From IMG/VR virus record IMGVR_UViG_3300044825_001916, positions 1 through 63,439 of that record: 63,439 nt of DNA. The stretch is one strand, 5' to 3'. Position 1 is the first letter of the stretch. The number at the start of each line of letters is the position of its first letter. The notes under the pieces were generated by a model that saw nothing but the letters and a program-made list of their open reading frames with translations, was not told where the DNA came from and did not search any database. The position numbers were made by a program, and so were the translations under genes. Positions 1-63,439 of the stretch are shown here, in pieces. This DNA comes from a virus (taxonomy: Duplodnaviria; Caudoviricetes).

Positions 1-167
1 ACGCGGTTGTCGGGGCCTCGCCAGTTGCCGCCGGCTTTCTTGTATTCCTTCGAGGCCCAGGCGTTCGCATAGGCAGAAGGGTAAACGTCGAACTTGGCCT
101 TGGCCGCCGCCTTCTTGGCGCTCCAGAGCTTCGGGTTCGTCGGCTTCGGAGATCCCGCCTTCGCCAT
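1..167 (-). CDS. small Lys-rich protein (MAKAGSPKPTNP...), 3'-truncated by window edge; allele A
   Basis: Same protein as 56745-56924, with about 6 synonymous SNPs. Confidence 0.75.
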   Translation of the reverse strand, partial: MAKAGSPKPTNPKLWSAKKAAAKAKFDVYPSAYANAWASKEYKKAGGNWRGPDNR

Positions 168-169
168 GG

Positions 170-430
170 TCAGCAGTCCCACTTCCGCAGGGCCAGGGCC
201 TTGCGCGTCGGCCGGCCCTTCTCATCCTTCATGGGGCCGGGAGCCCCGCTCATCCTGGCGCAGAAGGACTTCCGGCGGCCGGCAGCCACCTCGCTCTTCG
301 CTGCCTGCTTGGCCGAGACCGGCGGCTTGATGTCGTGACCCTGAGCCCGCAGAGACGCCCGCCCCTTGGCGTTCAGGCCGCCCTCGGGGTTCTTGCCTTC
401 CTTGCGCTGCCAGGCAGGCGTCTTCGGCAT
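170..430 (-). CDS. small basic phage protein (MPKTPAWQRKEG...RKWDC), allele A
   Basis: ATG at 430 after GGAGAAAG; homolog at 57358-57621. Confidence 0.8.
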   Translation of the reverse strand: MPKTPAWQRKEGKNPEGGLNAKGRASLRAQGHDIKPPVSAKQAAKSEVAAGRRKSFCARMSGAPGPMKDEKGRPTRKALALRKWDC

Positions 431-463
431 CCGCTTTCTCCACACAGGCCGAATAGTTGCGCG

Positions 464-497
464 TCCCGGCCACTCTACCGCATGGGGGTGGCCGGGA
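464..497. promoter_or_regulatory. 10-bp perfect hairpin containing CACTCTACCGCA motif
   Basis: TCCCGGCCAC (464-473) pairs with GTGGCCGGGA (488-497); intergenic. Confidence 0.4.
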
Positions 498-519
498 GCT
501 AGGTCAGAGTTTCCGCGGC

Positions 520-1521
520 CTAGGAGACCTGATTGACCGTCAGGATGACCGCCGGAGCCGCGGGGTAGGCCGGGCTGACGCTCGCCGGGTAGGTCACGAG
601 CGACGTGTGCCCGTCAGGACTGAGCCACTTCATCGTCACCCGATTGCCAGCACTGAGGGGCAAGAAGATGTTCGCCGCGACGATATTTGATGCGGGCGTG
701 CTCTCATTCTCTCGCGACGCGGTCGTGGCCCAGCTGGTGGACGCAGGAACATCCGCCCCGTTGACCGCGAACCAGATGGCAGCCTGGCTCTGGCCGGCGG
801 TGGAGTTGTTCAGCTGCGCGCTGAACGCGAAGTTGTACGTTCCAGCGACGGCCACCGAGACTTCCTGGGTGGCCGTGTTCAGTGTCACCCCGTTGCTGGC
901 GGTCGTCGTATTCAGCTGCAGCAGCGTCGGCGTGTTGGCCACTGCCACCTGCGCGCCGTTCACCGCAGCGCCGGCGAGGTGAGACTTGTTTGGCGAGCCG
1001 GCCGCGCCACGGGTGCAGCCCGTGAACGAGGTGGCCGTGATGCCGGTGTAGGTGATCAGCTCGGCGTCGATGAAGATGGCGCCCACCGCAGAGAAGCCGG
1101 TCGTCGACACGACCGGAATGGTGGTCTGAACGTTGGTGATAGCGCCAGTGAGCGTGGTGCTGTAGTCGAAGTAGAACGCGCCATACTGCGTGTTGATGTC
1201 CGACGGGTCGAGCAGCTCCCAGGTTGGAGCGGCAGACGCGGCCCCGGTGCCCGTCTGCGACAGGAACCTCTTGGTCGTCGTCGTGTTGCCGGCGAGCTTC
1301 GCGAGCGTGTTCGTCGCCGACGCGTACAGCGTATCGCCCAGCGTGTACGTCTCGATGCCAGTGCCCCCCTGCGTAGGGCTCGCCGGGTTCACGTCCAGCA
1401 CCTGCGAAACGTAGTTCGCGGTCGTCACCTGCTTGTTCAGGCCGGCCTGGACGATCGGCGTGATTTCGGTGCCGTCGAGCGTTGCCGCAGCCGGCATCGC
1501 AGAGATTTTCTGGTCGGGCAT
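520..1521 (-). CDS. fibre/spike-like virion protein, allele A only
   Basis: Thr/Gly/Ala-rich; KISAM...PIVQAG N-terminus; GGTG..GDTLYAS repeat shared with 52155-54614; beta-rich C-terminus. Confidence 0.7.
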   Translation of the reverse strand: MPDQKISAMPAAATLDGTEITPIVQAGLNKQVTTANYVSQVLDVNPASPTQGGTGIETYTLGDTLYASATNTLAKLAGNTTTTKRFLSQTGTGAASAAPTWELLDPSDINTQYGAFYFDYSTTLTGAITNVQTTIPVVSTTGFSAVGAIFIDAELITYTGITATSFTGCTRGAAGSPNKSHLAGAAVNGAQVAVANTPTLLQLNTTTASNGVTLNTATQEVSVAVAGTYNFAFSAQLNNSTAGQSQAAIWFAVNGADVPASTSWATTASRENESTPASNIVAANIFLPLSAGNRVTMKWLSPDGHTSLVTYPASVSPAYPAAPAVILTVNQVS

Positions 1522-1760
1522 CAGCAGACCTCCAGGGAGATTTTGCTATCGTCTTCCTGGAAGACGTAGCCGGAGCTTTCCATAAGGATGAAGCACGTCG
1601 TGGGCGGAGTTGGCGGCACGAGGCACGAGTAGGTGTCGACGACGCCGGCTCCTCCGACGTCATCGCCATACCCATTGTTCGTGTCCGCCACGACGCGGAT
1701 CGCGCAGCCTGGCGTGGTTGCTGCCTGGTTTGCGACGCCGGAGTAGCCGACGTAGGCCAC
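1521..1760 (-). CDS. small putative structural/fibre-anchor protein
   Basis: Coupled to neighbours; C-terminal ILMESSGYVFQED resembles the end of 54611-54913. Confidence 0.55.
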   Translation of the reverse strand: MAYVGYSGVANQAATTPGCAIRVVADTNNGYGDDVGGAGVVDTYSCLVPPTPPTTCFILMESSGYVFQEDDSKISLEVC

Positions 1761-1761
1761 C

Positions 1762-2082
1762 TTACTGGATGCCCGCCTGGAGCAGCGTCAGACGCACCGT
1801 GCCGCCGCCGGAATTGACCAGCAGCCGGATCGCCGTCACCGGAAAGGCGTAGTTGCCGTCAGCACTGGCGCCCAGGGCCGCAACGGTGGGGTGATCAAAC
1901 CACGTCGCCGTGCTCGGGTTGAAGGTCGGCGAGAAGACATCGTCGAAGGTATGCTGGACGGTGTAGTTGGCTGTGCCCGTGACAACAGCCGCGAACCCGA
2001 TGTTGAAGGGGCTCGTGTTCAGGTTCATCGGGGACACAGCGGAAGCTCCGACCCCCGTCTGCGTCAGATCAATGCGGCGCAT
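1762..2082 (-). CDS. small beta-rich virion (capsid decoration-like) protein, allele A
   Basis: 106 aa, beta-strand pattern, downstream of capsid gene. Confidence 0.6.
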   Translation of the reverse strand: MRRIDLTQTGVGASAVSPMNLNTSPFNIGFAAVVTGTANYTVQHTFDDVFSPTFNPSTATWFDHPTVAALGASADGNYAFPVTAIRLLVNSGGGTVRLTLLQAGIQ

Positions 2083-2801
2083 CAGCTCGCTCCTGGAGGG
2101 CGTTGGTCGGGGGTTCCGACCGGCTTACAAGATAGCACATAGCTTCGAGCCTTGGCCATTAATGCCTCATCGTCGCCAAAGAGCCCGATTGCGGTGTTGC
2201 AGGCAGAACAAAGCAACCCTCGAACGCGACCCGTTGCATGATCGTGATCCACGGCAAGCGCGACCACTCTACCGCGTATCTCGTTACCTTCCGCCCTTTC
2301 GCATATGGCGCAAACCCCATTTTGGGCTGACAGCATTTGATTGTAATGCTCAATGCTTATGCCGTACTTGCGGCGCAAAAACGCACTTTTGTGATAGCTT
2401 GGATTTGCCGCGCGCATTTTTGCTGAATATTCGCGCATGTAGGCGGCCCGATCTTCGCGCTTTTTTAATTCAACTATAGGCTCTTTCCAGTAAAAGTTAT
2501 CAGCTCCCCACGGCTGTCCAGCATCAATTCTTTGCGCTCTTGCGCGGCCTGTCGGTCTTTCGGGCGTTTCAGCCACAAAGCTCCAAAAATCATCGAGCCA
2601 TTTTTGGGGAGTAGAAAGAAAGTGATATCGTCTTAGGCCGCACCACGCCTTGTACTTTGGGTGTTTTTCTTTTGCGCCCCAGTCTTTGGGCCTCGTTTGG
2701 CCGACATTTCCGTGCCGAGCCAGTCGCTTGCGATGAGTGTCGCACAATCCATTAGAAACAGAAGGTCTTGAGCAATTATGTATGTGGCATTTGGTCGGCA
2801 T
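2082..2801 (-). CDS. free-standing Endonuclease VII-type HNH homing endonuclease
   Basis: RKYGIS...QNGVCAIC...LAVDHDHATGRVRGLLCSACNTAIGLF; low GC. Confidence 0.9.
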   Translation of the reverse strand: MPTKCHIHNCSRPSVSNGLCDTHRKRLARHGNVGQTRPKDWGAKEKHPKYKAWCGLRRYHFLSTPQKWLDDFWSFVAETPERPTGRARAQRIDAGQPWGADNFYWKEPIVELKKREDRAAYMREYSAKMRAANPSYHKSAFLRRKYGISIEHYNQMLSAQNGVCAICERAEGNEIRGRVVALAVDHDHATGRVRGLLCSACNTAIGLFGDDEALMAKARSYVLSCKPVGTPDQRPPGAS

Positions 2802-2866
2802 CTTCTTTGTCCTTCGTGGTAGGGCCGGTTAAGACCCTACCACTTTGGACTAATGCCCGTAAAGGA

Positions 2867-3781
2867 CTACACCCCAGGTGTGCCAAAGACGGTGCGCGGG
2901 TCGGTCCAGCCGAACGCGTAACGCTCGGTGGCCTTGTAGCGCATGCTGTCGGTCTCGAAGTCGCCTTCCATGCTCTTCTCGAGCGAGCGGCGCATCAGCA
3001 GCTTCAGGCCTTCCGGCGCGTCCGTCTGCACCCACCAAGCGGTGGTGGAGGTCAGACGCGACAGGTTGGCCTGGCCGCCGGACAGCAGCCCCATGGAGTT
3101 CACGGGGTTGATGTCGTTGAAGTTCGTGCCGGCACGCAGCACGCTCTTCAGCAGCACTTCCGCCTGGAAGACGTTCGACGGCGACACCACCAGCTTCGTC
3201 GGCTGAAGCCGGATGCGCTTGCCGTTGTTGTCGACGGCGTTGCGGATCTGGACCAGCAGCTGCTCGAGCGACGTCTGCGAGAGGTTCGCAGCGGTCGTGA
3301 GCTGGTTGCTGAACGTGCCGTTCACGATCGGGTGCGCGTTGGACACCAGCGACACGCCGTCGCCGCCAACGAACGCGCCGTTGAACGCGCGGTTCAGGAT
3401 GTTCGCGCCCAGCGTTTCCTTGGTCTCGATCAGCGACTGAGCAAGGTGGCGGGCATAGGTCTGCCCGATCTTGATGTGGTCGCCGTCTTCGACCAGCACC
3501 TTCGTCAGCGCGAAGGCGAGGCCGTAGACCTTGTAGAGGTAGCGCTGGATGAACAGCACACCGCCCGACTGGTAGGTGACCGGGGTGCCGTCCGGCAGCT
3601 CAGGAGCCGCGCCGAAGCCGTACAGGACCGGCTCTTCATGGTAGTTGCGCGGCGTGCCGCGGCTCTCCTTGAAGACCTGCTTGTACTCATCAGCGCGCTG
3701 CTCGTAGATGCCATCGAACTCTTCCGAGATGATGGGCTCAACGATCGACCGAAACTGGGTCGAGTTCATCGGCATTGCCAT
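2867..3781 (-). CDS. major capsid protein
   Basis: 304 aa, strong codon bias, head-cluster position, DFETDSMRYKATERYAFGWTDPR C-terminus. Confidence 0.85.
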   Translation of the reverse strand: MAMPMNSTQFRSIVEPIISEEFDGIYEQRADEYKQVFKESRGTPRNYHEEPVLYGFGAAPELPDGTPVTYQSGGVLFIQRYLYKVYGLAFALTKVLVEDGDHIKIGQTYARHLAQSLIETKETLGANILNRAFNGAFVGGDGVSLVSNAHPIVNGTFSNQLTTAANLSQTSLEQLLVQIRNAVDNNGKRIRLQPTKLVVSPSNVFQAEVLLKSVLRAGTNFNDINPVNSMGLLSGGQANLSRLTSTTAWWVQTDAPEGLKLLMRRSLEKSMEGDFETDSMRYKATERYAFGWTDPRTVFGTPGV

Positions 3782-3795
3782 GGCTCAGGCCCTCC

Positions 3796-4350
3796 TCAGA
3801 ACGGGTTCACGGCAGCCGCGAACTGGTGCTTCGCGATCTTGGCCTGAACGATGGTGAAAGCGTCACCGGGCACGTTGTTGATGTCGGTGGCGATGTTGAG
3901 GACCGCGAGCTGCCCCGCCGTGCTGGCGGAGGTCGTCGCGTTCATCGTCGCTGTGGACATGCCGAGCCCGTTGCTCGCGGTGATGTTCGTGAAGTCGGCC
4001 TGCTGGCCGATTTCCGAAATCGTCACCGGGCCGTCCGCCTGGATCTCGTAGACGATCTCCGGGTCAGACGTGAAGTACGCGACGATGTCGGTCGCGACGG
4101 TGTTCGCGGGCCACACGTTCGAGACCACGCGACGGCCAGTGACCGGCGTGTACTCGCAGCCCTGGAACGAACCCACGAAGGCGTCGCCGATGGCGGCGGC
4201 CTGGAGGGTGCCGTCGGTGCCGATCTTCACAGGCTGGCCCGTGAAGATGTTCGCAGCATAAGCGGAGGCGATAGTGCCGGCCTCCTGACGGATCACCCCC
4301 GAGGGGTGCTTCGCCGGGCGGAGCCCGAACGGTGCGTTAACCGAAGACAT
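3796..4350 (-). CDS. capsid-associated (cement/decoration) protein
   Basis: APFGLRP N-terminus; immediately upstream of capsid gene. Confidence 0.65.
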   Translation of the reverse strand: MSSVNAPFGLRPAKHPSGVIRQEAGTIASAYAANIFTGQPVKIGTDGTLQAAAIGDAFVGSFQGCEYTPVTGRRVVSNVWPANTVATDIVAYFTSDPEIVYEIQADGPVTISEIGQQADFTNITASNGLGMSTATMNATTSASTAGQLAVLNIATDINNVPGDAFTIVQAKIAKHQFAAAVNPF

Positions 4351-4394
4351 CCTATGTCTCTTTCACGCAAGGGGTTGGGGAACCCCACGCTTCT

Positions 4395-4940
4395 CTAGGT
4401 GAAGATGGGCGTGGGAACGTGGCGCCGCATGTCCGCCGTACCATCGCCTTCCATCACGTTCGACCCCATCGCGCGCGCCTGCTCGCGGATCAGGTCGGCC
4501 GTCTCGGCCAGCTTGCCCTCTTCCTCCATTGGCATCTTGTGATGCGCCTCGGCCATGTACCGCTGGTACAGGGACGTGGGCAGCTTGAATGCCAGCATCT
4601 CGTTGACACCGATGAAGCCCTGATATTCGCCCGTCTTCAGAGTGGCATAATCCCAGCCGGGCACGTCCTTCGGGGTGATCGGCTCATATCCGAGACGGAT
4701 GCGAGCCTGGATGGTGTCGCGAGGGTTGGTGGTTGTGAGCCAGCAAACGTGATAGCCGGGGATCTCCGGCAGATCGGGCAGCGCAGACTGCCAGAACGAC
4801 TGGCGGAACATGGACACGCGGTCGTTGTCCGACAGCTCTCGGTCCTGCGTCACAGCGCGATCCTGCATCGCGCGGTCAGACTTGTCCGAGCCCATGCTCT
4901 TCTTCAGGCGTTCGTCGATCGAGTTGGTCATGTCACTCAC
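4395..4940 (-). CDS. conserved head-cluster protein of unknown function
   Basis: IPGYHVCW...GYEP...EMLAFKLP; RBS GGAG. Confidence 0.75.
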   Translation of the reverse strand: MSDMTNSIDERLKKSMGSDKSDRAMQDRAVTQDRELSDNDRVSMFRQSFWQSALPDLPEIPGYHVCWLTTTNPRDTIQARIRLGYEPITPKDVPGWDYATLKTGEYQGFIGVNEMLAFKLPTSLYQRYMAEAHHKMPMEEEGKLAETADLIREQARAMGSNVMEGDGTADMRRHVPTPIFT

Positions 4941-4945
4941 TCCTA

Positions 4946-5854
4946 TCAGCGAGTTGCGTTTCGTTCAGCGTCGGCCATGCGCGCAAGAACTCGCTTGCGC
5001 TTCACGGGGTCATCCCACACGCCAGCCTCGACCATGGCCTGCTTGGCCTCGGGGCTGACGTAGACTTCCCTCTTTGTAGACGACGAAGCATGTTCCCGGC
5101 CACCACCAATTGGCGGGCCGCGACGGGTTGCCGGCCCAGGCTTCTGAGGCGCACCGGCACGGGACGGCAGCCGCTTCTCGACGCGGCGCTGCAGCTCGTC
5201 CCAATATTCAGCCGTGGTCGGATCCCAGCCTTCAGCCGCCAAGCGATTGTCGATCGCGTTGACGATCGCGCTGTCCTCGTCCTTGGCGTCGGGATCGTAC
5301 CAGGGGTTATCTTCCATCCACTCCTGGGCGTGGGTCTTCAGGCGCGGGTCCACGCGCTCCGGCGGGGCGTCGGCGCGCTGGAAGCGGGTCTTCACCGCCG
5401 ACAGCTCGCGGGCCTCGTTGAGCGCCTCGTCCCGGGCCCGGAGGGCCTGGGCGGTGCGGGTGCCGTCGCCGGCCTGCACTGCCTCGGCCAGGACGCGCTC
5501 GGCGTGCTGGGCGCGCAGCTGGGCGGTGGAGAGGCGCTCGTCGACCGCGCGCAGATCCTGCTGGACCGTGCGGCCCTCAAGGGACTGCAGGCGGCGCTCA
5601 AGTTCCTCGTTGCGGCGGCGGAGGACGTCCAGCTCCGCCAGCGTCATCTCTTTGCCCTTGCGGCGGCGCTCGCGGGCCCGGCGGCGCTCCTCACGCCGTG
5701 CCGCACGGACCTCTTCGGAGCCGCCCTCCTCCTGACCGTCCTCGCCTTCGGACCCAGCGGAGAGGCGCTCGTCGCGCTCGTCGCCCTGATCGGGCGGCGT
5801 CTCAACGACGACGATGTCGTCGTCGTCCTTCTCGGTGATCTTCTCGGTACTCAT
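4946..5854 (-). CDS. capsid scaffolding protein
   Basis: Acidic N-terminus, long coiled coil, W...NPWY motif, head-cluster position. Confidence 0.7.
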   Translation of the reverse strand: MSTEKITEKDDDDIVVVETPPDQGDERDERLSAGSEGEDGQEEGGSEEVRAARREERRRARERRRKGKEMTLAELDVLRRRNEELERRLQSLEGRTVQQDLRAVDERLSTAQLRAQHAERVLAEAVQAGDGTRTAQALRARDEALNEARELSAVKTRFQRADAPPERVDPRLKTHAQEWMEDNPWYDPDAKDEDSAIVNAIDNRLAAEGWDPTTAEYWDELQRRVEKRLPSRAGAPQKPGPATRRGPPIGGGREHASSSTKREVYVSPEAKQAMVEAGVWDDPVKRKRVLARMADAERNATR

Positions 5855-5877
5855 GCTCGGCTCCTTTCAGCCAAACG

Positions 5878-6306
5878 TCAGATGAAAGCCTTGATGGCCA
5901 GCGGGTCGCCGGTCACCTTTCCGATCACGTCGAGGTCGTTGAAGATCACGAACATCGCCGGCTCGTCGCGGTTCTCAGTGGGCACTTCCCACCGATCGCC
6001 GCCGTACTTGGGCACGCGCACGAAGTCGCCAGGGCCGCACCATGCGCCCTCTTTCCACTCCTGCATGGTGTCGCGGTTGCGGAAGGCGAGCGGTCCCATG
6101 GCGACAACCTTCGCCACCTGGGTGTTCCACTTCTCCGTGTCCTTGGTCTCGGACGTCAGGATGATGCCGCCCGCGCTCTTCATCTTCGGGGTTCGGATCT
6201 GCACCAGGATCCGCGATCCTGCTGGTTCCACGCCCGGATCCGCGGCCGGAAATGCCTGCCGCAGGCGCTCAGTAGACTGGTTTTCCGACGTGACGCTCGA
6301 TGCCAC
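5878..6306 (-). CDS. groES: phage co-chaperonin GroES/Cpn10
   Basis: PAGSRILV...KSAGGIIL...AKVVAMGP...GDFV..PKYGG...NDLDVI; GTG start after GAGGAG. Confidence 0.85.
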   Translation of the reverse strand: MASSVTSENQSTERLRQAFPAADPGVEPAGSRILVQIRTPKMKSAGGIILTSETKDTEKWNTQVAKVVAMGPLAFRNRDTMQEWKEGAWCGPGDFVRVPKYGGDRWEVPTENRDEPAMFVIFNDLDVIGKVTGDPLAIKAFI

Positions 6307-6493
6307 CGTCCATCTCCTCAAGACGATCTCCGATTGCCATTTCGACAACCTCGATCGCGCGTTGCAGACCGGCGTACATGCCGGTCACCCTCCCGTACTC
6401 GAACGCATCGCGTCCTGCCGGGCTGCTCATGGCCTGATGAGCGATCTCGTTGAGTTCGCGCTTCAGGGCGGACAATATCCGCACTTCTGACAT
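6269..6493 (-). CDS. small helical head-cluster protein
   Basis: AFEYGRVTGMYAGLQRA motif; upstream of groES. Confidence 0.65.
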   Translation of the reverse strand: MSEVRILSALKRELNEIAHQAMSSPAGRDAFEYGRVTGMYAGLQRAIEVVEMAIGDRLEEMDGGIERHVGKPVY

Positions 6494-6532
6494 TATGGTG
6501 CCGCCAAGCAGGACGCAAGCATCGCTCTGGGA

Positions 6533-6685
6533 TTACTTCGCGGGAGCCTTGCCGCCGCCGGAGGATTTGCCGTTGGTCGAGCGGATTGGCGCCTTCGGCA
6601 TGTTGGTCTTGTTGCCCGTCATGGGGTTGTTGCCCATGGCGAGGTTCTTGCGCAGCGGGATCAGGTTGGCGTTCGGGGTCTTCAT
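6533..6685 (-). CDS. small basic protein (50 aa, MKTPNANLIPLRK...), not in ORF track
   Basis: ATG at 6685 after AAGGAGAG, TAA at 6533. Confidence 0.65.
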   Translation of the reverse strand: MKTPNANLIPLRKNLAMGNNPMTGNKTNMPKAPIRSTNGKSSGGGKAPAK

Positions 6686-6696
6686 GGCACTCTCCT

Positions 6697-9276
6697 TCAC
6701 GGGGACGGGTTGATGCCGGTGCCCGTCGAGAGGCCCGAGCGATTGCCGGCGAGGATCTCGGCGCTGGAGATGCGCAGAGCGGTGTCGTTGTCCTGGGTGT
6801 TGATAGCCTGGCGCGCAGCCAGCTCGGCCATCTTGCGCTTGTCCTCCGCAGCCTGGCGCTCGGCCTGGAGCTGGATGTCGACGTTCGCGCGCATCTGCTC
6901 GACGGCGATGTCGGTCTGCTGCTCCATGGCGCGCTCCTGCATCTTGATCTGGTCAAGCTGCGCGTCGCGCTGGCTTTCGGCCTGCTGGATGGCCAGCTTC
7001 TGCTGGTCGAGCTGAGCGCGCTGGGCGTCGGCCTGGGCGCGCTGCTGCAGGGCCTGCATCTGAACCTGCCCGGGGTCGGTCGGCTTCGGCTGCATGGACT
7101 GCACGTACTGGATCGCCTGCTGCAGGATGGGCGGCAGCTGAGCCAGGGCCTGACCGCCGGCCGCGACGACGTCGTCCGACGCCACCGCCAGGAGCCGGTC
7201 GAAGTTCTGGTTTACCTCGGGATCCTTCGGATCCATGAGCTGCGCGATGTCCATGCCCGCAGCCTCGCTCGTCAGGCTGAACACGGCGTTCACGTACCAG
7301 AGCGCGATGTGGTCGCGCAGGTGCGTGATCATGGACGGCACGAAGGTCGGCGAGATGGCCGGGTTCTGGCCGAACACGGGGCTCATCAGGAAGTCCAGGT
7401 GGACCTTGATGTGGGCCGCGTGATCCTGGTCGGGGAAGGCGACGATCGGGCGCGACATGGTCGCGGCGACGTTCTCGTTCACCGGGTTCATGCGCTCGGG
7501 CTCCGGCTTCGGCAGCAGGAGGCGCTTCGCCGCGTCCGGGATCTTGCTCTGCTCGAGGATCATCTCCTCGACCTTGCGCAGGTCGTACAGCTGCGGCATC
7601 GCCGCGGCCCGCTGCGCGATGAGCGCGACCTGGGCGTGGCGCTGCACGTCGGAGAAGATGTTCGGGTCGGAGACCGGGACGACGTCAAGCGGGCCCTCGA
7701 AATCGGAGCGCCGGACCATGATCTCGCCGGTGTCGTCGTAGACCTCGCTCTCCTCAAGGTAGGTGCAGTTGATCCGGTGCAGGATCCGCAGCGCCCGGCC
7801 CATCGCGGCGTGCAGGCGCGCGTGGATGGAGGAGAAGACGGTCATGCCCTGCTCGATGAGCGCGAGCGTGGTGCCGACCGGCTGGTTCTGGTTCACTTCG
7901 CCCAGCTTGTCGAAGCTGGTGCGGACGACGTTCTTGCCTGCGTCCACCATGAAGCCCAGCAGCTGGAACAGCACCGGGCTCGGCTGGTTGTACGGCAGAG
8001 GCATGATGGCCTTGCGGATGTCGTCGACGTTCAGCGGCGCCTCGATCTCGTTGATCGAAGCCGGGTCGATCGACATCGACTGGCCGCCCTTGCCGGCGGA
8101 GCGCATCCGCAGGAGGGTCTGCGAGTTGCTGATGTGGGCGCTGTCGAGCAGGGCGCGGAGGGCGCCGGTGGACGCGCCCGAGAGGCCGCCGATCATGTGC
8201 GGAAGGCCAATCGGGTACGCGCCGCGCCAGGGGATGAAGGGCCACTCAACGAACCAGTGCAGCTCCTCGCGGCGCTCGTCCTCGGGATCCCAGTTGCGGT
8301 AGATCGAGAGGACCGCGCGCGTGTGCTTGTCGATCGTCACGACGTAGGGGGACGGAGGCTCGTCCTCGTCCTCGTTCTCGATCTCGGCGTGGCAGTAGAT
8401 CTCGAAGATCGTGCGCAGGCCGTCGTCGTTGTAGGCGTCCTGGTCGCGGCCCTCGATCTTGTCGTTGGCCTTGGCCGGACCCGTCTGGTCGATCTGGGTC
8501 TCCGGCATCAGGTCGACGTCGCGGTACATTCCCGAGCGGACGCGTCGGCTATACTCCAGCTCCGTCAGGTACTGGACGTGCGTCCGGCGCTCAGCCGTCT
8601 CGAACGAGGTGGCGGCGAACGGCAGGTACATATCGTCGATCGGCACGAACATGGCGCGCGGGCGCTTCAGGCGCGCGTCCCAGTACAGCTTCAGGTACTG
8701 GGCGCCGCCGAGCGGAACCTGCGTGATGGTCTGCTCCAGCTCGGGCCGGAACTCCGTCATCTGCTCGGTCAGCTGCCAGTTCATGTAGCGCTTCTTGCGC
8801 TCAGCCTTGTCGAGCTTCTTCTGCGTGACCTCGCCCGGGATCTTGGTCTTCACCGGGCCGTCGGGCGGCAGCAGCTCCTTCAGCGCGCGGGCGGCGAAGT
8901 CGACGGCTGCCTCGGTCAGGAGCGGGTGGACAACACGGGACGCGCCCTCGAACTGGGCACCGCCAGGCGCATCGTCACCGAGCCCGGTGCGGCGCAGGCC
9001 TTCCTCATACTGCTCGTCGCGCTTCTTGCGCGCTTCTTTGTCGCGGGTGACTTTGTCGTACAGCTCGGTCGCGACCGTCGACAGCACGCTGTCGGGCAGC
9101 GCCTCCGCCAGGTTGGCGAAGTGGTCGGGGTTGTCCTCGACCTGATCTTCGTCATCGAGGCGCACGATCGCGCCGCCGTCGTCGGTGTCCTCGACGCTGT
9201 CGTCGACGTCGAGCGGCATGAGCTGCCCGTCGCCGTTGTCGTCATCGTCGGGGAGGTCGAGGTCGTCGGGCGTCAT
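6697..9276 (-). CDS. portal protein (P22-like)
   Basis: 859 aa; F.GASRVVHPLL, PVGTTLALIEQG...S.IH.RLH; Gln-rich C-terminal coiled coil. Confidence 0.9.
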   Translation of the reverse strand: MTPDDLDLPDDDDNGDGQLMPLDVDDSVEDTDDGGAIVRLDDEDQVEDNPDHFANLAEALPDSVLSTVATELYDKVTRDKEARKKRDEQYEEGLRRTGLGDDAPGGAQFEGASRVVHPLLTEAAVDFAARALKELLPPDGPVKTKIPGEVTQKKLDKAERKKRYMNWQLTEQMTEFRPELEQTITQVPLGGAQYLKLYWDARLKRPRAMFVPIDDMYLPFAATSFETAERRTHVQYLTELEYSRRVRSGMYRDVDLMPETQIDQTGPAKANDKIEGRDQDAYNDDGLRTIFEIYCHAEIENEDEDEPPSPYVVTIDKHTRAVLSIYRNWDPEDERREELHWFVEWPFIPWRGAYPIGLPHMIGGLSGASTGALRALLDSAHISNSQTLLRMRSAGKGGQSMSIDPASINEIEAPLNVDDIRKAIMPLPYNQPSPVLFQLLGFMVDAGKNVVRTSFDKLGEVNQNQPVGTTLALIEQGMTVFSSIHARLHAAMGRALRILHRINCTYLEESEVYDDTGEIMVRRSDFEGPLDVVPVSDPNIFSDVQRHAQVALIAQRAAAMPQLYDLRKVEEMILEQSKIPDAAKRLLLPKPEPERMNPVNENVAATMSRPIVAFPDQDHAAHIKVHLDFLMSPVFGQNPAISPTFVPSMITHLRDHIALWYVNAVFSLTSEAAGMDIAQLMDPKDPEVNQNFDRLLAVASDDVVAAGGQALAQLPPILQQAIQYVQSMQPKPTDPGQVQMQALQQRAQADAQRAQLDQQKLAIQQAESQRDAQLDQIKMQERAMEQQTDIAVEQMRANVDIQLQAERQAAEDKRKMAELAARQAINTQDNDTALRISSAEILAGNRSGLSTGTGINPSP

Positions 9277-9313
9277 CGGATCTCGTTACGATCTGGAAGG
9301 GGGAGCGAGGCGG

Positions 9314-10270
9314 TCACCGCAACAGCTCGTCGAAGTGAGGCACCAGCATCTCAAACTCTGGAGCGCCAGGGACAGGATACGCTGCCTCGCGGAGATCGAA
9401 CACCTCGCTGATGCGCGGCTTGCGGGCGCCCGTGCCGACGATGCTGTCGTAACCGTACTTCCTCGCCCGGTTGCCGATGACGTGCTCTTGCAGAGCATAG
9501 CGCATGCGATTGCCGACGCGGCTGTTGTTCACCAGCTCGGTCGCCAGAGCTGGGTTGCCGCCCCAGAGGTCCAGGAAGTCTTCGACGTTGCGGTAATAGT
9601 CGCGGCCGGCAAGAGGCGCGTTCGCGGCGTATCGGCTGTCGGACAGCATCTGCAGTAGCGTCGCCTCGTTGGTCAGCTCGCGGAACGCGCGCTCGGGCAC
9701 CGAGCCGCCCGTGTTGCCGGGAACGGCCAAAGGCGCGCGCAGGAGCGTCTCGCCTCGCACCATCTCGGAGCCGCCGTAACCGGCGGTGTTCGGCGCCCGG
9801 TAGGTGCCGACGCTGCGGGTGGGGAGCGTGGCCGGCAGGTAGAAGACGCCCTCGCGGATGGCCTCGGCCCCGGCCTGCTCGGGCTTCTGGTAACGCAGCA
9901 GCTCCAGCTGGAGGCCGTCGTCGGTGATCCGTGCGCCAGGCGTGTTCTCCACCGCCTGCAGGAAGCGGGCGTCCTGCGGCAAGCGCGTGGTCATCTGGAT
10001 GGCGCGCGCGGTGGCGGGGGAGACGATGCCGCCGAAGCCCTCGCCGAAGCCGCGGGCGATCGTGACGCCGGCGCTGGCGGGGCGCTCGCCGCGGATCTGG
10101 GCCTCGATGTCGCGCAGCTCGTCGCGCAGGGTGCGGCGCGCCGGGCGATCGGCGTCAGAAGCGCGCCCACCAGAGGCGAGCGCGAGCGGAGACCTGCGCA
10201 CAGGCATCGGCGCGGAGGCTGCCGCCCTGGCGAGGGCACCGCGGGTGGCGGTGTGGCGAGGCGTGTGCAT
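9314..10270 (-). CDS. putative ADP-ribosyltransferase-like cargo protein
   Basis: LLRYQ...GVFY...YGG...APL...GYDSIV...SEVF; N-terminal LASGG motif. Confidence 0.5.
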   Translation of the reverse strand: MHTPRHTATRGALARAAASAPMPVRRSPLALASGGRASDADRPARRTLRDELRDIEAQIRGERPASAGVTIARGFGEGFGGIVSPATARAIQMTTRLPQDARFLQAVENTPGARITDDGLQLELLRYQKPEQAGAEAIREGVFYLPATLPTRSVGTYRAPNTAGYGGSEMVRGETLLRAPLAVPGNTGGSVPERAFRELTNEATLLQMLSDSRYAANAPLAGRDYYRNVEDFLDLWGGNPALATELVNNSRVGNRMRYALQEHVIGNRARKYGYDSIVGTGARKPRISEVFDLREAAYPVPGAPEFEMLVPHFDELLR

Positions 10271-13200
10271 CAGAACTCTCGCCGGTAGCCGAGGCGGAGA
10301 CCGCGCGACGGAGCCGGGCGGTCCATCAGCTCGATCGGATCCGCGCCCGGGAGCGTGTCGGGATCGCCCATCATGCGGTCATGGTAGTCGAGCGAGAGGC
10401 GCCCGCCGCTCGGGGTCGTGTAGCCGACGCCGGCGCCGGTCATGCGGCTCTGGTTGCTGCGAAAGCCGCGCCCGCTGGCGGACACGCCCTGCTGTCCGGC
10501 GGAGAAGTCGAGCGCGGCACCATCACGGCCGACCGGGACAGCGGCGCGCGCGTTGACGCCGCCGGCAACTACCCTGCCGCCGCGGATCGGGGTGAAGACC
10601 CCACCGCCGGAGGTCTCGAGGTCCGCCTCGCGGATCAGGTCCAGGAAGCGCTGCGCCTCGTAGCTCAGCTCGGGCGATACCTGGCCGCCCTCGGCGAAGC
10701 CTGGTGTGTAGAAGCTGCGCTCGGCCCCGAAGCCGTAGCGGGTCGGGTCGCCGGAGAGGGGGGAGAAGCCGCGCGTGCCGGGGGCCGGCGCGGGCTGCGG
10801 AACCGGGGTCGGGGCCGACGTAGTCTGCACCGGATCCGGGAGCAGGTTGAAGCCGACACCAGGCGGGTTCGGGTCGCTCTCGCCACCGCCGCTGTCGGGG
10901 TTAGAGGCGGGGCCCTCGCCGGGCGTGTAGCTGACAATGCTCGGCGCAACGCCCAGAGCGTTGCCGAGCTGAGATCCGAGGTAGCCCGCAGCTAGGCCGA
11001 GGCCCGGAAGGCCAGTGGCGATGCCGGCGGCGAGACCAGCAAGCCCAGCCCCGAGGCCCACGGGATTGATTGAGGCGGCCTGGCTCTGCAGCCCGAGATT
11101 ATCCGTCAAAGTGCCGATTTGAACGCCCGGCGGCGAAAGGGCGCTCTGCAGGCCAAAGCCGATCGCCTGGTTCAGGCCGATGTCGCCTCGACCATAGGCG
11201 CCGAGCGCCTCGGCCAGGCTTGGAGCGTTGGCGAACCCGGTCGGGTTCACGCCGCCGGTGTCGGCGATGCCCACGCCGAGGCCGGCCTGCTGAGCGGCGG
11301 TGGCCGTCGACATATTCGCCGCCTGAGACGTGCCTTCGGGATCCGCCGAGGACATCCCGGCAGACGCATTGGGTCCAGGGCCGCCCTGATTGCCGTAGCC
11401 GGAACTCTCGGGGCCGAAGCCGGCGCCAATGGCGTCGCTGACGGCCGCGGCGGCATCGGGACCAGCGCCAGGGCCTTCGCCGGGGCCACTGTCCTCGCTA
11501 CTGCCGCCACCCTCTTCGCCGCCACCACCGCTGTCGCCGCCGCCGCCGTCGGATCCATCTCCGCCGCCGCCATCGCCACCGCCGCCGTCGTCGAACTCAA
11601 GGAAGCCGGTGTACGGGTTCGTGGTGCCGGATCCGCCCATGGCGGCCAGCATCAGCGCCTCGCGGGGCGTGATGTGCGCGACGAGGGTGTCGTTGCCGCG
11701 GCCCATGGCGCCCAGCATCCTGGCCAGGCCACCCTGCGCCATCATAGCGGGCTCCTGCTCCGGCATCGCGGTGGCGTACCGGCGCTGGCCCTGCTGGACC
11801 ATCTGCAGGTGGCGCTCGATCGGGCTGGGCTGACCGGCGCCCGAGCCCTGCATCTCAAGGCCCGCGATCACGTCGCGCATCACGCTCGGATCATCGGCGC
11901 GGCGCTGACGTGCGGCCGGCACCGGCGGGGCAGGCGGGGGCGGGAACGGGATCGGCATGGGCGCCTGAGCGGCCGGAGCAGCGGTCTGCTGCTGGGGCGG
12001 CGGGACGGCGCCGATGCGGGGGATGGGGGGCGGCTCGGCTGGAGCCGCGGCCTGGGGCGGCTGAGCTGGCACGCCGCGGAAGTGGTCGAGCACGCGGCCA
12101 GCGAACTCGGGGCCGGTCATGTTCTCGTTGCCGGCGTTCCAGAGAACGGCGTTCCGGCCCACGATGTCAACGGCCGGGCGGTTGCCCTGCAGCAGGCTGA
12201 CGGCGCCCGTCGCGCCCTGCTGATGCGCGAGGTAGAGCGTCGGGGCGTCGACCTCGAAGCCGCGCCGACGCAGGGCGCGCGCGTTGTCGGCCGCCAGGCG
12301 GGCCGCGGCCTCGGCGGAGGCGACCTCGTCGTAGGGATCGCGCAGGCCCATGGCCGTGGCCGTGCGGGGGATGAACTGGAAGGGGCCGGCGGCGCGCGAG
12401 TTGCGGTTGAACAGGCGCGTGCCGTCGCTGCTCTCAATCGCGCGGACGCGAGCGAGGTAGCCCTCCGGCAGGTCGTACTGCTGCTCGAGGCGCGTGTAGA
12501 GCGCGGCGCGCTCCTCCGCCGTCGGGGCGGGGCGGCGGGGGCCGCCGCGAGCTTGGCCGCCAGCTGCAAGGCGCTGGGGCTGGGCGATGCCCTCGAGCGA
12601 GCGCTCGGTGGCGGTGATGCCTTCGTCGCCGGCGTAGTTCGGGTTTGCCTCGTTCGGGTCGACTTGGCCGCCCATGGCGAAGCGGGGCATGTCGTCCTCG
12701 ATGCCCTGCTCGGCGGCGAGCGCGGCGGCCTCGGGGTAGCTGACGCCGAGCGCGGCTGCCAGACCGGCGATGCCGTACTTGCGGACGATGCGGATGAGGC
12801 GCTCGTCGAAGATGACGTAGTTGCGGGTGTTCAGCTTGTCCGCATGGGCGATCGCCTCGGCCTCGTTCGCGAACTCCGCGATCGGGCGTTGCGCGGCGGC
12901 GCCTTGGTAGACCCCCCAGCTCACGCGACCGTCGGGCTGGACGATGGGCGAGACGTCGACGTTGCGAGCGCCTCGGCTGCCGGCGTCGAGGTAGCGGATG
13001 CCGGGGATGCCGGCCTCGCGGAGGGCGCGAGACGCGCTTTCCCTGCTGCCGAGGATGCCCTCGGCCGCTTCGTAAAACTCTCCGCCAGTCGCGCTTGCGG
13101 GCACTGCGCTTTCGATGCGGCCGTACTGGCGCATGCCGGGCAGCAGTTCGCTGATGTCCTGCCTGAAAACGGGCGCATCCCAGTCGAGCAGGTCGGCGGG

Positions 13201-13872
13201 CTGAACGCCCAGCTCGACTTCGTACATGCGGCCCGGGGCCAGCGCCCGAAGCCGGGCGTCGAGGTCGCCGTAGACGCGCACGAGGTCGTCGGGCGTGGCG
13301 CGCCCTTGCTCGTATGGCCCCTGACCGCGCACGAGGCGGTCGATCATCCGCATCGCCTGCGGGTCGTCCGCGACGCGGCGCGTAGCCGGGTCGGCGAGGC
13401 GCGGCATTTCGGCGAAGGCGCGGAAGCGCTCGGCGACCTCCTCCGGCGAGCGAAGGTAACCCATGTTCGTGTTCACGAAGCGGTTCACGTCGCCAGTCGC
13501 GTCGGCGGACAGCTGGTCGCGATAGGTGCGGGCGGTCGCTTCAGCCTCGCCGAAGTAGCCGCCCGAGCCATAGGCTTGGTTACCTTCGCCCGTGCCCATC
13601 TTGTCGAGCCGGAAGCGGCCGAGCGGGAAGTCCTCAAGCACGGCCGCGCCCTCTGGTACGTCGGGCAGGCGATCGGGCGCGCCAACGAGGTACTCGGTCT
13701 GGCCGCTAGGGCGCCGGATCAAACGCTCGGCGGCGAAGTCGTGCGGGCTGCCGTGGTAGGCGCGAACGCCGGTCGAGGCCTCGGGGGCGGCGCGCTCGGC
13801 GGAGCCAGTGACGGCGCGAGCCAACGCGCCGACAGCTTTCGCGCGGCTCACGCCGTCACCGCCCCGTCGCAC
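10270..13872 (-). CDS. large modular (polyvalent-type) protein: ART-like + lytic transglycosylase + GRxxD domain + beta-barrel-like C-terminus
   Basis: YHGSPHDF..GTGEGNQAYGSGGYF; AIES..AAGPFQF..YLAHQQG; ends LRLGYRREF; start may be GTG at 13851. Confidence 0.75.
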   Translation of the reverse strand: MRRGGDGVSRAKAVGALARAVTGSAERAAPEASTGVRAYHGSPHDFAAERLIRRPSGQTEYLVGAPDRLPDVPEGAAVLEDFPLGRFRLDKMGTGEGNQAYGSGGYFGEAEATARTYRDQLSADATGDVNRFVNTNMGYLRSPEEVAERFRAFAEMPRLADPATRRVADDPQAMRMIDRLVRGQGPYEQGRATPDDLVRVYGDLDARLRALAPGRMYEVELGVQPADLLDWDAPVFRQDISELLPGMRQYGRIESAVPASATGGEFYEAAEGILGSRESASRALREAGIPGIRYLDAGSRGARNVDVSPIVQPDGRVSWGVYQGAAAQRPIAEFANEAEAIAHADKLNTRNYVIFDERLIRIVRKYGIAGLAAALGVSYPEAAALAAEQGIEDDMPRFAMGGQVDPNEANPNYAGDEGITATERSLEGIAQPQRLAAGGQARGGPRRPAPTAEERAALYTRLEQQYDLPEGYLARVRAIESSDGTRLFNRNSRAAGPFQFIPRTATAMGLRDPYDEVASAEAAARLAADNARALRRRGFEVDAPTLYLAHQQGATGAVSLLQGNRPAVDIVGRNAVLWNAGNENMTGPEFAGRVLDHFRGVPAQPPQAAAPAEPPPIPRIGAVPPPQQQTAAPAAQAPMPIPFPPPPAPPVPAARQRRADDPSVMRDVIAGLEMQGSGAGQPSPIERHLQMVQQGQRRYATAMPEQEPAMMAQGGLARMLGAMGRGNDTLVAHITPREALMLAAMGGSGTTNPYTGFLEFDDGGGGDGGGGDGSDGGGGDSGGGGEEGGGSSEDSGPGEGPGAGPDAAAAVSDAIGAGFGPESSGYGNQGGPGPNASAGMSSADPEGTSQAANMSTATAAQQAGLGVGIADTGGVNPTGFANAPSLAEALGAYGRGDIGLNQAIGFGLQSALSPPGVQIGTLTDNLGLQSQAASINPVGLGAGLAGLAAGIATGLPGLGLAAGYLGSQLGNALGVAPSIVSYTPGEGPASNPDSGGGESDPNPPGVGFNLLPDPVQTTSAPTPVPQPAPAPGTRGFSPLSGDPTRYGFGAERSFYTPGFAEGGQVSPELSYEAQRFLDLIREADLETSGGGVFTPIRGGRVVAGGVNARAAVPVGRDGAALDFSAGQQGVSASGRGFRSNQSRMTGAGVGYTTPSGGRLSLDYHDRMMGDPDTLPGADPIELMDRPAPSRGLRLGYRREF

Positions 13873-13926
13873 GGCCGCGTGGAGGCGATCCGGCCGGCGC
13901 CAGTCAGAGAAGTCGCTGCTCTCGGG

Positions 13927-16503
13927 TCATGCCGCATAGGGGTTGGCCCGCCTCCTGCTAGGCTGCCAGTATTCGTCGATTTCGCGCGGGTTGGCAACCG
14001 AAACCCCCATCTTGTCCACGATCACCCGCAGCGCCTGGGTCGAGCTGTCGACGAGGTCGTCGTGGGCGATGCTCTTCTCGCCGGAGAAGCTGCAGAGCTG
14101 CTCAATGAGGGGATCGGCCCAGGATCGGGGCTGGCCGGGGCGCTTGTCGCTCTCGACGACCCAGACCATGCCGTTGGCGAAGAGGTGGCTGACCATGTGC
14201 AGGCGCTCGAGCTTGCTGGCGCGGCCGGGGTTGTAGGCCACCGCCTGGAGGCCTTCGCGGGCGAGCATCTGGCGCAGGCTGATGCCGCTGCCCTTGTCCT
14301 CGATCACGCACAGGTCGGGCTTCCGGCCCGAGGTGCCGAGCAGGGGCGCGCCGTAGATCGGGGCGATCAGGGGCTTGTCGCGGTCGCCGTACTGCACCGC
14401 CATCTCGCGCTTCGTGCGGTCGATCAGGTCGGGCATGCCGAGGCGTTCCTGCCAGCAGTCGAGCAGGAGGACGCCGTCCTGGCGGTCTTCGCGGAAGAGG
14501 CCCCAGACGCTGCACCCGGTGTAGTCGGCGTCGCCGGTCTTTGAGTTGCGCGTGGCCTCGGTGAAGGCGGTGTCGAGCGAGAGCACGATCAGGTCGAAGA
14601 CCGGCAGCGGCTTGTCGGCCGGCCAGAGCTGGATCCAGGAGCGCTTGATGATGCCCTGATCGGCCGGGTCGAGCACCTCGGCGTGGATCTCCTGCCGGCC
14701 GAGGGCGGTGCCCTCGTACTGCAGGATCTGCTCGCGGAAGGTGGGCGCCAGGTTGGCGAGGTTGGCGTAGGTCGAGGCGCGGGAGACGGTGACGTCCTTG
14801 CCTTCGCGCTTCAGCAGCCGGGTGATGATGGGCTTCGGCTTGGGCGTGGTGGAGATCACGATGCGCGGCCGATCGCCCAGGCGCATGCCAAACATGAGCA
14901 TGTCGAAGGCTTCCTCGGCCCGCTGCCAGGCCGCCAGCTCGTCGAGCCATCCGCCGTGGAACTGAGGGCCGCGGAAGCGCTCGGGGTTCTCGGCGGAGAT
15001 GCCCTTGATGAGGCTGCCGTTCTTGAGGCGCAGCTCGACGTCGGTCTTGTTGTACAGGGCGCCGCTGGAGGTGGGCTCGATCAGCTCGTGCGGGATGACG
15101 GCGAGCAGGCCGCTCTCGCCCTCGAAGCAGGTGCCGACAAGGTCGCCGTAGGTCGGTGCGGAGACGAGCCACCGGGTGCCGGGCATGGACCACGCCCACC
15201 AGCCGATGGTCTCGGCGGAGGTGCGGGTGTTGTGGGTCGGGATCATCGCCCGGCCGCAGAGGTAGAGGCGAGACGGGCTGTCGACCGTGACGCAGCGCAC
15301 GGGCACGCTGGGTACGGGCTCGACGGCGACGATGTATCGACGGCGCTGGCGGTCGGCCTGGCTGCCGTCTCCGGCCTTGATGCGGGCGAGCTTGCGGGGC
15401 AGGCGGAAGACGGGCGCGTAGGGCGTGAAGTTGACGCGGTACTTCGGACCGCAGTCGCGACCGCTTAGGGTCGCGCGGGCTTCGCGCAGCGTCGCCTTCA
15501 TGCCGAGGCCCGACACGAGGTCGAAGACGGCGTCAGCGATCGGGCGCTTGGTCGTGCAGAACTCGGCGATGCCGCGGTCGGAGACGTAGCCGTCGGTGTC
15601 CATGAGCCCCTGCAGTAGGGCAAGGCGCTGTTCGGCGGAGGCGCGCAGGTACGAGGCGGGAACGTGCTTGTTGCGCAGAACGCCCAGCTTACTCAGCCGG
15701 TGGGTAAGCGACGCCGGGTTCGGTTGGCAGCCGCTCTTGCCGGGCACCCACAACGCTTTCGCGGGGGAGATGGCGTAAGTGCGGGATGCGTTTCCGGTCT
15801 CGCGCGACTTTCCGATCGTCTCGCCGCAGCGTTTGATCTCCTCAAGCACCTCGGGGTCGGCGGTGGTGATTTCGCCGCAGGCGGAGCTGCCGTCGCCCAG
15901 CCAGGCCCCCAGGACGTAGGGGTGAATGGGCAGTTGCTGTTCTGGAAGCTCCAAGGGGAGGCAGACGCGCACCGCGTGATTGATCTCGCGCCCGTCCATG
16001 AGCGACGCGCGGATCTCGTCGGTGGTGAACGTGTTGCGATGGGAGGCGGGCTGGCACTGCGGCTTTCGCGGGTCGCCGGTGCCCGCGCAGCGGCCGGCGG
16101 CTTTGCGCGCCTTGCGCGTCTCGGTGCGCCACAGGTGCTCACCGTCGGCTATGATCTCAGATCCGTCGCTGAAGGTGACGCGGTAACACGGCCGATCGAC
16201 CATGACCGGGTGCGCCTCGATGACGCGGCAGGGGCGGCCTTGCTCGTCGAACAGGGTATCTCCGGCCTTGACCTCGCCCATGGTAGTCCAGCCGCCCAGC
16301 GTTGGCAGGGGGGTGTCGAGCGCGAGCGCCTTGCCGGCGCCGCGGCCTGCGAGGAGCAGCCAGAGCGACCACCAGTCGCCGGCGGGGACGAGCTGGTGGT
16401 CGAGGGCCTTGTCCATCCACTCGGCGTGCCAGAGGAGGCCTCGGGCGACGTCGTCGGGGAGCTTGGCGATGAGTTCGATTTCGGCGGGCGTCAGCGCGCT
16501 CAT
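13927..16503 (-). CDS. terL: terminase large subunit, intein-containing
   Basis: AGRGAGK/T Walker A, RGPQFHGGWLDE Walker B, STTPKP, SLDTAF, IEDKGSG, HDDLVDS. Confidence 0.95.
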   Translation of the reverse strand: MSALTPAEIELIAKLPDDVARGLLWHAEWMDKALDHQLVPAGDWWSLWLLLAGRGAGKALALDTPLPTLGGWTTMGEVKAGDTLFDEQGRPCRVIEAHPVMVDRPCYRVTFSDGSEIIADGEHLWRTETRKARKAAGRCAGTGDPRKPQCQPASHRNTFTTDEIRASLMDGREINHAVRVCLPLELPEQQLPIHPYVLGAWLGDGSSACGEITTADPEVLEEIKRCGETIGKSRETGNASRTYAISPAKALWVPGKSGCQPNPASLTHRLSKLGVLRNKHVPASYLRASAEQRLALLQGLMDTDGYVSDRGIAEFCTTKRPIADAVFDLVSGLGMKATLREARATLSGRDCGPKYRVNFTPYAPVFRLPRKLARIKAGDGSQADRQRRRYIVAVEPVPSVPVRCVTVDSPSRLYLCGRAMIPTHNTRTSAETIGWWAWSMPGTRWLVSAPTYGDLVGTCFEGESGLLAVIPHELIEPTSSGALYNKTDVELRLKNGSLIKGISAENPERFRGPQFHGGWLDELAAWQRAEEAFDMLMFGMRLGDRPRIVISTTPKPKPIITRLLKREGKDVTVSRASTYANLANLAPTFREQILQYEGTALGRQEIHAEVLDPADQGIIKRSWIQLWPADKPLPVFDLIVLSLDTAFTEATRNSKTGDADYTGCSVWGLFREDRQDGVLLLDCWQERLGMPDLIDRTKREMAVQYGDRDKPLIAPIYGAPLLGTSGRKPDLCVIEDKGSGISLRQMLAREGLQAVAYNPGRASKLERLHMVSHLFANGMVWVVESDKRPGQPRSWADPLIEQLCSFSGEKSIAHDDLVDSSTQALRVIVDKMGVSVANPREIDEYWQPSRRRANPYAA
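15229..16329 (-). mobile_element. class 3 (Ala1, WCT) intein with LAGLIDADG homing endonuclease, 367 aa
   Basis: Starts ALALDTP after GK; ADGEHLW; LGAWLGDG and LQGLMDTDG; VRCVTV; IPTHN/T. Confidence 0.93.
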
Positions 16504-16985
16504 GTCGGCACCTGGGCCTCAAAGAGCGAGCGGTTGATCACGTCGGTCTTGTCGACGCGCGGCCTGGACGGGGTATCCCATGATCGCCCCTTGACCTCGG
16601 CGATGAAGCGCCAGCCGGCGGCCCGAAGCGTGGCGCCGGTCTCGTCGGCCCGGATGTAGGTGCCGATGCGGCGATGGCCGAGGGCGAAGGCGGCGCGGGC
16701 GGCGGCCCCGTAGAGAAACGAGCAGGCGTTGCGCGTGCCGTCGCTGCAGAGGCGCGTGACCTCAAGGGTCAGGCCATCATCGCGAGCGCGGGAGACGGGG
16801 CGACCGACGATGCAGACGCCGACGATGCGCCCATCGGCGACGGCGCCGATTGAGAACTTGTGGCCCACCACGGGCCGGTGGTGCCTGTGGTGCCGGGAGA
16901 CGAAGTCGTTGGCCTCCTCCAGCGTCAGGGGGACGGGCGCGAGCTTCGGACCCCGGCGGCGGTCGGCTTCAGTTGGGCTGCCCAT
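16500..16985 (-). CDS. XF1762-family / Mom-like GNAT-fold protein
   Basis: EANDFV.RHHRHH.P..GHKFSIG...GRPVSR..DDG.TLEVTRLC.DGT.NACSFLY. Confidence 0.7.
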   Translation of the reverse strand: MGSPTEADRRRGPKLAPVPLTLEEANDFVSRHHRHHRPVVGHKFSIGAVADGRIVGVCIVGRPVSRARDDGLTLEVTRLCSDGTRNACSFLYGAAARAAFALGHRRIGTYIRADETGATLRAAGWRFIAEVKGRSWDTPSRPRVDKTDVINRSLFEAQVPT

Positions 16986-17000
16986 GCGGGGGCTACGCGC

Positions 17001-17609
17001 TCAGGCGTCCGGCTTGCGGTTGGCGCGGCGGCTTTCGATCGCGGCGACGAGCTTTTCGACGAGCTGGGACTGGACGGAGACCTCGAGGGGCTTCTCGCCG
17101 CCGGAGATCGTGATGTCCTGCTTCTCGGACCAGCGCAGGCGGGACTTCGTCAGCCAGATGGCGGCGGTGACGTCGCCCATGCGGGCGCGCTGGGTGAGGC
17201 CGGCGTGGACGCATTCGGCGAGGAGGTTGTCGACGGCGGGTCCGATTTCGTGGGCGTAGTGGCGGCTGAGCGTGTCGTGGCTGATGGACAGGCAGGCGGC
17301 GATGCGTTCTTGCGGGATCCCGGCGAAGGCGAGGTTGACGACCATTTCGCGGGTTTCGTCGGTCGGGATGTGCTCGATGCCTCGGCCTGCGCGCTGTCGT
17401 TGCTCGAAGACGATTTCGGTCGCGGGTCGCTTGGCGGGCTTTGCGTCGGTGTTTTTTTGGCTACGCAATTGGGTCCAGTGGGGCGTCGGCTCGGCGGGCT
17501 TGGCGGCGTTCTTGCGGGGCTTGGCGTTCTGGGCGCGCTTCGGGCGTTCGGCGTTGGTGGGCTCGGCGGGGGTCTTCGATCGGGCGGTCATGGCTCTGGG
17601 CGCTGACAT
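17001..17609 (-). CDS. terS: terminase small subunit
   Basis: HIPTDETR..V...G.PQE.IA...IS..TL..HY; GDVTAAIWLTK.R..WSE; upstream of terL; start uncertain (17591, 17609 or 17693). Confidence 0.75.
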   Translation of the reverse strand: MSAPRAMTARSKTPAEPTNAERPKRAQNAKPRKNAAKPAEPTPHWTQLRSQKNTDAKPAKRPATEIVFEQRQRAGRGIEHIPTDETREMVVNLAFAGIPQERIAACLSISHDTLSRHYAHEIGPAVDNLLAECVHAGLTQRARMGDVTAAIWLTKSRLRWSEKQDITISGGEKPLEVSVQSQLVEKLVAAIESRRANRKPDA

Positions 17610-17699
17610 CGGGCTGGGCTGGAAGGTATCGCTGGGCTGGGACGGGGCGCAAGGGGCAATCGGCGGAAGCCCGCAGAAAATAAGGGCTCCCACCGGCTC

Positions 17700-18115
17700 A
17701 ACCCCAGCTTGAACCGTAGATCGGGGCTAAGCCATTGATATTGCTGCCTCTTTTATTAATCATACAATTAAAAATATTCTCTCCTATCTTACTCTCCTCT
17801 AAGGGGGTGGGCTTATAGGTGAGTGATTGAATACCTTTCTCTCCCTGTTCCCTTGTTTACCTCTGAGCTGAAGACTTAAGAATTAACAGTTTGGTTTTTG
17901 GCGGTTTTCTGCGGGTTTCCGGCTTGAGCCATTACCCGCAACGCTTCACGGGCTTGAAGAGTTTCCGGGGTTTTCGCAACCGAATTGCTATTCTTGGGCC
18001 TCCCGGAGGGGCCGAAACTCTGCAGCCGATCGGGCTCTCGGAGGCATAGAAGATCCGAATATTTGCCGGAAAAATAGAGCATCTCGGCCCTTGATGCGCC
18101 GAGCCAATAGTCTGT
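17700..18115. other. AT-rich intergenic region between divergent arms (candidate origin or pac region)
   Basis: Sharp GC drop at about 17740-17900; no credible gene. Confidence 0.5.
17728..17740 (-). promoter_or_regulatory. IHF consensus site
   Basis: Reverse complement TATCAATGGCTTA matches WATCAANNNNTTR. Confidence 0.55.
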
Positions 18116-18616
18116 ATGCTGGTCGTCCACCTCAATTTTGCGGAGCTGAATAAAATGGCCGGACATATACAGAAGCAGGCTCGGATGGCCTCAGACGCTG
18201 CCGAGCTGAAGAGGCTGCTGTTGAGCTGCGGGTGGTCTGTGCGCCAGGTTGCGCTGCGCGTTGGGGCTTCGGAGGCTGCTGGGGCTCGCTGGGTGGCTGG
18301 CGCGGAGGCGGTTCCGCCGGAGGTTCTGGCTTGGCTGCGGGCGGTTGCGAGCGCGCTCGAGGCTGCGCCGCCCCCGCAGCTGCCGACGCTGCGGCGTCCT
18401 CGGGGCAGGCCTCGGGGCGGCAGCTATGTGCTGGAGATGCTGCGCTGGGCTGGCCGGCCGATGTCGGTGCGGGAGATGTGCGACCTTGCGCCGCAGTTCG
18501 GTCGGGAGGTTCTCAGCATGACGATGCGTCAGAACCTTGAGCGGCTGTCAGCGACGGGGCAGGCGGTGAAGCTGGAAGGAGACCTGATCACCTATTCGCT
18601 ACCCGACGCAAAATAA
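18116..18616 (+). CDS. XRE/Cro-like HTH plus winged-helix protein
   Basis: GWSVRQVALRVG..RWVAG...VPPEVLAWL; RGRP; C-terminal wHTH-like; start uncertain. Confidence 0.6.
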   Translation: MLVVHLNFAELNKMAGHIQKQARMASDAAELKRLLLSCGWSVRQVALRVGASEAAGARWVAGAEAVPPEVLAWLRAVASALEAAPPPQLPTLRRPRGRPRGGSYVLEMLRWAGRPMSVREMCDLAPQFGREVLSMTMRQNLERLSATGQAVKLEGDLITYSLPDAK

Positions 18617-18639
18617 TTTACGGATCCGCTGACTGGGGG

Positions 18640-18670
18640 TTGACAGCCCAATCGCAAAACGGCGACAAAT
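18640..18670 (+). promoter_or_regulatory. sigma70-type early promoter
   Basis: TTGACA at 18640, upstream of the rightward early operon. Confidence 0.5.
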
Positions 18671-18701
18671 CGTCTCACGGGCGCCGGCTCATCGGCCCCC
18701 G

Positions 18702-19061
18702 ATGGAGATGCGAAAGATGCTCGCTTCTGGTTCTAAGATCCGCCCCGGCAAGAGCCGCGTCGGGCCTCGTCCGGTCGAAAGCCAGGCCTCTGGTATGACG
18801 CTGCCGGACGCGGTGCGTCCCTTCCTGGAGTGGGCGCAGGAGGATCTCCTGACCTGCCGCCAGATGGCGATCCTGATGACGGTGCGCGCCAACCCGGGCG
18901 TGTCGACGGGTGCGATCGCCGAGGTTCTGGGCCTGAACAAGCCGGCGGTGACGCGGACGGCGGACAAGCTGGTCGCGCTCGGGATGCTGCGCCGCATGAA
19001 GGAGCCGAACGACCTGCGGATGGTTCGGCTGGTTCCCGTCACCTCGAAGAAGGGCCGCTGA
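18702..19061 (+). CDS. MarR-type HTH regulator
   Basis: LTCRQMAIL...IAEVLGLNKPAVTRTADKLVALGMLRR...DLRMVRL. Confidence 0.85.
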   Translation: MEMRKMLASGSKIRPGKSRVGPRPVESQASGMTLPDAVRPFLEWAQEDLLTCRQMAILMTVRANPGVSTGAIAEVLGLNKPAVTRTADKLVALGMLRRMKEPNDLRMVRLVPVTSKKGR

Positions 19062-19062
19062 G

Positions 19063-19383
19063 ATGCCTGCTGTCGGATATTTCCTCGAGGTCGCCGATCG
19101 CCGCTTTGCGTCGGTGAAGTTCCCCTACCAGATGGAGACCTGGGGCTGGTCGGCTGGCCTGTCGACAGATCCGGCTGCGGCCCAGGCGCAGGCTCTGGCG
19201 AACGAGGCGCTGGCCATGGACCGGGCCGAGAAGGCCTCGGCCATGCGCTACGACGAGCACGAGGTGGCGGCCTACCGCAGCCATCACTGGTTCGAGACCA
19301 TGATGGGCTGGCGCCGCGAGGCGGAGTTCTGGGCCTCGGTTGCTGCTGATGCGGCGGCGGTCTCGGTGCGGGAGGCGGCGTGA
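19063..19383 (+). CDS. hypothetical early protein
   Basis: Coupled ORF in early operon. Confidence 0.6.
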   Translation: MPAVGYFLEVADRRFASVKFPYQMETWGWSAGLSTDPAAAQAQALANEALAMDRAEKASAMRYDEHEVAAYRSHHWFETMMGWRREAEFWASVAADAAAVSVREAA

Positions 19384-19526
19384 TGAGCCTCCAATTCAAG
19401 CTGATCTGGTTTTTGTTCTGCGTGGTCGTCGCCGTCAGCTTCGACCCGCTCGTGGCCGTCGGGCTTCTTCTGGCGGCGGTTGGCGCGGACGAGATCGTTC
19501 GACGCTTCGGAGGCAGCAAGCCATGA
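19383..19526 (+). CDS. small membrane protein (47 aa)
   Basis: TGATG coupling; hydrophobic MSLQFKLIWFLFCVVVAV. Confidence 0.5.
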   Translation: MSLQFKLIWFLFCVVVAVSFDPLVAVGLLLAAVGADEIVRRFGGSKP

Positions 19527-19705
19527 GCGATCGGGTTATGGGCCCCGTGCGGGACGCCTTCGCATACGCCCACCCCGGCGAGGTGCAGCTCGTGCTGCAT
19601 GGCGTCGAGAGCAAGGACGACCGCGTCGCGAGGCTGACGCCGATGCAGGCGCTGCGGCTGGCCGAGACGCTGACGCGGTCGGCTCGGGAGGCGCTGACGT
19701 CATGA
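19523..19705 (+). CDS. hypothetical protein
   Basis: ATGA coupling at both ends; RBS GGAGG. Confidence 0.55.
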   Translation: MSDRVMGPVRDAFAYAHPGEVQLVLHGVESKDDRVARLTPMQALRLAETLTRSAREALTS

Positions 19706-19953
19706 CCGACATCGTGGAACGGTTGCGGGCTTACGCTGTGGAGTGGCGCGACGAAATGCAGCCAGCAATCGGCGAACCGCTGGACGAAGCCGCTGCCGAG
19801 ATCGAGCGGCTGCGGGCCGAGATCCACCGGCTGCGGGGAGTTCTTGAGGAGATTGAGACCCCGCCGATCGACGTTGTCTGTCACGGGTCGTGGGAGGCTT
19901 TTGAGTGGGCGATAGAGCGAGCTGCCGACGCGCTCAAGGCGCCGACGCCATGA
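19702..19953 (+). CDS. 'DIVERLR'-family small protein
   Basis: MTDIVERLR...EAAAEIERLR. Confidence 0.65.
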   Translation: MTDIVERLRAYAVEWRDEMQPAIGEPLDEAAAEIERLRAEIHRLRGVLEEIETPPIDVVCHGSWEAFEWAIERAADALKAPTP

Positions 19954-20153
19954 GCGAGCGCGCGCCCCGCACGGCGGACGAGTTCCTTGAGGCCCTGGTC
20001 AATGTCCGAGAGCTGTTGGCCGACCTGCGTGATGACGCTGAGCGGCTGGCCATGCCGACGGCGGTCACGATGGGCTTGATGTGGTTGCGGGACGACGCGA
20101 CGGGCGTCGCCTGCGACGTGATGATCGCGCTGAAGAAGGAGAAGGCGCCATGA
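19950..20153 (+). CDS. hypothetical protein
   Basis: ATGA coupling. Confidence 0.5.
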   Translation: MSERAPRTADEFLEALVNVRELLADLRDDAERLAMPTAVTMGLMWLRDDATGVACDVMIALKKEKAP

Positions 20154-20272
20154 ACGCGGACACGCAAGCGGTGCTGATGTGGTTCGGGGTCGGTGCCGCG
20201 CTTGGCCCGGCCGTGGTCTGGGGTGCGTCCATGGTGGGCGCGACATGGCTGGCCCTGCTGGGCTGGATCTGA
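20150..20272 (+). CDS. small membrane peptide
   Basis: ATGA coupling; hydrophobic. Confidence 0.45.
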   Translation: MNADTQAVLMWFGVGAALGPAVVWGASMVGATWLALLGWI

Positions 20273-20286
20273 GGAGGAGACGGAAC

Positions 20287-20589
20287 ATGGTCATGGTGAC
20301 GGTGGACGTCGACGAGTTCGATGTCCTGGAGGAGCTGAGCACGCCGCTGCTGGTGGAGGAGCTGCGGGGCCGCGCGAAGGTTGGCGACAAGGTCGCGAAC
20401 AGGGCCCTGGCGGGGGACGTCCTGATGGTCGAGCGGGCGATCGAGCACCTGCAAGCTGGGCGGATCCGAGAGGCCATGGAGGTGCTGACGCTGGACACTG
20501 ACACAACGTCATTTGACGTATCGGCAGCCTGGGAGGCGGCGCGGAAGGGCACGCATCCGTTCCTGAAGGTTCGGGGGAGGGCGCGATGA
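20287..20589 (+). CDS. hypothetical protein
   Basis: RBS GAGGAGGAG; VTVDVDEFD. Confidence 0.6.
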   Translation: MVMVTVDVDEFDVLEELSTPLLVEELRGRAKVGDKVANRALAGDVLMVERAIEHLQAGRIREAMEVLTLDTDTTSFDVSAAWEAARKGTHPFLKVRGRAR

Positions 20590-21140
20590 TCTCCCGCGAA
20601 ACCAAGCAAGCGATGCTTGAGATGCGCGATGCGGGCATGACGCTCGCGGCCATATCTGAGCGCTTCAAGCTCTCGGTTCAGTCTGTCGATCAGCACATTC
20701 ATCGGTTTCGCGCACGCTTGGCCGAAGAGAAGAACATGGCCGACGGGATCGGGCTTCTCAGCTGTCGTGCGCGCCAGGCCCTGAAGAACATGGGCATCAC
20801 CAGCCGCGAGCAGGCGAAGCGGGTATCGGCGCAGGAGTTCCTGGAGCAGCCCAACCTCGGTCAGGTGACGCTGAAGGAGATCGAGCGCTGGGTCGGAGAC
20901 CCGCTCCTGCGCACCAGAGACGAGTGGGATGGGGTGCCCGATTTCGCTGCGTTTGACGGCTACCACTACGTCGGCCCGTACATCGTCTGGTGGGGTCGAG
21001 CCTGGCAGGGCTGGCTGATGGAGGGCCGCAAGAACTGGCTGACGCCGAGGGAGATACGGGACAAGATTTCCGGCTCCTACCTGGGCCCCGTGCCTTCGGC
21101 GCCGCAGACCTATGCGCGCAAGGGTCGGAGGTGGACATGA
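20586..21140 (+). CDS. HTH + RNA polymerase alpha-CTD-like + WDG-domain protein
   Basis: LSCRARQALKNMGI...EFLEQPNLGQVTLKEI resembles the RpoA CTD (LTVRSANCLK...ELLKTPNLGKKSLTEI). Confidence 0.7.
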   Translation: MISRETKQAMLEMRDAGMTLAAISERFKLSVQSVDQHIHRFRARLAEEKNMADGIGLLSCRARQALKNMGITSREQAKRVSAQEFLEQPNLGQVTLKEIERWVGDPLLRTRDEWDGVPDFAAFDGYHYVGPYIVWWGRAWQGWLMEGRKNWLTPREIRDKISGSYLGPVPSAPQTYARKGRRWT

Positions 21141-21343
21141 CGCAGCTCGAGGGGCCTGCGCCGGACGTGGTTGTGGAGGAGCTGCGGCCTGGCTTGCAGC
21201 GGCTTCTGGACGCGGTGGATGCGGTGCTGGCGGTGCCGATCACTGAAGGGGCCGAGGGCCCGCGGTTGCGGCTGGCGCTGGCGCGGGAGCGCTTCCGCCA
21301 GGCGGTGGCGCCGCGTTCTGTTGCCCAGCAGGTTGCCAACTGA
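21137..21343 (+). CDS. hypothetical protein
   Basis: ATGA coupling; RBS GGAGG. Confidence 0.5.
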   Translation: MTQLEGPAPDVVVEELRPGLQRLLDAVDAVLAVPITEGAEGPRLRLALARERFRQAVAPRSVAQQVAN

Positions 21344-21389
21344 GCAACCCCCGTTTTACGATCCGCGGATACGCGGACAGGAGGATGAG

Positions 21390-21518
21390 ATGAACAACAC
21401 GCGTGGGTTCTTTCGGACTGACTTCGGCCAGCTGCTGCTGGCATTTGGTGGGATCATGCTGGCCTCGTTCATTGGCACGATCATCGCGGGCACGCTGATC
21501 CTGGCGCTGGTGCGGTGA
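21390..21518 (+). CDS. small single-pass membrane protein
   Basis: RBS GGAGGA; hydrophobic C-terminus. Confidence 0.5.
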   Translation: MNNTRGFFRTDFGQLLLAFGGIMLASFIGTIIAGTLILALVR

Positions 21519-21763
21519 TGGCTGAGATTTACCTGGACAGCATCGAGGTCTGCCGGCGCCTGTCGGCCGCCTGCAAGGCGGCGGGAAGCCAAAAGGCGTG
21601 GGCGGAGAAGCATGGGGTTTCGCCCGCATACGTTAGTGATGTGATCAACGCGCTCCGGCCGCCGGGCCAGTCGATCTTGGACGCGCTCGGGCTGGTTCGG
21701 GTGGTGCGCTACCGGGCAAAATCGGCGACGGCGCCGAAGGGGAAGAAGGAGGAAGGAGCATGA
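21515..21763 (+). CDS. Cro-like HTH protein
   Basis: SQKAWAEKHGVSPAYVSDVIN..RPPGQSILDALGL. Confidence 0.75.
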   Translation: MMAEIYLDSIEVCRRLSAACKAAGSQKAWAEKHGVSPAYVSDVINALRPPGQSILDALGLVRVVRYRAKSATAPKGKKEEGA

Positions 21764-22182
21764 GCTGGGAGCGTGTTGTGACGCCGCCTCGCTTTGCGGA
21801 TCAGGTGACGGTCTCGTGGCGTATTCCGGGTGGCCGGGCCACGCCAACGCTGGCTGTGTCGTTGGGGCGCTCGATCTGCGAGCGGCTGGGGCTGGAGAAG
21901 AACGACAAGGGCGCGCCGGTGCCGCGGGTGATCGTTGAGCGCGACCGGATGAGCGGCAAGCTGCGCGTGCAGAGGGCGGCACCGGGGATGTCGAAGCAGG
22001 AAAGCCGGCATGTCGCCTGGAAGGACAAGGCCTGCACGATCACGGTGCCGCTGACTGATGTGAAGCTGGAGGGGAAGAAGCCGGCGCAGGACGTGCCCTG
22101 GTCGTTCGAGGACGGCTGGCTGGTGGTGAAGCTGCCGCACTGGGCCTGCCCGCTCATCCAGGTCTCGGGAAAGGCCGCGTGA
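21760..22182 (+). CDS. hypothetical protein
   Basis: Coupled ORF with good RBS. Confidence 0.6.
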   Translation: MSWERVVTPPRFADQVTVSWRIPGGRATPTLAVSLGRSICERLGLEKNDKGAPVPRVIVERDRMSGKLRVQRAAPGMSKQESRHVAWKDKACTITVPLTDVKLEGKKPAQDVPWSFEDGWLVVKLPHWACPLIQVSGKAA

Positions 22183-22364
22183 GGGTGCGGGTGATGGAGC
22201 GAGATCCGGCGCGTCTGGCGGCCGTGGCTTCGGCTTGGGGCGTCAAGGTGGTGGCGGGGCAGGCGGTGGAGATCACGCAGGTGGCGATTGCAAACGCGTA
22301 CCTGCGCGAGGTCGAGGCGGAGGCGCGGATGCGCGAGAAGGGGAGGAAGAACCATGAGCGATGA
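22179..22364 (+). CDS. hypothetical protein
   Basis: GTGA coupling. Confidence 0.45.
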   Translation: MRVRVMERDPARLAAVASAWGVKVVAGQAVEITQVAIANAYLREVEAEARMREKGRKNHER

Positions 22365-22521
22365 GACGAAGGTGTGGCTGGCGATCTGCGCTGCGGTGGG
22401 GACGATCGTGCTCTGCGGTGCGGGGCTCATCCTCAATTATAACACCCACCAGGCCGCGCTGCGCCAGGCCGCGTGCGTGAACCCGGAGAGCGTCGCTTGT
22501 ATCATGGCGGTGCGCCAGTGA
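22354..22521 (+). CDS. small membrane protein
   Basis: TM segment; RBS GGAGG. Confidence 0.5.
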   Translation: MSDETKVWLAICAAVGTIVLCGAGLILNYNTHQAALRQAACVNPESVACIMAVRQ

Positions 22522-22937
22522 GCGATATCGTCGACGAGCTGCGGCTGATGCGGGACGGGGCTCAGTGGGCGTGCGGCGCGACGGCGGCGACCCTGAGCCA
22601 GGCGGCGGATGAGATCGAGTGGTTGCGGGGCGAGCGTGATCGCCTGGCGGCGGATCTCGCGAAGGCCCACAAGGACATCCTACCGTGGATCGAGCGGGCC
22701 CAGCATGCGCTCTCGGCGTCGCCGGCGAAGCCGCATGCGGCCGGCAACATCCCTGAGACGCTGCGCGTCCTGATGGGCGCGATCGAGATCAGGCGCCAGT
22801 TCATCAAGCAGGCGTATGACGACAGCCAGGAGTACTGGCAGTGCCAGCGCGAGCTGGCGAACCTGGAGCGGCGCTGGGACGAGGCCGAGGCGCTGTGGGC
22901 GAAGCACGTCTCGAGGGAGAAGGCCGGTGTCGGATGA
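22518..22937 (+). CDS. 'DIVERLR'-family protein
   Basis: SDIVDELR...AADEIEWLRGERDRL. Confidence 0.6.
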   Translation: MSDIVDELRLMRDGAQWACGATAATLSQAADEIEWLRGERDRLAADLAKAHKDILPWIERAQHALSASPAKPHAAGNIPETLRVLMGAIEIRRQFIKQAYDDSQEYWQCQRELANLERRWDEAEALWAKHVSREKAGVG

Positions 22938-23343
22938 GGTTCTCGCGCAGGCTCGGCGCCTGCACATGCACGTCATGAACGGCGGCAACGTCACGGCGAT
23001 CGACATGTCGCGCCTGGTGCAGGGCATGGAGCGGCTGCAGGCTGAACGTGTTCACATTATCGACCTCGCCCACCTAGCCATCGAGTACGCCCGCAAGCAG
23101 GCCTATGCCGACGCAAGGGGCCACATCGAGTTCGCTGCCGAGTGCGCGCCTTTCGTTGAGCGGTTCAAGAAGGCCGCCCGCGCTGCTCTTGGGGAGCTCA
23201 ACTCAATCAGCGACAACCCGCCGCCTTGCCCCAACCCAGAGCAAGCTTGCCGCCAGTATCAAGCGACGCCCGGCGTTTGGGTTTGCAGCAATTTCGGATG
23301 CGCGCGAATGCCGAAGCAATTGAAGGAACAAACCCATGAATGA
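22927..23343 (+). CDS. mosaic protein (AHLAIEYA module + Cys4 module)
   Basis: Shares modules with 23542-23979 and 23972-24244. Confidence 0.6.
   Translation: MSDEVLAQARRLHMHVMNGGNVTAIDMSRLVQGMERLQAERVHIIDLAHLAIEYARKQAYADARGHIEFAAECAPFVERFKKAARAALGELNSISDNPPPCPNPEQACRQYQATPGVWVCSNFGCARMPKQLKEQTHE
23057..23195 (+). repeat. diverged duplication, copy 1 (copy 2 at 24093-24231)
   Basis: IDLAHLAIEYA...ARAALGE vs IHLAHIAIEYA...ARAALGE; aligns at DNA level. Confidence 0.85.
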
Positions 23344-23355
23344 CATCGTGGAGCG
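23176..23355 (+). repeat. near-identical duplication, copy 1 (copy 2 at 23812-23991)
   Basis: AACTCAATCAGCGA..CCAGAGCAAGCTTGCCGCCAGTATCAAGCG..TGAATGACATCGTGGAGCG, offset 636. Confidence 0.92.
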
Positions 23356-23545
23356 TCTGCGCTTAGATGCAGAACCTACTGAAAGCGACATGGAAGAAGC
23401 AGCTACCGAGATCGAGCGGCTTCGGGTCGAGCGGGCCCGGCTGCGGTTGGCGCTGCGGATCATCGCTGGTTACGAGCAGTGCCTTGATAACTTGATGAGC
23501 AATGGTGATCTCGCCCGCGCAGCACTCGGGGAGGACCAGACATGA
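23336..23545 (+). CDS. 'DIVERLR'-family protein
   Basis: MNDIVERLR...EAATEIERLR...ARAALGEDQT. Confidence 0.7.
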   Translation: MNDIVERLRLDAEPTESDMEEAATEIERLRVERARLRLALRIIAGYEQCLDNLMSNGDLARAALGEDQT

Positions 23546-23979
23546 CCGACATTGTGGAGCGGCTGCGGGTCGGAATTCACATCAGCGTTGACGAAAACAT
23601 GCTGCGAAATGAAGCCGCCGACGAGATCGAGCGGCTACAGACCGAGCGCGACCTGCTGCAAATCAATATCGTCCTACTTGAAGCAACCGGCGCCGACGCC
23701 TCTGACGAGATCGATCGGCTGCGGAGGGCGCTGCGCGCTTTAGCCGATATCGACGGTAGTCCAGCTAATGTGGCGAACGCTGAAGTGTTGGCCTCAAGGG
23801 TCCGCAACTGCGCCCGTGCCGCACTCGGGGAGGCCAACTCAATCAGCGATAACCCGCCGCCTTGTCCCAACCCAGAGCAAGCTTGCCGCCAGTATCAAGC
23901 GATGCCCGGCATTTGGGTTTGCAGCAATTTCGGATGCGCGCGAATGCCGAAGCAACTGAAGGAACAAACCCGTGAATGA
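23542..23979 (+). CDS. 'DIVERLR'-family protein with Cys4 module
   Basis: MTDIVERLR...EAADEIERL...CPNPEQAC..CSNFGC. Confidence 0.7.
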   Translation: MTDIVERLRVGIHISVDENMLRNEAADEIERLQTERDLLQINIVLLEATGADASDEIDRLRRALRALADIDGSPANVANAEVLASRVRNCARAALGEANSISDNPPPCPNPEQACRQYQAMPGIWVCSNFGCARMPKQLKEQTRE

Positions 23980-24244
23980 CATCGTGGAGCGGCTGCGGGC
24001 CGAGGGCGCGCTGGCCGGGCATTACGACGCGCCGGCCATCCAGCGCGAGGCGGCCGACGAGATTGAGCGGCTGAGGGCAGAGCGCGACAGGCTTATCCAC
24101 CTTGCCCACATAGCCATCGAGTACGCCTACAAACAGGGCCATGCAGAAGCAAAGGGCCACATCGAAGTTGCTGCCGAGTGCGCGCCTCTCGTTGAGCAGT
24201 TCAAGAAAACTGCCCGCGCTGCGCTCGGGGAAAACCAGACATGA
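23972..24244 (+). CDS. 'DIVERLR'-family protein
   Basis: NDIVERLR...EAADEIERLR...ARAALGENQT. Confidence 0.7.
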   Translation: MNDIVERLRAEGALAGHYDAPAIQREAADEIERLRAERDRLIHLAHIAIEYAYKQGHAEAKGHIEVAAECAPLVEQFKKTARAALGENQT

Positions 24245-24450
24245 TTACTAACACCTGCGTTTGTGCCAGTGTCATTTGCGCCAAGAACGGATGCCAGAAG
24301 TATCCATCCTATTCGATACTGAAAATGGGGTTTGCGGAGCCCGCTCCGATGCAGGTCGGTTGCATCTGCCCACCGGGTGCTAACCGCGAGTGCGAGAACC
24401 CGGCTTGCCCACGCAAGAATTGGCACGCAGCAAAGGATGACCGTGCATGA
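24241..24450 (+). CDS. small Cys-rich protein
   Basis: 8 Cys, including GCICPPGANRECENPACPR. Confidence 0.6.
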   Translation: MITNTCVCASVICAKNGCQKYPSYSILKMGFAEPAPMQVGCICPPGANRECENPACPRKNWHAAKDDRA

Positions 24451-24833
24451 CCGACGCATGGGACGGGCGCCCGCAGAACCCGGAGCGTGATGGGTGGCAT
24501 TGGCTGGCAAGTTCCGAGGGGCCGGTACCTGCGCTCTGGGCACGTCCTGCATGGCGCCATTGTCGCGACTTCTGGATATCGCAGGCGGAACCGGAATGGA
24601 TGGTGCGTCAAGGCTGGCGCTACCTCGGCCCCTGCCTGATGCCTGCTGAAGTCGAGGCCGAGCGCGACCGGCTGCGGTCTAGCGCCTTTCCTGCTGCTGC
24701 TGCGGCAGTGCGGCGGATGGCTGCCCGGATGCGCGCGATGGACCCGGTGCGGATCGAGGTGCTGGCGACCGTCGCGGCACTAGAGCAGGCCGCCGACATG
24801 CTGGAGGCGAAGGGCCAGGAGGATCGACCGTGA
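24447..24833 (+). CDS. WDG-domain phage protein
   Basis: WDGRPQNPERDGWHWL...YLGPC; related to C-terminus of 20586-21140. Confidence 0.65.
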   Translation: MTDAWDGRPQNPERDGWHWLASSEGPVPALWARPAWRHCRDFWISQAEPEWMVRQGWRYLGPCLMPAEVEAERDRLRSSAFPAAAAAVRRMAARMRAMDPVRIEVLATVAALEQAADMLEAKGQEDRP

Positions 24834-25072
24834 GCGAAGACAACGTGGTGATCTTGCCGGTGATCACCACCATTCCGATTCCCGTGGAGCGCATCCTCTC
24901 GCAAGCCGCGAAGGCTGACCTGAAGCTGTGCATCATCATCGGCGAGAAGGAAGACGGTTCGCTCTACTTCGGAAGCAGCGAGCCCGATGGAGGAGATGTT
25001 CTGTGGCAGCTGGAGAAGGCGAAGATGGCGCTCATGCGGATCGGCGGCGCGTGGCCGGAAGATCCCACATGA
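24830..25072 (+). CDS. conserved hypothetical phage protein
   Basis: NVVILPVIT..IPVERIL...DG.LYF.SS...LW.LE.AK. Confidence 0.7.
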   Translation: MSEDNVVILPVITTIPIPVERILSQAAKADLKLCIIIGEKEDGSLYFGSSEPDGGDVLWQLEKAKMALMRIGGAWPEDPT

Positions 25073-25536
25073 CGGCGGAAGAGTGGGCTGATGCCATCTA
25101 TGAGGCCACCGGGTGGACGGTGGGAGCCAACTTGGCGCAGGCCATTGGCGGCATGATCGAGGCGCAGGCGCATCTGGCGCGGCAGGAGAGGAAGGCGATG
25201 CTCAACAAGGAAGTGACGACGGATTTTGCGGACGGGTTCCGCTCCGGCTTTGAGGCGGCACGCGTGCAGCTCGAGGCGGCGGTGACGAAGGCCCTCGGGG
25301 AGTACAAGTCCGTCCTGAAGGCGATGCGTGCGGTGCAGTTGCCTGAGCCGGCGGAGGAGAAGCGAGAGCTGGACGAGCTGCGCGCGGCGCTGCTTGATTG
25401 TTCTGACGACCTGGCGGCCGAGATCGAGGCGCGCTACGCCGGGACGCAGGATCTGTATCCGAGCGAGAAGCAGCGCTTCGATCGGGACATGGCGTCGGTC
25501 ACGACGGCGCGCGAGCTGCTGGCGAGGGGGGCCTAG
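25069..25536 (+). CDS. hypothetical protein
   Basis: ATGA coupling; last gene of rightward operon. Confidence 0.55.
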   Translation: MTAEEWADAIYEATGWTVGANLAQAIGGMIEAQAHLARQERKAMLNKEVTTDFADGFRSGFEAARVQLEAAVTKALGEYKSVLKAMRAVQLPEPAEEKRELDELRAALLDCSDDLAAEIEARYAGTQDLYPSEKQRFDRDMASVTTARELLARGA

Positions 25537-25733
25537 CCCCCTCGCTCCGGCGGCGGGTTCTTCTCGTGCCAGCGGCCGGCGCGCTCGAGCCAGGCGGCGA
25601 CGTTGTCGGGGATCCTGACGGCGCCGCGGGCCCACTGGCGGACGGTGCCTTCCTGACGGCCGAGGGCGGCTGCCAGGCCGCGCTGCGACCAGCGCAGCGC
25701 GTCGAGGCATTCGCGGAGACGGGTGGGGGTCAT
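25533..25733 (-). CDS. XRE/Cro-like HTH protein
   Basis: MTPTRLRECLDALRWSQRGLAAALG...TVRQWARG...IP..VAAWL. Confidence 0.8.
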   Translation of the reverse strand: MTPTRLRECLDALRWSQRGLAAALGRQEGTVRQWARGAVRIPDNVAAWLERAGRWHEKNPPPERGG

Positions 25734-25921
25734 CAGTATTCCTTTCCAGACTGGTCGGTGATGCGGTGCTCGAAGCCGCGGCCTTCCTGGTGCATGCGGC
25801 GCTCCATCTCTGCGCGCGCTCCATCGAGGCTTCGGTGGCTGGACACGACGCCCCAGCCGAGCGGTGCGGGGCACTTGGCGCTGATGGCCCAGGTGCGGTT
25901 GAGTTCGACGCGGTAGGTCAT
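25733..25921 (-). CDS. hypothetical protein
   Basis: MTYRVELN; TGATG coupling to the HTH gene. Confidence 0.5.
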   Translation of the reverse strand: MTYRVELNRTWAISAKCPAPLGWGVVSSHRSLDGARAEMERRMHQEGRGFEHRITDQSGKEY

Positions 25922-25925
25922 GGCG

Positions 25926-26138
25926 TCAGGCCTCGCTCTTGAAGGGGGCATGGAACAGGAAGCTGTGGGACAGCGTGAAGGCGAACCAGGGTGCGATGAC
26001 GCCGTCGGCGCTCAGCGCTGCCCTGGGGAACCACGCTTCGCTGGCGTTGCCCTTCACCAGGATCGCCTTGGGCGTCTCGCGGACGACGGCGACCTTGGTG
26101 CTGCTGCCGGTCTGGCTGGTCAGTGTGATGATCTGCAT
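25926..26138 (-). CDS. hypothetical protein (RETPKAILV...WFP)
   Basis: RBS AGGAGG; common small phage motif. Confidence 0.65.
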   Translation of the reverse strand: MQIITLTSQTGSSTKVAVVRETPKAILVKGNASEAWFPRAALSADGVIAPWFAFTLSHSFLFHAPFKSEA

Positions 26139-26188
26139 GGCGGGCCTCCTGCACCTCGTTGCGCCGGGCGGGGCGCCTCGGCTCCCAG

Positions 26189-26240
26189 TCTTGTACGCAC
26201 CTCGCGGACAGGGCTCAAGAGAGAAAATTGTACATTCTCG
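26189..26240 (-). promoter_or_regulatory. putative promoter with operator-like palindrome
   Basis: Minus strand TTGAGC-N17-TACAAG; adjacent GAGAAAATTGTACATTCTC. Confidence 0.4.
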
Positions 26241-26262
26241 AAAAAAGTTTCGAGCGGCCCGG

Positions 26263-28581
26263 TCAGGCCGCCTCGTAGATCTTGGTCGGTGCGCCCCGCT
26301 GTCCCACCCGCTGCAGCCGCACCGCGATCTGGCCGGCGTCGACCAGCGTCTGCATGACCTCCTCCCGCTCCCGCTTCTTCAGCCACTGCGTCGCCCGCGC
26401 CAGGTCGGAGCCCGTGATCGAGCCCGCACGCTTCACGATCTGCAGCACCTTCTTGTGCGTCGCCTCGGTTTCGTTGTCGGAGACCTGATCGTCGAAGAAG
26501 CCCTCAGCGTAGCTCAGCAGCCAAGCCACGAGATCCCGGCTCATGCCGATGATCTCCTGCGTAATCACGGGCCGCACCGGGTCACGGGCGATCGCCTCGA
26601 TCATCGCGATCTTCGTCGACAGCTCCGTTGACCGGACCCAGATGTATCGCCCCTGGCGGCCGCGCTCGCGCTCCGTCAGCTTGATCGCCTTCAGCTCGTC
26701 GAGCGCGTCAGGATCCCAGGCCACCGAGATCAGGGACACGGCCGACGCTGACAGGTGCTGTTCGCCCGCCAGGTTGCCGCCCGCCTTCTTCACCTCCCAG
26801 CTCGCCTTCAGCGCGTCCACCAGCGCCGGCGGAGGCGTGCGGGTGCGCTCCACGAAGCGGAACTCGGGGTAGTCCTCGAAGGGCGGCACCAGCAGGATGC
26901 GCGACAGCATGCCGTTCTCCGCCATCGCCGGCTTCAGCGCAGGCGCCAGGCTGGAGGGGGTCGTGGATCCGAACACGTTCAGGTTCGGGTTCACGAGGTC
27001 GACCCGCTCGTTGGCTTTGTTGTCGACGTACTCCTGGCCATTGTAGATGCCGGACGACGACGAGAAGAGTTCGAGCAACATCTTCACGATGCCCCGCTGG
27101 TGCGGGCTCGCGGTCTTCATCGCGACCTGCTCCAGCATCAAGCCCAGCTCGTCCATGTGCGAGATGCGGCTGGGGTAGTCCTTCAGCGCGCGCAGCATCG
27201 CGCTGCCGGAGGAGAAGCTGTCGCCGCACAACAGCTTCTCGAGGCCCGACGCCATGAACAGGCTCTTGATGCACTGGCGGCTGTGGTCCTTGCCCATGCC
27301 GGGCTTGGCGATGGCCACCGCGTAGAGGTTGCTGCGCGTGTCGGTGAACTCGGTGCGGTAGCGCCGCCCGTACATGGTGCCGAGCGCGACGATCGCGTTC
27401 ATCAGCGCGAAGGTTGGCAGCGGATCCTGCGCGGTGCTGACGATCCAGCGGGTGATGTCACCCACCAGGGACCGGGTGTCGAACCAGTCGTGCGGGAAGG
27501 TCTCGCGCGAGCCCGGCGGCAGATCCTTCGGGTTCTTCGCCGGAGGAGCGGGAGGCGGAGGAGGCGGCGGAGCCTGGCGAGCTGGCGGGGCTGCTTTCAC
27601 CCGCAGCTTCGAGGTGTCGATCGGGTTCTCGGCGATCTCGGCCTTCTCAGGGTTCAGCGCGACCTCGAAGGGTGGCACCCATCCCTGCTCCATTGCAAGG
27701 TGATAGATCGTGCCAGCCCCGATCCTGCGGGGCGGGCTGCGCCGGTAGCTGGCCCAGCGCTCGCGGCAGGCGGCCGCGTCGTACTTCGACGAGGTCGAGG
27801 ACCAGCCGTCGAACACGTCGAAACCCTGGCCGCCCGTGGCGGCGTAGACCGCCATGCCGACGCGGTTCCAGTCCTCCCAGTGCAGGTCCGGGTTCGGGAT
27901 GGCCTCCAGCGCCAGCGCGACAGCCTCGGGCGTGCCCTCCAGCACGGGGTTGGCCATCGGGGCGCCGGCGGCCGGCCCCTGCTCCAGCGTCCCGGCCATG
28001 TCCGGCGGCAGGATCTCGCGGACGCGCCGCAGAACCTCCTCCAGCTGCTCAGGCGTGCAGGGCGGGAGATCCTCGAGGGGGATGTCCGCCAGGTGCTCGA
28101 TCGGCCACGCGTAGGGCTTCTGCGTGTCGGGGTGCGTGGCATAGGCGACGAACTGCTGGCCCTCGCCGAGCACCTCCAGCGGGCCGACGCGGCGCTTGCG
28201 CATGCGGCCACCGACGGCGCGGTAGTTCAGCATCATCTTCGGCGCGCGACCGACGCGCACGGCGGGCGTCTCGCCCAGCACGCCGACGATGCAGGAGCGC
28301 AGGCGGAAGGACAGCTCCTCGTCGAGCGTGTCGATATCGAACCCGACGACATCGCCGCACATGATGCCGATGCCCGCGCCAGGCCAGCGCTTCCACAGGT
28401 TCACCTGATAGGCGTTCGCGGGCTGGTCGAGGTAGCGCTCCCAGCTCTGCATGTTCCGCCATCCGCCGGAGGACGACCAGACGCCGGGCTTCTTGCTGCC
28501 GGGCATGATGGGGATGATCGAGTAGCCGTTGTCGATCAGACGCTCGCCGTGGAGCTGGAAGTAGTTCGGGCTGTCGGACAT
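26263..28581 (-). CDS. primase-polymerase (Prim-Pol) + PriCT-2 + DUF3987-type helicase
   Basis: GY.IIPI.PGSKKP, GIGI.CG.VVGFDID, GQQFVAY..HPDT..PY.W; W..VGMA...FD.WS....KY; AKPGMGKD, DE. Confidence 0.88.
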   Translation of the reverse strand: MSDSPNYFQLHGERLIDNGYSIIPIMPGSKKPGVWSSSGGWRNMQSWERYLDQPANAYQVNLWKRWPGAGIGIMCGDVVGFDIDTLDEELSFRLRSCIVGVLGETPAVRVGRAPKMMLNYRAVGGRMRKRRVGPLEVLGEGQQFVAYATHPDTQKPYAWPIEHLADIPLEDLPPCTPEQLEEVLRRVREILPPDMAGTLEQGPAAGAPMANPVLEGTPEAVALALEAIPNPDLHWEDWNRVGMAVYAATGGQGFDVFDGWSSTSSKYDAAACRERWASYRRSPPRRIGAGTIYHLAMEQGWVPPFEVALNPEKAEIAENPIDTSKLRVKAAPPARQAPPPPPPPAPPAKNPKDLPPGSRETFPHDWFDTRSLVGDITRWIVSTAQDPLPTFALMNAIVALGTMYGRRYRTEFTDTRSNLYAVAIAKPGMGKDHSRQCIKSLFMASGLEKLLCGDSFSSGSAMLRALKDYPSRISHMDELGLMLEQVAMKTASPHQRGIVKMLLELFSSSSGIYNGQEYVDNKANERVDLVNPNLNVFGSTTPSSLAPALKPAMAENGMLSRILLVPPFEDYPEFRFVERTRTPPPALVDALKASWEVKKAGGNLAGEQHLSASAVSLISVAWDPDALDELKAIKLTERERGRQGRYIWVRSTELSTKIAMIEAIARDPVRPVITQEIIGMSRDLVAWLLSYAEGFFDDQVSDNETEATHKKVLQIVKRAGSITGSDLARATQWLKKREREEVMQTLVDAGQIAVRLQRVGQRGAPTKIYEAA

Positions 28582-29012
28582 CAGAGGGGTGCCACCGTCA
28601 CGATCAAACAGGGCTGCTGGGAATAGGTCTTGCGAGCGACGATCTCGACGACCTGCGCGTCGTCGCGAAAGACCACCGTGTTCAGCGCGTCGAGCGCGGC
28701 CTTCACGGTGTTGTCGAGGTCGGGCCGCTTCATCGGGAAGGCGCGCTGCGCGAGCGCGTCGGCAACGAGCCGCTTCGTGGCGGAGCGCGGGATCCCGAAT
28801 TGCGCGTCGACCTCGATGCGGACGGGGCCCTCGAAGGGCAGCACGCCGGCGTCGGCCATCGCGGTCTGCGCTTCGTGACGGATCATCGCTTCGTACATGC
28901 GCGTCTTCTGCGGCGTGAAGGCGACCGATCGGCCATTCGCCAGGCGGCCGATGCGCGCGCGGCCCTTGGCCTGGGGCTCGCCTGCGATCTTGATGACGAG
29001 CGGCTGGGTCAT
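28581..29012 (-). CDS. rusA: RusA-family Holliday junction resolvase
   Basis: P.AKGR.R...TP.KT..YE...RPDLDNTVKAALDALN...DDAQVV. Confidence 0.92.
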   Translation of the reverse strand: MTQPLVIKIAGEPQAKGRARIGRLANGRSVAFTPQKTRMYEAMIRHEAQTAMADAGVLPFEGPVRIEVDAQFGIPRSATKRLVADALAQRAFPMKRPDLDNTVKAALDALNTVVFRDDAQVVEIVARKTYSQQPCLIVTVAPL

Positions 29013-29398
29013 GTGAAGTCCGACGCCGTCAGCTCAAGGCCCGTGATGATGTTCACCGCCTCAAGGGATGCTGGAGAGGGGACGACGCTGCCTCGGATCC
29101 ACTGATGCACCGAGGTGTGGTTGACGCCGAAGGCGCGAGCAGCTGCCGATGCCGTCATTCCTCGGCTGTGCATCCATCGCACGAGCGCGGCTGCGCCTTT
29201 CGACATATGGCTGGTCTCTGCCCATACGGTCACGGGGACGTGTCCGCGGGTTTTCTCCTCAATGGAAACCGCGAGCCTGGGATGCGGAACGCGAACGCCA
29301 CGCACCCACCGCCCGACGGCAGCTCGAGACACGCCGATCTCGGCTGCAAACGCGGCATATGATTGCTCGTTCCGAGCGAGCCAGTCCTTGAGGTTCAT
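29009..29398 (-). CDS. tandem Cro-like HTH regulator
   Basis: Two HTH repeats (FAAEIGVSRAAVGRW; AARAFGVNHTSVHQW). Confidence 0.75.
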   Translation of the reverse strand: MNLKDWLARNEQSYAAFAAEIGVSRAAVGRWVRGVRVPHPRLAVSIEEKTRGHVPVTVWAETSHMSKGAAALVRWMHSRGMTASAAARAFGVNHTSVHQWIRGSVVPSPASLEAVNIITGLELTASDFT

Positions 29399-29489
29399 CG
29401 CGATAGCCCTAACATTTTGGCGCCCCATTCATTGAAAATACGTCCACGCTCGTCCACCGACGTGCGCGGGCCTGCTGGTGTAGCGTGGA

Positions 29490-29564
29490 CGATGTACGCC
29501 CCTCCCCCTCGCTGTCAATATGGCGACAGGGGTGTTGACAGGTCGGCAACACGGTGCCTATGTT
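29490..29564. promoter_or_regulatory. back-to-back divergent sigma70 promoters
   Basis: TTGACA on - strand (29513-29518) and on + strand (29535-29540) with TATGTT at 29559. Confidence 0.6.
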
Positions 29565-29622
29565 CGGGACGTGACGCGCCACGAAGCGCACCACAACGCG
29601 AACCTGAACCGGAACCGAGACC

Positions 29623-30024
29623 ATGAACATCAAGAACCGCACCCTCGAGGACGTTGCCGCCGATCTGATGGCCGCCCGTTCGCTCGAGAAGGCCGCCACT
29701 GAACAGCGCATCGCGATGGAGGAAGAGCTGATCGCTCTGCTCGGCGCGAAGGCTGAAGGCGCCGACACCCACAACATCGGCCCCTACAAGGTCGTCATCA
29801 CCGGCAAGCTGAACCGCAAGCTGGACCTGAAGCGCTACGACCAGATCGTCGATCGCATCCCCGAGCAGCTCCGCCCCATCAAGGTGAAGCGCGAGCTGGA
29901 CACGACCGGCATCAAGTACCTCGCGAACAACGAGCCCGACATCTACGCCCTGCTCGCCAACTCCGGCGCGCTGACGGTCGAGCCCGCGAAGACGTCCGTC
30001 ACCATCATCCGCACGGAGGACTAA
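29623..30024 (+). CDS. conserved protein of Sak4-type recombination modules
   Basis: Coiled-coil N-terminus; position ahead of AAA ATPase. Confidence 0.65.
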   Translation: MNIKNRTLEDVAADLMAARSLEKAATEQRIAMEEELIALLGAKAEGADTHNIGPYKVVITGKLNRKLDLKRYDQIVDRIPEQLRPIKVKRELDTTGIKYLANNEPDIYALLANSGALTVEPAKTSVTIIRTED

Positions 30025-30026
30025 GA

Positions 30027-30794
30027 ATGGCCATCAGCCTCAACTCGCTGCGCCGCACCGGCGTGGCCCGGCCGCCGCGCATCGTGCTCTACGGCACGGC
30101 CGGCATCGGCAAGACCACCTTCGCGGCGGCCGCGGAGGCCGCCGTCTTCATCCCGACCGAAGAGGGTCTGGACGCGATCCAGGCGGACGCGTTCCCGCTC
30201 TGCAAGACCTTCGAGGACGTGATCGACTGCCTCACCTCGCTGATCGTCGAGGACCACAAGTTCCGCACGGTGGTGCTCGACAGCGCCGACTGGACGGAGC
30301 GGCTGATCCACGGGCGCGTCGCGGCCGACAACAACGTCGCGACGATTGATGCGATCGGCTACGGCAAGGGCTACAAGGCGGCGGTCGACTATTGGCGGCA
30401 GATCCTCGACGGGCTCGACGTGCTGCGCAACGACAAGGGCATGCAGGTGATCCTGCTGGCCCACTCGCAGATCAAGCGCTTCGACGACCCGCTGTCCGAT
30501 CCTTACGACCGCTACCAGCTCGACCTGCACTCGGCGGTGGCGAGCGTGGTCACCGAGTGGTGCGACGCGCTGCTGTTCGCGAACCAGCGCTACAGCACGG
30601 TGAAGTCGGAAGTCGGCTTCAACCAGAAGGTCACGCGGGCGGTCGGGAATGGCGACCGCGTGATCTACACGCAGGAACGGCCGGGCTGGCACGCGAAGTC
30701 CCGCTGGCCGCTGCCTGACACCATGCCCCTCGACTACTCGAAGTTCTCCGCGTCCCTGATGGACGCGATGACGAACATCCAGTCTGAAGCCTGA
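30027..30794 (+). CDS. Sak4-like AAA ATPase (ssDNA annealing)
   Basis: YGTAGIGKTTFA, TEEG, LDSADW, GYGKGY, LAHS, EWCD, AKSR. Confidence 0.88.
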   Translation: MAISLNSLRRTGVARPPRIVLYGTAGIGKTTFAAAAEAAVFIPTEEGLDAIQADAFPLCKTFEDVIDCLTSLIVEDHKFRTVVLDSADWTERLIHGRVAADNNVATIDAIGYGKGYKAAVDYWRQILDGLDVLRNDKGMQVILLAHSQIKRFDDPLSDPYDRYQLDLHSAVASVVTEWCDALLFANQRYSTVKSEVGFNQKVTRAVGNGDRVIYTQERPGWHAKSRWPLPDTMPLDYSKFSASLMDAMTNIQSEA

Positions 30795-30816
30795 AACCGA
30801 GAAAGGATCTCACACA

Positions 30817-31326
30817 ATGGCACGCCTTGGCTTTACCTTCGACAGCTCCAACCAGCAGGGCCAGGACACGAACGACGTCCTCCCCGCCGGCGACTACATC
30901 ATGCATGTCGTCCAGTCCGAGGTCCGCGCGACCAAGGACGGTAGCGGCCAGTACGTCTGGATTGAGTTCGACATCCTCGATGGCGAGCACCAGGGCCGGA
31001 AGTACTGGGACCGGCTGAACATCTGGAACTCCAACCCGACGGCGGCAGAGATCGCCAACCGCGCGCTGACCTCGCTCACGCGGGCGTGCGGCCTGGTGGC
31101 GATCGAGGACACCGAGGAGCTGCACTTCAAGCCCATCAAGGTTCGCATGGGCGTCAGCAAGCGCAAGGACACGGGCGAGCTGCAGAACCGCGCGACCTAC
31201 TTGCCGCTGCAGGATGGGGGCGCCGCCCAGGCTCCCCGCGCCCCGGCCGCTCCGGCTGCTGGCCGCCCGGCTCCGACCGCGTCTGCCGGCGCGAAGGCGC
31301 CGCCCTGGGCCGCGCACCGCAAGTGA
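30817..31326 (+). CDS. DUF669-type ssDNA-binding protein
   Basis: LPAGDY...EFDILDGE..GRK.WDRLN...PPW C-terminus. Confidence 0.85.
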   Translation: MARLGFTFDSSNQQGQDTNDVLPAGDYIMHVVQSEVRATKDGSGQYVWIEFDILDGEHQGRKYWDRLNIWNSNPTAAEIANRALTSLTRACGLVAIEDTEELHFKPIKVRMGVSKRKDTGELQNRATYLPLQDGGAAQAPRAPAAPAAGRPAPTASAGAKAPPWAAHRK

Positions 31327-31333
31327 TCTGAAC

Positions 31334-31360
31334 GGGCGGGGCTTCGGCCCCGCCCACCCT
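31334..31360 (+). terminator. GC-rich hairpin after SSB gene
   Basis: GGGCGGGGC-TTCG-GCCCCGCCC; weak U-tract. Confidence 0.5.
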
Positions 31361-31377
31361 CTCGCGAGCGCAGGACC

Positions 31378-32331
31378 ATGGCACCCCTCCCGCCCATCCC
31401 CATCACGACCGTCGGCGCGATCTACGCAGCCTACGAGGCCGCGCGCGAAGACCATCGTCGCGGGCACCTCGGCGCGTCCCTGATCGGCGGCGAGTGCGAT
31501 CGCGCCCTCTGGCTGACGTTCCGCTGGGTGTCGACGCCCCAATTCGACGGCCGCATGCTGCGGCTGTTCCAGACTGGCCACATGGCTGAGGCGCGCTTCA
31601 TCGCCGACCTCCGCCGCATCGGCGTGACGGTCCACGAGACCGACCCCGAGACCGGCCGCCAGATCTCCGTCTCCGCCGCCGGCGGGCATTTCTCGGGCTC
31701 CCTGGATGGCGCTGCGATCGGGATCCCCGAGGCGCCGAAGACCTGGCACGCCCTTGAGTTCAAGACGCACAACATGAAGTCCTTCGAGAAGCTGAAGCGC
31801 GACGGCGTGCGCAGCTCGAAGCCGCAGCACTGGGCCCAGATGCAGGTCTACATGCACCTCTCGGGCATGACGCGCGCGCTCTACCTCGCGGTTTGCAAGG
31901 ACACTGACGAGCTGTACGGCGAGCGGGTCGAACTCGACGAGCCGCACGCGATGAAGCTGGTGGCGAAGGGCCAGAAGATCGTGCAGGCGGCGCGGCCGCC
32001 GGAGCGGATCTCCTCCGACCCGGCATGGTTCATGTGCCGCTACTGCGACCACCGGCCCAACTGCCAGGCTAAGGCGATGGCCGACGTGAATTGCCGCACC
32101 TGCGCATGGTCGACGCCGCTGACGGACGGAACCTGGCGCTGCGAGCGGCATCGCAAGATCCTCTCGATCGGCGACCAGAAGGCCGCATGCGCGGATCACC
32201 GCTACATCCCGGATCTCGTCGCAGGCGTGCAGGTCGACGCGGGCGAGGATGGGGCCTGGATCTCCTACGCCATGCACGACGGCACGACCTGGACGGACGG
32301 GCGCGACGCGAAGCCGGAGCCGACGCCATGA
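31378..32331 (+). CDS. Cas4-like PD-(D/E)XK exonuclease
   Basis: HLGAS.IG..C.R.LW, GSLDG, LEFKT, H.AQMQ.YM, CRYC....C. Confidence 0.85.
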   Translation: MAPLPPIPITTVGAIYAAYEAAREDHRRGHLGASLIGGECDRALWLTFRWVSTPQFDGRMLRLFQTGHMAEARFIADLRRIGVTVHETDPETGRQISVSAAGGHFSGSLDGAAIGIPEAPKTWHALEFKTHNMKSFEKLKRDGVRSSKPQHWAQMQVYMHLSGMTRALYLAVCKDTDELYGERVELDEPHAMKLVAKGQKIVQAARPPERISSDPAWFMCRYCDHRPNCQAKAMADVNCRTCAWSTPLTDGTWRCERHRKILSIGDQKAACADHRYIPDLVAGVQVDAGEDGAWISYAMHDGTTWTDGRDAKPEPTP

Positions 32332-33929
32332 TCCAGCTGCGTCCCTATCAACAGGCGGCCATCACCGAGATCTTCAGCTGGTGGGAGAAGCGCCCCGGCA
32401 ATGCCCTGATCGTGCTGCCGACCGGCACCGGCAAGTCACTGGTGCTGGCGGACACCTGCCGCCGCTGCCTGGAGTGGCCCGGCACGCGCATCCTGGTGCT
32501 GACGCATGTCCGCGAGCTGATCCGCCAGAATGCCGAGGAGCTGCTGCGCATGTGGCCGGAGGCTCCGCTCGGCATCAACTCCGCCGGCCTGGGGAAGCGG
32601 GACTACCGATCACAGATCGTGTTCGCCGGCATCCAGTCCGTTCACAACCACGCGACCCGCTTCGGCAAGGTCGACATCGTGCTGGTCGACGAGGCGCACC
32701 TGATCCCGAGCACCTCAAACACGATGTACCGGAAGTTCCTGCGCGAGCTGGAGGTGATCAACCCGTACCTCAAGGTGGTGGGCCTGACCGCGACGCCGTA
32801 CCGGCTCGACAGCGGGCGCCTCGACCAGGGCGAGGGCAAGATCTTCGACGGCATCGCTTATGAGTACGGCATGCGGAAGGCGGTGGAGCAGGGCTACCTT
32901 TCGCCGCTGGTGTCGAAGGCTACTGAGACGAAGCTGGACGTGACAGGCGTCGGAACGCGTGGGGGCGACTTCATCGCTGGCGCGCTGGAGCGCGCGGTCG
33001 ACATCGACGCGATCAACCGGGCGGTGGTCGACGAGACGATTGCGCTAGGCCAGGACCGCAAGGCGTGGCTGTTCTTCTGCGCTGGCGTGAAGCACGCCGA
33101 GCACATCCGCGACCTCGTGCGGGCGCGGGGCTACACTTGCGAGAACATCTTCGGCAGCACGCCGAAAGCGGAGCGCGATCAGATCGTCGCTGACTTCAAG
33201 GCGGGCAAGATCCGGGCGCTGGCCAGCATGGGCGTGCTCACGACCGGCTTCAACGTGCCGGCGGTGGACCTGATCGCTCTCGCCAGGCCGACGCAATCGC
33301 CTGGGCTGTACGTCCAGATCGCCGGCCGCGGGAGCCGCCTGGCGCCTGGGAAGGAGAACTGCCTCGTCCTCGACTTCGCCCGGAACATCGAGCGGCACGG
33401 GCCGGTGGATCTGATCAACCCTCGGAAGCCGAAGCGTGGCGACGAAGAAGGCCAGGCGCCGGTGAAGACCTGCCCGTCCTGCGAGTGCTTCGTGCCGATC
33501 TCGGTGCGCGAGTGCCAGGAGTGCGGGTACGAGTTCCCGCCCCCTCCGCCGCCGAAGATCGACCGCACGGCGTCCACGCTGGCGATCCTGTCGAACGGGA
33601 AGCCGCAATGGACCCGCGTGTCCTCGGTCACCTACCACGAGCACCGCAAGGCCTCGGAGCCTGACGCGCCACCGACCCTGCGCGTCGACTACCGCTGCGG
33701 GCTGGTCACGCATCGCGAGTGGGTCGCACTGGAGCACAAGGGCTATGCGCGGCAGAAAGCGGCGTCGTGGTGGGTTAGTGTTGGGGGTCGAGCCCCTGTT
33801 CCAGACACTGTCGCCGAGGCCCTCGGGCGCGTCGGAGAACTTGCACCCATTGAGGAAGTCCAGCTCCGCGATGTTGGGCGATACGCCGAGATTGTGGGGC
33901 GTCGGGCTCTGCGCTCGGTGCCTGCGTGA
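32328..33929 (+). CDS. SF2 DEAH helicase (RadD/YejH-like)
   Basis: LRPYQ, PTGTGKS, DEAH, GLTATP, LTTGFN, Q..GRG.R, CxxC-CxxC. Confidence 0.92.
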   Translation: MIQLRPYQQAAITEIFSWWEKRPGNALIVLPTGTGKSLVLADTCRRCLEWPGTRILVLTHVRELIRQNAEELLRMWPEAPLGINSAGLGKRDYRSQIVFAGIQSVHNHATRFGKVDIVLVDEAHLIPSTSNTMYRKFLRELEVINPYLKVVGLTATPYRLDSGRLDQGEGKIFDGIAYEYGMRKAVEQGYLSPLVSKATETKLDVTGVGTRGGDFIAGALERAVDIDAINRAVVDETIALGQDRKAWLFFCAGVKHAEHIRDLVRARGYTCENIFGSTPKAERDQIVADFKAGKIRALASMGVLTTGFNVPAVDLIALARPTQSPGLYVQIAGRGSRLAPGKENCLVLDFARNIERHGPVDLINPRKPKRGDEEGQAPVKTCPSCECFVPISVRECQECGYEFPPPPPPKIDRTASTLAILSNGKPQWTRVSSVTYHEHRKASEPDAPPTLRVDYRCGLVTHREWVALEHKGYARQKAASWWVSVGGRAPVPDTVAEALGRVGELAPIEEVQLRDVGRYAEIVGRRALRSVPA

Positions 33930-34218
33930 GGCTCGGGGGTTCGGGTTCAGCCCGGCTCTCGCGAAGCTGAAGGGACCAGACGTCGGGCTGTGCTCGCGTC
34001 ATTGCCAGGAGAGATACATGGTTGACCCCACCCCGAACGAGAAGGCGGCCCTCGGCGAGGCTGCTGGCGCTGCTGGTCGGCACATTGAGATCGTCGGCAA
34101 GACCGACTTCATGGACTGGACGCCAGAGGAGTTCGACGGGCTGATCGAGGCCACCGTCACGGCGTTCGTGGAGAAGCTGAAGGGGCTCGTCGCGAAGGAC
34201 CGGGAAATCCCGCTGTGA
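33871..34218 (+). CDS. DUF6511-like Zn-binding protein
   Basis: CARC.REARGFG...CS..CQ...DPTPNEKAA; start uncertain. Confidence 0.6.
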   Translation: MLGDTPRLWGVGLCARCLREARGFGFSPALAKLKGPDVGLCSRHCQERYMVDPTPNEKAALGEAAGAAGRHIEIVGKTDFMDWTPEEFDGLIEATVTAFVEKLKGLVAKDREIPL

Positions 34219-34430
34219 TGCTGCAGCTGGACCCGCCGATGCCGCTGGAGACCCCACGCGGCAAGGCGATGGCCCACGTCCTGATCGACTACGGCTCAGA
34301 GCATCACCTGCTCTGGGTCTGCTTCCAGGACGAGACCGGCGAGTGCTGGACCTGGGCCAACCCCGATGTGCGGGCCCAGGCCAACCCGAGCATGGGCCGG
34401 CATGCCGTTGAGAAGCCGGCGCGCCGGTGA
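34215..34430 (+). CDS. conserved hypothetical protein
   Basis: QLDPP.PL.TPRG...A..LIDYG.EHHLLWVCF...GECW. Confidence 0.7.
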   Translation: MMLQLDPPMPLETPRGKAMAHVLIDYGSEHHLLWVCFQDETGECWTWANPDVRAQANPSMGRHAVEKPARR

Positions 34431-34696
34431 GCAGAAAGGAAACAAGCGCCATGTCGCATGGACCTTGGCAGCCTATTGAGACGTTCCCGCAAACATGCGA
34501 GCCCGTCCTGTGGACGGACGGGTTTCGCATGCGCGTCGCCAACTGGACGCTTGAGATGTTCGATCATCCCAACGGAACGATAGTCTGTTCCGCCGACATG
34601 GAAGAGCTTGAAGACGGAATTGCCTGGATGGCAATTCCTATCCCGCCTTCGCCGTCCGAGCGGTGGCCAACCCGCCCTTGCGCTTCGTCTTCTTGA
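34427..34696 (+). CDS. DUF551-like protein
   Basis: WQPIETFP...AWMAIP.PP; overlaps the convergent gene. Confidence 0.55.
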   Translation: MSRKETSAMSHGPWQPIETFPQTCEPVLWTDGFRMRVANWTLEMFDHPNGTIVCSADMEELEDGIAWMAIPIPPSPSERWPTRPCASSS

Positions 34697-37600
34697 CCTT
34701 GCCGCCCTCGGCGTAGAGGTCGATCTCGCCGCGCAGGAACTTGTTGTAGGTCACGTCGATTGGCTCACCGCGAATGCGGGCGGTGACGCCGATGCGCTTC
34801 TGCAGAGCTTGGAGATACGGGATAGGCTCCGACTTCAGGCCGGTGTCCTTACCGCCGCCGACCCATGCAGCAGACTGGGCCTGGGCGGGCTGCATCTTTC
34901 GACCCTTGGCGACCTTCTGCCCCATGCTCTCCAGGTAGGCGTATTCGCCTGGCAGGAGCGCGCCCTCTTCGCCGAAGCTCTTCTTGGCGCGATCCATGCC
35001 CACGATGTCGCGGATGTAGTGCGTGTCGGAGGTGATGGGGCGCCAGTTGCCGAGCAGGTTCTGCTGGTAGCTGATCGGCTTCGGGTTGCTCACCGGATCC
35101 ATGTCGCCGCCAAGGAACTCGCGGGTGCGCTGCGCGTGCTGCACCTGCGCCTTGGCCCCGTACGGCGGGGGGAGGTCGCCGGCCAGCGTCTGAACCGTCT
35201 TTCCCGTGCGCGGGTCGGAGACCTGCACGACCTGCGGCAGGGGCTCACCGCGGAGTGCGCGGTTCAAGTAGTGCGAGGCCGTGCGGATGTTGCTCTCAAT
35301 CGGATTGGTCATTGAGGTTGAGGCGTTCACCAGCGTCCAGAGGCGGAAGCGCTCGTCGCCTTCGGTCGGACCATACATCGCGCGAAAGTCATCGCGCAGC
35401 TGCTGCAGGTTATACCAGCCCTGGTTCTGCTCGCCGCCCGCTTCAATGTAGCGGCGCAGACGCGCGGGGCCCTCGCGCTCAAGGCCTTCAAGGCGCTCGG
35501 TGACCTTCGGCGCGGCACGGGGGAGGTCGAACTGAGGTACATCCGGCATGCGGTTCAGGGTCGCCGGAGAGAGGTCGTAAAGAACGCCCCTGCCGCCCAC
35601 CTCGGCGTCGTAAGACGTCGCGGCGCGGTTTACCTCGCGGGCGATGCGCGTGCCCTCGGCCAACTTGCCAGAGGCCTCTGCCGCCTCCTGGGAGGGCAGG
35701 CGCATGCCGGGCAGCTTGCCGGCGAACAGCGCCTCGGTCGTCGGCACCTGCTTGGTCTTGCCCTTGCTGTCGGTGAGCGTGACCGTCTTGCCGTGGCGCG
35801 AGATCGCCTCGCCGATGACCTCGCGGTCGGCCAGCTTCAGGCGGGTCGCGGCGTCGATTGCTTCATCGGACTGGCTTGCCAGCCCCTCGCGCACGAGCGG
35901 CGATGCGCCCCCGCCGGTGAGGCGGAGAGTGTCGTACAGCTCGCCGAGCTGCTTATAGGTGAGATCGCCGGATGTGCGAGCCGCGCGATTGATATCTGCG
36001 GCCGATGCCATGCCTGGCGGGGAAATACCGGACAGGGCAGGAGGAGCGTCAGCTGCGCGAGCGGCCGACAAGCCGCCCCTAGTGGCCTCGCTGCCCTCCG
36101 GCACCAGGCGCTCAGCGAGGGCCCGCGCCACCTTCATCACCGCGCCACCGCGGCTGTAGCCGCCGATCGCCGCAGCGCGGCGGGCGCCCTCGGGGGACAT
36201 GCGCTTGCCCATCTCCTCGATGATCGCCTCAATGATCGGGCTCATCTTCGGTTCCTTCACTTGGCCGCCTTTCGCGAAGCCGGGAGGTCCAGGGGGCGGG
36301 AGGAGCGGAGTGCTGGGAGGCGCTCCGATCGTGGGCTCGATACGGGGGGCGGCCGGCCTGGCGGGGGGCGCGCCAGCCCCCACCGCCTGCGACATGGTGC
36401 GCAGGGCGCCCATGATAGCGCCGCCATTCGGGCCGCTCAGGAGCTTGTTGATGCGATCAGGATCGCTCGACGACAGGATCTCGCCGACCTCGCGCATCAC
36501 GTTCTCGTTCACGCGGGTGCGGCCGCGCGCGAGCAGGCCGCCCAGGAGCGCCGTGCCGCCGGTCGTCAGCGGGTCGCCGGACGTGAAGATCCCGACGCCT
36601 GCGCCCGCACCTGCGCCAATGCTCATGTCGCGCAGCTGCTGGGCGGTCGTTGAGTTGCCCTGGGTCGCCGACCGCAGGCGGTTCATGATGCCCTCGCGGC
36701 GAACGAAAGCCTCAAGCTGGCGCAGCTCGTCGGGCGGCATGATGACTTCGAGCTTGCGTCGGTTGGCGCCGTCGAACAGCTTCACCACGTCGCGGCTGTC
36801 GGGCGCATTGCGCACTGTGTTCGCCAGCTCGGCCGCAAAGCCTCGGCGGAACAGTTCCCGCTCCGGCTCGCTCATGGAACGGAAAGCTTTCTGTGTGTCG
36901 GTCAGCTGGATCGCGCGGTTCTGGCGGAAGAAGGTCTGGCCAGCCTCAAGCGCGTCTTCCGCGCCAAAGAACTGACGGGCCGTGCCGCGCGCCTTGCCGA
37001 ACTCCGGCACCGCCGCGTCGAGTTCCTGATTTAGGCGGTTGCGAAGCGCTCTCAGATCGCTCTGCCGAGAGCTGCCAGGCGCCGCGGCCTCGGCCGCCTC
37101 GCGCAGGTTCCGCTGCACCTGATCCCAGAACTGCAGGTTCGGACGGACCTGCCCCCCATCGGGGGTCGTGTTCCAGACAATGCGACCCTGATCGTCGAAG
37201 CTGAAGGGATTGCGAATGACGATGTTGCCTTCAAGCGCAGCACGGTCTGCGGCTTTCGCAGGAACATCGCGGATCGCGGCCTGCACAGATGGCGACTGCG
37301 CAAGCTGCTCCAGCTCAGGGGTCCACAGGTTGGCATTTTCGCCAACCTGATAAGCGGCGCGATAGAGCGGAGCGTTCACACGGCTCGCTGTGGCGCGCAG
37401 GGTGTCGTTGGTCGAAGTCATGTTCAGATTGCCGCCGAACAGGTCTTCGATGAAGTCGCCAAAGCGGGCCTTCTGCTCGGTGTAGCGAGGATCGGTGGAC
37501 GCGCGCAGGCGGGCGGAGGCGTCTTCCGACACGTTGCCGGCGGCTCGCGCCAAGCGAAGCGTGCCGGTGGCGCCGAGGTCGCCCACCACGATGTCCTGGC

Positions 37601-38369
37601 CGGCAGCGCGAGCTGCGGCGATGTCGGCCGGCGAGAGCACGTCCTCGACGCCGCGGGCACGGTCGGCCTCGATCGTGCGACGCACGACGCGCTCGGCGAA
37701 CCTCTGCGGAGCGACGATGCGCTGCCCAGCGTTGAAGACCCCCATGCCAACTGCAGGGATCGCCCCGAAGGCTGCACCGAGCGCGCCCTCGGTTGCGGCG
37801 CCCATAAGGCGATCTTCCGCTCCCTCACCACGGCCGAAGCCGCTGGCCGCGCCAGCACCGCCACCAGCGGCGATGGCGGCCTTCGCTCCTCGGCCAACCA
37901 GACCGAGCGGCATCACCGCAGAGCCAGCAATGTTCGCGCCGAGGTAGGTGTTCGGGAACTGCTCTTCGGCCGCGCGGTCGATCGCGCGCTCGACATCACG
38001 AGCGGGCGCGTAGGCTTCCGTCGCGCGGCTGCCGAAGGTCTGAGGGAATGCGCGTTCGGCCGCCATGCGGGCGCCCCCGACATTCGCGGCGAGCGCGCCG
38101 AGCATGGGAACTCGCTCGGCCACACCGCGAACGGCTTCCGGGAGGCCCGCGACGCCGGCCGCGCGCAGGCCCGCGAGTTCGTCGTTGAAGTTGGCCTGGA
38201 AGCCGGCCCTCGCCGCCTGAGCGGCCGCCTCCATCTGGCTCATCTGCGGAGCCGTCGCTCGGCCGCTCGCGGCCTCCTGCATGACGCGGTTGATCGTCTC
38301 CGGCGACGTGCCCGCCGGAAAGTTGACGACGAGACCGTTCGGGCCGTTGACGCGGATCTGCTCAGCCAT
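34638..38369 (-). CDS. large putative ejected (DNA-transfer) protein with C-terminal HhH-GPD glycosylase-like module
   Basis: Helical Ala/Gly-rich body, GNSTTAQQ; FAKGG, YSRGG, YAEGG motifs; K-x17-DTH motif. Confidence 0.7.
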   Translation of the reverse strand: MAEQIRVNGPNGLVVNFPAGTSPETINRVMQEAASGRATAPQMSQMEAAAQAARAGFQANFNDELAGLRAAGVAGLPEAVRGVAERVPMLGALAANVGGARMAAERAFPQTFGSRATEAYAPARDVERAIDRAAEEQFPNTYLGANIAGSAVMPLGLVGRGAKAAIAAGGGAGAASGFGRGEGAEDRLMGAATEGALGAAFGAIPAVGMGVFNAGQRIVAPQRFAERVVRRTIEADRARGVEDVLSPADIAAARAAGQDIVVGDLGATGTLRLARAAGNVSEDASARLRASTDPRYTEQKARFGDFIEDLFGGNLNMTSTNDTLRATASRVNAPLYRAAYQVGENANLWTPELEQLAQSPSVQAAIRDVPAKAADRAALEGNIVIRNPFSFDDQGRIVWNTTPDGGQVRPNLQFWDQVQRNLREAAEAAAPGSSRQSDLRALRNRLNQELDAAVPEFGKARGTARQFFGAEDALEAGQTFFRQNRAIQLTDTQKAFRSMSEPERELFRRGFAAELANTVRNAPDSRDVVKLFDGANRRKLEVIMPPDELRQLEAFVRREGIMNRLRSATQGNSTTAQQLRDMSIGAGAGAGVGIFTSGDPLTTGGTALLGGLLARGRTRVNENVMREVGEILSSSDPDRINKLLSGPNGGAIMGALRTMSQAVGAGAPPARPAAPRIEPTIGAPPSTPLLPPPGPPGFAKGGQVKEPKMSPIIEAIIEEMGKRMSPEGARRAAAIGGYSRGGAVMKVARALAERLVPEGSEATRGGLSAARAADAPPALSGISPPGMASAADINRAARTSGDLTYKQLGELYDTLRLTGGGASPLVREGLASQSDEAIDAATRLKLADREVIGEAISRHGKTVTLTDSKGKTKQVPTTEALFAGKLPGMRLPSQEAAEASGKLAEGTRIAREVNRAATSYDAEVGGRGVLYDLSPATLNRMPDVPQFDLPRAAPKVTERLEGLEREGPARLRRYIEAGGEQNQGWYNLQQLRDDFRAMYGPTEGDERFRLWTLVNASTSMTNPIESNIRTASHYLNRALRGEPLPQVVQVSDPRTGKTVQTLAGDLPPPYGAKAQVQHAQRTREFLGGDMDPVSNPKPISYQQNLLGNWRPITSDTHYIRDIVGMDRAKKSFGEEGALLPGEYAYLESMGQKVAKGRKMQPAQAQSAAWVGGGKDTGLKSEPIPYLQALQKRIGVTARIRGEPIDVTYNKFLRGEIDLYAEGGKVKKTKRKGGLATARTAKAG

Positions 38370-38370
38370 G

Positions 38371-40119
38371 TCAGGGGGCTCCCGGAGACCAAGTGAACGA
38401 TCCGTCGGCGTTGGGCGTCAGGCCCCCTCCGCCGGCGCCTCGCTGCCGAGCCTGCTCTGCGGCAAAGCGTTCCTGAGCTTCGTTGAAGCGATCAAACGGG
38501 CTGGGAAGCTGATCAAAGCGTCGCAGCGCTTCCTGGCGAGTGATTTCGCCACTCTGCGCCTGCATCGCAATACGCCCGCGCGCGATCTGGTATTCGGCGA
38601 CCGACTTGAGGGTGTCGGAGACCATGCGCCGACCGTCGGGCGTCGACATCAGACGAGGCAGAGAGGCCTCGAAGTTGCGAGCGTCGAAGTCGGACACGGC
38701 GCCCGGCATGCCCTGGCGCTGAGCAGGGATCAGCTGCTTCAGCAGGGCCGAGGCAACCTCGTACTGCGTTGCCTGCGGGCCAAGGCCGAGGCGCGCCGCC
38801 TGCTGAGCGAACCAGCCGGGGATGCCGCTCGGCAAGTCGCGCATGACCGTTTCCAGCTGCTGCAGGCGACCCAGAGCTTGCGTGGCTTCGCCGGCGCCAG
38901 TCGCCAATTCCTGGAACGAGCGAGCCTGCTGCTCGGCAGTGCTCTCCGCGAAGCGACGGTTGGCGGCGTTCGCGGCGTCTTCGTTCTGAACCTGCCTTTC
39001 AGCTCGCTCTCGGAAGAGGGTGATTTCTGCTTGACCCTCCGGGCTTTCGCGCACGATCCGACGCGCGTTCTCCACCAGCTGACGCCCCTGCGGGCCAGCA
39101 TAGCGGCTGGGGTCTGCGGCGGCGGCGGCCAGCAGGCGCTGAGCGGCCGCAACCGTGGGGTCGCTTGAGATGGCGCCGCCGGCGATGGGCTCGGCTGCGG
39201 GAGGCTGCGCGGCTGAAGCAGGCGGGGCGGCTGGGGCGGCCGGAGCGGGGGCGGTAGGGGCAGCAGAAGCGGGAGCAGCTGCGGCAGGCGCTGCAGCAGA
39301 GGCGGCGGCAGGGCGACCGCTCTGAGCCGAACTCCATGCGGCCTCAAGATCCGCCAGGGCGCGGTCGAACTCAGCGGACAGAGCCTGATTTCCGGGATCG
39401 GCCTGCACTCGAGCCTCAAGCTCCCGGGCGCGCGCAATCGCGGACTGGACCTGGGGGGAGGCCTCGGGGTTCACCGTAGCAGCTGCGGCAGGGGCGGCGG
39501 CAGGGGTGGCCGCGGCGGCCGGAGCCGGCAGAGGCGTCTGCGTGACCTGCGGCTGCGGACCAATCGGGGAAGCCGCCGGCATCGGAGGCTGAGCTGCACC
39601 CGGCACCGTGAGCTGGGCGCGCGTCTGCGGAACGCCAGGCTGCCCCTGGCCGCCCTGGAGCAATCCGAGATCTGCCAGCGCGCCCTGGGAGGCCGCAAGC
39701 TGCGTCGGGAACTGCAGGGCCTGCCCAGTCAGCGCCATCCGCTGCTGCGTCGCCTGCAGGCCAAGGTTCGCCGTCGCGGCCTGGAGCTGCTGGATCCTCA
39801 TCGCGCGGTCCAGCTCGCTCTGGCGCTGCTGCTGAAGGGCGCCCGCATATCCTTCCGCACCAGCCGCCAGGCTCTCGCCGAAGCCGCCCGCACGCGTCGG
39901 GCGCAGCAGGCCGGAGGCGAGCTGTAGCAGGGGGCTCGGGCCGGTGCCGCGCTGGCTGTTCAGGAACTCCATCAGCGCGCTGTTCGCGGCCCGCCCCTGC
40001 TCAAGGCTCTGCTGGATGTTCTCCTGCGCCTGGCGATACTGGGTGGGGAAATCGCTCGCCTGCTGTTCGATGAATTGGCGATACGCAGCGAGGCCGCCAG
40101 CCGGATCGTTCTCAGCCAT
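38371..40119 (-). CDS. putative ejected/internal virion protein
   Basis: Gln/Ala-rich, GGFGESL, Pro/Ala linker, GAVSDFD motif. Confidence 0.65.
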   Translation of the reverse strand: MAENDPAGGLAAYRQFIEQQASDFPTQYRQAQENIQQSLEQGRAANSALMEFLNSQRGTGPSPLLQLASGLLRPTRAGGFGESLAAGAEGYAGALQQQRQSELDRAMRIQQLQAATANLGLQATQQRMALTGQALQFPTQLAASQGALADLGLLQGGQGQPGVPQTRAQLTVPGAAQPPMPAASPIGPQPQVTQTPLPAPAAAATPAAAPAAAATVNPEASPQVQSAIARARELEARVQADPGNQALSAEFDRALADLEAAWSSAQSGRPAAASAAAPAAAAPASAAPTAPAPAAPAAPPASAAQPPAAEPIAGGAISSDPTVAAAQRLLAAAAADPSRYAGPQGRQLVENARRIVRESPEGQAEITLFRERAERQVQNEDAANAANRRFAESTAEQQARSFQELATGAGEATQALGRLQQLETVMRDLPSGIPGWFAQQAARLGLGPQATQYEVASALLKQLIPAQRQGMPGAVSDFDARNFEASLPRLMSTPDGRRMVSDTLKSVAEYQIARGRIAMQAQSGEITRQEALRRFDQLPSPFDRFNEAQERFAAEQARQRGAGGGGLTPNADGSFTWSPGAP

Positions 40120-40135
40120 TCCGATGTCTCCCGGT

Positions 40136-41221
40136 TCAGCTGCCGCCCAGGGCGCGCGCGAGTGTCAGGCCGCCCAGGATCTGAGCGAGGCCCGAGGGCT
40201 GGTAGGTCGACGCAGGGCCCGTCGAGGCCGTGTTCGTCGTCTGCGAGTAGGGCTGACCGCGCACGAGGTTCGACAGGAAGCCGAGCTGCGTCTTCGGGTA
40301 GTCCCGCTGCGCCACGAAGTCCTGGTAGGCCACGTCCAGGTTCCGCTGGTCGAGGGCCTGCTGCTGCTGGCCGATCGCTTCAAGCGCCGCCGTGTCGGTG
40401 TAGCCCATCTGCTGGCCGATGCGGCCAAGCGCTCCGAGCTGCTGCCCAGCAGCGATGAGGTTCTGGTTGCTGACGTTCTGCAGGTTGCCCTGAACCTGGC
40501 CGAGCTGGCCGAGGTTCTGCTGCTCCTGGGTGCCGAGGCCGCCCAGAACGCGGCCAATCTCAGCGCGACGCTTCATGTCTTCCTGGGCCGCCGTCAGCGC
40601 GCCCTGGTAGCCCTTGTTCAGCAGGTCGCCCTGTGCAGCCAGGGCGCTTTCTTGGACATCTCGAAGGGCCTGGCCGGTGGCCTCCTGCATGCGGCTGGAG
40701 CCGAACTGGCCCGCCCGCACGAAGGTGTCGCTCACCTGCGGCATCAGCTTCTCGCGCAGCTGCCGGGCCGCCAGGTCGCCGATGCGGTTCACGACGGCGT
40801 CCTGATAGGGGCTCATGTATTCGCCGACCATGCTCGGGGCGGTAGCGCCGGCGGAGCTGAGATACGGCATCGCAGCGCCGGTCGGGGACATGCCGATCGC
40901 CTGGGTCAGCGTCGGGTTGGCCACCTGAAAGCCGGAGGTCTGCGTCGCCTGGTTGATGGCGCCGATGCCCTGGTTGATCGTCGGCGTGAAGGCGCCCTGC
41001 TGAGCGCGAGTGGCCGCGAAGGCCTCGCGCTGGGCGGGGCTGAAGTCGGCGAGGCGCGGGGCGCCGTAGGTCTGGTAGGGCTCAGCCGCGACGGCGTTGC
41101 CCTTGGCCAGCAGGCCCTGCGTGTAGTCGGACAGCCACTGCGGGATGTTCGCGGTGGTCGTGCCGTAGGTGTTGACCGAAGGCGGAGCCTTGCCTTGGAA
41201 CAGGAAGTCGGTGACGCTCAT
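40136..41221 (-). CDS. putative ejected/internal virion protein
   Basis: YMSPY...AGQFGSSR...GQQQQ...Q.DYP; Gln/Gly-rich. Confidence 0.7.
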   Translation of the reverse strand: MSVTDFLFQGKAPPSVNTYGTTTANIPQWLSDYTQGLLAKGNAVAAEPYQTYGAPRLADFSPAQREAFAATRAQQGAFTPTINQGIGAINQATQTSGFQVANPTLTQAIGMSPTGAAMPYLSSAGATAPSMVGEYMSPYQDAVVNRIGDLAARQLREKLMPQVSDTFVRAGQFGSSRMQEATGQALRDVQESALAAQGDLLNKGYQGALTAAQEDMKRRAEIGRVLGGLGTQEQQNLGQLGQVQGNLQNVSNQNLIAAGQQLGALGRIGQQMGYTDTAALEAIGQQQQALDQRNLDVAYQDFVAQRDYPKTQLGFLSNLVRGQPYSQTTNTASTGPASTYQPSGLAQILGGLTLARALGGS

Positions 41222-41225
41222 GGGC

Positions 41226-42488
41226 TCACCCCGCCATCTTGAGGTAGCGCGACGGATCCTTCGCGTCGGGGCTCATGCGCCCGCGTGCGAGACCGCCCGC
41301 TTTGTGCTTGCGGATGCGCTCGCGCATCTCGTCGAGCTTCTTCGCGCCGGCGTCGGACGATCCATCGCCCAGCATGGACACTGTCTCGGCGTCGAAGACG
41401 TACTCGCCGTCCGACAATAGCGCCGGGATCCGATCCTCGCGGCCGTGGCCGTCGCCCTTGACGTAACGGCCTTGAGCGGCGCGCATCAGGCCGCCCATGG
41501 CCGCAGTCGCGCGCGGCGTTTCCGGCAGCTCGTTGTCCTCGTAGAAGTCGCGCTCGCCGCCGGTGATGGCGTAGCGCCGCATGTCGCCATCCGGCTGCAT
41601 GCGAGTGCGGCGGAACTCAACTTCCGGGAGAGGGCGGCCCATGTTCGGGTCGTTCTGCTGGGGCGCTGGAGTGGCGCCGCCAGACTGGCCGCCGCCCTGC
41701 GCGCCGCTCAGTGCGGCATTCGCAACCAACCCGAGCGCCGCTAGTTGGCCGACCCGGTTCAGCATGGAGGTGCCGCCAGCGGCTGCACCGCCAGCCCCGC
41801 CAGCCCCGCCAGCCCCGCCCGCTACTGCGCCGCCAGCGCCGGCAGCCGCTCCGCCAGCGGGTGCGGCAGCAGCCGGCGCTGCGGCGGCGGGGGCGCCGTT
41901 GAACAGGTTGTTGATCGCTGGCGCGATGCCCGAGCCCCCGGTGGGGGAGAAGATGCCGCCGGAGAAGATGCTGCCGTCTGCGGCCGGCGTCCCGGTGATG
42001 CCCATCGCCGGCAGAGCATAGCCCGCCAGGCCGCCGGTCAGGGCGCCCGTCAGAGCACCCCTACCGCCACCCGTTGCGGCGCCCAGGCCAGCGCCGATCA
42101 GGCCGGTGCCGACGGTCGACGCCGCCGTTCCGGTCAGCCCCAGCCCTGTCCCGACAGCGGTGCCCACGCCCGGGGCCAGCGCGCTTAGAGCCACCGTTGC
42201 CACCGGGGCGGCCCACTGCTTGAACCACTTCTGCTTCCAGAATGGCTTGAAGGCATACATGCCCGTGTGCGGGTTCCGCTCGGGAGGGCCGAAGTGCCGG
42301 ACCATCTCCTCGAACTCGGCCTTGTTGACGTGGACGATCATGCTGTCGCCGCCCTCGCCCGCGCCGGCGACCCGCTTGGCCGATCGGGCCAGGCCGCCCC
42401 TGGCGTAGGGGGTCGCGTCCGGGCGGCTCATGTCAACCATGACCGGCGTGTAGCTGACGCGCTCGTAGGAGACTGTGTTTCCGTTCAT
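41226..42488 (-). CDS. putative ejected protein with GxGGD...NPxTG and G..D.IPALLSDGEYV domains
   Basis: YARGG, AMGG, KAGG motifs; Gly-rich hydrophobic middle. Confidence 0.65.
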   Translation of the reverse strand: MNGNTVSYERVSYTPVMVDMSRPDATPYARGGLARSAKRVAGAGEGGDSMIVHVNKAEFEEMVRHFGPPERNPHTGMYAFKPFWKQKWFKQWAAPVATVALSALAPGVGTAVGTGLGLTGTAASTVGTGLIGAGLGAATGGGRGALTGALTGGLAGYALPAMGITGTPAADGSIFSGGIFSPTGGSGIAPAINNLFNGAPAAAAPAAAAPAGGAAAGAGGAVAGGAGGAGGAGGAAAGGTSMLNRVGQLAALGLVANAALSGAQGGGQSGGATPAPQQNDPNMGRPLPEVEFRRTRMQPDGDMRRYAITGGERDFYEDNELPETPRATAAMGGLMRAAQGRYVKGDGHGREDRIPALLSDGEYVFDAETVSMLGDGSSDAGAKKLDEMRERIRKHKAGGLARGRMSPDAKDPSRYLKMAG

Positions 42489-42489
42489 G

Positions 42490-42726
42490 TCATACCTCGG
42501 CGAGCGCCATCTGAACGAACCTCTCAGCCCAATCCCGCCAATCGTCGAAGAAGTCCGGGATCGGGGGCAGTGTAGCCGAAATCTTCGGAATAGCTATGAC
42601 ACGGTTGGCCCAGTCTTTCCACATTTCCGGGTCGTCCAGCCGGGAAATGGCGCCGTACCTCTCCAGCGTCAGGGCCATCATGTCCGTCCACTCGGTGACG
42701 GTCATGTTCCGGGTCGGAAGGATCAC
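42490..42726 (-). CDS. small Trp-rich virion-cluster protein
   Basis: W..WA...P.PD.F.DW.DWAERF. Confidence 0.7.
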   Translation of the reverse strand: MILPTRNMTVTEWTDMMALTLERYGAISRLDDPEMWKDWANRVIAIPKISATLPPIPDFFDDWRDWAERFVQMALAEV

Positions 42727-44255
42727 GACAGGATCCTCGCGTCCGCAGGCTCAAGGTGGGCGATGACCTGGCCCATCTGGTAGTCGCCGCCGATCTCGTT
42801 GCTCTCAAAGATCAGCCGCAGCTCGCGGCGGATCTCCTTCAAGAACACGACCTGCTCGGAGGGGTCGGTGGCGATCGCCGGGAACGTCCGGGCATCACTG
42901 GGCACGGCCGGCGCTCGGGCGTTGTACCGGCCAGTCACGCGCACCGTCATGTTACCCCGCTGAACGAAGTCGGGCTCAATGATTGAGATGCGAATGGCCT
43001 TGTTCGTCGCGTCCTTCGGCAGCGCCGCCAGGGAGACATCGGCAGTCTCAAAGTAGGACCGGATCGCGCTGATGCTGATGCCGTCGATCTCGTCGAAGCC
43101 GGTCTCGTGCTGCCAAAGGTTCTGCGTGGCCGTCATGGGCGAGGAGCCGACCATCAGCGGCTTCGCGCTCACGTTCACGAAGATCCCGCCCGATCGGCCG
43201 GCGTTCGGCAGCACGGTGTCGTACCATGTTTGCTCGCGCACGTTGTAGATCACGGCGTGCGTGCATTCGGTCGCGTTGCCGAAGGGGAAGCACCACCAGA
43301 TCTCGCCGTACCGCGGCACCGCCATGGCGAAGACCTTCTGGCGCTGCTCGAAGTTCAGGTTGTCGAAGAACCAGTTCAGGTTCAGCGGGTTCGGCACCTC
43401 GCGCACGACGCCGTTGAACATCAGGAAGCGATCGACGCCGGCCCAGTAGTAGACGCCGTCGTACTCAATCACGCCCTGGCTCGAGAGGATCGAGCTGGTG
43501 GCGCTGACGGTGTCGAACTGGAACACCGGCGCGCCGCCCACGAAGGTCGCGCGGATCACGCTGTCGAGCGACCAGAAGATGCCGGAGGGCGAGTTGCCCG
43601 GGCCAGCGCGGAGCGGCAGCCCCTTCACGATCTTCTGGCCCGTGACGTAGCCGTCGCCGGATCCGGTGCTCGTCCAGTCGTTCGGGTTGCCAGGCACCGA
43701 CCAGGCCACATAGCCATCGGTGCCGTAGGCGAAGACGTAGGGGTGCAGCACGACGACGCCGCCCGAGACCTGCGGAGCGCTGCCGCCGGCCGCCACGAGC
43801 GCGCCACTGCCAGTCACGTCGCCGACGTAGATCGGCTTGTTCGTGGTCTCGTCCTGGTTCACGAGGTTCAGGCCGGCGTGCGCGATGAGCTTCTGGCCAC
43901 CCGTCACGCTGTCGAAGAGCACGTCGAACTGCCAGAGGTGCGCGGCATTCGACACGAAGCCGGCGGGCGTGCGGTCAGCCACCGGCGACGCGACCGCTTG
44001 GTTGTCGACGATCACCTGCTCGACGCGCGCCTGCTCGCCGACGTGGACGTAGGTCTGCCCGTTCTCGGAGAAGGCGTGCATGCCGCGAGCGACGCCCGCC
44101 AGCTGGTTCGTGGCGCGACGATAGCCGCCCATCTTGCGCGGGTAGCCGCGCTGGAAGCGGCACCACTGTCCGTCGACGTAGTGGTCGCCCTGGAAGATGG
44201 TGCCGTCGCGCTTGATGCCGGGCGTCGAGCGGATGATCGTGGGCGTTGCGGGCAT
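42723..44255 (-). CDS. tail hub/nozzle protein (P22 gp10-like)
   Basis: PGIKRDGT, W.RF.RG.PRKMGGY, EIWW.FP, YN..E..WY, IEPDFVQ. Confidence 0.75.
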   Translation of the reverse strand: MPATPTIIRSTPGIKRDGTIFQGDHYVDGQWCRFQRGYPRKMGGYRRATNQLAGVARGMHAFSENGQTYVHVGEQARVEQVIVDNQAVASPVADRTPAGFVSNAAHLWQFDVLFDSVTGGQKLIAHAGLNLVNQDETTNKPIYVGDVTGSGALVAAGGSAPQVSGGVVVLHPYVFAYGTDGYVAWSVPGNPNDWTSTGSGDGYVTGQKIVKGLPLRAGPGNSPSGIFWSLDSVIRATFVGGAPVFQFDTVSATSSILSSQGVIEYDGVYYWAGVDRFLMFNGVVREVPNPLNLNWFFDNLNFEQRQKVFAMAVPRYGEIWWCFPFGNATECTHAVIYNVREQTWYDTVLPNAGRSGGIFVNVSAKPLMVGSSPMTATQNLWQHETGFDEIDGISISAIRSYFETADVSLAALPKDATNKAIRISIIEPDFVQRGNMTVRVTGRYNARAPAVPSDARTFPAIATDPSEQVVFLKEIRRELRLIFESNEIGGDYQMGQVIAHLEPADARILS

Positions 44256-45559
44256 CAGCCACCCAGCGCGATTGAGTAGGCGAGGCTGTCGGACGCGACC
44301 TGCGCAAGCTGAGCGTTGGACGGCGCGTCAATGGCCGCGCGAGCCGCAGCTTGGTTGGCGGCCGTGACGACTGCGTCGCCTACCGCAGTAATGCCGACGG
44401 CGCCTCGTGCGGCGGCCTGGGAAGCGGCCTGGAAGACCGCCACGCCCGTACTAGTGCCGCCCAGGTTGATCAGCGCAGCGCCTGCGGTGGTGGCGCCGGT
44501 ACCGCCTTGCGCGACCGAGACCGGCACCGCGAGGCCTGCGGTATCGGCCGGCACGACGTTGGTGCCGTCGCAGTAGAGGATGGCGCTGGCGCCCTGAACG
44601 ACGGCCACGCCCGTGCCGGCGGCCGTCTTCACCGTCAGCGTGAAGGCGCCCGTCGTCGCGTTGGTCACCCAGTACTGCTGCACCGTCGTCGGGACGACGA
44701 TCTCGCGGTTCGCAATCAGCGCGCCGGTGAAGCGGTAGGCGATGCGGTTGAGCTGGCCGCCCGTCAGCACGAAGGGTCCGCCGCCGGAGACGTTGATCGC
44801 GGTGTAGTCGAAGGCAAAGGTCGCGCTCTGGCCGAGACCGATCGTGTAGAAGCCGATGCCGTCGCAGACCACGAAGCAGCTATCGCCAGGCTGCAGCGAA
44901 ATGGTGGTCAGCCCGTTGATCGTCTGCGGCCCGGTCGGGTCAATCGTGAGCGCGCCGGAGCCGGAATTGCGAACCAGCACGAACCAATCCGAGCCGAGCG
45001 TCGAGGCGTCATCCGGCACCAGAGATCCGGCCGTGCCGGAGTAGAGCAGCAGCGACGCGCGGTCGTTAACGCCGGTGATGTAGCCGGAGCTGCTGAAGGA
45101 GATGACCGGAACCGACTGGTTCAGCGTCGTCGAGATCGCCTTGATGCCAGCCCCGGCGAGGGCGGCGGCATTCGCGACGGAAATCGAAGCACCGTATTGA
45201 AACACCCGCCAGGTTCCGGCGGCGGTGGTGTTGTCGGTCAGGTAGATCTGCCAAGCCGAGCCGGGGGCGATGGAGACGAGAGCGGCGCCGGCGGCGCTCT
45301 GGATCACGACGTTGTTGAGGCCGACGTTGTTGAACAGGACAGTCTCGCCGACCGACACCTGCGTCGCGTCAGGCATCCGCAGCGCGAGCGAAGGGGCGTT
45401 CGCGGTCACGTCGATGATCGCGGCCACAGGAAGGCCGCCGCTGCTCTCGAGCGGCCAGCTCAGCTGCAGCGGACTGTTGGCGCCCGTCAGGGCATAGGAG
45501 GCATAGGAGACCTGGGCGGGTCCGATCGGCGTTCCACCGAAGACGGAAGTGTAGGACAC
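44255..45559 (-). CDS. tail protein (needle/fibre base)
   Basis: Beta-rich; V.N.T.G.FTLTVKT..GTGV; ends SIALGG. Confidence 0.65.
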   Translation of the reverse strand: MSYTSVFGGTPIGPAQVSYASYALTGANSPLQLSWPLESSGGLPVAAIIDVTANAPSLALRMPDATQVSVGETVLFNNVGLNNVVIQSAAGAALVSIAPGSAWQIYLTDNTTAAGTWRVFQYGASISVANAAALAGAGIKAISTTLNQSVPVISFSSSGYITGVNDRASLLLYSGTAGSLVPDDASTLGSDWFVLVRNSGSGALTIDPTGPQTINGLTTISLQPGDSCFVVCDGIGFYTIGLGQSATFAFDYTAINVSGGGPFVLTGGQLNRIAYRFTGALIANREIVVPTTVQQYWVTNATTGAFTLTVKTAAGTGVAVVQGASAILYCDGTNVVPADTAGLAVPVSVAQGGTGATTAGAALINLGGTSTGVAVFQAASQAAARGAVGITAVGDAVVTAANQAAARAAIDAPSNAQLAQVASDSLAYSIALGG

Positions 45560-45561
45560 GG

Positions 45562-46215
45562 TCAGGCCTCCCGCCGCTGGGCGTTGCGGTCGATGATCTT
45601 CTGCGCGTCCTCGGCCGCGAGCAGGCCAACCGCCTCGTCGTAGTAGGACTTCCAGGTCGCGATGCGCTCGTCGTTCTTCAGGAACGGCGTGGCCTCGAGG
45701 AGCGACCCATAGAGCAGCGCCTGGGGCGCGTACTCGGTCAGCCAGTTGGTCTGCAGGTCGTCGCCCAGCAGAGGCGGCAGCGCATAGTAGAGCACCTCGA
45801 ACGGGTAGGCCCGGTCGGGCGTCGGCGTGATCAGCCAGTGCTGGTAGTTATAGTCGGCGTAGAACTTCGGGGCGCCGCGCTGCGTCTCGTCCGGCCAGAA
45901 GTTCCGGCAGTACTCGTAGGAGCGGCCGAAGATCGGCGTGCGCTCGTTGAAGGTGGCGCCGCCGCCGAAGTTGAAGGAGATCGTGTCGCGCCACCGATCG
46001 GGCTTGGCGTAGACCGACGTGCCGGCCGCCATGGTGGTGGTGACGACTTCGGTCGTGCCCTGGATCTTCAGCTGCCGCGCAAGGCGGCGCTCGCAGAACC
46101 CGATGAAGGTCGGGATCTCGTTGTGGACGGTCGGGTCGCTCGCCTCGGTCAGGCCGCGCTCAAGGTAGCGGGCGATGTCCGCTTTGAGCGAGGCGTAGGT
46201 CATGGCGGTTGCCAT
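45562..46215 (-). CDS. head-tail adaptor protein
   Basis: MTY.SL..DI..YLER, PTPD..Y, TNWL...AP.ALLYGSL.EA.PFLK.DER. Confidence 0.8.
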   Translation of the reverse strand: MATAMTYASLKADIARYLERGLTEASDPTVHNEIPTFIGFCERRLARQLKIQGTTEVVTTTMAAGTSVYAKPDRWRDTISFNFGGGATFNERTPIFGRSYEYCRNFWPDETQRGAPKFYADYNYQHWLITPTPDRAYPFEVLYYALPPLLGDDLQTNWLTEYAPQALLYGSLLEATPFLKNDERIATWKSYYDEAVGLLAAEDAQKIIDRNAQRREA

Positions 46216-46318
46216 TACGACAACTCCTCGGGCACTCGCCCACGCACGCGGGCATCCGCCAGCCTACCATCAGCGGTCTGGATTGGGTAGCGCCGAGAGA
46301 TGGTGCCGGGCCCCGGCA

Positions 46319-46843
46319 TCAGGCGACCTGGCCGCCGACAGCCTTTAGGCCGATCTCGCCCGCCTCGGTGACGCGGCGGGTCCAGCCCTTGCCGAAGGTG
46401 CCGAAGGTCGGGAGGGCCTCCAGGAAGTGCTGGCGGTTGCGCTGGAAGGTGGCGATGAGGGTGGCGGGATCCTGCGCGTTCACCGCGGCCAGGGTCTTCG
46501 GGCCGATCGCCCCGTCGGGCGTCACGCCGACGGCGGCCTGCAGCATGCGAGCCGCTCGACCGGGACCGCTGTTCACCGCCATGTCGAACACGACGTAGTC
46601 GACGCCGGAGGGCAGCTCGTCGCCGCGCACGGCGTCCCAGAAGCGGGCCTTGTAGATCGTCCGCAGGTGCTCGGTGGGGATGGCCCGCAGCTCGTCCTTC
46701 GTGGCCTGGCGGCCAAGCCAGTCGGAGTAGGTCTTGAGCGTGACGCCCTTCATGGTGGCGCCGCCCGGGTCGGCCGGGTGATCAGCCCAGCCGCCCTCGT
46801 GCTTCAGGACGTGAGCGAGGCTGGCCTCGAAGTTCTGCTTCAC
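46319..46843 (-). CDS. endolysin, glycoside hydrolase family 108 with PG-binding domain
   Basis: HEGGWADHP.DPGGAT.KGVT, FD.AVNSG, DG.IGPKT, FGKGW..R. Confidence 0.93.
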   Translation of the reverse strand: MKQNFEASLAHVLKHEGGWADHPADPGGATMKGVTLKTYSDWLGRQATKDELRAIPTEHLRTIYKARFWDAVRGDELPSGVDYVVFDMAVNSGPGRAARMLQAAVGVTPDGAIGPKTLAAVNAQDPATLIATFQRNRQHFLEALPTFGTFGKGWTRRVTEAGEIGLKAVGGQVA

Positions 46844-47361
46844 TTGCTGCCCTTCAGAACCTGATTGAGCTGCTGGGTCTTCTCGCGGGATCCGGCGGAG
46901 GAGCCGAAGTAGTAGCTGATGATCGCGCCCCAGGCGGTGCCGAGCGTGCCCAGCATCACAAGCATCGCCTCTCCGCCGTTCGCGGGGAGGCCGTAGGCAA
47001 TCATCCAGGAGAGCACGCCGAAGAAGCCGCAGGTGACCGCGGCCGCCAGAAGGCGAGGGGTCCAGTCGCCGGTCTTTACCTCTCGATCGCGGGCGCTGCC
47101 ACGATCGGCGGCGTCGATCCGCTCGAGGTCGATTTCCAGCTCCTTCATCCGCACCGCGAACTCTTGCTCGGCCTGCTTTAGCGCGAGCAGCTGCTCTGGC
47201 GTGGCGTTCTTCGCGGCCTCGGCCAGCTCTGCCTCGGTGCCGTCGGGCTTGCCCAGCAGGGCCTCAGAGATGGCACGCGTGGCCATGCCGGCGAGCGGGC
47301 CGCCGACGGCGGTCGCGATACTGGGGGCGACAGTGCGAACGAGGTTAAGTAGCTGGTCCAT
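46840..47361 (-). CDS. holin (3TM/GTA-type)
   Basis: D..SAR.RE, two C-terminal TM helices, YYFGSS.GS. Confidence 0.8.
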   Translation of the reverse strand: MDQLLNLVRTVAPSIATAVGGPLAGMATRAISEALLGKPDGTEAELAEAAKNATPEQLLALKQAEQEFAVRMKELEIDLERIDAADRGSARDREVKTGDWTPRLLAAAVTCGFFGVLSWMIAYGLPANGGEAMLVMLGTLGTAWGAIISYYFGSSAGSREKTQQLNQVLKGSK

Positions 47362-47585
47362 CAGTCGCGGTCCTCTGAGGCTCGCGCCAAGCGTAGGCCA
47401 CCCAGCAACCCGACAAGCGCGCCGACGATCGTCGAGAAGGCAGGCCCCAGCACCTCAAAGATCTTGTCGTTGCTGACCTTCTCGTCGAAAAGGCCGAACA
47501 GCAGCACGAACACCATGGCGAGCATGACCATCGCAAGCGTGTAGATCGCAACCAGCAGGATGTGCCGCTGGACGACCTGCATCAC
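47361..47585 (-). CDS. small 2-TM lysis-cassette protein
   Basis: Two hydrophobic helices; PAFSTIVGA.VGLL. Confidence 0.65.
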   Translation of the reverse strand: MMQVVQRHILLVAIYTLAMVMLAMVFVLLFGLFDEKVSNDKIFEVLGPAFSTIVGALVGLLGGLRLARASEDRD

Positions 47586-47812
47586 TTATCGGCCTTGCGG
47601 TCCAGGCGGTCGAAGATCTGCTTGAGGATCTCCTTCACTTCCTGGATGTCGGTCTTGTAGTCGTCCTTGCTGACGTACTTCGTGTGCAGCACGCGCTCGA
47701 GCGTTTTCACGTCGCTCTGGAGCGAGTTCACGCTATCCCAGACGACCTTGAGAACCCATCCAATGGCAGCGCCGCCGACCCCGACGATGATGTTGTAGAG
47801 GTCTTGGCTCAT
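47582..47812 (-). CDS. TM + coiled-coil lysis-cassette protein
   Basis: N-terminal TM; YVSKDD...IFDRLD.KADK. Confidence 0.7.
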   Translation of the reverse strand: MSQDLYNIIVGVGGAAIGWVLKVVWDSVNSLQSDVKTLERVLHTKYVSKDDYKTDIQEVKEILKQIFDRLDRKADK

Positions 47813-47815
47813 GGC

Positions 47816-47983
47816 CTACTCCGCAGGAGCAATCGTGAGTTCGCCCGCCGCCACCAGAGCCATGATCGCGGCGTAGTCGGCGTTCGCCGGGTCGAGCGGC
47901 ACGAAGCTGGTCACGCCGTTGATGTCGCAGCGTATCTCAACATGTTGACCATTTCGATCAATCCATTGGGCGTTTGTGTACAT
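47816..47983 (-). CDS. tail fibre-associated small protein (55 aa), not in ORF track
   Basis: MYTNAQW...SFVPLDPANADY...GELTIAPAE. Confidence 0.7.
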   Translation of the reverse strand: MYTNAQWIDRNGQHVEIRCDINGVTSFVPLDPANADYAAIMALVAAGELTIAPAE

Positions 47984-47986
47984 GAT

Positions 47987-49072
47987 TTAGAGTTCCGACG
48001 CTGAGGTGTAGCCAGACGCGACGCTTGCATTGGAACCAGTCACCGTGAATGCAGGAGAAAAACCACCTGTATTCGCGTTAAACGCGTTGAGGCTGGATGC
48101 ATTAGTGTAAGAAGGCGAAATTAGAGCGATGGTTGGGCTGGCCCGCATAACAACAGGCCAAGGCAGCCACTGACCTGTTAACCCGGATGTCTGCCCGCCA
48201 GGACCGTACAGCGTGAAATTGCCCGCTTGATAATATCTCTGGCACAGTGCCAGTTCCTGCCCGAACAGCCTGCGTTCAAACGGCGTTGCGACGGTGCCGA
48301 CTTCAAGCTGGACGCCGGTAATTTGATAGGTCGCGCCGGTCGTGCTGTTGAGTTTGGTCGCTCCGGTCACGCCAAGTGCGTTGGCAGCTTGCCATGCGCC
48401 AGTGGCGTTAATGGACAGGGATGGGCCGGTCCCAAGTTCCCAGAACACAAAGACGCCCACCCCATTGCCGACCGGGAAAGCGGTTGTGCCGCCGGTAGTC
48501 GGCGCTGGAACAGAGATCGTGACAAACTGCCAAGTGTTTGCCGACGAGTAGGTGAACGTCGCGGCAAAGGTTTGTGTGGCATCGCCGCTTCGGAGCGTGA
48601 CGCCGAACGTCCCGGTGATCGAGATTTTCGCCCAGAACGAAAGCCTTGCCGGTGAAGCGCCGCTGCTACCCCAGGCAAAGTCGGAAATATTAAAGCCCTC
48701 GATGCGTTGCGCGATGGTAGAAAACAAGCCGCCAGTCGGAGTTTCGGCTGTCCCGGCGGTGTATCGCAGGCTGCTGATGAAGCCGGTGGGCGCGTCCGTC
48801 ACCTGTTGTGCGGTCGCGGTGTTGACGTACCCGTTGGCCCGGTCCACCAGAAATCGGTCAACCGGGTACACAGCGCCAACGGTAGGAACCGTCACGCTCG
48901 CCCCAGCATTCCGCTGGTCGATCCGCATGTCTCCATTGATGATGCGGTTCCGCAGGAAGCTGCTCGCCATCGCCGCAGTGCCCGCGAAGGTCGCGTTGCC
49001 CGAAGCGTCGAGGACGATGTTGTTGCTCGCGGAGGCGGCGTTCTTGAGGTTAACGGCCTGAATTGTGGACAT
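47987..49072 (-). CDS. tail fibre / receptor-binding protein
   Basis: RNRIINGDMRIDQR...ITGVQLEVG..ATPFERR...ELALCQRYY. Confidence 0.85.
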   Translation of the reverse strand: MSTIQAVNLKNAASASNNIVLDASGNATFAGTAAMASSFLRNRIINGDMRIDQRNAGASVTVPTVGAVYPVDRFLVDRANGYVNTATAQQVTDAPTGFISSLRYTAGTAETPTGGLFSTIAQRIEGFNISDFAWGSSGASPARLSFWAKISITGTFGVTLRSGDATQTFAATFTYSSANTWQFVTISVPAPTTGGTTAFPVGNGVGVFVFWELGTGPSLSINATGAWQAANALGVTGATKLNSTTGATYQITGVQLEVGTVATPFERRLFGQELALCQRYYQAGNFTLYGPGGQTSGLTGQWLPWPVVMRASPTIALISPSYTNASSLNAFNANTGGFSPAFTVTGSNASVASGYTSASEL

Positions 49073-49332
49073 CAGCGGGCCTCCAACTCAGCCTGGACCT
49101 CTGCCGCCGACCTCACCCAGCCCTGCTGGAAGGCAAGCTGCACGATGGCGTCCTTGGTTGCGGGAACCGGGATACCTTCCGCCAAGCACCGCTCAACGGC
49201 GACACGGACGACGTTCTCAACGGCGACGCGGCAGCGTTCCTTTACGGCGTTCTCAACCCACCCGACGGGATCAACCGCCTCAGAGGAGAGGGCCAGAGCT
49301 TCTGCGTCAGTGACGGAAACGGTATAGATCAT
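49072..49332 (-). CDS. fibre-associated small protein
   Basis: Coupled; W.ENA...R...A motif. Confidence 0.6.
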   Translation of the reverse strand: MIYTVSVTDAEALALSSEAVDPVGWVENAVKERCRVAVENVVRVAVERCLAEGIPVPATKDAIVQLAFQQGWVRSAAEVQAELEAR

Positions 49333-49342
49333 GGTGTGTCTC

Positions 49343-50107
49343 CTAGCTCAGAAGCTGGCCGGTAAACGAACCGTTGCCGGGCTCAAACTGAGGGGCGCCT
49401 GTAAATACGTTAACATCGACGTAATCGTTTGCATTCATCCGCAATACAACAACTCCGGCTTTCCAAGTGTATCCAAAGGAAACACCAACAATTTCAACTC
49501 TGCACGCCGTTGCCCCATTAAGGCGAATGTCAAATCCATATGCGCTGCCTTGACCGCCATTAGCAGTGAACAAATAATTTCCCGTCACAGGGGCGGTAAA
49601 CCTGCCTGTGCTGCTGTTATAGTGGCTGCCAATGTTATGATAGATGTTGTCAAACAACACTACGCCCGTCACGCTATTGGCGTTGCTCCTGCTCACCCGA
49701 AAAGAGGGCTGAGATGATATCGTGAACTGACCATTGGTGTTGATGCGGGCGCGTTCGCCGTTGTTGACATAAAATGTCAACGGGTGGTTCGTCACCGTCC
49801 CAACCGCACCGAGCGTGTTGAGTTGGTCGGTCCACATACCCTGCGTGACCGAAGAAGTCCTTAGCAGGATGTCGGCGTATTGGGTTGTGGACTGAACACC
49901 AATTCTCGCGCCCGGCGTCGTCGTGCCGATGCCTAGGTTCCCACTGGCATCTAGGCGCATGACCTCCGTGCCGCCTTCGGCAAAGGCGATGGTGTCAGCC
50001 GCAGGGAAAAACATCCCGGTGTTGCCGTCAGTGCCCTGCACGGCGGGCGTTGCGGCAGAGCCGTCCGTGCCAGAGATGCCGGTGGAGCCGTTGATGATGA
50101 CGGGCAT
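49343..50107 (-). CDS. tail fibre protein with C1q-like C-terminal domain
   Basis: GNLGIGTTTP repeat; FD...NIGSHY...TGRFTAPV.G.Y.F...ANDYV...F.G.L. Confidence 0.8.
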   Translation of the reverse strand: MPVIINGSTGISGTDGSAATPAVQGTDGNTGMFFPAADTIAFAEGGTEVMRLDASGNLGIGTTTPGARIGVQSTTQYADILLRTSSVTQGMWTDQLNTLGAVGTVTNHPLTFYVNNGERARINTNGQFTISSQPSFRVSRSNANSVTGVVLFDNIYHNIGSHYNSSTGRFTAPVTGNYLFTANGGQGSAYGFDIRLNGATACRVEIVGVSFGYTWKAGVVVLRMNANDYVDVNVFTGAPQFEPGNGSFTGQLLS

Positions 50108-50346
50108 TAGCCGGGCGCTCCCAGTGCGGTCTTGATTTCGTCGGGCGTCGCCGCCGCGTCGATCTCGGTTTGCATCGCAGCGTACTTGGACCGGATGCCA
50201 GCGCGAGCCGCTTCGGCCTCAGCCTCAACCGTGCCGGGCAGGCGCTTGGCGATGGCCTCGTCATGCGGCGCAAACTCAGCAGCGCGCATCTGGCGGCGCA
50301 TGTCGTGCGCGATCTGCTTGGCCTTGTCGGTGTTGATGCGGATCAC
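50107..50346 (-). CDS. fibre chaperone-like protein
   Basis: I.IN..KAK.IAH..RR..R..EF.P.D. Confidence 0.65.
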   Translation of the reverse strand: MIRINTDKAKQIAHDMRRQMRAAEFAPHDEAIAKRLPGTVEAEAEAARAGIRSKYAAMQTEIDAAATPDEIKTALGAPG

Positions 50347-50558
50347 TGGCCGCCCTCCACATATTCCCATGCGCCACGGAAGGTGCGGTCGGTCGGGATG
50401 TCCGCGACACTGACGATCTTCCAGGGCTTGCCAGCAGGCACGTCCTTAGCGGCCAGGGCTTCGATGGTGTTGCCCTCTTCGGCCAACCACTCGGGTGCCG
50501 GGATGATGACGGCAACGCCGCCTTCGTCACTCGGAAATATGATGCGCTGATCGGTCAT
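50343..50558 (-). CDS. fibre chaperone-like protein
   Basis: IA.KDVP.G.P..IV...DIP.DRTFR.AW. Confidence 0.7.
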   Translation of the reverse strand: MTDQRIIFPSDEGGVAVIIPAPEWLAEEGNTIEALAAKDVPAGKPWKIVSVADIPTDRTFRGAWEYVEGGQ

Positions 50559-50570
50559 GTTTGGCTCCTA

Positions 50571-51095
50571 TCAGCGGAAAACGGCGACACAGACAATGGT
50601 CGGGTCATATGAGGCTCCGGTCCCCCTTGATATCGTATTTATTGGTCCGGTATTTCCGGCGGAAAAATTGCCGTCAAAAAATATGAGGCCGCCATCGACG
50701 CCAAAGTTTGACCTAGTGGTGGCAATCGTTGAGTAGTTTGCGTCCGACATTGCTGTGGTAAAATTCACTGTGTAAGCGCCAGTTCCGCCGTCCGTGATGC
50801 TGCTGACGTTGCCGCTGCCCCGGATCGCCACCGTGCCGGTGCCGTTGAAGTTCACCCACGCCCGGCAGCCGTAAGCTGTGGCGACGGAGCCGTAGCCGGA
50901 GTTAAACGACAGGTTGCCAGAGCCGTCCCATGCAGGCGCACCAGTCGAAAGCATCGCAGGCGTCACAGCAGCCGTGCTGCCCGTGGTGACGACAGTGCCG
51001 GTGTTCGCCGGGATGGTCGCGGTGAAGGTGCTGGCCGTGCTGGGCACGTCGAGGGTGACGGAGCCGCCACCGGAGGAGTTGAGCTTCAGGGGCAT
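50571..51095 (-). CDS. short tail fibre protein
   Basis: RAWVNFNG......SGNVSSITD.GTG.Y.VNF. Confidence 0.8.
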   Translation of the reverse strand: MPLKLNSSGGGSVTLDVPSTASTFTATIPANTGTVVTTGSTAAVTPAMLSTGAPAWDGSGNLSFNSGYGSVATAYGCRAWVNFNGTGTVAIRGSGNVSSITDGGTGAYTVNFTTAMSDANYSTIATTRSNFGVDGGLIFFDGNFSAGNTGPINTISRGTGASYDPTIVCVAVFR

Positions 51096-51625
51096 ACCGG
51101 GCCATCCTTAAAGACGGTCTGAGTTCCGTTGGCGATCCGTTTGATCGTGGTTGGGTTACATCCCACGATGGCCGCAAGGTCGTATGAAGATAGCCTAAGA
51201 GCCGACTTCATTTCCATGAGTTCGCTGGCCTCTTCAGCGGTGAAGAGAGCGCGTCGCTGACCAGCGTTAACCCTCATGCGATGGTAGTGATCCTGCGTGG
51301 GCGCTGTCCACAATCCGCTCTCGACGGAGTGAAGCATGTTCTGTTTTGCAGACACCCACTCAAGGTTGCTGGCAGCGTTGTTCTCTTTGTCGCCGTCTTT
51401 GTGGTTGACCTGATCGGCGCCGTCCGGTCGATTGCAGAAGCTCTCTGCCACAAGGCGATGAACCAGTCGCTGCACCTGAACGCCGTTGTGTCGGAGGGTT
51501 ACCTGCGGATACCCGTGCCCGGTGGAACCGCCCGTCATGCGACGCCGCTTGCCGTTCTTGCAGCTAACAACATAGCCGTCAGAATGGACAAGGTAGTCGG
51601 GGAAATCTCGGATATGCTTTTCCAT
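51086..51625 (-). CDS. free-standing HNH homing endonuclease with C-terminal HTH
   Basis: GYPQV.L...VHRLVAE.F...VNHKDG.K.NN...NLEWV...N..H. Confidence 0.92.
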   Translation of the reverse strand: MEKHIRDFPDYLVHSDGYVVSCKNGKRRRMTGGSTGHGYPQVTLRHNGVQVQRLVHRLVAESFCNRPDGADQVNHKDGDKENNAASNLEWVSAKQNMLHSVESGLWTAPTQDHYHRMRVNAGQRRALFTAEEASELMEMKSALRLSSYDLAAIVGCNPTTIKRIANGTQTVFKDGPVCP

Positions 51626-51807
51626 TAGGTCACAGTCCAAACGGAACCCGAACCAACCGTCACGACCACCCCGGAGGCGACCGTCACCGGCCCCGCCGTC
51701 ATGGCGTTGTAGTTGGTGGGGATCGTGTAGTTCGCCGACACGATAGTCGGGTTCACGAAGAACGTGGCCGCCACTGGCCCAACGGGCTGGTTGCCGAGAT
51801 AAATCAT
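51625..51807 (-). CDS. small fibre-connector protein
   Basis: NYTI...NAM.AGPVT...G..VTV..GS.W. Confidence 0.7.
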   Translation of the reverse strand: MIYLGNQPVGPVAATFFVNPTIVSANYTIPTNYNAMTAGPVTVASGVVVTVGSGSVWTVT

Positions 51808-51809
51808 GA

Positions 51810-52133
51810 TCAGGTGATCTCCAGGTAAGAGATCACGAGGTCAGCAGTGCCCGAGGCCGTCCGCGCCCGCACCGTGTCCGTCGGCTGCATGACGACCTTC
51901 TGATCGCCGCCCACCGCCACCAGGGAGCTGCCGATCGGGATCGGAGCGCCCGAGACGATCGCGTAGGGCGTCGTGCCGCCCTTAAGCAGCTCGACCGTCA
52001 CGCTGATGTCAGCGACGGAGGTGTTCGCCAGCGACAGACCGATGATGGTCGTCTGGGTCGCAGCCGGGCAGGTATAGGCCGTCACGTTCGACGTGGTGAC
52101 CGAAGCGCCGTTCGACTTAAAGGTGTTGGGCAT
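51810..52133 (-). CDS. small virion structural protein
   Basis: MPNTFK...Y.CPA.T.T.IIG..LAN...KVV....D...SYLEIT. Confidence 0.75.
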   Translation of the reverse strand: MPNTFKSNGASVTTSNVTAYTCPAATQTTIIGLSLANTSVADISVTVELLKGGTTPYAIVSGAPIPIGSSLVAVGGDQKVVMQPTDTVRARTASGTADLVISYLEIT

Positions 52134-52154
52134 CTGGAAGCTCCTTGTGTCAGC

Positions 52155-54614
52155 CTAACCGAGCGCAATGCTCATCGCAATTGCTGTTCCGGCGGGGTCG
52201 ACTTGAAGGTTGTTCTGCGCGCCCGCGATCGTGGTGGCACCAGTGCCGCCATTGGCGACTGCGAGCGTGCCGCCGAGGGTGAGGGTGCCAGAGCTGGTGA
52301 TCGGGCCGCCCGTGAAGGTCATGCCGGTCGTGCCGCCCGAGGCGTCAACGCTGGTGACGGTGCCGTTCGCGAGCGTGGCGATTGAGATCGAGCCGGAGCC
52401 GTTCGTGATGGCAATGCCAGCCCCGGCCGTCAGCGTCGCCAGCGTGTAGCCGGCGCCGTTGCCGATCAGAACCTGGCCATTCGTCGGGGTCGACGACAGG
52501 CCGGAGCCGCCATTCGCCACCGGCAGCGTGCCGGAGACGTGCGTCGCCAGGCCGATCTTGCCCCAGGCCGGATCCGCCCCGACGCCTCCGCTGAGCAGGG
52601 CATTGCCCGCAGCAACGTCCGAGAGCGCCGCCAGCGTGGTCGACGAGGACGCGTAGAGCAGGTCGCCCTGCGTGAAACTGCCGAGGCCCGTGCCGCCCCG
52701 AACCGCGCTCAGCGTGCCGGAGGTGACCTGGCTGGCATCAATCGCGATGGACGTGTTGCTCGCGGAGGTGATCTGGCCGCGCGCGTCGACCGCGATCGTC
52801 GGGACCGAGGAGGCGGTGCCGTAGCTCGCGGGCGTCACGCCGGTGCTGGTGATGCTGAACTGGGTGCCCGTCAGCGTCAGGCCAGCGCCGGCCGTGTAGG
52901 TGCCCGGGCCCGCGAACTGGACGAAGGTGATCGGGGTGGTGCCGATCGTGATCGGAAGCGGCGTCGTGACGACCCAGGCGGTGCCGGCGTTCTGGGTTCC
53001 GCTGCTGACAAAGACGTAGTCGCCGGGCCCCAGCTGAGAAGAGCTGTTGCCCACATCATCCATGTCGGTGGCGCGGGTGAGCACCCAATTCGTCGAGCCG
53101 GAGCCCAGGGTCGTGACGGTGTAGACCCCGTTCTCCGCGCCGGCCGTCTGGTTCTTCACCAGGATGCGAGCGCCCAAGATGGCCGTGTAGCCGTCGACCG
53201 CGAAGGCAGCCTGAGCGCCGGCGTTCGTGAGCGTCGCGCCCACGCCGCTGACGCCGTTGTTGTAGGTCGCCGTCAGGTTCGCCGTCGTAGCGGCTGCGGC
53301 GGGCGCGTGGACGTTCAGCCCCTCGACCGCAGCGTCGACATACTGCTTCGTCGCGGCGTCGAGCGGGTTGACCGGGTTCTGCGTCAGCGTGAGCGTCGTC
53401 AGGCCCGAGATCGTGGTCGCCGTACCGCCGAGGGCGATGGCCGTGCCGCCGATCGTCACGCTGCTGTTCTGCAGGTCGGCGTTCGGGATGGCGGTGACGC
53501 CGGTGAAGGCGCTGGACCCGTTGCCCTTGGCGTAGCCCGTGATGGTGGAGACGCCCGTGCCGCCTCGAGCCACCGGCAGGGTGCCGCTGGCCACAGCCGC
53601 CGCGTCGATCGCCACCGCGACGTTGGCTGCAGCCGTGAGGCGCCCCTGCGCGTCGACCGTGAAGGTGCCGACCTGGGAGGCAGAGCCGTAGCCGCCCGGC
53701 GTCACCGCCGTGTTCGCCAGCGCAATCGTGCGATCGGCCGAGAGGTTGCCGCCGCCCGTCAGGCCCGTGCCGGCGCTGACCTGGCGGGTGGCCGGGACGG
53801 CCCCAAGGTTGGAGACGGCCGTCGGCGCGTCGGTCGCGCCCGTGCCGCCCTTGGTGATCGGGACCACCGGCAGGTCGGCCGCCACCAGCGCGCGGAAGGA
53901 AGGCGCAGCGCCAGCCATGCCGGACGCTGGCCCCGCCAGCACCTGATTGGGCGACTGGAGGTTCAACGTGACGGCGAAGGTGCCGCTGGTCGTGATCGGG
54001 CTGCCAGCGACCGCAAACAGGTCGCTCGGCATGGTGAGCGCCACGAACTGAACCGTGCCGCCGGACGTGATGTCGAAGAAGCCCTTCGTGCCCGTTCCGT
54101 CGGTGCCGTAGTACTTCGACGCGCCGGGCGTCATCTGGTCGCCCTGGAGCGACAGGGTGCGGTTCACATCAAGGCGACCGCCGCCAATCAGCGAGCCCGC
54201 CGTGTCGATGCGCTGATCGTTGTTCACGCCGTCAGTGATGCCGTACCCGGCCAGCGTGGTGGGCTTGCTGCCGACGTTGGCGAAGGTGAGCGACACCTGG
54301 GAGCCGGCATCCACGCGGCCGTACTGGTCGACCGAGATCACCGGGATGAAGGACGCGCCGCCGTAGATGCCCGTTGAGCCGTAAGGCGCGAGCGAAATGG
54401 TGCGGTTCGCGGAGAGGTCGCCACCGCCCACCAGGCCGCCGCCCGTGTCGATCCGACGCGTGACCGGAACCGCAGTCGCCGCGGTCGTGCTCGCCAGGCT
54501 GGCCTGCTTCGTGACGCCGCCCTGCACCAGGATGACCGTGTCCTGGGGCGTCGGGTTCTGCGCCAGCGGGAGCTGCGTGATCCGGGTCGGGATAAGGTTG
54601 GACGGGACCGTCAT
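52155..54614 (-). CDS. long tail fibre protein
   Basis: Repeats GL.GGG.LS..RT, VD..GR, GGTG, AATKQYVD, RILVKNQ...NGVY; ends SIALG. Confidence 0.85.
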   Translation of the reverse strand: MTVPSNLIPTRITQLPLAQNPTPQDTVILVQGGVTKQASLASTTAATAVPVTRRIDTGGGLVGGGDLSANRTISLAPYGSTGIYGGASFIPVISVDQYGRVDAGSQVSLTFANVGSKPTTLAGYGITDGVNNDQRIDTAGSLIGGGRLDVNRTLSLQGDQMTPGASKYYGTDGTGTKGFFDITSGGTVQFVALTMPSDLFAVAGSPITTSGTFAVTLNLQSPNQVLAGPASGMAGAAPSFRALVAADLPVVPITKGGTGATDAPTAVSNLGAVPATRQVSAGTGLTGGGNLSADRTIALANTAVTPGGYGSASQVGTFTVDAQGRLTAAANVAVAIDAAAVASGTLPVARGGTGVSTITGYAKGNGSSAFTGVTAIPNADLQNSSVTIGGTAIALGGTATTISGLTTLTLTQNPVNPLDAATKQYVDAAVEGLNVHAPAAAATTANLTATYNNGVSGVGATLTNAGAQAAFAVDGYTAILGARILVKNQTAGAENGVYTVTTLGSGSTNWVLTRATDMDDVGNSSSQLGPGDYVFVSSGTQNAGTAWVVTTPLPITIGTTPITFVQFAGPGTYTAGAGLTLTGTQFSITSTGVTPASYGTASSVPTIAVDARGQITSASNTSIAIDASQVTSGTLSAVRGGTGLGSFTQGDLLYASSSTTLAALSDVAAGNALLSGGVGADPAWGKIGLATHVSGTLPVANGGSGLSSTPTNGQVLIGNGAGYTLATLTAGAGIAITNGSGSISIATLANGTVTSVDASGGTTGMTFTGGPITSSGTLTLGGTLAVANGGTGATTIAGAQNNLQVDPAGTAIAMSIALG

Positions 54615-54913
54615 GGAATGAGATAGCCCTCGCCGTCTTCGGTGGTGATGAAGTCGTCCCCGTCTTGCGAGATGAGGCCTGCCGGGGTGGTCGCGATCGA
54701 GACGTCCGGCCGCACGAACGGCAGCACGATGCGATCAGGCTGACGCGCCGGCAGGCGGTACGGGTCGAGAACGTCGAGATCCGCCTTGCAGACCCGCAGA
54801 CCTGGGGCGTTCGGATCTGAGTAGAGGTCGTCGAGCGACATCTTCCGCGAGCACCGGGCGCAGATCCCGATGCCCAGCGTCGATCGCCCGCGGGTGTCAA
54901 GGAAGACGCTCAT
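54611..54913 (-). CDS. small Zn-finger-like virion-cluster protein
   Basis: ICARC...DP..PGL.VC...D..DP...RPD. Confidence 0.7.
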   Translation of the reverse strand: MSVFLDTRGRSTLGIGICARCSRKMSLDDLYSDPNAPGLRVCKADLDVLDPYRLPARQPDRIVLPFVRPDVSIATTPAGLISQDGDDFITTEDGEGYLIP

Positions 54914-55965
54914 CGGGTATATGGCCGCAGGTTCGGGGCGATCTTCATCGGCGAGCTGTCGCGCTCCTCGAAGAAGCAGGTCGCCAGCGCCTCGTCCGCC
55001 AAGCCCTTCAGCGTGCCAATCATGCTCGCCTCGACCTGGGGCGTCTCGAGCGCCAGGCGATAGGCCAGCATCGCCACGAGGCCCTCATACCAGCGCTGCG
55101 GGATGTCGAGCGTCTGCGTCAGGCGGCCGACGTCCATCAGGTAGCGCCGGCGCCAGGTCACGATCTGGTTGAACTGCTGGGCGTAGCCCGGCACCGGCCA
55201 GAGCCGGATGATGGGCACCTCGCGCTGGCGATCAAGCCAGAACTGCTGCGGGCGACCCTGGAAGGTCTTGTTCGGGAAGTTGACGTAGTCGTCCTGGTTC
55301 AGCCGGGCGAGCGGGATCTCGGTCGGGTTGAAGCCGGGGTAGAACTCCGCGACGTTCAGTATCGTGCCGTTGATGGCGCGCAGGCGGTAGAAGGACATCG
55401 GGAGCGCGCCCTCGACGTCGAACCACCGAAAGACGCGGCCCTGGTAGAGGAGCGGCCCGGGCGCCAGCGCGGTCATCCAGGTGATGCCGTCGGTCGAGGT
55501 CTCCACGACGAAGTCGTAGGTGCCGGTCGCGGTCGTCGCGATGCCGTAGGTCGTGACCGCCATCTGCGACTGGCCGGCGAGCGTGATTGAGCCGTTGACC
55601 GTCGCCTGGGTGCAGGAGGTCAGCATGTCGCCATCGAAGGCGTTGTCGGCGATGCCGCTTGAAGAGCTGTAGGAGCCCTCAATCCGCTGCATGGTGCGGA
55701 TGTTCGTGTTCAGCAGGTCGACGGTGCCGACGGGCGTGTCGACGTAGGAGACGCCGTAGGTGAACGGCAGGATGGTCTTCTCGACCGTCCAGAGGGGCAG
55801 GCCCCGGTTCACGAGGTCGGACATCAGCAGGTAGAGCGCGTCGCGCGCCAGATCCTGCATCTCGGCCGTGATCGCCTGCGGCGGGAGCCGGCAGCGACGA
55901 TACGCGTGATCGACGACCTTGTTCGTGTCGAAGACCGTCGTGGATGTCGTACCGGAGACCGTCAC
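54910..55965 (-). CDS. head-tail connector with inserted discoidin-like domain
   Basis: A.RRC...NRG..LW; Y...PNK...GRP.Q.W; LWPVP; insert NAFDGD...STDG.TW...YRLR. Confidence 0.65.
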   Translation of the reverse strand: MTVSGTTSTTVFDTNKVVDHAYRRCRLPPQAITAEMQDLARDALYLLMSDLVNRGLPLWTVEKTILPFTYGVSYVDTPVGTVDLLNTNIRTMQRIEGSYSSSSGIADNAFDGDMLTSCTQATVNGSITLAGQSQMAVTTYGIATTATGTYDFVVETSTDGITWMTALAPGPLLYQGRVFRWFDVEGALPMSFYRLRAINGTILNVAEFYPGFNPTEIPLARLNQDDYVNFPNKTFQGRPQQFWLDRQREVPIIRLWPVPGYAQQFNQIVTWRRRYLMDVGRLTQTLDIPQRWYEGLVAMLAYRLALETPQVEASMIGTLKGLADEALATCFFEERDSSPMKIAPNLRPYTR

Positions 55966-56054
55966 GTCACGACCCTACCGCGAGGAACGGCCCGCAAGCC
56001 GAGCCGTTCCCACCATACACACCGAGCTGGCGAAATGCCAACTTTCGGGCCACT

Positions 56055-56357
56055 TCAGCAGCCGACCTTGCCGCCATTGGCCTTCATGGCCTTCATGACC
56101 GGGCCGCCCTTCTTCAGCCCCTTCATGGACTGCTGGGCGTCGTGCTTCTTGTCGGCGGCCGACATCTCCCACTTCTCCAGGGACATGCCGTGCTTCTTCG
56201 CCAGCTTCCTGTCCTGGGCCAGGTCTTCCTTGGAGTGTTCCCACTCCTGCGAGGAGACCTTGCCGCCGCGGGCGTAGGCCTTGACCATGGTCTTCCCAGC
56301 CGAGCCGGTGAAGCCCTTGTCGGAGGGAAACTGGAACTCGCCGTACTTGATAGCCAT
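56055..56357 (-). CDS. small basic protein with three xxGG motifs
   Basis: YARGGKV, LKKGGPV, KANGGKV; WE.S..D repeat. Confidence 0.7.
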
Positions 56358-56358
56358 G

Positions 56359-56505
56359 TCAGCTTCCCTTCTTCCGGGTCGCCTTCTCAGCGCCCTTAAT
56401 GGTGCCCTTGTTGATCGAGGCGTAGAAGACCTGCTCGCCCTTCTTCGCCCCGTACTCTTTGCTCATGGCCGCCTTGATCTTGGCGCCCTTCTTCGTGAGT
56501 GGCAT
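56359..56505 (-). CDS. small Lys-rich protein (48 aa, [14 protein letters not shown]...), not in ORF track
   Basis: ATG 56505, TGA 56359; EYG.KKG.QVFYAS.NKG.I. Confidence 0.75.
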
Positions 56506-56506
56506 C

Positions 56507-56743
56507 TCAGCCTTCCTTCCTCTTGCCCGAGGGCGTGACTGGCCAGCTTTCTCTGGCTGGTCCGGTCTTGCGAGAGGCGATCAAGCGCTTCTCGCCCGCA
56601 GACATGCTCTTCGCGGCCTTGGCAGGCCGGCAGGCGGGGTAGGGACGATCGCCCTTCTCGGATCCCGATCGGCCGCAGGCCTTCCCGGTCTTCACGTCCC
56701 GCCAGTTCTCGCCGAACCACTTACCCAGGCCGCCCTTGGGCAT
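56507..56743 (-). CDS. small basic protein (GLGKWFGENW...YPACRP)
   Basis: Tight gene packing; Lys/Arg-rich. Confidence 0.75.
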   Translation of the reverse strand: MPKGGLGKWFGENWRDVKTGKACGRSGSEKGDRPYPACRPAKAAKSMSAGEKRLIASRKTGPARESWPVTPSGKRKEG

Positions 56744-56744
56744 C

Positions 56745-56924
56745 TCACTTGCCCTTCACGCGGTTGTCGGGGCCTCGCCAGTTGCCGCCGGCCTTCTTGT
56801 ATTCCTTCGAGGCCCAGGCGTTCGCGTAGGCGGAGGGGTAGACGTCGAACTTGGCCTTGGCCGCCGCCTTCTTGGCGCTCCAGAGCTTCGGGTTCGTCGG
56901 CTTCGGGGATCCCGCCTTCGCCAT
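56745..56924 (-). CDS. small Lys-rich protein (MAKAGSPK...), allele B
   Basis: YPSAYANAW..KEYKK.GG.W; synonymous-only differences to 1-167. Confidence 0.8.
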   Translation of the reverse strand: MAKAGSPKPTNPKLWSAKKAAAKAKFDVYPSAYANAWASKEYKKAGGNWRGPDNRVKGK

Positions 56925-56926
56925 GG

Positions 56927-57370
56927 TCAAGACACCCCCTGACAATAAAGCGGCTCATCCGGCCTTCCGCCCCAGGCTACAGCACATTTCCCGCAAGCGC
57001 ATCGGCCGCGAAGATACATGGCCGCCAACTCCATCAGGTCGGGGTCGTCCCGGAAATGGCCAAGCCCCATGTTGCAGCGCTGACAGAGGCGCCCGCGTAC
57101 TCGGCCAGTGCGGTGGTCGTGGTCTACAACCAGATTGCCCGTGTCGCCGCAGATTACGCACTCACTCAGCGTCCGAGCAACAGCAACCATATGCTCTTGA
57201 TCTGGCCGAACGCCTTGGAGCTTCCGGTATCCCTTCCTGTACTCAGAGCGGCACGAACGGCACCAACTATCAAAGCTGTTTGCCTTTTTTTTGTGCCGAG
57301 GAAAAAACTCAAGCGTCAAGGGCTTGATTTCTTTGCAGCGTGTGCATGCCGATGTGGTTAACAATCCCAT
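56927..57370 (-). CDS. free-standing Endonuclease VII-type homing endonuclease, allele B
   Basis: CxxC..K...F; WCRSC; CVICG...VVDHDH.TG.VRG.LC..CN.GLG.F.D. Confidence 0.9.
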   Translation of the reverse strand: MGLLTTSACTRCKEIKPLTLEFFPRHKKKANSFDSWCRSCRSEYRKGYRKLQGVRPDQEHMVAVARTLSECVICGDTGNLVVDHDHRTGRVRGRLCQRCNMGLGHFRDDPDLMELAAMYLRGRCACGKCAVAWGGRPDEPLYCQGVS

Positions 57371-57621
57371 TTGCGCCTCGCTTTACTGAGGCGGCTGTTG
57401 GGATCCTTTGCCGCGTCGGGAAACATCTTCGCCTGCCCAGCAGAACGGGCGCAGAAGGACTTCCGGCGGCCGGCAGCCACCTCGCTCTTCGCCGCCTGCT
57501 TGGCGGAGACCGGCGGCTTGATGTCGTGGCCCTGAGCCCGCAGAGACGCCCGCCCCTTGGCGTTCAGGCCGCCGGTCTCGGACTGGCCCTCCTTACGCTG
57601 CCAAGCAGGCGTCTTCGGCAT
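57358..57621 (-). CDS. small basic phage protein (MPKTPAWQRKEG...RKWDC), allele B
   Basis: Homolog of 170-430 with a different C-terminal third. Confidence 0.8.
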   Translation of the reverse strand: MPKTPAWQRKEGQSETGGLNAKGRASLRAQGHDIKPPVSAKQAAKSEVAAGRRKSFCARSAGQAKMFPDAAKDPNSRLSKARRKWDC

Positions 57622-58153
57622 CCGCTTTCTCCACAACAAGTCGGCAAAGACGGACGAACTCAGCCATGGAGCTGTCAAGCTTCATCGTGTTCGCCACCCT
57701 ACAAACCAACTGAACATTACCAGCAGTGTAGCCCGCTTGGGGGTTTATTCGATCAATGCTGGCATTCGTCGGAACGACGCGCTGCCCGAGCTTTATGGTC
57801 ATCTCCAGCCCAGTCAACGCACATTTGCCGTCCTGACGAGACCAGAGAGCTTGCAAATAACTCAGAGAGACGTCGCACGCGGCTCGCTTGGCAGCCTTGG
57901 CCCGAAGGTATGACAGATACGCGCCAACACTTGAGCTTCTCTTCATGGCCGAAAATTGAAGTTTTTCAGGCCCCCAGGTTCGTTGATGATAAGAGGCCGC
58001 CTTTGCCTTAATGCAATTCTTGCACCATGAGTTATACTTCTTTCCGCCCGAAGCGTTCTTGCCGGTCGTATAATAGCAGGACAGAGGAAGAACTTCCCCG
58101 CACTTTGTGCAGGCTTTCCTCCCGCAAGGCAGAACGGTGGACGGAGGTGCCAC
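57593..58153 (-). CDS. free-standing HNH endonuclease, allele B
   Basis: CTKC..WCKNC; QDGKCALTG; SIDRI....GY..GNVQLVC..AN.MK; low GC; GTG start inferred. Confidence 0.8.
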   Translation of the reverse strand: MAPPSTVLPCGRKACTKCGEVLPLSCYYTTGKNASGGKKYNSWCKNCIKAKAASYHQRTWGPEKLQFSAMKRSSSVGAYLSYLRAKAAKRAACDVSLSYLQALWSRQDGKCALTGLEMTIKLGQRVVPTNASIDRINPQAGYTAGNVQLVCRVANTMKLDSSMAEFVRLCRLVVEKADAEDACLAA

Positions 58154-58158
58154 CGTCG

Positions 58159-58560
58159 TCAGCCGTATGTCTTGATGGCTTCGATGACCACCGTGTAGCC
58201 GTCCCCGACAGACGCGTCGTTGGTGGTGAAGGTGACCGTGCCAGTGGGCGTCACCGCGTTGTTCGTCAGGCCGCCAAAAGACGAGAAATCGTGCTCGTAG
58301 GACATATTCTGAGGCAGCAGGAAGGCGTATCCCGGCGTCGCACCCCCAAAACGGATCAGCACCTCCAGGCCGTGCGTGCCGAACCAGATCTTGTTGATCT
58401 TCACGCCCGTGCAGGCCTGGCCGGCGGCGTTCCGGGACAGGTTGGCCGGGATGATCTTCGGCACGTTGGTCTCGCCCGTGCCGTCGGACAGGTTCGTGAA
58501 CTTCTGGATGACGAGGCGTTCGCCATCGAGGATCGTCTGCGTCGAAACAGTATCGGGCAT
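58159..58560 (-). CDS. small beta-rich virion protein, allele B
   Basis: D.V.TQT..DG.R....KFTN.SDGTGE...DFS.FGG...G...FTT. Confidence 0.7.
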   Translation of the reverse strand: MPDTVSTQTILDGERLVIQKFTNLSDGTGETNVPKIIPANLSRNAAGQACTGVKINKIWFGTHGLEVLIRFGGATPGYAFLLPQNMSYEHDFSSFGGLTNNAVTPTGTVTFTTNDASVGDGYTVVIEAIKTYG

Positions 58561-58629
58561 GCGTGCGCCTCAACGGCCGGAGGGTGGAGTATTCCCGGCA
58601 CTCTACCGCAGGCGTGCGGCAGCCGGAAG

Positions 58630-58656
58630 GAGAAATGGGGGGCCGAAGCCCCCCAT
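58630..58656 (-). terminator. intrinsic terminator after capsid gene (allele B only)
   Basis: ATGGGGGGC-TTCG-GCCCCCCAT-TTCTCCTT on - strand. Confidence 0.65.
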
Positions 58657-58661
58657 TCCAA

Positions 58662-59576
58662 TCAGACGCCCGGAGTACCGAACACCGTGCGCGGGTCGGT
58701 CCAACCGAACGCGTAACGCTCGGTGGCCTTGTAGCGCATGCTGTCGGTCTCGAAGTCGCCTTCCATGCTCTTCTCAAGCGAGCGGCGCATCAGCAGCTTC
58801 AGGCCTTCCGGCGCGTCCGTCTGCACCCACCAGGCGGTGGTGGAGGTCAGACGCGACAGGTTGGCCTGGCCGCCGGACAGCAGCCCCATGGAGTTCACGG
58901 GGTTGATGTCGTTGAAGTTCGTGCCGGCACGCAGCACGCTCTTCAGCAGCACTTCCGCCTGGAAGACGTTCGACGGCGACACCACCAGCTTCGTCGGCTG
59001 AAGCCGGATGCGCTTGCCGTTGTTGTCGACGGCGTTGCGGATCTGGACCAGCAGCTGCTCGAGCGACGTCTGCGAGAGGTTCGCAGCGGTCGTGAGCTGG
59101 TTGCTGAACGTGCCGTTCACGATCGGGTGCGCGTTGGACACCAGCGACACGCCGTCGCCGCCAACGAACGCGCCGTTGAACGCGCGGTTCAGGATGTTCG
59201 CGCCCAGCGTTTCCTTGGTCTCGATCAGCGACTGAGCAAGGTGGCGGGCATAGGTCTGCCCGATCTTGATGTGGTCGCCGTCTTCGACCAGCACCTTCGT
59301 CAGCGCGAAGGCGAGGCCGTAGACCTTGTAGAGGTAGCGCTGGATGAACAGCACACCGCCCGACTGGTAGGTGACCGGGGTGCCGTCCGGCAGCTCAGGA
59401 GCCGCGCCGAAGCCGTACAGGACCGGCTCTTCATGGTAGTTGCGCGGCGTGCCGCGGCTCTCCTTGAAGACCTGCTTGTACTCATCAGCGCGCTGCTCGT
59501 AGATGCCATCGAACTCTTCCGAGATGATGGGCTCAACGATCGACCGAAACTGGGTCGAGTTCATCGGCATTGCCAT
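58662..59576 (-). CDS. major capsid protein (second copy)
   Basis: Identical protein to 2867-3781. Confidence 0.85.
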   Translation of the reverse strand: MAMPMNSTQFRSIVEPIISEEFDGIYEQRADEYKQVFKESRGTPRNYHEEPVLYGFGAAPELPDGTPVTYQSGGVLFIQRYLYKVYGLAFALTKVLVEDGDHIKIGQTYARHLAQSLIETKETLGANILNRAFNGAFVGGDGVSLVSNAHPIVNGTFSNQLTTAANLSQTSLEQLLVQIRNAVDNNGKRIRLQPTKLVVSPSNVFQAEVLLKSVLRAGTNFNDINPVNSMGLLSGGQANLSRLTSTTAWWVQTDAPEGLKLLMRRSLEKSMEGDFETDSMRYKATERYAFGWTDPRTVFGTPGV

Positions 59577-59590
59577 GGCTCAGGCCCTCC

Positions 59591-60145
59591 TCAGAACGGG
59601 TTCACGGCAGCCGCGAACTGGTGCTTCGCGATCTTGGCCTGAACGATGGTGAAAGCGTCACCGGGCACGTTGTTGATGTCGGTGGCGATGTTGAGGACCG
59701 CGAGCTGCCCCGCCGTGCTGGCGGAGGTCGTCGCGTTCATCGTCGCTGTGGACATGCCGAGCCCGTTGCTCGCGGTGATGTTCGTGAAGTCGGCCTGCTG
59801 GCCGATTTCCGAAATCGTCACCGGGCCGTCCGCCTGGATCTCGTAGACGATCTCCGGGTCAGACGTGAAGTACGCGACGATGTCGGTCGCGACGGTGTTC
59901 GCGGGCCACACGTTCGAGACCACGCGACGGCCAGTGACCGGCGTGTACTCGCAGCCCTGGAACGAACCCACGAAGGCGTCGCCGATGGCGGCGGCCTGGA
60001 GGGTGCCGTCGGTGCCGATCTTCACAGGCTGGCCCGTGAAGATGTTCGCAGCATAAGCGGAGGCGATAGTGCCGGCCTCCTGACGGATCACCCCCGAGGG
60101 GTGCTTCGCCGGGCGGAGCCCGAACGGTGCGTTAACCGAAGACAT
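59591..60145 (-). CDS. capsid-associated protein (second copy)
   Basis: Identical to 3796-4350. Confidence 0.65.
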   Translation of the reverse strand: MSSVNAPFGLRPAKHPSGVIRQEAGTIASAYAANIFTGQPVKIGTDGTLQAAAIGDAFVGSFQGCEYTPVTGRRVVSNVWPANTVATDIVAYFTSDPEIVYEIQADGPVTISEIGQQADFTNITASNGLGMSTATMNATTSASTAGQLAVLNIATDINNVPGDAFTIVQAKIAKHQFAAAVNPF

Positions 60146-60189
60146 CCTATGTCTCTTTCACGCAAGGGGTTGGGGAACCCCACGCTTCT

Positions 60190-60735
60190 CTAGGTGAAGA
60201 TGGGCGTGGGAACGTGGCGCCGCATGTCCGCCGTACCATCGCCTTCCATCACGTTCGACCCCATCGCGCGCGCCTGCTCGCGGATCAGGTCGGCCGTCTC
60301 GGCCAGCTTGCCCTCTTCCTCCATTGGCATCTTGTGATGCGCCTCGGCCATGTACCGCTGGTACAGGGACGTGGGCAGCTTGAATGCCAGCATCTCGTTG
60401 ACACCGATGAAGCCCTGATATTCGCCCGTCTTCAGAGTGGCATAATCCCAGCCGGGCACGTCCTTCGGGGTGATCGGCTCATATCCGAGACGGATGCGAG
60501 CCTGGATGGTGTCGCGAGGGTTGGTGGTTGTGAGCCAGCAAACGTGATAGCCGGGGATCTCCGGCAGATCGGGCAGCGCAGACTGCCAGAACGACTGGCG
60601 GAACATGGACACGCGGTCGTTGTCCGACAGCTCTCGGTCCTGCGTCACAGCGCGATCCTGCATCGCGCGGTCAGACTTGTCCGAGCCCATGCTCTTCTTC
60701 AGGCGTTCGTCGATCGAGTTGGTCATGTCACTCAC
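60190..60735 (-). CDS. head-cluster protein (second copy)
   Basis: Identical to 4395-4940. Confidence 0.75.
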   Translation of the reverse strand: MSDMTNSIDERLKKSMGSDKSDRAMQDRAVTQDRELSDNDRVSMFRQSFWQSALPDLPEIPGYHVCWLTTTNPRDTIQARIRLGYEPITPKDVPGWDYATLKTGEYQGFIGVNEMLAFKLPTSLYQRYMAEAHHKMPMEEEGKLAETADLIREQARAMGSNVMEGDGTADMRRHVPTPIFT

Positions 60736-60740
60736 TCCTA

Positions 60741-61649
60741 TCAGCGAGTTGCGTTTCGTTCAGCGTCGGCCATGCGCGCAAGAACTCGCTTGCGCTTCAC
60801 GGGGTCATCCCACACGCCAGCCTCGACCATGGCCTGCTTGGCCTCGGGGCTGACGTAGACTTCCCTCTTTGTAGACGACGAAGCATGTTCCCGGCCACCA
60901 CCAATTGGCGGGCCGCGACGGGTTGCCGGCCCAGGCTTCTGAGGCGCACCGGCACGGGACGGCAGCCGCTTCTCGACGCGGCGCTGCAGCTCGTCCCAAT
61001 ATTCAGCCGTGGTCGGATCCCAGCCTTCAGCCGCCAAGCGATTGTCGATCGCGTTGACGATCGCGCTGTCCTCGTCCTTGGCGTCGGGATCGTACCAGGG
61101 GTTATCTTCCATCCACTCCTGGGCGTGGGTCTTCAGGCGCGGGTCCACGCGCTCCGGCGGGGCGTCGGCGCGCTGGAAGCGGGTCTTCACCGCCGACAGC
61201 TCGCGGGCCTCGTTGAGCGCCTCGTCCCGGGCCCGGAGGGCCTGGGCGGTGCGGGTGCCGTCGCCGGCCTGCACTGCCTCGGCCAGGACGCGCTCGGCGT
61301 GCTGGGCGCGCAGCTGGGCGGTGGAGAGGCGCTCGTCGACCGCGCGCAGATCCTGCTGGACCGTGCGGCCCTCAAGGGACTGCAGGCGGCGCTCAAGTTC
61401 CTCGTTGCGGCGGCGGAGGACGTCCAGCTCCGCCAGCGTCATCTCTTTGCCCTTGCGGCGGCGCTCGCGGGCCCGGCGGCGCTCCTCACGCCGTGCCGCA
61501 CGGACCTCTTCGGAGCCGCCCTCCTCCTGACCGTCCTCGCCTTCGGACCCAGCGGAGAGGCGCTCGTCGCGCTCGTCGCCCTGATCGGGCGGCGTCTCAA
61601 CGACGACGATGTCGTCGTCGTCCTTCTCGGTGATCTTCTCGGTACTCAT
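60741..61649 (-). CDS. scaffolding protein (second copy)
   Basis: Identical to 4946-5854. Confidence 0.7.
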   Translation of the reverse strand: MSTEKITEKDDDDIVVVETPPDQGDERDERLSAGSEGEDGQEEGGSEEVRAARREERRRARERRRKGKEMTLAELDVLRRRNEELERRLQSLEGRTVQQDLRAVDERLSTAQLRAQHAERVLAEAVQAGDGTRTAQALRARDEALNEARELSAVKTRFQRADAPPERVDPRLKTHAQEWMEDNPWYDPDAKDEDSAIVNAIDNRLAAEGWDPTTAEYWDELQRRVEKRLPSRAGAPQKPGPATRRGPPIGGGREHASSSTKREVYVSPEAKQAMVEAGVWDDPVKRKRVLARMADAERNATR

Positions 61650-61672
61650 GCTCGGCTCCTTTCAGCCAAACG

Positions 61673-62101
61673 TCAGATGAAAGCCTTGATGGCCAGCGGG
61701 TCGCCGGTCACCTTTCCGATCACGTCGAGGTCGTTGAAGATCACGAACATCGCCGGCTCGTCGCGGTTCTCAGTGGGCACTTCCCACCGATCGCCGCCGT
61801 ACTTGGGCACGCGCACGAAGTCGCCAGGGCCGCACCATGCGCCCTCTTTCCACTCCTGCATGGTGTCGCGGTTGCGGAAGGCGAGCGGTCCCATGGCGAC
61901 AACCTTCGCCACCTGGGTGTTCCACTTCTCCGTGTCCTTGGTCTCGGACGTCAGGATGATGCCGCCCGCGCTCTTCATCTTCGGGGTTCGGATCTGCACC
62001 AGGATCCGCGATCCTGCTGGTTCCACGCCCGGATCCGCGGCCGGAAATGCCTGCCGCAGGCGCTCAGTAGACTGGTTTTCCGACGTGACGCTCGATGCCA
62101 C
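61673..62101 (-). CDS. groES: co-chaperonin GroES (second copy)
   Basis: Identical to 5878-6306. Confidence 0.85.
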   Translation of the reverse strand: MASSVTSENQSTERLRQAFPAADPGVEPAGSRILVQIRTPKMKSAGGIILTSETKDTEKWNTQVAKVVAMGPLAFRNRDTMQEWKEGAWCGPGDFVRVPKYGGDRWEVPTENRDEPAMFVIFNDLDVIGKVTGDPLAIKAFI

Positions 62102-62288
62102 CGTCCATCTCCTCAAGACGATCTCCGATTGCCATTTCGACAACCTCGATCGCGCGTTGCAGACCGGCGTACATGCCGGTCACCCTCCCGTACTCGAACG
62201 CATCGCGTCCTGCCGGGCTGCTCATGGCCTGATGAGCGATCTCGTTGAGTTCGCGCTTCAGGGCGGACAATATCCGCACTTCTGACAT
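62064..62288 (-). CDS. small head-cluster protein (second copy)
   Basis: Identical to 6269-6493. Confidence 0.65.
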   Translation of the reverse strand: MSEVRILSALKRELNEIAHQAMSSPAGRDAFEYGRVTGMYAGLQRAIEVVEMAIGDRLEEMDGGIERHVGKPVY

Positions 62289-62327
62289 TATGGTGCCGCC
62301 AAGCAGGACGCAAGCATCGCTCTGGGA

Positions 62328-62480
62328 TTACTTCGCGGGAGCCTTGCCGCCGCCGGAGGATTTGCCGTTGGTCGAGCGGATTGGCGCCTTCGGCATGTTG
62401 GTCTTGTTGCCCGTCATGGGGTTGTTGCCCATGGCGAGGTTCTTGCGCAGCGGGATCAGGTTGGCGTTCGGGGTCTTCAT
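62328..62480 (-). CDS. small basic protein (second copy)
   Basis: Identical to 6533-6685. Confidence 0.6.
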   Translation of the reverse strand: MKTPNANLIPLRKNLAMGNNPMTGNKTNMPKAPIRSTNGKSSGGGKAPAK

Positions 62481-62491
62481 GGCACTCTCCT

Positions 62492-63439
62492 TCACGGGGA
62501 CGGGTTGATGCCGGTGCCCGTCGAGAGGCCCGAGCGATTGCCGGCGAGGATCTCGGCGCTGGAGATGCGCAGAGCGGTGTCGTTGTCCTGGGTGTTGATA
62601 GCCTGGCGCGCAGCCAGCTCGGCCATCTTGCGCTTGTCCTCCGCAGCCTGGCGCTCGGCCTGGAGCTGGATGTCGACGTTCGCGCGCATCTGCTCGACGG
62701 CGATGTCGGTCTGCTGCTCCATGGCGCGCTCCTGCATCTTGATCTGGTCAAGCTGCGCGTCGCGCTGGCTTTCGGCCTGCTGGATGGCCAGCTTCTGCTG
62801 GTCGAGCTGAGCGCGCTGGGCGTCGGCCTGGGCGCGCTGCTGCAGGGCCTGCATCTGAACCTGCCCGGGGTCGGTCGGCTTCGGCTGCATGGACTGCACG
62901 TACTGGATCGCCTGCTGCAGGATGGGCGGCAGCTGAGCCAGGGCCTGACCGCCGGCCGCGACGACGTCGTCCGACGCCACCGCCAGGAGCCGGTCGAAGT
63001 TCTGGTTTACCTCGGGATCCTTCGGATCCATGAGCTGCGCGATGTCCATGCCCGCAGCCTCGCTCGTCAGGCTGAACACGGCGTTCACGTACCAGAGCGC
63101 GATGTGGTCGCGCAGGTGCGTGATCATGGACGGCACGAAGGTCGGCGAGATGGCCGGGTTCTGGCCGAACACGGGGCTCATCAGGAAGTCCAGGTGGACC
63201 TTGATGTGGGCCGCGTGATCCTGGTCGGGGAAGGCGACGATCGGGCGCGACATGGTCGCGGCGACGTTCTCGTTCACCGGGTTCATGCGCTCGGGCTCCG
63301 GCTTCGGCAGCAGGAGGCGCTTCGCCGCGTCCGGGATCTTGCTCTGCTCGAGGATCATCTCCTCGACCTTGCGCAGGTCGTACAGCTGCGGCATCGCCGC
63401 GGCCCGCTGCGCGATGAGCGCGACCTGGGCGTGGCGCTG
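62492..63439 (-). CDS. portal protein C-terminal part (5'-truncated by window edge)
   Basis: Identical to 6697-7644. Confidence 0.9.
   Translation of the reverse strand, partial: QRHAQVALIAQRAAAMPQLYDLRKVEEMILEQSKIPDAAKRLLLPKPEPERMNPVNENVAATMSRPIVAFPDQDHAAHIKVHLDFLMSPVFGQNPAISPTFVPSMITHLRDHIALWYVNAVFSLTSEAAGMDIAQLMDPKDPEVNQNFDRLLAVASDDVVAAGGQALAQLPPILQQAIQYVQSMQPKPTDPGQVQMQALQQRAQADAQRAQLDQQKLAIQQAESQRDAQLDQIKMQERAMEQQTDIAVEQMRANVDIQLQAERQAAEDKRKMAELAARQAINTQDNDTALRISSAEILAGNRSGLSTGTGINPSP

Follow-up and report, generated by a model that had tools for sequence, protein, structure and literature searches.

A recurrent aromatic-Ala-x-Gly-Gly heptapeptide as a candidate docking tag on presumed internal proteins of a podovirus clade

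Introduction

To our knowledge, little has been established outside T4 and P22 about how podoviruses choose and load their ejection and effector proteins. The capsid-targeting sequence of T4 is a short N-terminal peptide carried by unrelated internal head proteins that are injected, and it is removed by the prohead protease. Encapsulins dock unrelated enzymes inside a shell of HK97 fold through cargo-loading peptides that are short, contain glycine, are borne on a flexible linker and are usually terminal. Double-glycine leaders are N-terminal and are cut during export by the C39 peptidase domain of a dedicated transporter.

Here we describe a heptapeptide of the consensus [FY]-A-x-G-G-x-[VA] (aromatic-Ala-x-Gly-Gly-x-Val/Ala, with looser forms such as [LM]-[AK]-[KR]-G-G-x-[VA]) that recurs in presumed internal proteins of a podovirus clade. 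As in T4, a short peptide is common to unrelated proteins and is proposed to act in the head interior and injection. The T4 signal, however, sits at the extreme N-terminus and is cleaved, whereas the motif lies internally, near the N-terminus or at the C-terminus, and often in multiple copies. A first-pass annotation of this DNA had likened the two, and the analogy survives only as a functional one. Of the features that define the T4 signal, an extreme N-terminal position does not hold here, and no phage prohead protease was matched in the ORFs scanned. With encapsulin peptides the motif shares its glycines and its association with unrelated enzymes, and the phage capsid is also of HK97 type. 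It differs in being often internal and multi-copy, and its cargo would later have to exit through the tail; docking on the capsid is a candidate mode. Double-glycine leaders have the Gly-Gly in common with the motif, but their flanking consensus differs, the motifs are not leaders, and neither a C39 peptidase nor an ABC transporter was matched in the ORFs scanned.

Another point of comparison is provided by polyvalent proteins, as far as the available text of PMC5512222 describes them: the protein g1200 likewise joins an ART-PolyVal-like domain to an SLT transglycosylase, which makes it a single virion-module polypeptide with two effector or enzyme domains, and homologues of g1243 swap their C-terminal domain. 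The same text proposes that zincin-like peptidases process polyvalent proteins, whereas no such peptidase was detected here in the ORFs scanned. It holds no junction motif in the portion searched, where 'linker' and 'glycine' each occur 0 times. Finally, the phage can be compared with SU10 and T7, as it has an SU10-family adaptor, a nozzle with solved relatives and the same nozzle-to-ejection gene order. The available parts of PMC9509320 and PMC8954989 report no resolved density for the SU10 ejection proteins in the head, which fits disordered proteins. However, SU10 gp20-24 and T7 gp13-16 are without the canonical heptapeptide, and T7 gp6.7 and gp7.3 contain nothing closer to it than loose Gly-Gly elements.

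Results

The window (the whole 63,439-nucleotide stretch of DNA analysed) represents a 55.8-kb podovirus with redundant ends. Homologues of the SU10-type adaptor and nozzle are both present: g217 matches PF24175 SU10_adaptor (Pfam, E = 1.7e-29), and g510 matches the nozzle chains 8zkk and 8zkm, as well as 9nwi_Y (deposited as 'Capsid and scaffold protein'), with E = 1e-9 to 3e-11. PDB sequence searches with g100, g420, g361, the portal, g351 and the DUF7178 profile gave no usable match. The closest isolates are the Caulobacter phages GB2A and RW, Caulobacter being the host of the cultured members of the clade, for which at least 6,834 relatives of the capsid protein and a minimum of 587 viral contigs with a nozzle were counted. 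Roseophage isolate CRP-3, more distantly related, also carries the motif. The genome has a GC content of 62-70% and encodes Gly/Ala-rich proteins; its relatives span 51-65% GC and probably infect different hosts, yet the motif is conserved among them. The major capsid protein is small (304 aa), of HK97 fold type, and the best conserved of the core proteins, with 84% mean identity to five relatives versus 35-60% for the others. The head module also contains a GroES/Cpn10 gene whose mobile loop reads K-S-A-G-G-I-I-L. Features of the locus are collected in Table 1.

Table 1. Motif-bearing genes and landmark genes of the window, with the positions of the motif copies.
Feature	Coordinates	Strand	Annotation and motif copies
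Major capsid protein	2867..3781	-	Phage_capsid_4
Portal protein	6697..9276	-	phrog_1216
g318, protein between g1200 and portal	9314..10270	-	LASGGRA 10160-10180
g1200, polyvalent cargo-type protein	10270..13872	-	four motifs: FAMGGQV 12661-12681, LAAGGQA 12550-12570, MAQGGLA 11722-11742, FAEGGQV 10678-10698
g1243, large presumed internal protein	34638..38369	-	four motifs, one degenerate: FAKGGQV 36258-36278, YSRGGAV 36138-36158, YAEGGKV 34695-34715, degenerate KGGLATA 34659-34679
g582, ejection-module protein	38371..40119	-	only degenerate PAGGLAA, residues 6-12
g361, DNA ejection protein	40136..41221	-	phrog_4287; without motif here
g420, first gene after nozzle	41226..42488	-	predicted largely disordered; three motifs: YARGGLA 42387-42407, AAMGGLM 41484-41504, KAGGLAR 41283-41303
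g510, nozzle protein	42723..44255	-	synteny landmark; no motif here or in 91 homologues
g100, small Lys/Met-rich protein, mosaic family	56055..56357	-	three motifs: YARGGKV 56256-56276, LKKGGPV 56097-56117, KANGGKV 56064-56084

All 14 motif instances that the first-pass annotation had listed are present in translated minus-strand genes, within about 12 nucleotides of where it placed them; two further, degenerate copies, KGGLATA of g1243 and PAGGLAA near the N-terminus of g582, were not on that list. The motif of g318 occupies residues 10-16 if the start is Met22. To assess enrichment, the 53 ORFs (17,012 aa) were shuffled 400 times within each protein, over its full length as well as in 30-aa blocks. 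The form originally noticed, [FYML]AxGG, was found 11 times versus 3.35 +/- 1.7 expected, a count reached by 0 of 400 shuffles; two of the 11 matches fall outside the five named genes (g318, g1200, g1243, g420 and g100), in the ORFs 21171-21518(+) and 49343-50107(-). The heptapeptide [FYML][AS]xGG[QKLRA][VA] occurs 10 times versus 0.35 expected, again reached by no shuffle, although this excess is inflated because the pattern was drawn up after seeing the instances. All 10 matches lie in the five genes. The residues flanking Gly-Gly are patterned on both sides, the one that follows often being polar (K, Q, R), and degenerate x-G-G-[LM]-[VI] copies precede many canonical ones. Synonymous codons differ among the 10 copies, which indicates a constraint on the peptide rather than on the DNA.

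The enrichment by gene class extends to relatives. Ninety-three related loci (1,197 ORFs) contain 70 matches, located in ejection-protein homologues and small Lys-rich proteins, a number that overstates independent events as the matches come from related sequences. They include 31 in 67 g420-like proteins (shuffle mean 2.1), 14 in 20 g1243-like proteins (0.7), 5 in 62 g361-like proteins (0.9) and 18 in 682 unassigned ORFs (4.5). No motif was found in these loci in the nozzle (0/91), the fibre-like g434 (0/84), the adaptor (0/85), g582 (0/15) or the fibre (0/19). Control structural proteins of the same genomes are equally rich in Gly-Gly (10.2 versus 9.5 per 1,000 aa), with none in motif form. 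Across six near-complete genomes (the window and five relatives, 94-100% complete), 20 of the 21 strict matches fall into three synteny classes of presumed internal proteins, classes that were defined after the pattern had been seen and whose internal status rests on synteny and PHROG names: 10 in the ejection module, six in the interval from the major capsid protein to g351 and four in inserts between TerL and portal. Elsewhere there is a single match in 270 other ORFs, and the 76 core structural or lysis ORFs have none. In GB2A the capsid protein is 83% identical, yet the 33.9 kb examined contain just two motif-like copies, so that the number of motifs in a genome does not follow capsid conservation. 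The canonical motif is absent from the more distant CRP-901 and HTVC023P and from the podoviruses SU10 and T7, indicating that it is not general to podoviruses.

Motif copies occur anywhere between residue 8 and the end of the protein, with a bias towards the termini. Of 69 matches, the N-terminal 60 residues account for 21 (about 7.9 expected at random placement in the same proteins); a further 10 lie 11-30 residues from the C-terminus (about 2.5) and four within 10 residues of it (about 1.4). The terminal total of 35 against about 12 expected is significant; the other 34 copies, half of the set, are internal. Location also shifts between homologues: g361 has no motif in the window, while five of its 62 homologues (those in L009-L012 and L093) carry it near the C-terminus. 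Such shifting would be typical of a mobile linear motif.

The placement at module borders that had been proposed is borne out by where homology ends. By contrast, a location after low-complexity linkers holds in single cases such as g1243 but not as a general statistical feature, as Pro, Gly, Ala and Ser make up a fraction of 0.38 of the 15 residues before the motif and of 0.40 at sites picked at random from these proteins. The motif flanks unrelated cargo domains (ART-PolyVal, SLT and DUF7178). In g1200, the ART-PolyVal-like N-domain spans about aa 35-399 and the SLT transglycosylase domain, which matches PHROGs 22520, 2013 and 4067, about aa 418-599; the protein also has Pro-rich and Gly-rich linkers and a C-terminal domain. 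Many of the proteins homologous to its N-domain (E down to 3e-76) carry PF18760 ART-PolyVal, and the ESM Atlas returned for this domain and for g318 only sub-threshold leads to ART-PolyVal (scores 0.86-0.88). Just 11 of 120 homologues of the ART-PolyVal-like domain have the motif, one of them on both flanks. g420 has a G-x-G-G-D-S-M-I-V-H-V module after its first motif, and its second opens a conserved D-x-I-P-A-x-L-S-D-G-E-Y-V module; in an AF2 model of low confidence (mean pLDDT 44), two of its motifs lie in coil and the third at the end of helix 379-401.

In g1243, a Pro-rich linker joins the phrog_5880 N-domain (aa 27-639) to a putative DUF7178 C-domain (aa ~900-1218). G-F-A-K-G-G is invariant in 8/8 homologues while the preceding linker is full of insertions and deletions, and the C-terminal domain downstream is swapped in three of seven relatives. 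The DUF7178 assignment derives from an alignment built on a 344-aa piece, 74 of whose 86 members match the Pfam family. Used as the alignment query, that piece itself gave no DUF7178 match at E <= 0.01, and a 354-aa piece scored 14.9 bits (E = 0.026) against PF23802, below the cut-off of 27. From 150 DUF7178 representatives of at most 50% mutual identity, 136 could be scored: 44 have GGx[VI] directly after the domain, 39 of these at 7-40 residues from the C-terminus, and 51 have Gly-Gly at the domain border without x-[VI]. CRP-3 gp36 bears F-S-K-G-G-L-T at the same border, and in the relative G005 the domain and motif form a separate 269-aa gene that ends in the motif. The DUF7178 model has a pLDDT of 93 up to the motif Tyr and of 57 from A-E-G-G onward; order extends through the Leu-Tyr that precedes A-E-G-G (pLDDT block 96), and the aromatic residue is packed on the domain.

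The first-pass annotation had recognised no prohead protease, and none emerged from Pfam (30 whole ORFs and three extra pieces of g1200 and g1243) or PHROGs (30 ORFs) either. No peptidase family was matched in the ORFs scanned, although some ORFs are left without an assigned function. Where the capsid protein matches 'protease' PHROGs, it aligns to the capsid portion of the profile, and the search for a virus-encoded cysteine protease gave only a match of g100 to Peptidase_C70 (E = 0.0058, 17 bits) below the cut-off of 19.

Discussion

The motif is enriched, belongs to one gene class, is conserved at the protein level, is biased towards termini and is linked to swappable cargo domains. We tentatively read the heptapeptide as a short linear tag that internal proteins, both ejection and cargo proteins, share for docking or assembly, while granting that the odds run somewhat against it. 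The idea of a portable cargo tag raised by the first-pass annotation keeps this much: restriction to a gene class, shifting positions in relatives, swappable domains and terminal bias speak for it, and its variant as a processing site has lost ground. The motif would act as an autonomous mark on the internal proteins of this clade and would be recognised by a common receptor, so that unrelated enzyme modules may enter the procapsid or join a pre-ejectosome. Possible receptors include the capsid interior, the portal, a scaffold or a hub ejection protein. We infer that the major capsid protein is a candidate, and the portal an alternative one. Conservation of the capsid protein is a weakened argument for this role, since motif-poor GB2A has the same protein. 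Complex prediction of the capsid protein with g100, whose own predicted fold is uncertain, scored 0.00 in both runs and speaks neither for nor against such a role.

It is possible that the motif reflects linker design without a dedicated partner, a hydrophobic cap followed by a Gly-Gly hinge, favoured in proteins that stay unfolded, cross the tail channel and refold. The order-to-disorder transition at the glycines of the DUF7178 model, the 51 of 136 homologues in which Gly-Gly occurs without x-[VI] and the predicted disorder of much of the motif proteins all fit a hinge, and at the DUF7178 site taken alone a plain domain cap with a hinge behind it would suffice as an explanation. However, conservation of Ala at position 2 and of Val/Ala at position 7 would not follow from a hinge, nor would the absence of the motif from SU10 and T7 ejection proteins. 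Moreover, the heptapeptide recurs in unrelated contexts where no folded domain precedes it, for example after the Pro-rich linker of g1243, N-terminally in g420 and in the small Lys-rich proteins. We regard this explanation as unlikely.

Another scenario is that a phage or host protease cuts after Gly-Gly, separating modules or trimming short C-terminal extensions. C-terminal extensions of ubiquitin-like proteins are trimmed on maturation, and some eukaryotic viruses mature core proteins with proteases that cut after Gly-Gly, a precedent in favour of processing. The position at borders of unrelated modules and the patterned residues on both sides of Gly-Gly are also consistent with it, as is the proteolytic processing of polyvalent proteins proposed in the available text of PMC5512222. 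Yet no peptidase was matched in the ORFs scanned, four copies lie within 10 residues of the C-terminus, and tandem copies 5-12 residues apart would release tiny peptides. In addition, split-gene relatives keep the whole heptapeptide, including the residues past Gly-Gly, on the upstream module. Thus, the double-glycine processing site put forward at first is the weaker version of the tag and, despite the module borders, quite improbable.

The motif could also be an epitope for a host factor, engaged either after ejection (a periplasmic or envelope protein, in a colicin-like manner) or before packaging (a chaperonin). Colicins use disordered translocation domains to engage periplasmic or envelope proteins, and the post-motif modules of g1200 (D-T-L-V-A-H-I) and g420 (D-S-M-I-V-H-V) contain what we take to be a resemblance to a TonB box. 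Conservation of the motif across relatives of differing GC content and probably different hosts fits a conserved host target; the GroES/Cpn10 gene in the head module and the degenerate x-G-G-[LM]-[VI] before many canonical copies also speak for a host factor. However, the GroES gene also occurs in GB2A, CRP-901 and HTVC023P, which have few or no motifs, and polar K/Q/R often follows Gly-Gly in the motif where the phage's own loop has a hydrophobic triplet. Mimicry of the GroES mobile loop was demoted because the gene does not co-vary with the motif, and we consider a host-factor epitope very unlikely overall. An artefact of composition, chance or a DNA-level repeat such as a recombination linker is barely credible: the genome is GC-rich and its proteins rich in Gly and Ala, but local-composition shuffles never reach the observed count, equally Gly-Gly-rich control proteins lack the motif form, and the codon variation among copies rejects a repeat at the DNA level.

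The motif appears to be undescribed so far. The literature retrieved on targeting and packaging signals of ejection proteins and on the virion proteomics of HMO-2011 does not describe it, although supplements could hold terminal-mapping data; the available parts of PMC8954989, PMC9509320, PMC4819975 and PMC10386132 do not mention it, and searches with literal motif strings retrieved no phage paper. If the docking-tag reading is correct, a tag legible in the sequence of unrelated enzymes (in this phage, ADP-ribosyltransferase-like, transglycosylase and DUF7178 domains) could be mutated or fused to a reporter and would thereby be directly accessible to experiment. It would also make injected cargo predictable from metagenomic contigs and could open a route to programmable protein delivery. 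Even as a processing site or a host-factor epitope, the motif would mark a class of internal proteins. A bolder and more doubtful proposal is that this very abundant clade of environmental podoviruses uses the heptapeptide as a universal, portable 'load-and-inject' address. Any protein carrying it would dock in the procapsid, on the unusually conserved capsid protein or on a hub ejection protein, come free at maturation and enter the host along with the DNA. Were this true, the sequence would suffice to read the cargo repertoire of these phages, and seven added residues could be enough to have a foreign protein packaged.

Results

Genomic setting of the motif-bearing genes

The window, 63,439 bp long, is a complete virus record of IMG/VR; its GC content is 60-70% along its length, and nearly all late genes lie on the minus strand. 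A stretch near its start recurs at its end with 99.8% identity, so that the genome unit is about 55.8 kb with redundant ends. The 2.9 kb preceding each copy differ except for two short matches (172 and 189 nt), and an Endonuclease VII-domain ORF lies in each version; the assembly seems to run across a variable region and to cover more than one genome length. The closest isolates are the Caulobacter phages GB2A, RW, RLK and KcrB (capsid protein 82.9% identical), and the kinship with HMO-2011-type roseophages and some pelagiphages is distant. The terminal repeats of GB2A, also of 2.9 kb, are identical.

Genes were identified with Pfam, PHROGs and nozzle chain matches, and are named here by their length in amino acids where no function is given. 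Fibre-like proteins and a GH108 endolysin are also among the identified late genes. The genes downstream of the nozzle are g420, g361 (PHROG 'DNA ejection protein'), g582 and g1243, which is where T7 and SU10 carry their ejection genes. Terminase relatives span 491 to 1125 aa, a spread which suggests that intein presence varies among them. The mobile loop of the window's GroES homologue reads K-S-A-G-G-I-I-L. CRP-901 and HTVC023P also have an annotated GroES homologue, and GB2A gp089c shows a GroES-like mobile loop, so that GroES is a conserved feature of the wider phage group.

Features of the window and their coordinates
Feature	Position	Strand	Remarks
Variable 2.9-kb stretch	1-2872; 55796-58668		
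Endonuclease VII-domain ORF	2082-2801; 56927-57370		one per version
Repeated stretch	2873-7644; 58669-63439		
Major capsid protein	2867-3781		304 aa, Phage_capsid_4
GroES/Cpn10 homologue	5878-6348	-	head module, between portal and capsid protein
Portal	6697-9276		
g318	9314-10270	-	motif-bearing
g1200	10270-13872	-	motif-bearing
G-x-G-N-D module of g1200	11590-11742	-	also L016, 4968-5876
g1200 N-domain	12673-13872	-	
Large terminase	13927-16503	-	858 aa; LAGLIDADG/Hom_end intein-like insert (aa ~282-357)
Mom-like DNA modification protein	16500-16985	-	phrog_1384, E = 2.4e-37; directly upstream of terminase
g1243	34638-38369	-	motif-bearing
DUF7178 domain of g1243	34641-35672	-	aa 900-1243
g582	38371-40119		ejection-module protein
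g361	40136-41221		DNA ejection protein
g420	41226-42488	-	motif-bearing
D-x-I-P-A module of g420	41283-41504	-	also L015, 4516-6258
Nozzle (g510)	42723-44255		related to solved nozzle chains 8zkk, 8zkm and to 9nwi_Y
g434	44255-45559	-	fibre-like
Adaptor (g217)	45562-46215		SU10-type
g100	56055-56357	-	motif-bearing

The motif is enriched beyond composition and confined to few gene classes

The first-pass annotation had listed about 14 instances of an [FYML]AxGG-type peptide in five late genes, and we recovered all of them, at positions differing by at most about 12 nt. Across 53 ORFs (17,012 aa) this pattern occurs 11 times, against 3.35 +/- 1.7 after shuffling of residues over whole proteins or within 30-aa blocks, and none of 400 shuffles equals the observed count, which contradicts the alternative, raised in that annotation, of a frequency driven by composition. 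The extended heptapeptide [FYML][AS]xGG[QKLRA][VA] occurs 10 times against 0.35 (0/400 shuffles), an excess that is inflated because the pattern was written with the data already seen, a reservation that does not affect the shorter pattern. All ten extended matches fall within g318, g1200, g1243, g420 and g100, and two of the 11 short matches lie outside these genes. Synonymous codons differ among the ten copies, consistent with genome codon usage, indicating constraint on the peptide rather than a DNA repeat.

Related loci were retrieved through g361 (13) and through the nozzle alignment (80), a nozzle relative being encoded by at least 587 viral contigs. Their 1,197 plus-strand, greedily called ORFs contain 70 matches to [FYW]AxGGx[VIAL], two of them in one g100-like and one g1200-like ORF and the others distributed as tabulated below. 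Matches in unassigned ORFs lie mostly 4-8 genes downstream of the nozzle or, in small ORFs rich in Lys, 7-13 genes upstream of it. Isolated Gly-Gly is about equally dense in control structural proteins and in ejection-module proteins (10.2 vs 9.5 per 1,000 aa), which places the difference in the residues surrounding Gly-Gly rather than in how much glycine there is. Gly-Gly closes the fibre-like g434, and 57 of 82 homologues end in Gly-Gly plus no more than three residues; this ending is distinct from the heptapeptide.

Matches to [FYW]AxGGx[VIAL] by protein class in the 93 related loci
Class	Matches	Proteins	Shuffle mean
g420 homologues	31	67	2.1
g1243 homologues	14	20	0.7
g361 homologues	5	62	0.9
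Unassigned ORFs	18	682	4.5
Nozzle	0	91	1.0
g434	0	84	2.0
Adaptor	0	85	0.1
g582	0	15	0.1
Fibre	0	19	0.6

When ORFs of the window and of five relatives (94-100% complete, GC 51-65%) were sorted by synteny, 20 of 21 strict matches fell in three groups: ten in the ejection module, six between the capsid gene and g351, and four in the terminase-portal inserts. The 76 core structural or lysis ORFs had none, and the 270 other ORFs had one. These counts overstate independent events because the classes were drawn with the pattern already known and the sequences are related. The canonical heptapeptide was not found in the 13 T7 virion proteins, the 16 SU10 proteins (including ejection proteins gp20-24) or the 38-41 kb of each of CRP-901 and HTVC023P that we examined, and the 33.9 kb examined of GB2A hold two motif-like copies. 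In GB2A and RW it is the g420 homologue that bears the motif. Thus, the motif belongs to a single clade, outliers like the roseophage CRP-3 aside.

The motif shifts in position and is biased towards termini

The 69 matches in non-identical ORFs were compared with random placement in the same proteins (2,000 simulations). The first 60 residues hold 21 (7.9 at random; count reached in 0/2,000 simulations), the stretch 11-30 residues before the C-terminus holds 10 (2.5; 0/2,000), and the last 10 residues hold four (1.4; 122/2,000). The g361 homologues of five loci (L009-L012, L093) have the motif about 20 residues before their C-terminal end; g361 of the window has none. Its position shifts among homologues as that of a tag would.

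In close homologues of g1243, G-F-A-K-G-G is invariant (8/8) and the block G-F-A-K-G-G-[QR]-V-K-E-P-K-M-S-P-I nearly so, following an indel-rich, Pro-rich linker; different C-terminal domains lie downstream of this region in three of seven relatives. In the homologues of L003, L005 and L007, unrelated C-terminal domains replace DUF7178, with the N-terminal 770 residues, the two motifs among them, kept, which is cargo swapping on a conserved carrier. The g1200 N-domain has 1,178 homologues at E <= 0.001, many with PF18760 ART-PolyVal, and may be a virion-borne ADP-ribosyltransferase. The 120 homologues listed include only 11 with a loose motif and six strict matches (1.0 expected), and one has the motif on both sides of the domain, indicating that the tag is an add-on and not part of the ART-PolyVal-like domain. 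This domain is encoded between terminase and portal, where GB2A lacks a gene.

Two longer modules, both conserved, start at instances from the first-pass annotation. Some ten residues after Y-A-R-G-G-L-A in g420 and M-A-Q-G-G-L-A in g1200 comes G-x-G-[GN]-D-[ST]-x-[IV]-[VA]-H-[IV], which in g1200 extends into a module that other phages also have, among them Methylophilales phage Venkman (gp46). In the window and locus L016 this module reads G-x-G-N-D-T-L-V-A-H-I ... N-P-x-T-G-x-x-E-F with a poly-Gly/Asp tract after it, and besides Venkman gp46 it occurs in phage DSL-LC04 and in contigs from Manatee Spring. A-M-G-G-L-M starts a D-x-I-P-A-x-L-S-D-G-E-Y-V module that is kept across the g420 family and GB2A gp065c (annotated tape measure protein), many members terminating in Y-[LM]-x-G-G-[RL]-[VAT]. 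Its longer form, D-x-I-P-A-x-L-S-D-G-E-Y-V-x-D-A-E-T-V, lies at the C-terminus of g420 and is also present in proteins annotated as tape measure (phrog_6090, GB2A gp065c) and in CRP-3 gp36; it is a widespread mini-module.

g100 has no fewer than 110 homologues, 55-175 aa long and named in the sources only as 'hypothetical protein'; Pfam matches none except for a fragment-level C70 in g100 itself, and one homologue carries an unrelated precomputed PF01118. The family members are mosaics rich in Lys and Met. Isolated Gly-Gly is dense in them (21.5 per 1,000 aa), follows the profile [LMY]-[KA]-[KR]-G-G-[KM]-[VAT] and often lies between repeated helical units. A unit of about 27 aa reading K-A-K-G-G-K-V-H-E-D-E-A-M-D-K-K-L-V recurs in the family (P0002-P0110), with Gly-Gly motifs between short repeats, and many members end in Cys or a G-K-T-K-G-K-F-I tail.

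The border of the DUF7178 domain

The g1243 C-domain probably belongs to DUF7178 (PF23802 is matched by 74 of 86 members of its alignment), with 845 relatives at E <= 0.001 in 1.84 billion cluster representatives. Among the best 150 of these, 148 aligned to the domain end and 12 stop there, leaving 136 for scoring. GGx[VI] directly follows the conserved R-G-E-x-P-L in 44, in 39 of them 7-40 residues from the C-terminus; Gly-Gly followed by a Gly/Ala-rich hydrophobic stretch occurs in 51, and 41 have no Gly-Gly at the border. CRP-3 gp36 carries F-S-K-G-G-L-T at this border and F-A-E-G-G-M-A elsewhere, and in the relative G005 the domain and motif form a separate 269-aa gene with the motif at its end. 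The placement at module borders noted in the annotation is therefore conserved in homologues, contrary to the refuting outcome that the annotation had named.

The DUF7178 model is confident and all-helical (pLDDT 93, pTM 0.89). Its last helix stops six residues short of the motif. Order persists through Leu-Tyr (96 for the 10-residue block), but from A-E-G-G on pLDDT falls to 57 and then 48. Foldseek relates the model only weakly (best E = 0.23, probability 0.96, TM 0.32 and 0.49) to 8-oxoguanine DNA glycosylases, a lead in line with the 'glycosylase-like' label of the first-pass annotation and nothing beyond; the domain may be an injected enzyme acting on DNA. The AF2 model of g420, built on a 24-sequence alignment, has a mean pLDDT of 44, with the motifs at residues 28 and 329 in coil and that at residue 396 at the end of helix 379-401.

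Discussion

What might the motif do? We tentatively favour a shared docking or assembly tag on presumed internal proteins that would bind a putative receptor. Of the two functions suggested in the first-pass annotation, this one is the best available, as the motif shifts among homologues, adjoins swappable domains and is biased towards termini, yet it is unproven. None of the other core proteins (35-60% mean identity) is as conserved as the capsid protein (84%), a degree of conservation that would suit a receptor role; however, the motif-poor GB2A has the same capsid protein.

The other suggestion, simple cleavage after Gly-Gly, is weaker. Some copies lie at the extreme C-terminus, tandem copies are spaced by 5-12 residues, and split genes keep the whole heptapeptide on the upstream module, all of which make such cleavage less likely. 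As the annotation had reported for a prohead protease, no protease was found among the ORFs scanned with Pfam or PHROGs. The capsid protein does match 'protease' PHROGs, with the alignment in the capsid portion of those profiles. It is also conceivable that the motif is a cap plus hinge without a partner, which would account for the DUF7178 site, but not for the fixed Ala2 (69/69 contexts) and Val/Ala7 (67/69), both partly imposed by the search pattern, nor for motifs that no folded domain precedes. An epitope for a host factor is possible. Its link to GroES is weak, as genomes have the GroES gene with or without motifs, and the module after the motif may resemble a TonB box.

By function, the closest analogues of the proposed tag would be the T4 capsid-targeting sequence and encapsulin cargo-loading peptides. 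The former lies at the extreme N-terminus and is removed by the prohead protease, defining features that the motif lacks. The latter are terminal, linker-borne and portable, and bind the shell; the motif may share the first half of this description, about half of its copies being internal, and its binding to a shell would be putative. We found no description of the motif in the literature and the passages of papers searched. By the definition of PMC5512222, g1200 counts as a polyvalent protein; in the searched text of that paper the words 'linker' and 'glycine' each occur 0 times.

The observation itself is real and robust, and it reaches a very large clade of uncultured phages. Its interest is moderate to high, because cultured relatives allow the hypothesis of a shared tag to be tested directly.

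Follow-up and report, generated by a model that had tools for sequence, protein, structure and literature searches.

The 1243-aa product of the last gene in a long minus-strand structural operon of an IMG/VR virus ends in a swappable cargo module that is very probably a true relative of proteins with the HhH-GPD fold. By sequence comparison, this module (aa ~930-1225) belongs, as a divergent member, to DUF7178, a phage family that we read as an unrecognized branch of the HhH-GPD superfamily, with the shape closest to that of the Ogg2 8-oxoguanine glycosylase/lyases. The analysis directly shows the predicted fold, residue conservation, cassette swapping, and the structural-gene context. For the complete reading, namely, that the protein is a capsid-packed, ejected DNA glycosylase and/or AP lyase dependent on K1097 and D1115, we lean slightly toward acceptance.

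The window, that is, the whole stretch of DNA that was analyzed, is an IMG/VR virus record of 63,439 bases with 66% G+C that also encodes a large terminase, a portal, a capsid, and a Mom-like gene (Table 1); 20 kb of it yielded no megablast match among cultured phages. The original prediction placed an EndoIII-like DNA glycosylase module between the strings YSRGG and YAEGG of the largest putative ejected protein, citing a lysine and an aspartate spaced as K120 and D138 of E. coli EndoIII. A script located the quoted strings and borders as claimed in the 1243-aa minus-strand ORF: YSRGG at aa 738-742 (36144-36158), ASTS at aa 1016-1019, the 25-residue motif KPISYQQNLLGNWRPITSDTHYIRD at aa 1097-1121 (35007-35081), QPAQAQSAAWV at aa 1160-1170, and YAEGG at aa 1219-1223 (34701-34715). 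The lysine codon at 35079-35081 is AAG (K1097) and the aspartate codon at 35025-35027 is GAC (D1115), 18 residues apart, and the EndoIII string quoted in the prediction, K120...D138, agrees with the nth gene of NC_000913.3. By chance alone, a lysine and an aspartate 18 residues apart would be trivial; what makes the pair more than chance is its conservation.

Table 1 Features of the 1243-aa protein and of the window (aa numbering of the 1243-aa protein)
Feature	Coordinates	Strand	Remarks
ORF P0001, 1243 aa	34638..38369	-	Codon-position GC 0.70/0.53/0.82
N-terminal body, aa 1-690	36300..38369	-	All-alpha, phrog_5880, conserved carrier part
Motif FAKGGQV, aa 698-704	36258..36278	-	After Pro-rich linker; F-A-[KR]-G-G-x-V in 22/22 long relatives
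Motif YSRGGAV, aa 738-744	36138..36158	-	Cassette junction; cassette similarity stops 30-47 aa later
Swappable C-terminal cassette, aa 745-1243	34641..36137	-	4 unrelated tail clusters
Small conserved segment opening the cassette, aa 788-820, ASAADINRAARTSGDLTYKQLGELYDTLRLTGG	35910..36008	-	Kept in P0003, P0005, P0008, P0014
DUF7178-like domain, aa ~930-1225	34695..35582	-	phmmer; query positions ~30-325 matched
Part superposing on whole Ogg2 enzymes, aa 962-1185	34815..35486	-	Model residues 63-286
Putative active-site stretch NPK(1097)-x9-GN-x6-D(1115)-T-H	35007..35087	-	Conservation, model helices, hhalign register
Motif YAEGGKV, aa 1219-1225	34695..34715	-	End of domain
Basic C-terminal tail, aa 1226-1243	34641..34694	-	
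Gene directly upstream, 582 aa	38371..40119	-	No family match
Gene two upstream, 361 aa	40136..41221	-	DNA-ejection-protein-like; phrog_4287, E 1e-13
Mom-like DNA modification gene	16503-16985	-	phrog_1384, E 2.4e-37; directly upstream of terminase

With aa 900-1243 as the query, an exhaustive phmmer search recovered 845 representatives at E ≤ 1e-3, including 485 at E ≤ 1e-10 and 80 at E ≤ 1e-30; each stands for a cluster at 50% identity, nearly all are of viral origin, and in them a part of ~290 aa is matched at any position within proteins of 147 to 2052 aa. The window's own module reaches only 12.5, 14.0, or 14.9 bits against Pfam DUF7178 (PF23802), depending on the piece scanned, short of the cut-off of 27, and this sub-threshold match coincides with the lysine-aspartate motif. 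Among its relatives, the assignment is firmer: DUF7178 is matched by 42 of the 45 members aligned for structure prediction, and one protein (P0028) links the two directly, with 46.8 bits for DUF7178 and a phmmer E of 1.1e-40 against the window's module. The Pfam model spans 193 positions of the ~290-aa unit. Domain scanning of the first 46 by rank among the 63 listed phmmer matches longer than 600 aa identified DUF7178 at E ≤ 0.001 in 34, most of them above 27 bits. The co-domains in these 46 proteins are LPD23 (8), cell-wall hydrolases (7: SLT, Hydrolase_2, and Phage_lysozyme2), ART-PolyVal (3, one above the cut-off), PBECR5 (2), NUDIX (1), and DUF6782 metallopeptidase (1). A scan of genome contigs for patterns of close module relatives gave 15 pattern matches, none of them confirmed, and our literature search found no paper naming DUF7178.

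The fold was predicted from an alignment of 45 sequences, namely, aa 900-1243 of the window's protein and 44 relatives, these being the free-standing protein P0003 and 43 of the 47 matches of at most 470 aa; four fragments (P0022, P0074, P0115, and P0137) were left out. The AlphaFold2 model of the module (pLDDT 91.5, pTM 0.87) is all-alpha and displays the two-lobed arrangement around a helix-hairpin-helix that is a feature of HhH-GPD proteins. When the model was compared with PDB by Foldseek, the Ogg2 enzyme Tm1821 ranked first (E 0.18, probability 0.97), and AGOG and MjOgg appeared within the top nine, although no match was found at E ≤ 0.001; the original prediction had proposed this check of the HhH-GPD fold. 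Searching PDB by sequence, with either the module or the 45-sequence profile, gave no match at E ≤ 10. In the protein atlas, only DUF7178-type viral clusters came up, with scores of 0.85-0.88 (the line being drawn at 0.9), and the neighbors of the module in the atlas and in BFVD are solely uncharacterized viral proteins. That the resemblance reflects convergent helical packing, with DUF7178 unrelated to glycosylases and performing some other function, appears quite improbable to us.

The comparison of structures also bears on the kind of substrate. The module could be an N-glycosidase acting on a free or signaling nucleotide, in the manner of Qng1, which acts on queuosine monophosphate, and could be injected to counter nucleotide-based immunity. 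The DNA enzymes of the Ogg2 family, however, outscore Qng1 by about 3 Z units against the module model and match it over their full length, and the D-x-H at the aspartate is common to the module and EndoIII; we consider a nucleotide glycosidase unlikely.

Conservation across the family singles out the same short stretch that includes the two residues named in the original prediction. We aligned 139 domain sequences, that is, the query and 138 segments of 200-480 aa from the 150 listed matches, 12 of which were dropped. Only four of the 344 columns are invariant, K1097, G1107, N1108, and D1115, all of them within the KPISYQQNLLGNWRPITSDTHYIRD motif; H1117 is kept in 137/139 sequences and P1111 in 133/139. 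The lysine and the aspartate, whose lack of conservation would have counted against the prediction, were invariant already in the 45-sequence alignment. In the model, K1097 occupies the second position of helix 197-207, and D1115 (model D216) directly precedes helix 217-224, such that a Gly/Pro-rich loop is followed by a helix-capping aspartate, another HhH-GPD feature. A lysine at the start of a helix and an aspartate capping the next one is the arrangement found in bifunctional HhH-GPD enzymes. K1097 in the model appears to sit at the helix start that carries the Schiff-base lysine in bifunctional glycosylases and D1115 at the place of the catalytic aspartate, and the two residues would form a putative dyad homologous to the catalytic one.

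Alignment of profiles is consistent with this assignment of the dyad, yet not significant. The family profile compared by hhalign with E. coli EndoIII alone gave a score of 21 (P 0.029, not significant), whereas 13 diverse EndoIII sequences, obtained by adding 12 nth genes from plasmid records, gave a single weak match with a score of 29 (P 0.0025, probability 11.7%); the control with the reversed template scored 14.7 (P 0.32). The register of the EndoIII matches was constant, with K1097 on K120 and D1115 on D138. Greedy extension of the hhalign match covers 65-279 against 3-188 of EndoIII, with ends near those of the structural alignment of the module model to 2abk (76-279 to 10-189). The addition of 120 EndoIII homologs brought no gain because all of them are at least 86% identical, which kept the template Neff at 1.0. 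With E. coli MutY, hhalign produced an unrelated 9-residue match, which is noise.

The EndoIII type claimed in the original prediction is not borne out. The 1243-aa protein contains no cysteines, and hence lacks the four-cysteine loop of EndoIII and has no Fe-S cluster. The hairpin before K1097 reads GGDMDPVSNPK (family consensus GGLxPLxNPKP) and departs from the canonical h-P-G-h-G. Pfam HhH-GPD (PF00730) is not among the families matched at E ≤ 10 by the 45 members, and it has no match anywhere in the whole record, whereas 14 of 14 control genomes match. The prediction is partly supported: we keep a putative glycosylase/AP lyase reading, in view of the predicted fold and the conserved lysine and aspartate, with Ogg2 in place of EndoIII as the likely type.

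A review of OGG enzymes (PMC3397491) names the HhH-GPD motif as what marks out the superfamily. It also describes AGOG as an enzyme with an atypical hairpin, in which Lys140 and Asp172 nevertheless coincide in space with their OGG1 and OGG2 counterparts. By the AGOG precedent, the missing canonical hairpin is compatible with a working dyad. The absent hairpin glycines can also be read differently, as a sign that the fold was kept in a non-enzyme that binds DNA non-specifically, for example, one that holds or pilots the leading end of the genome at ejection. Such a role would suit the strongly basic tail (8 K/R vs 1 D/E in the last 25 residues, from Y1219) and the binding of the DNA backbone without sequence preference that PMC3397491 attributes to HhH motifs. 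We nevertheless regard it as fairly unlikely, given that invariance is limited to the putative dyad and the intervening loop, a pattern that active sites typically show and that backbone binding does not need.

The glycosylase-like module is cargo on its carrier protein. The carrier body has 40 homologs of 683-2176 aa, the window's own protein included, and among these, hmmsearch and clustering identified the DUF7178 cassette in 6. In another 16, close relatives that are 59-93% identical in the body and 1111-1494 aa long, its place is taken by three further cassettes, which measure about 557 aa (6 proteins), 700 aa (7), and 402 aa (3), and the remaining 18 are distant relatives of 688-879 aa that end after the body. 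The check suggested in the original prediction, whether homologous ejection proteins lack or swap the module, thus shows that both occur. In all 22 long forms, the first motif in Table 1 is followed 40 residues on by YSRGGAV, after which the tails fall into four unrelated clusters of 6, 6, 7, and 3 proteins. Conversely, the cassette occurs alone in P0003, a free-standing protein of 502 aa that is 69% identical and starts at the FAKG motif. The three alternative cassettes, seen among relatives of the N-terminal body (P0152-P0171), match no Pfam family and are candidate injected effectors. As for the carrier body, no structural neighbor was found, and cultured phages provided one distant tblastn match.

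Two further features of the sequence accompany the junction and the cassette. The segment that opens the cassette follows the pattern INRAA..S..(L/M)T...L..LY..LGLTG and, by eye, may resemble a SAP/HeH-type two-helix DNA-binding motif. Three copies of the motif [FY]-x-x-G-G-x-V are present in the 1243-aa protein, two ahead of the junction and one closing the module, and a related pattern is found 175 times across the 150 listed DUF7178 matches compared with 51.8 times in shuffled sequences. A GG lies at most 25 residues from the domain end in 101 of the 130 domains with a complete end (typically as YA[KDSR]GGSV), and most of these proteins terminate 2-20 residues past it. The motif could be a candidate cleavage site, packaging tag, or portal-binding tag.

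Upstream of the ORF, beyond the two genes in Table 1, the operon includes a 420-aa protein, two virion structural proteins, a GH108 lysozyme, and tail-fiber-like genes; on its other side, the ORF converges on plus-strand replication genes, namely, AAA_24, DUF669, a Cas4-type exonuclease, and an SNF2 helicase. Amid tail-fiber-like genes, the minus strand also encodes a C1q-domain protein (E 1.4e-12) at 49346-50107 and an HNH endonuclease at 51089-51640. The module gene occupies comparable positions elsewhere. In Microcystis phage MJing1 and Roseobacter phage CRP-3, the module proteins are encoded between portal and capsid. Of nine IMG/VR loci, four have the module gene right after the portal (L010, L014, L015, and L016) and two have it one gene from the portal (L009 and L017); in L013, it is just upstream of terminase-portal, and in L018 an ejection-like protein of 1230 aa precedes it, an order also seen in the window; the upstream side of L012 is cut off. 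In every locus examined, the module gene is within the virion gene block, a position that, by gene order only, supports packaging.

The original prediction also suggested a possible link to Mom-like and ART-like genes. The Mom-like family phrog_1384 was detected in none of 19 related viral records, including six 98-100% complete module-bearing genomes, although the same search detects the copy in the window itself at E 1e-38; hence, the module is not tied to Mom-type modification, and this part of the prediction is not supported. No ART-like gene was found within the window at Pfam E ≤ 0.001; in other phages, ART-PolyVal is present in some module-bearing proteins. The absence of the Mom-like gene from 19 of 19 related records also speaks against the module being a base-modifying transferase built on the glycosylase fold, comparable to the 5-PmdU glycinyltransferase gp46 of phage PaMx11. 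We find this highly improbable: the match is much weaker than that to glycosylases, and hypermodification acts on replicating DNA, so that a use for it inside the virion is hard to see.

Several other observations on the window concern the terminase region and the structure of the record. The 858-aa large terminase (13930-16503, minus strand) combines Terminase_6N (aa 430-625) and Terminase_6C (aa 643-825) with a LAGLIDADG_3 match (aa 291-342) that may represent an intein or a homing-endonuclease insertion. Between the terminase and the portal, a 1200-aa protein (10273-13872, minus strand) contains a transglycosylase-like segment at aa ~418-594 (phrog_22520, phrog_2013, and phrog_4067) and may be a second virion-borne multidomain protein. 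An exact direct repeat of 4606 bases covers 3039-7644 and 58834-63439, and its second copy extends to the last base on the right. Bases 1-3038 lie outside the repeat, with about 25% identity when compared at an equal offset, and the two copies differ in the 3' end of the capsid gene. The record is therefore no simple circular permutation and may combine two variants.

We propose the following scenario for the function of the module as a DNA glycosylase and/or AP lyase. The module forms the end of a cargo cassette of ~500 aa; two [FY]xxGGxV motifs and a linker rich in proline connect this cassette to the conserved 690-aa carrier. The protein would be packed in the capsid and exit with the DNA; once in the cell, the module would flip out and excise a base and/or cut abasic sites via an imine formed by K1097. 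We infer dyad homology, catalysis, substrate, packaging, and ejection. The target could be either the incoming phage genome, in a kind of first-aid repair, or host DNA. Repair of damage gathered by the genome outside the cell is an attractive possibility, and the alternative would be excision of a host-specific or defense-related base.

Extending this proposal to the whole of DUF7178 yields a large family of capsid-packed, Ogg2-like bifunctional DNA glycosylase/AP-lyases that serve as exchangeable cargo injected with the genome, a generalization that we offer tentatively, at somewhat less than even confidence. If it is correct, these would be the first ejected or polyvalent proteins to perform base excision, acting at DNA entry, either to repair environmentally damaged phage DNA before transcription or to excise host-specific or defense-related bases, and a widespread phage domain of unknown function would gain testable chemistry. 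The known phage-delivered proteins include RNA polymerases, ADP-ribosyltransferases, nucleases, and wall hydrolases. DNA base excision would then join this repertoire, and the question for the first seconds of infection would be what base is excised and whether the phage or the host loses it. With its four exchangeable cassettes, the one conserved junction provides a natural system for the study of how phages load and swap injected effectors.

Comparison with known systems indicates both where the module fits and where it departs. The Ogg2 enzymes (MjOgg, 3KNT/3FHF; SsOgg, 3FHG; Tm1821, 3N0U) are its nearest structures, EndoIII being more distant, but they are cellular repair enzymes whereas the module belongs to a virion protein; the identity is 9-16%, without a sequence-level match, and the module has ~60 extra residues on either side of the aligned core. 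According to PMC3397491, Ogg2 has a strictly conserved C-terminal lysine, the carboxylate of which reads N7-H of 8-oxoG; excision of 8-oxoG needs this chain-ending lysine, whereas the AP-lyase activity survives truncation. The module lacks the chain-ending lysine that, by the same account, Ogg2 requires to recognize 8-oxoG: residue 207, at which Ogg2 ends, falls in the alignment near model residue 286 (aa 1185, SEPIPY), past which the module continues for 58 residues, so that 8-oxoG specificity cannot be inferred. EndoIII (Nth) shares with the module the lysine-to-aspartate spacing of 18 and the D-T-H after the loop, and its sole hhalign match falls on that stretch.

Among phage proteins, endonuclease V (DenV) of T4 has a fold unrelated to that of the module, and is made after infection rather than carried in the particle. 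Like the proposed module, it is encoded by a phage and acts as a bifunctional glycosylase/lyase, removing a damaged base and cleaving the backbone (PMC7824862). In architecture, the closest parallel are the polyvalent proteins (Iyer et al. 2017, PMC5512222), which likewise are large, virion-associated strings of swappable effector domains; the set of co-domains of the module (LPD23, ART-PolyVal, PBECR5, hydrolases, and NUDIX) belongs to the domain vocabulary of polyvalent proteins, and the module adjoins portal genes. The word "glycosylase" is absent from the main text of PMC5512222, the supplements of which could list the domain under another name, and our literature search found no paper joining a DNA glycosylase with ejection proteins of bacteriophages. 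The carrier in the window differs in being a single 690-aa body at the end of an ejection-protein block and not a portal-adjacent protein of the MuF type. What we rate as new is the delivery context of this putative variant of the known HhH-GPD superfamily.
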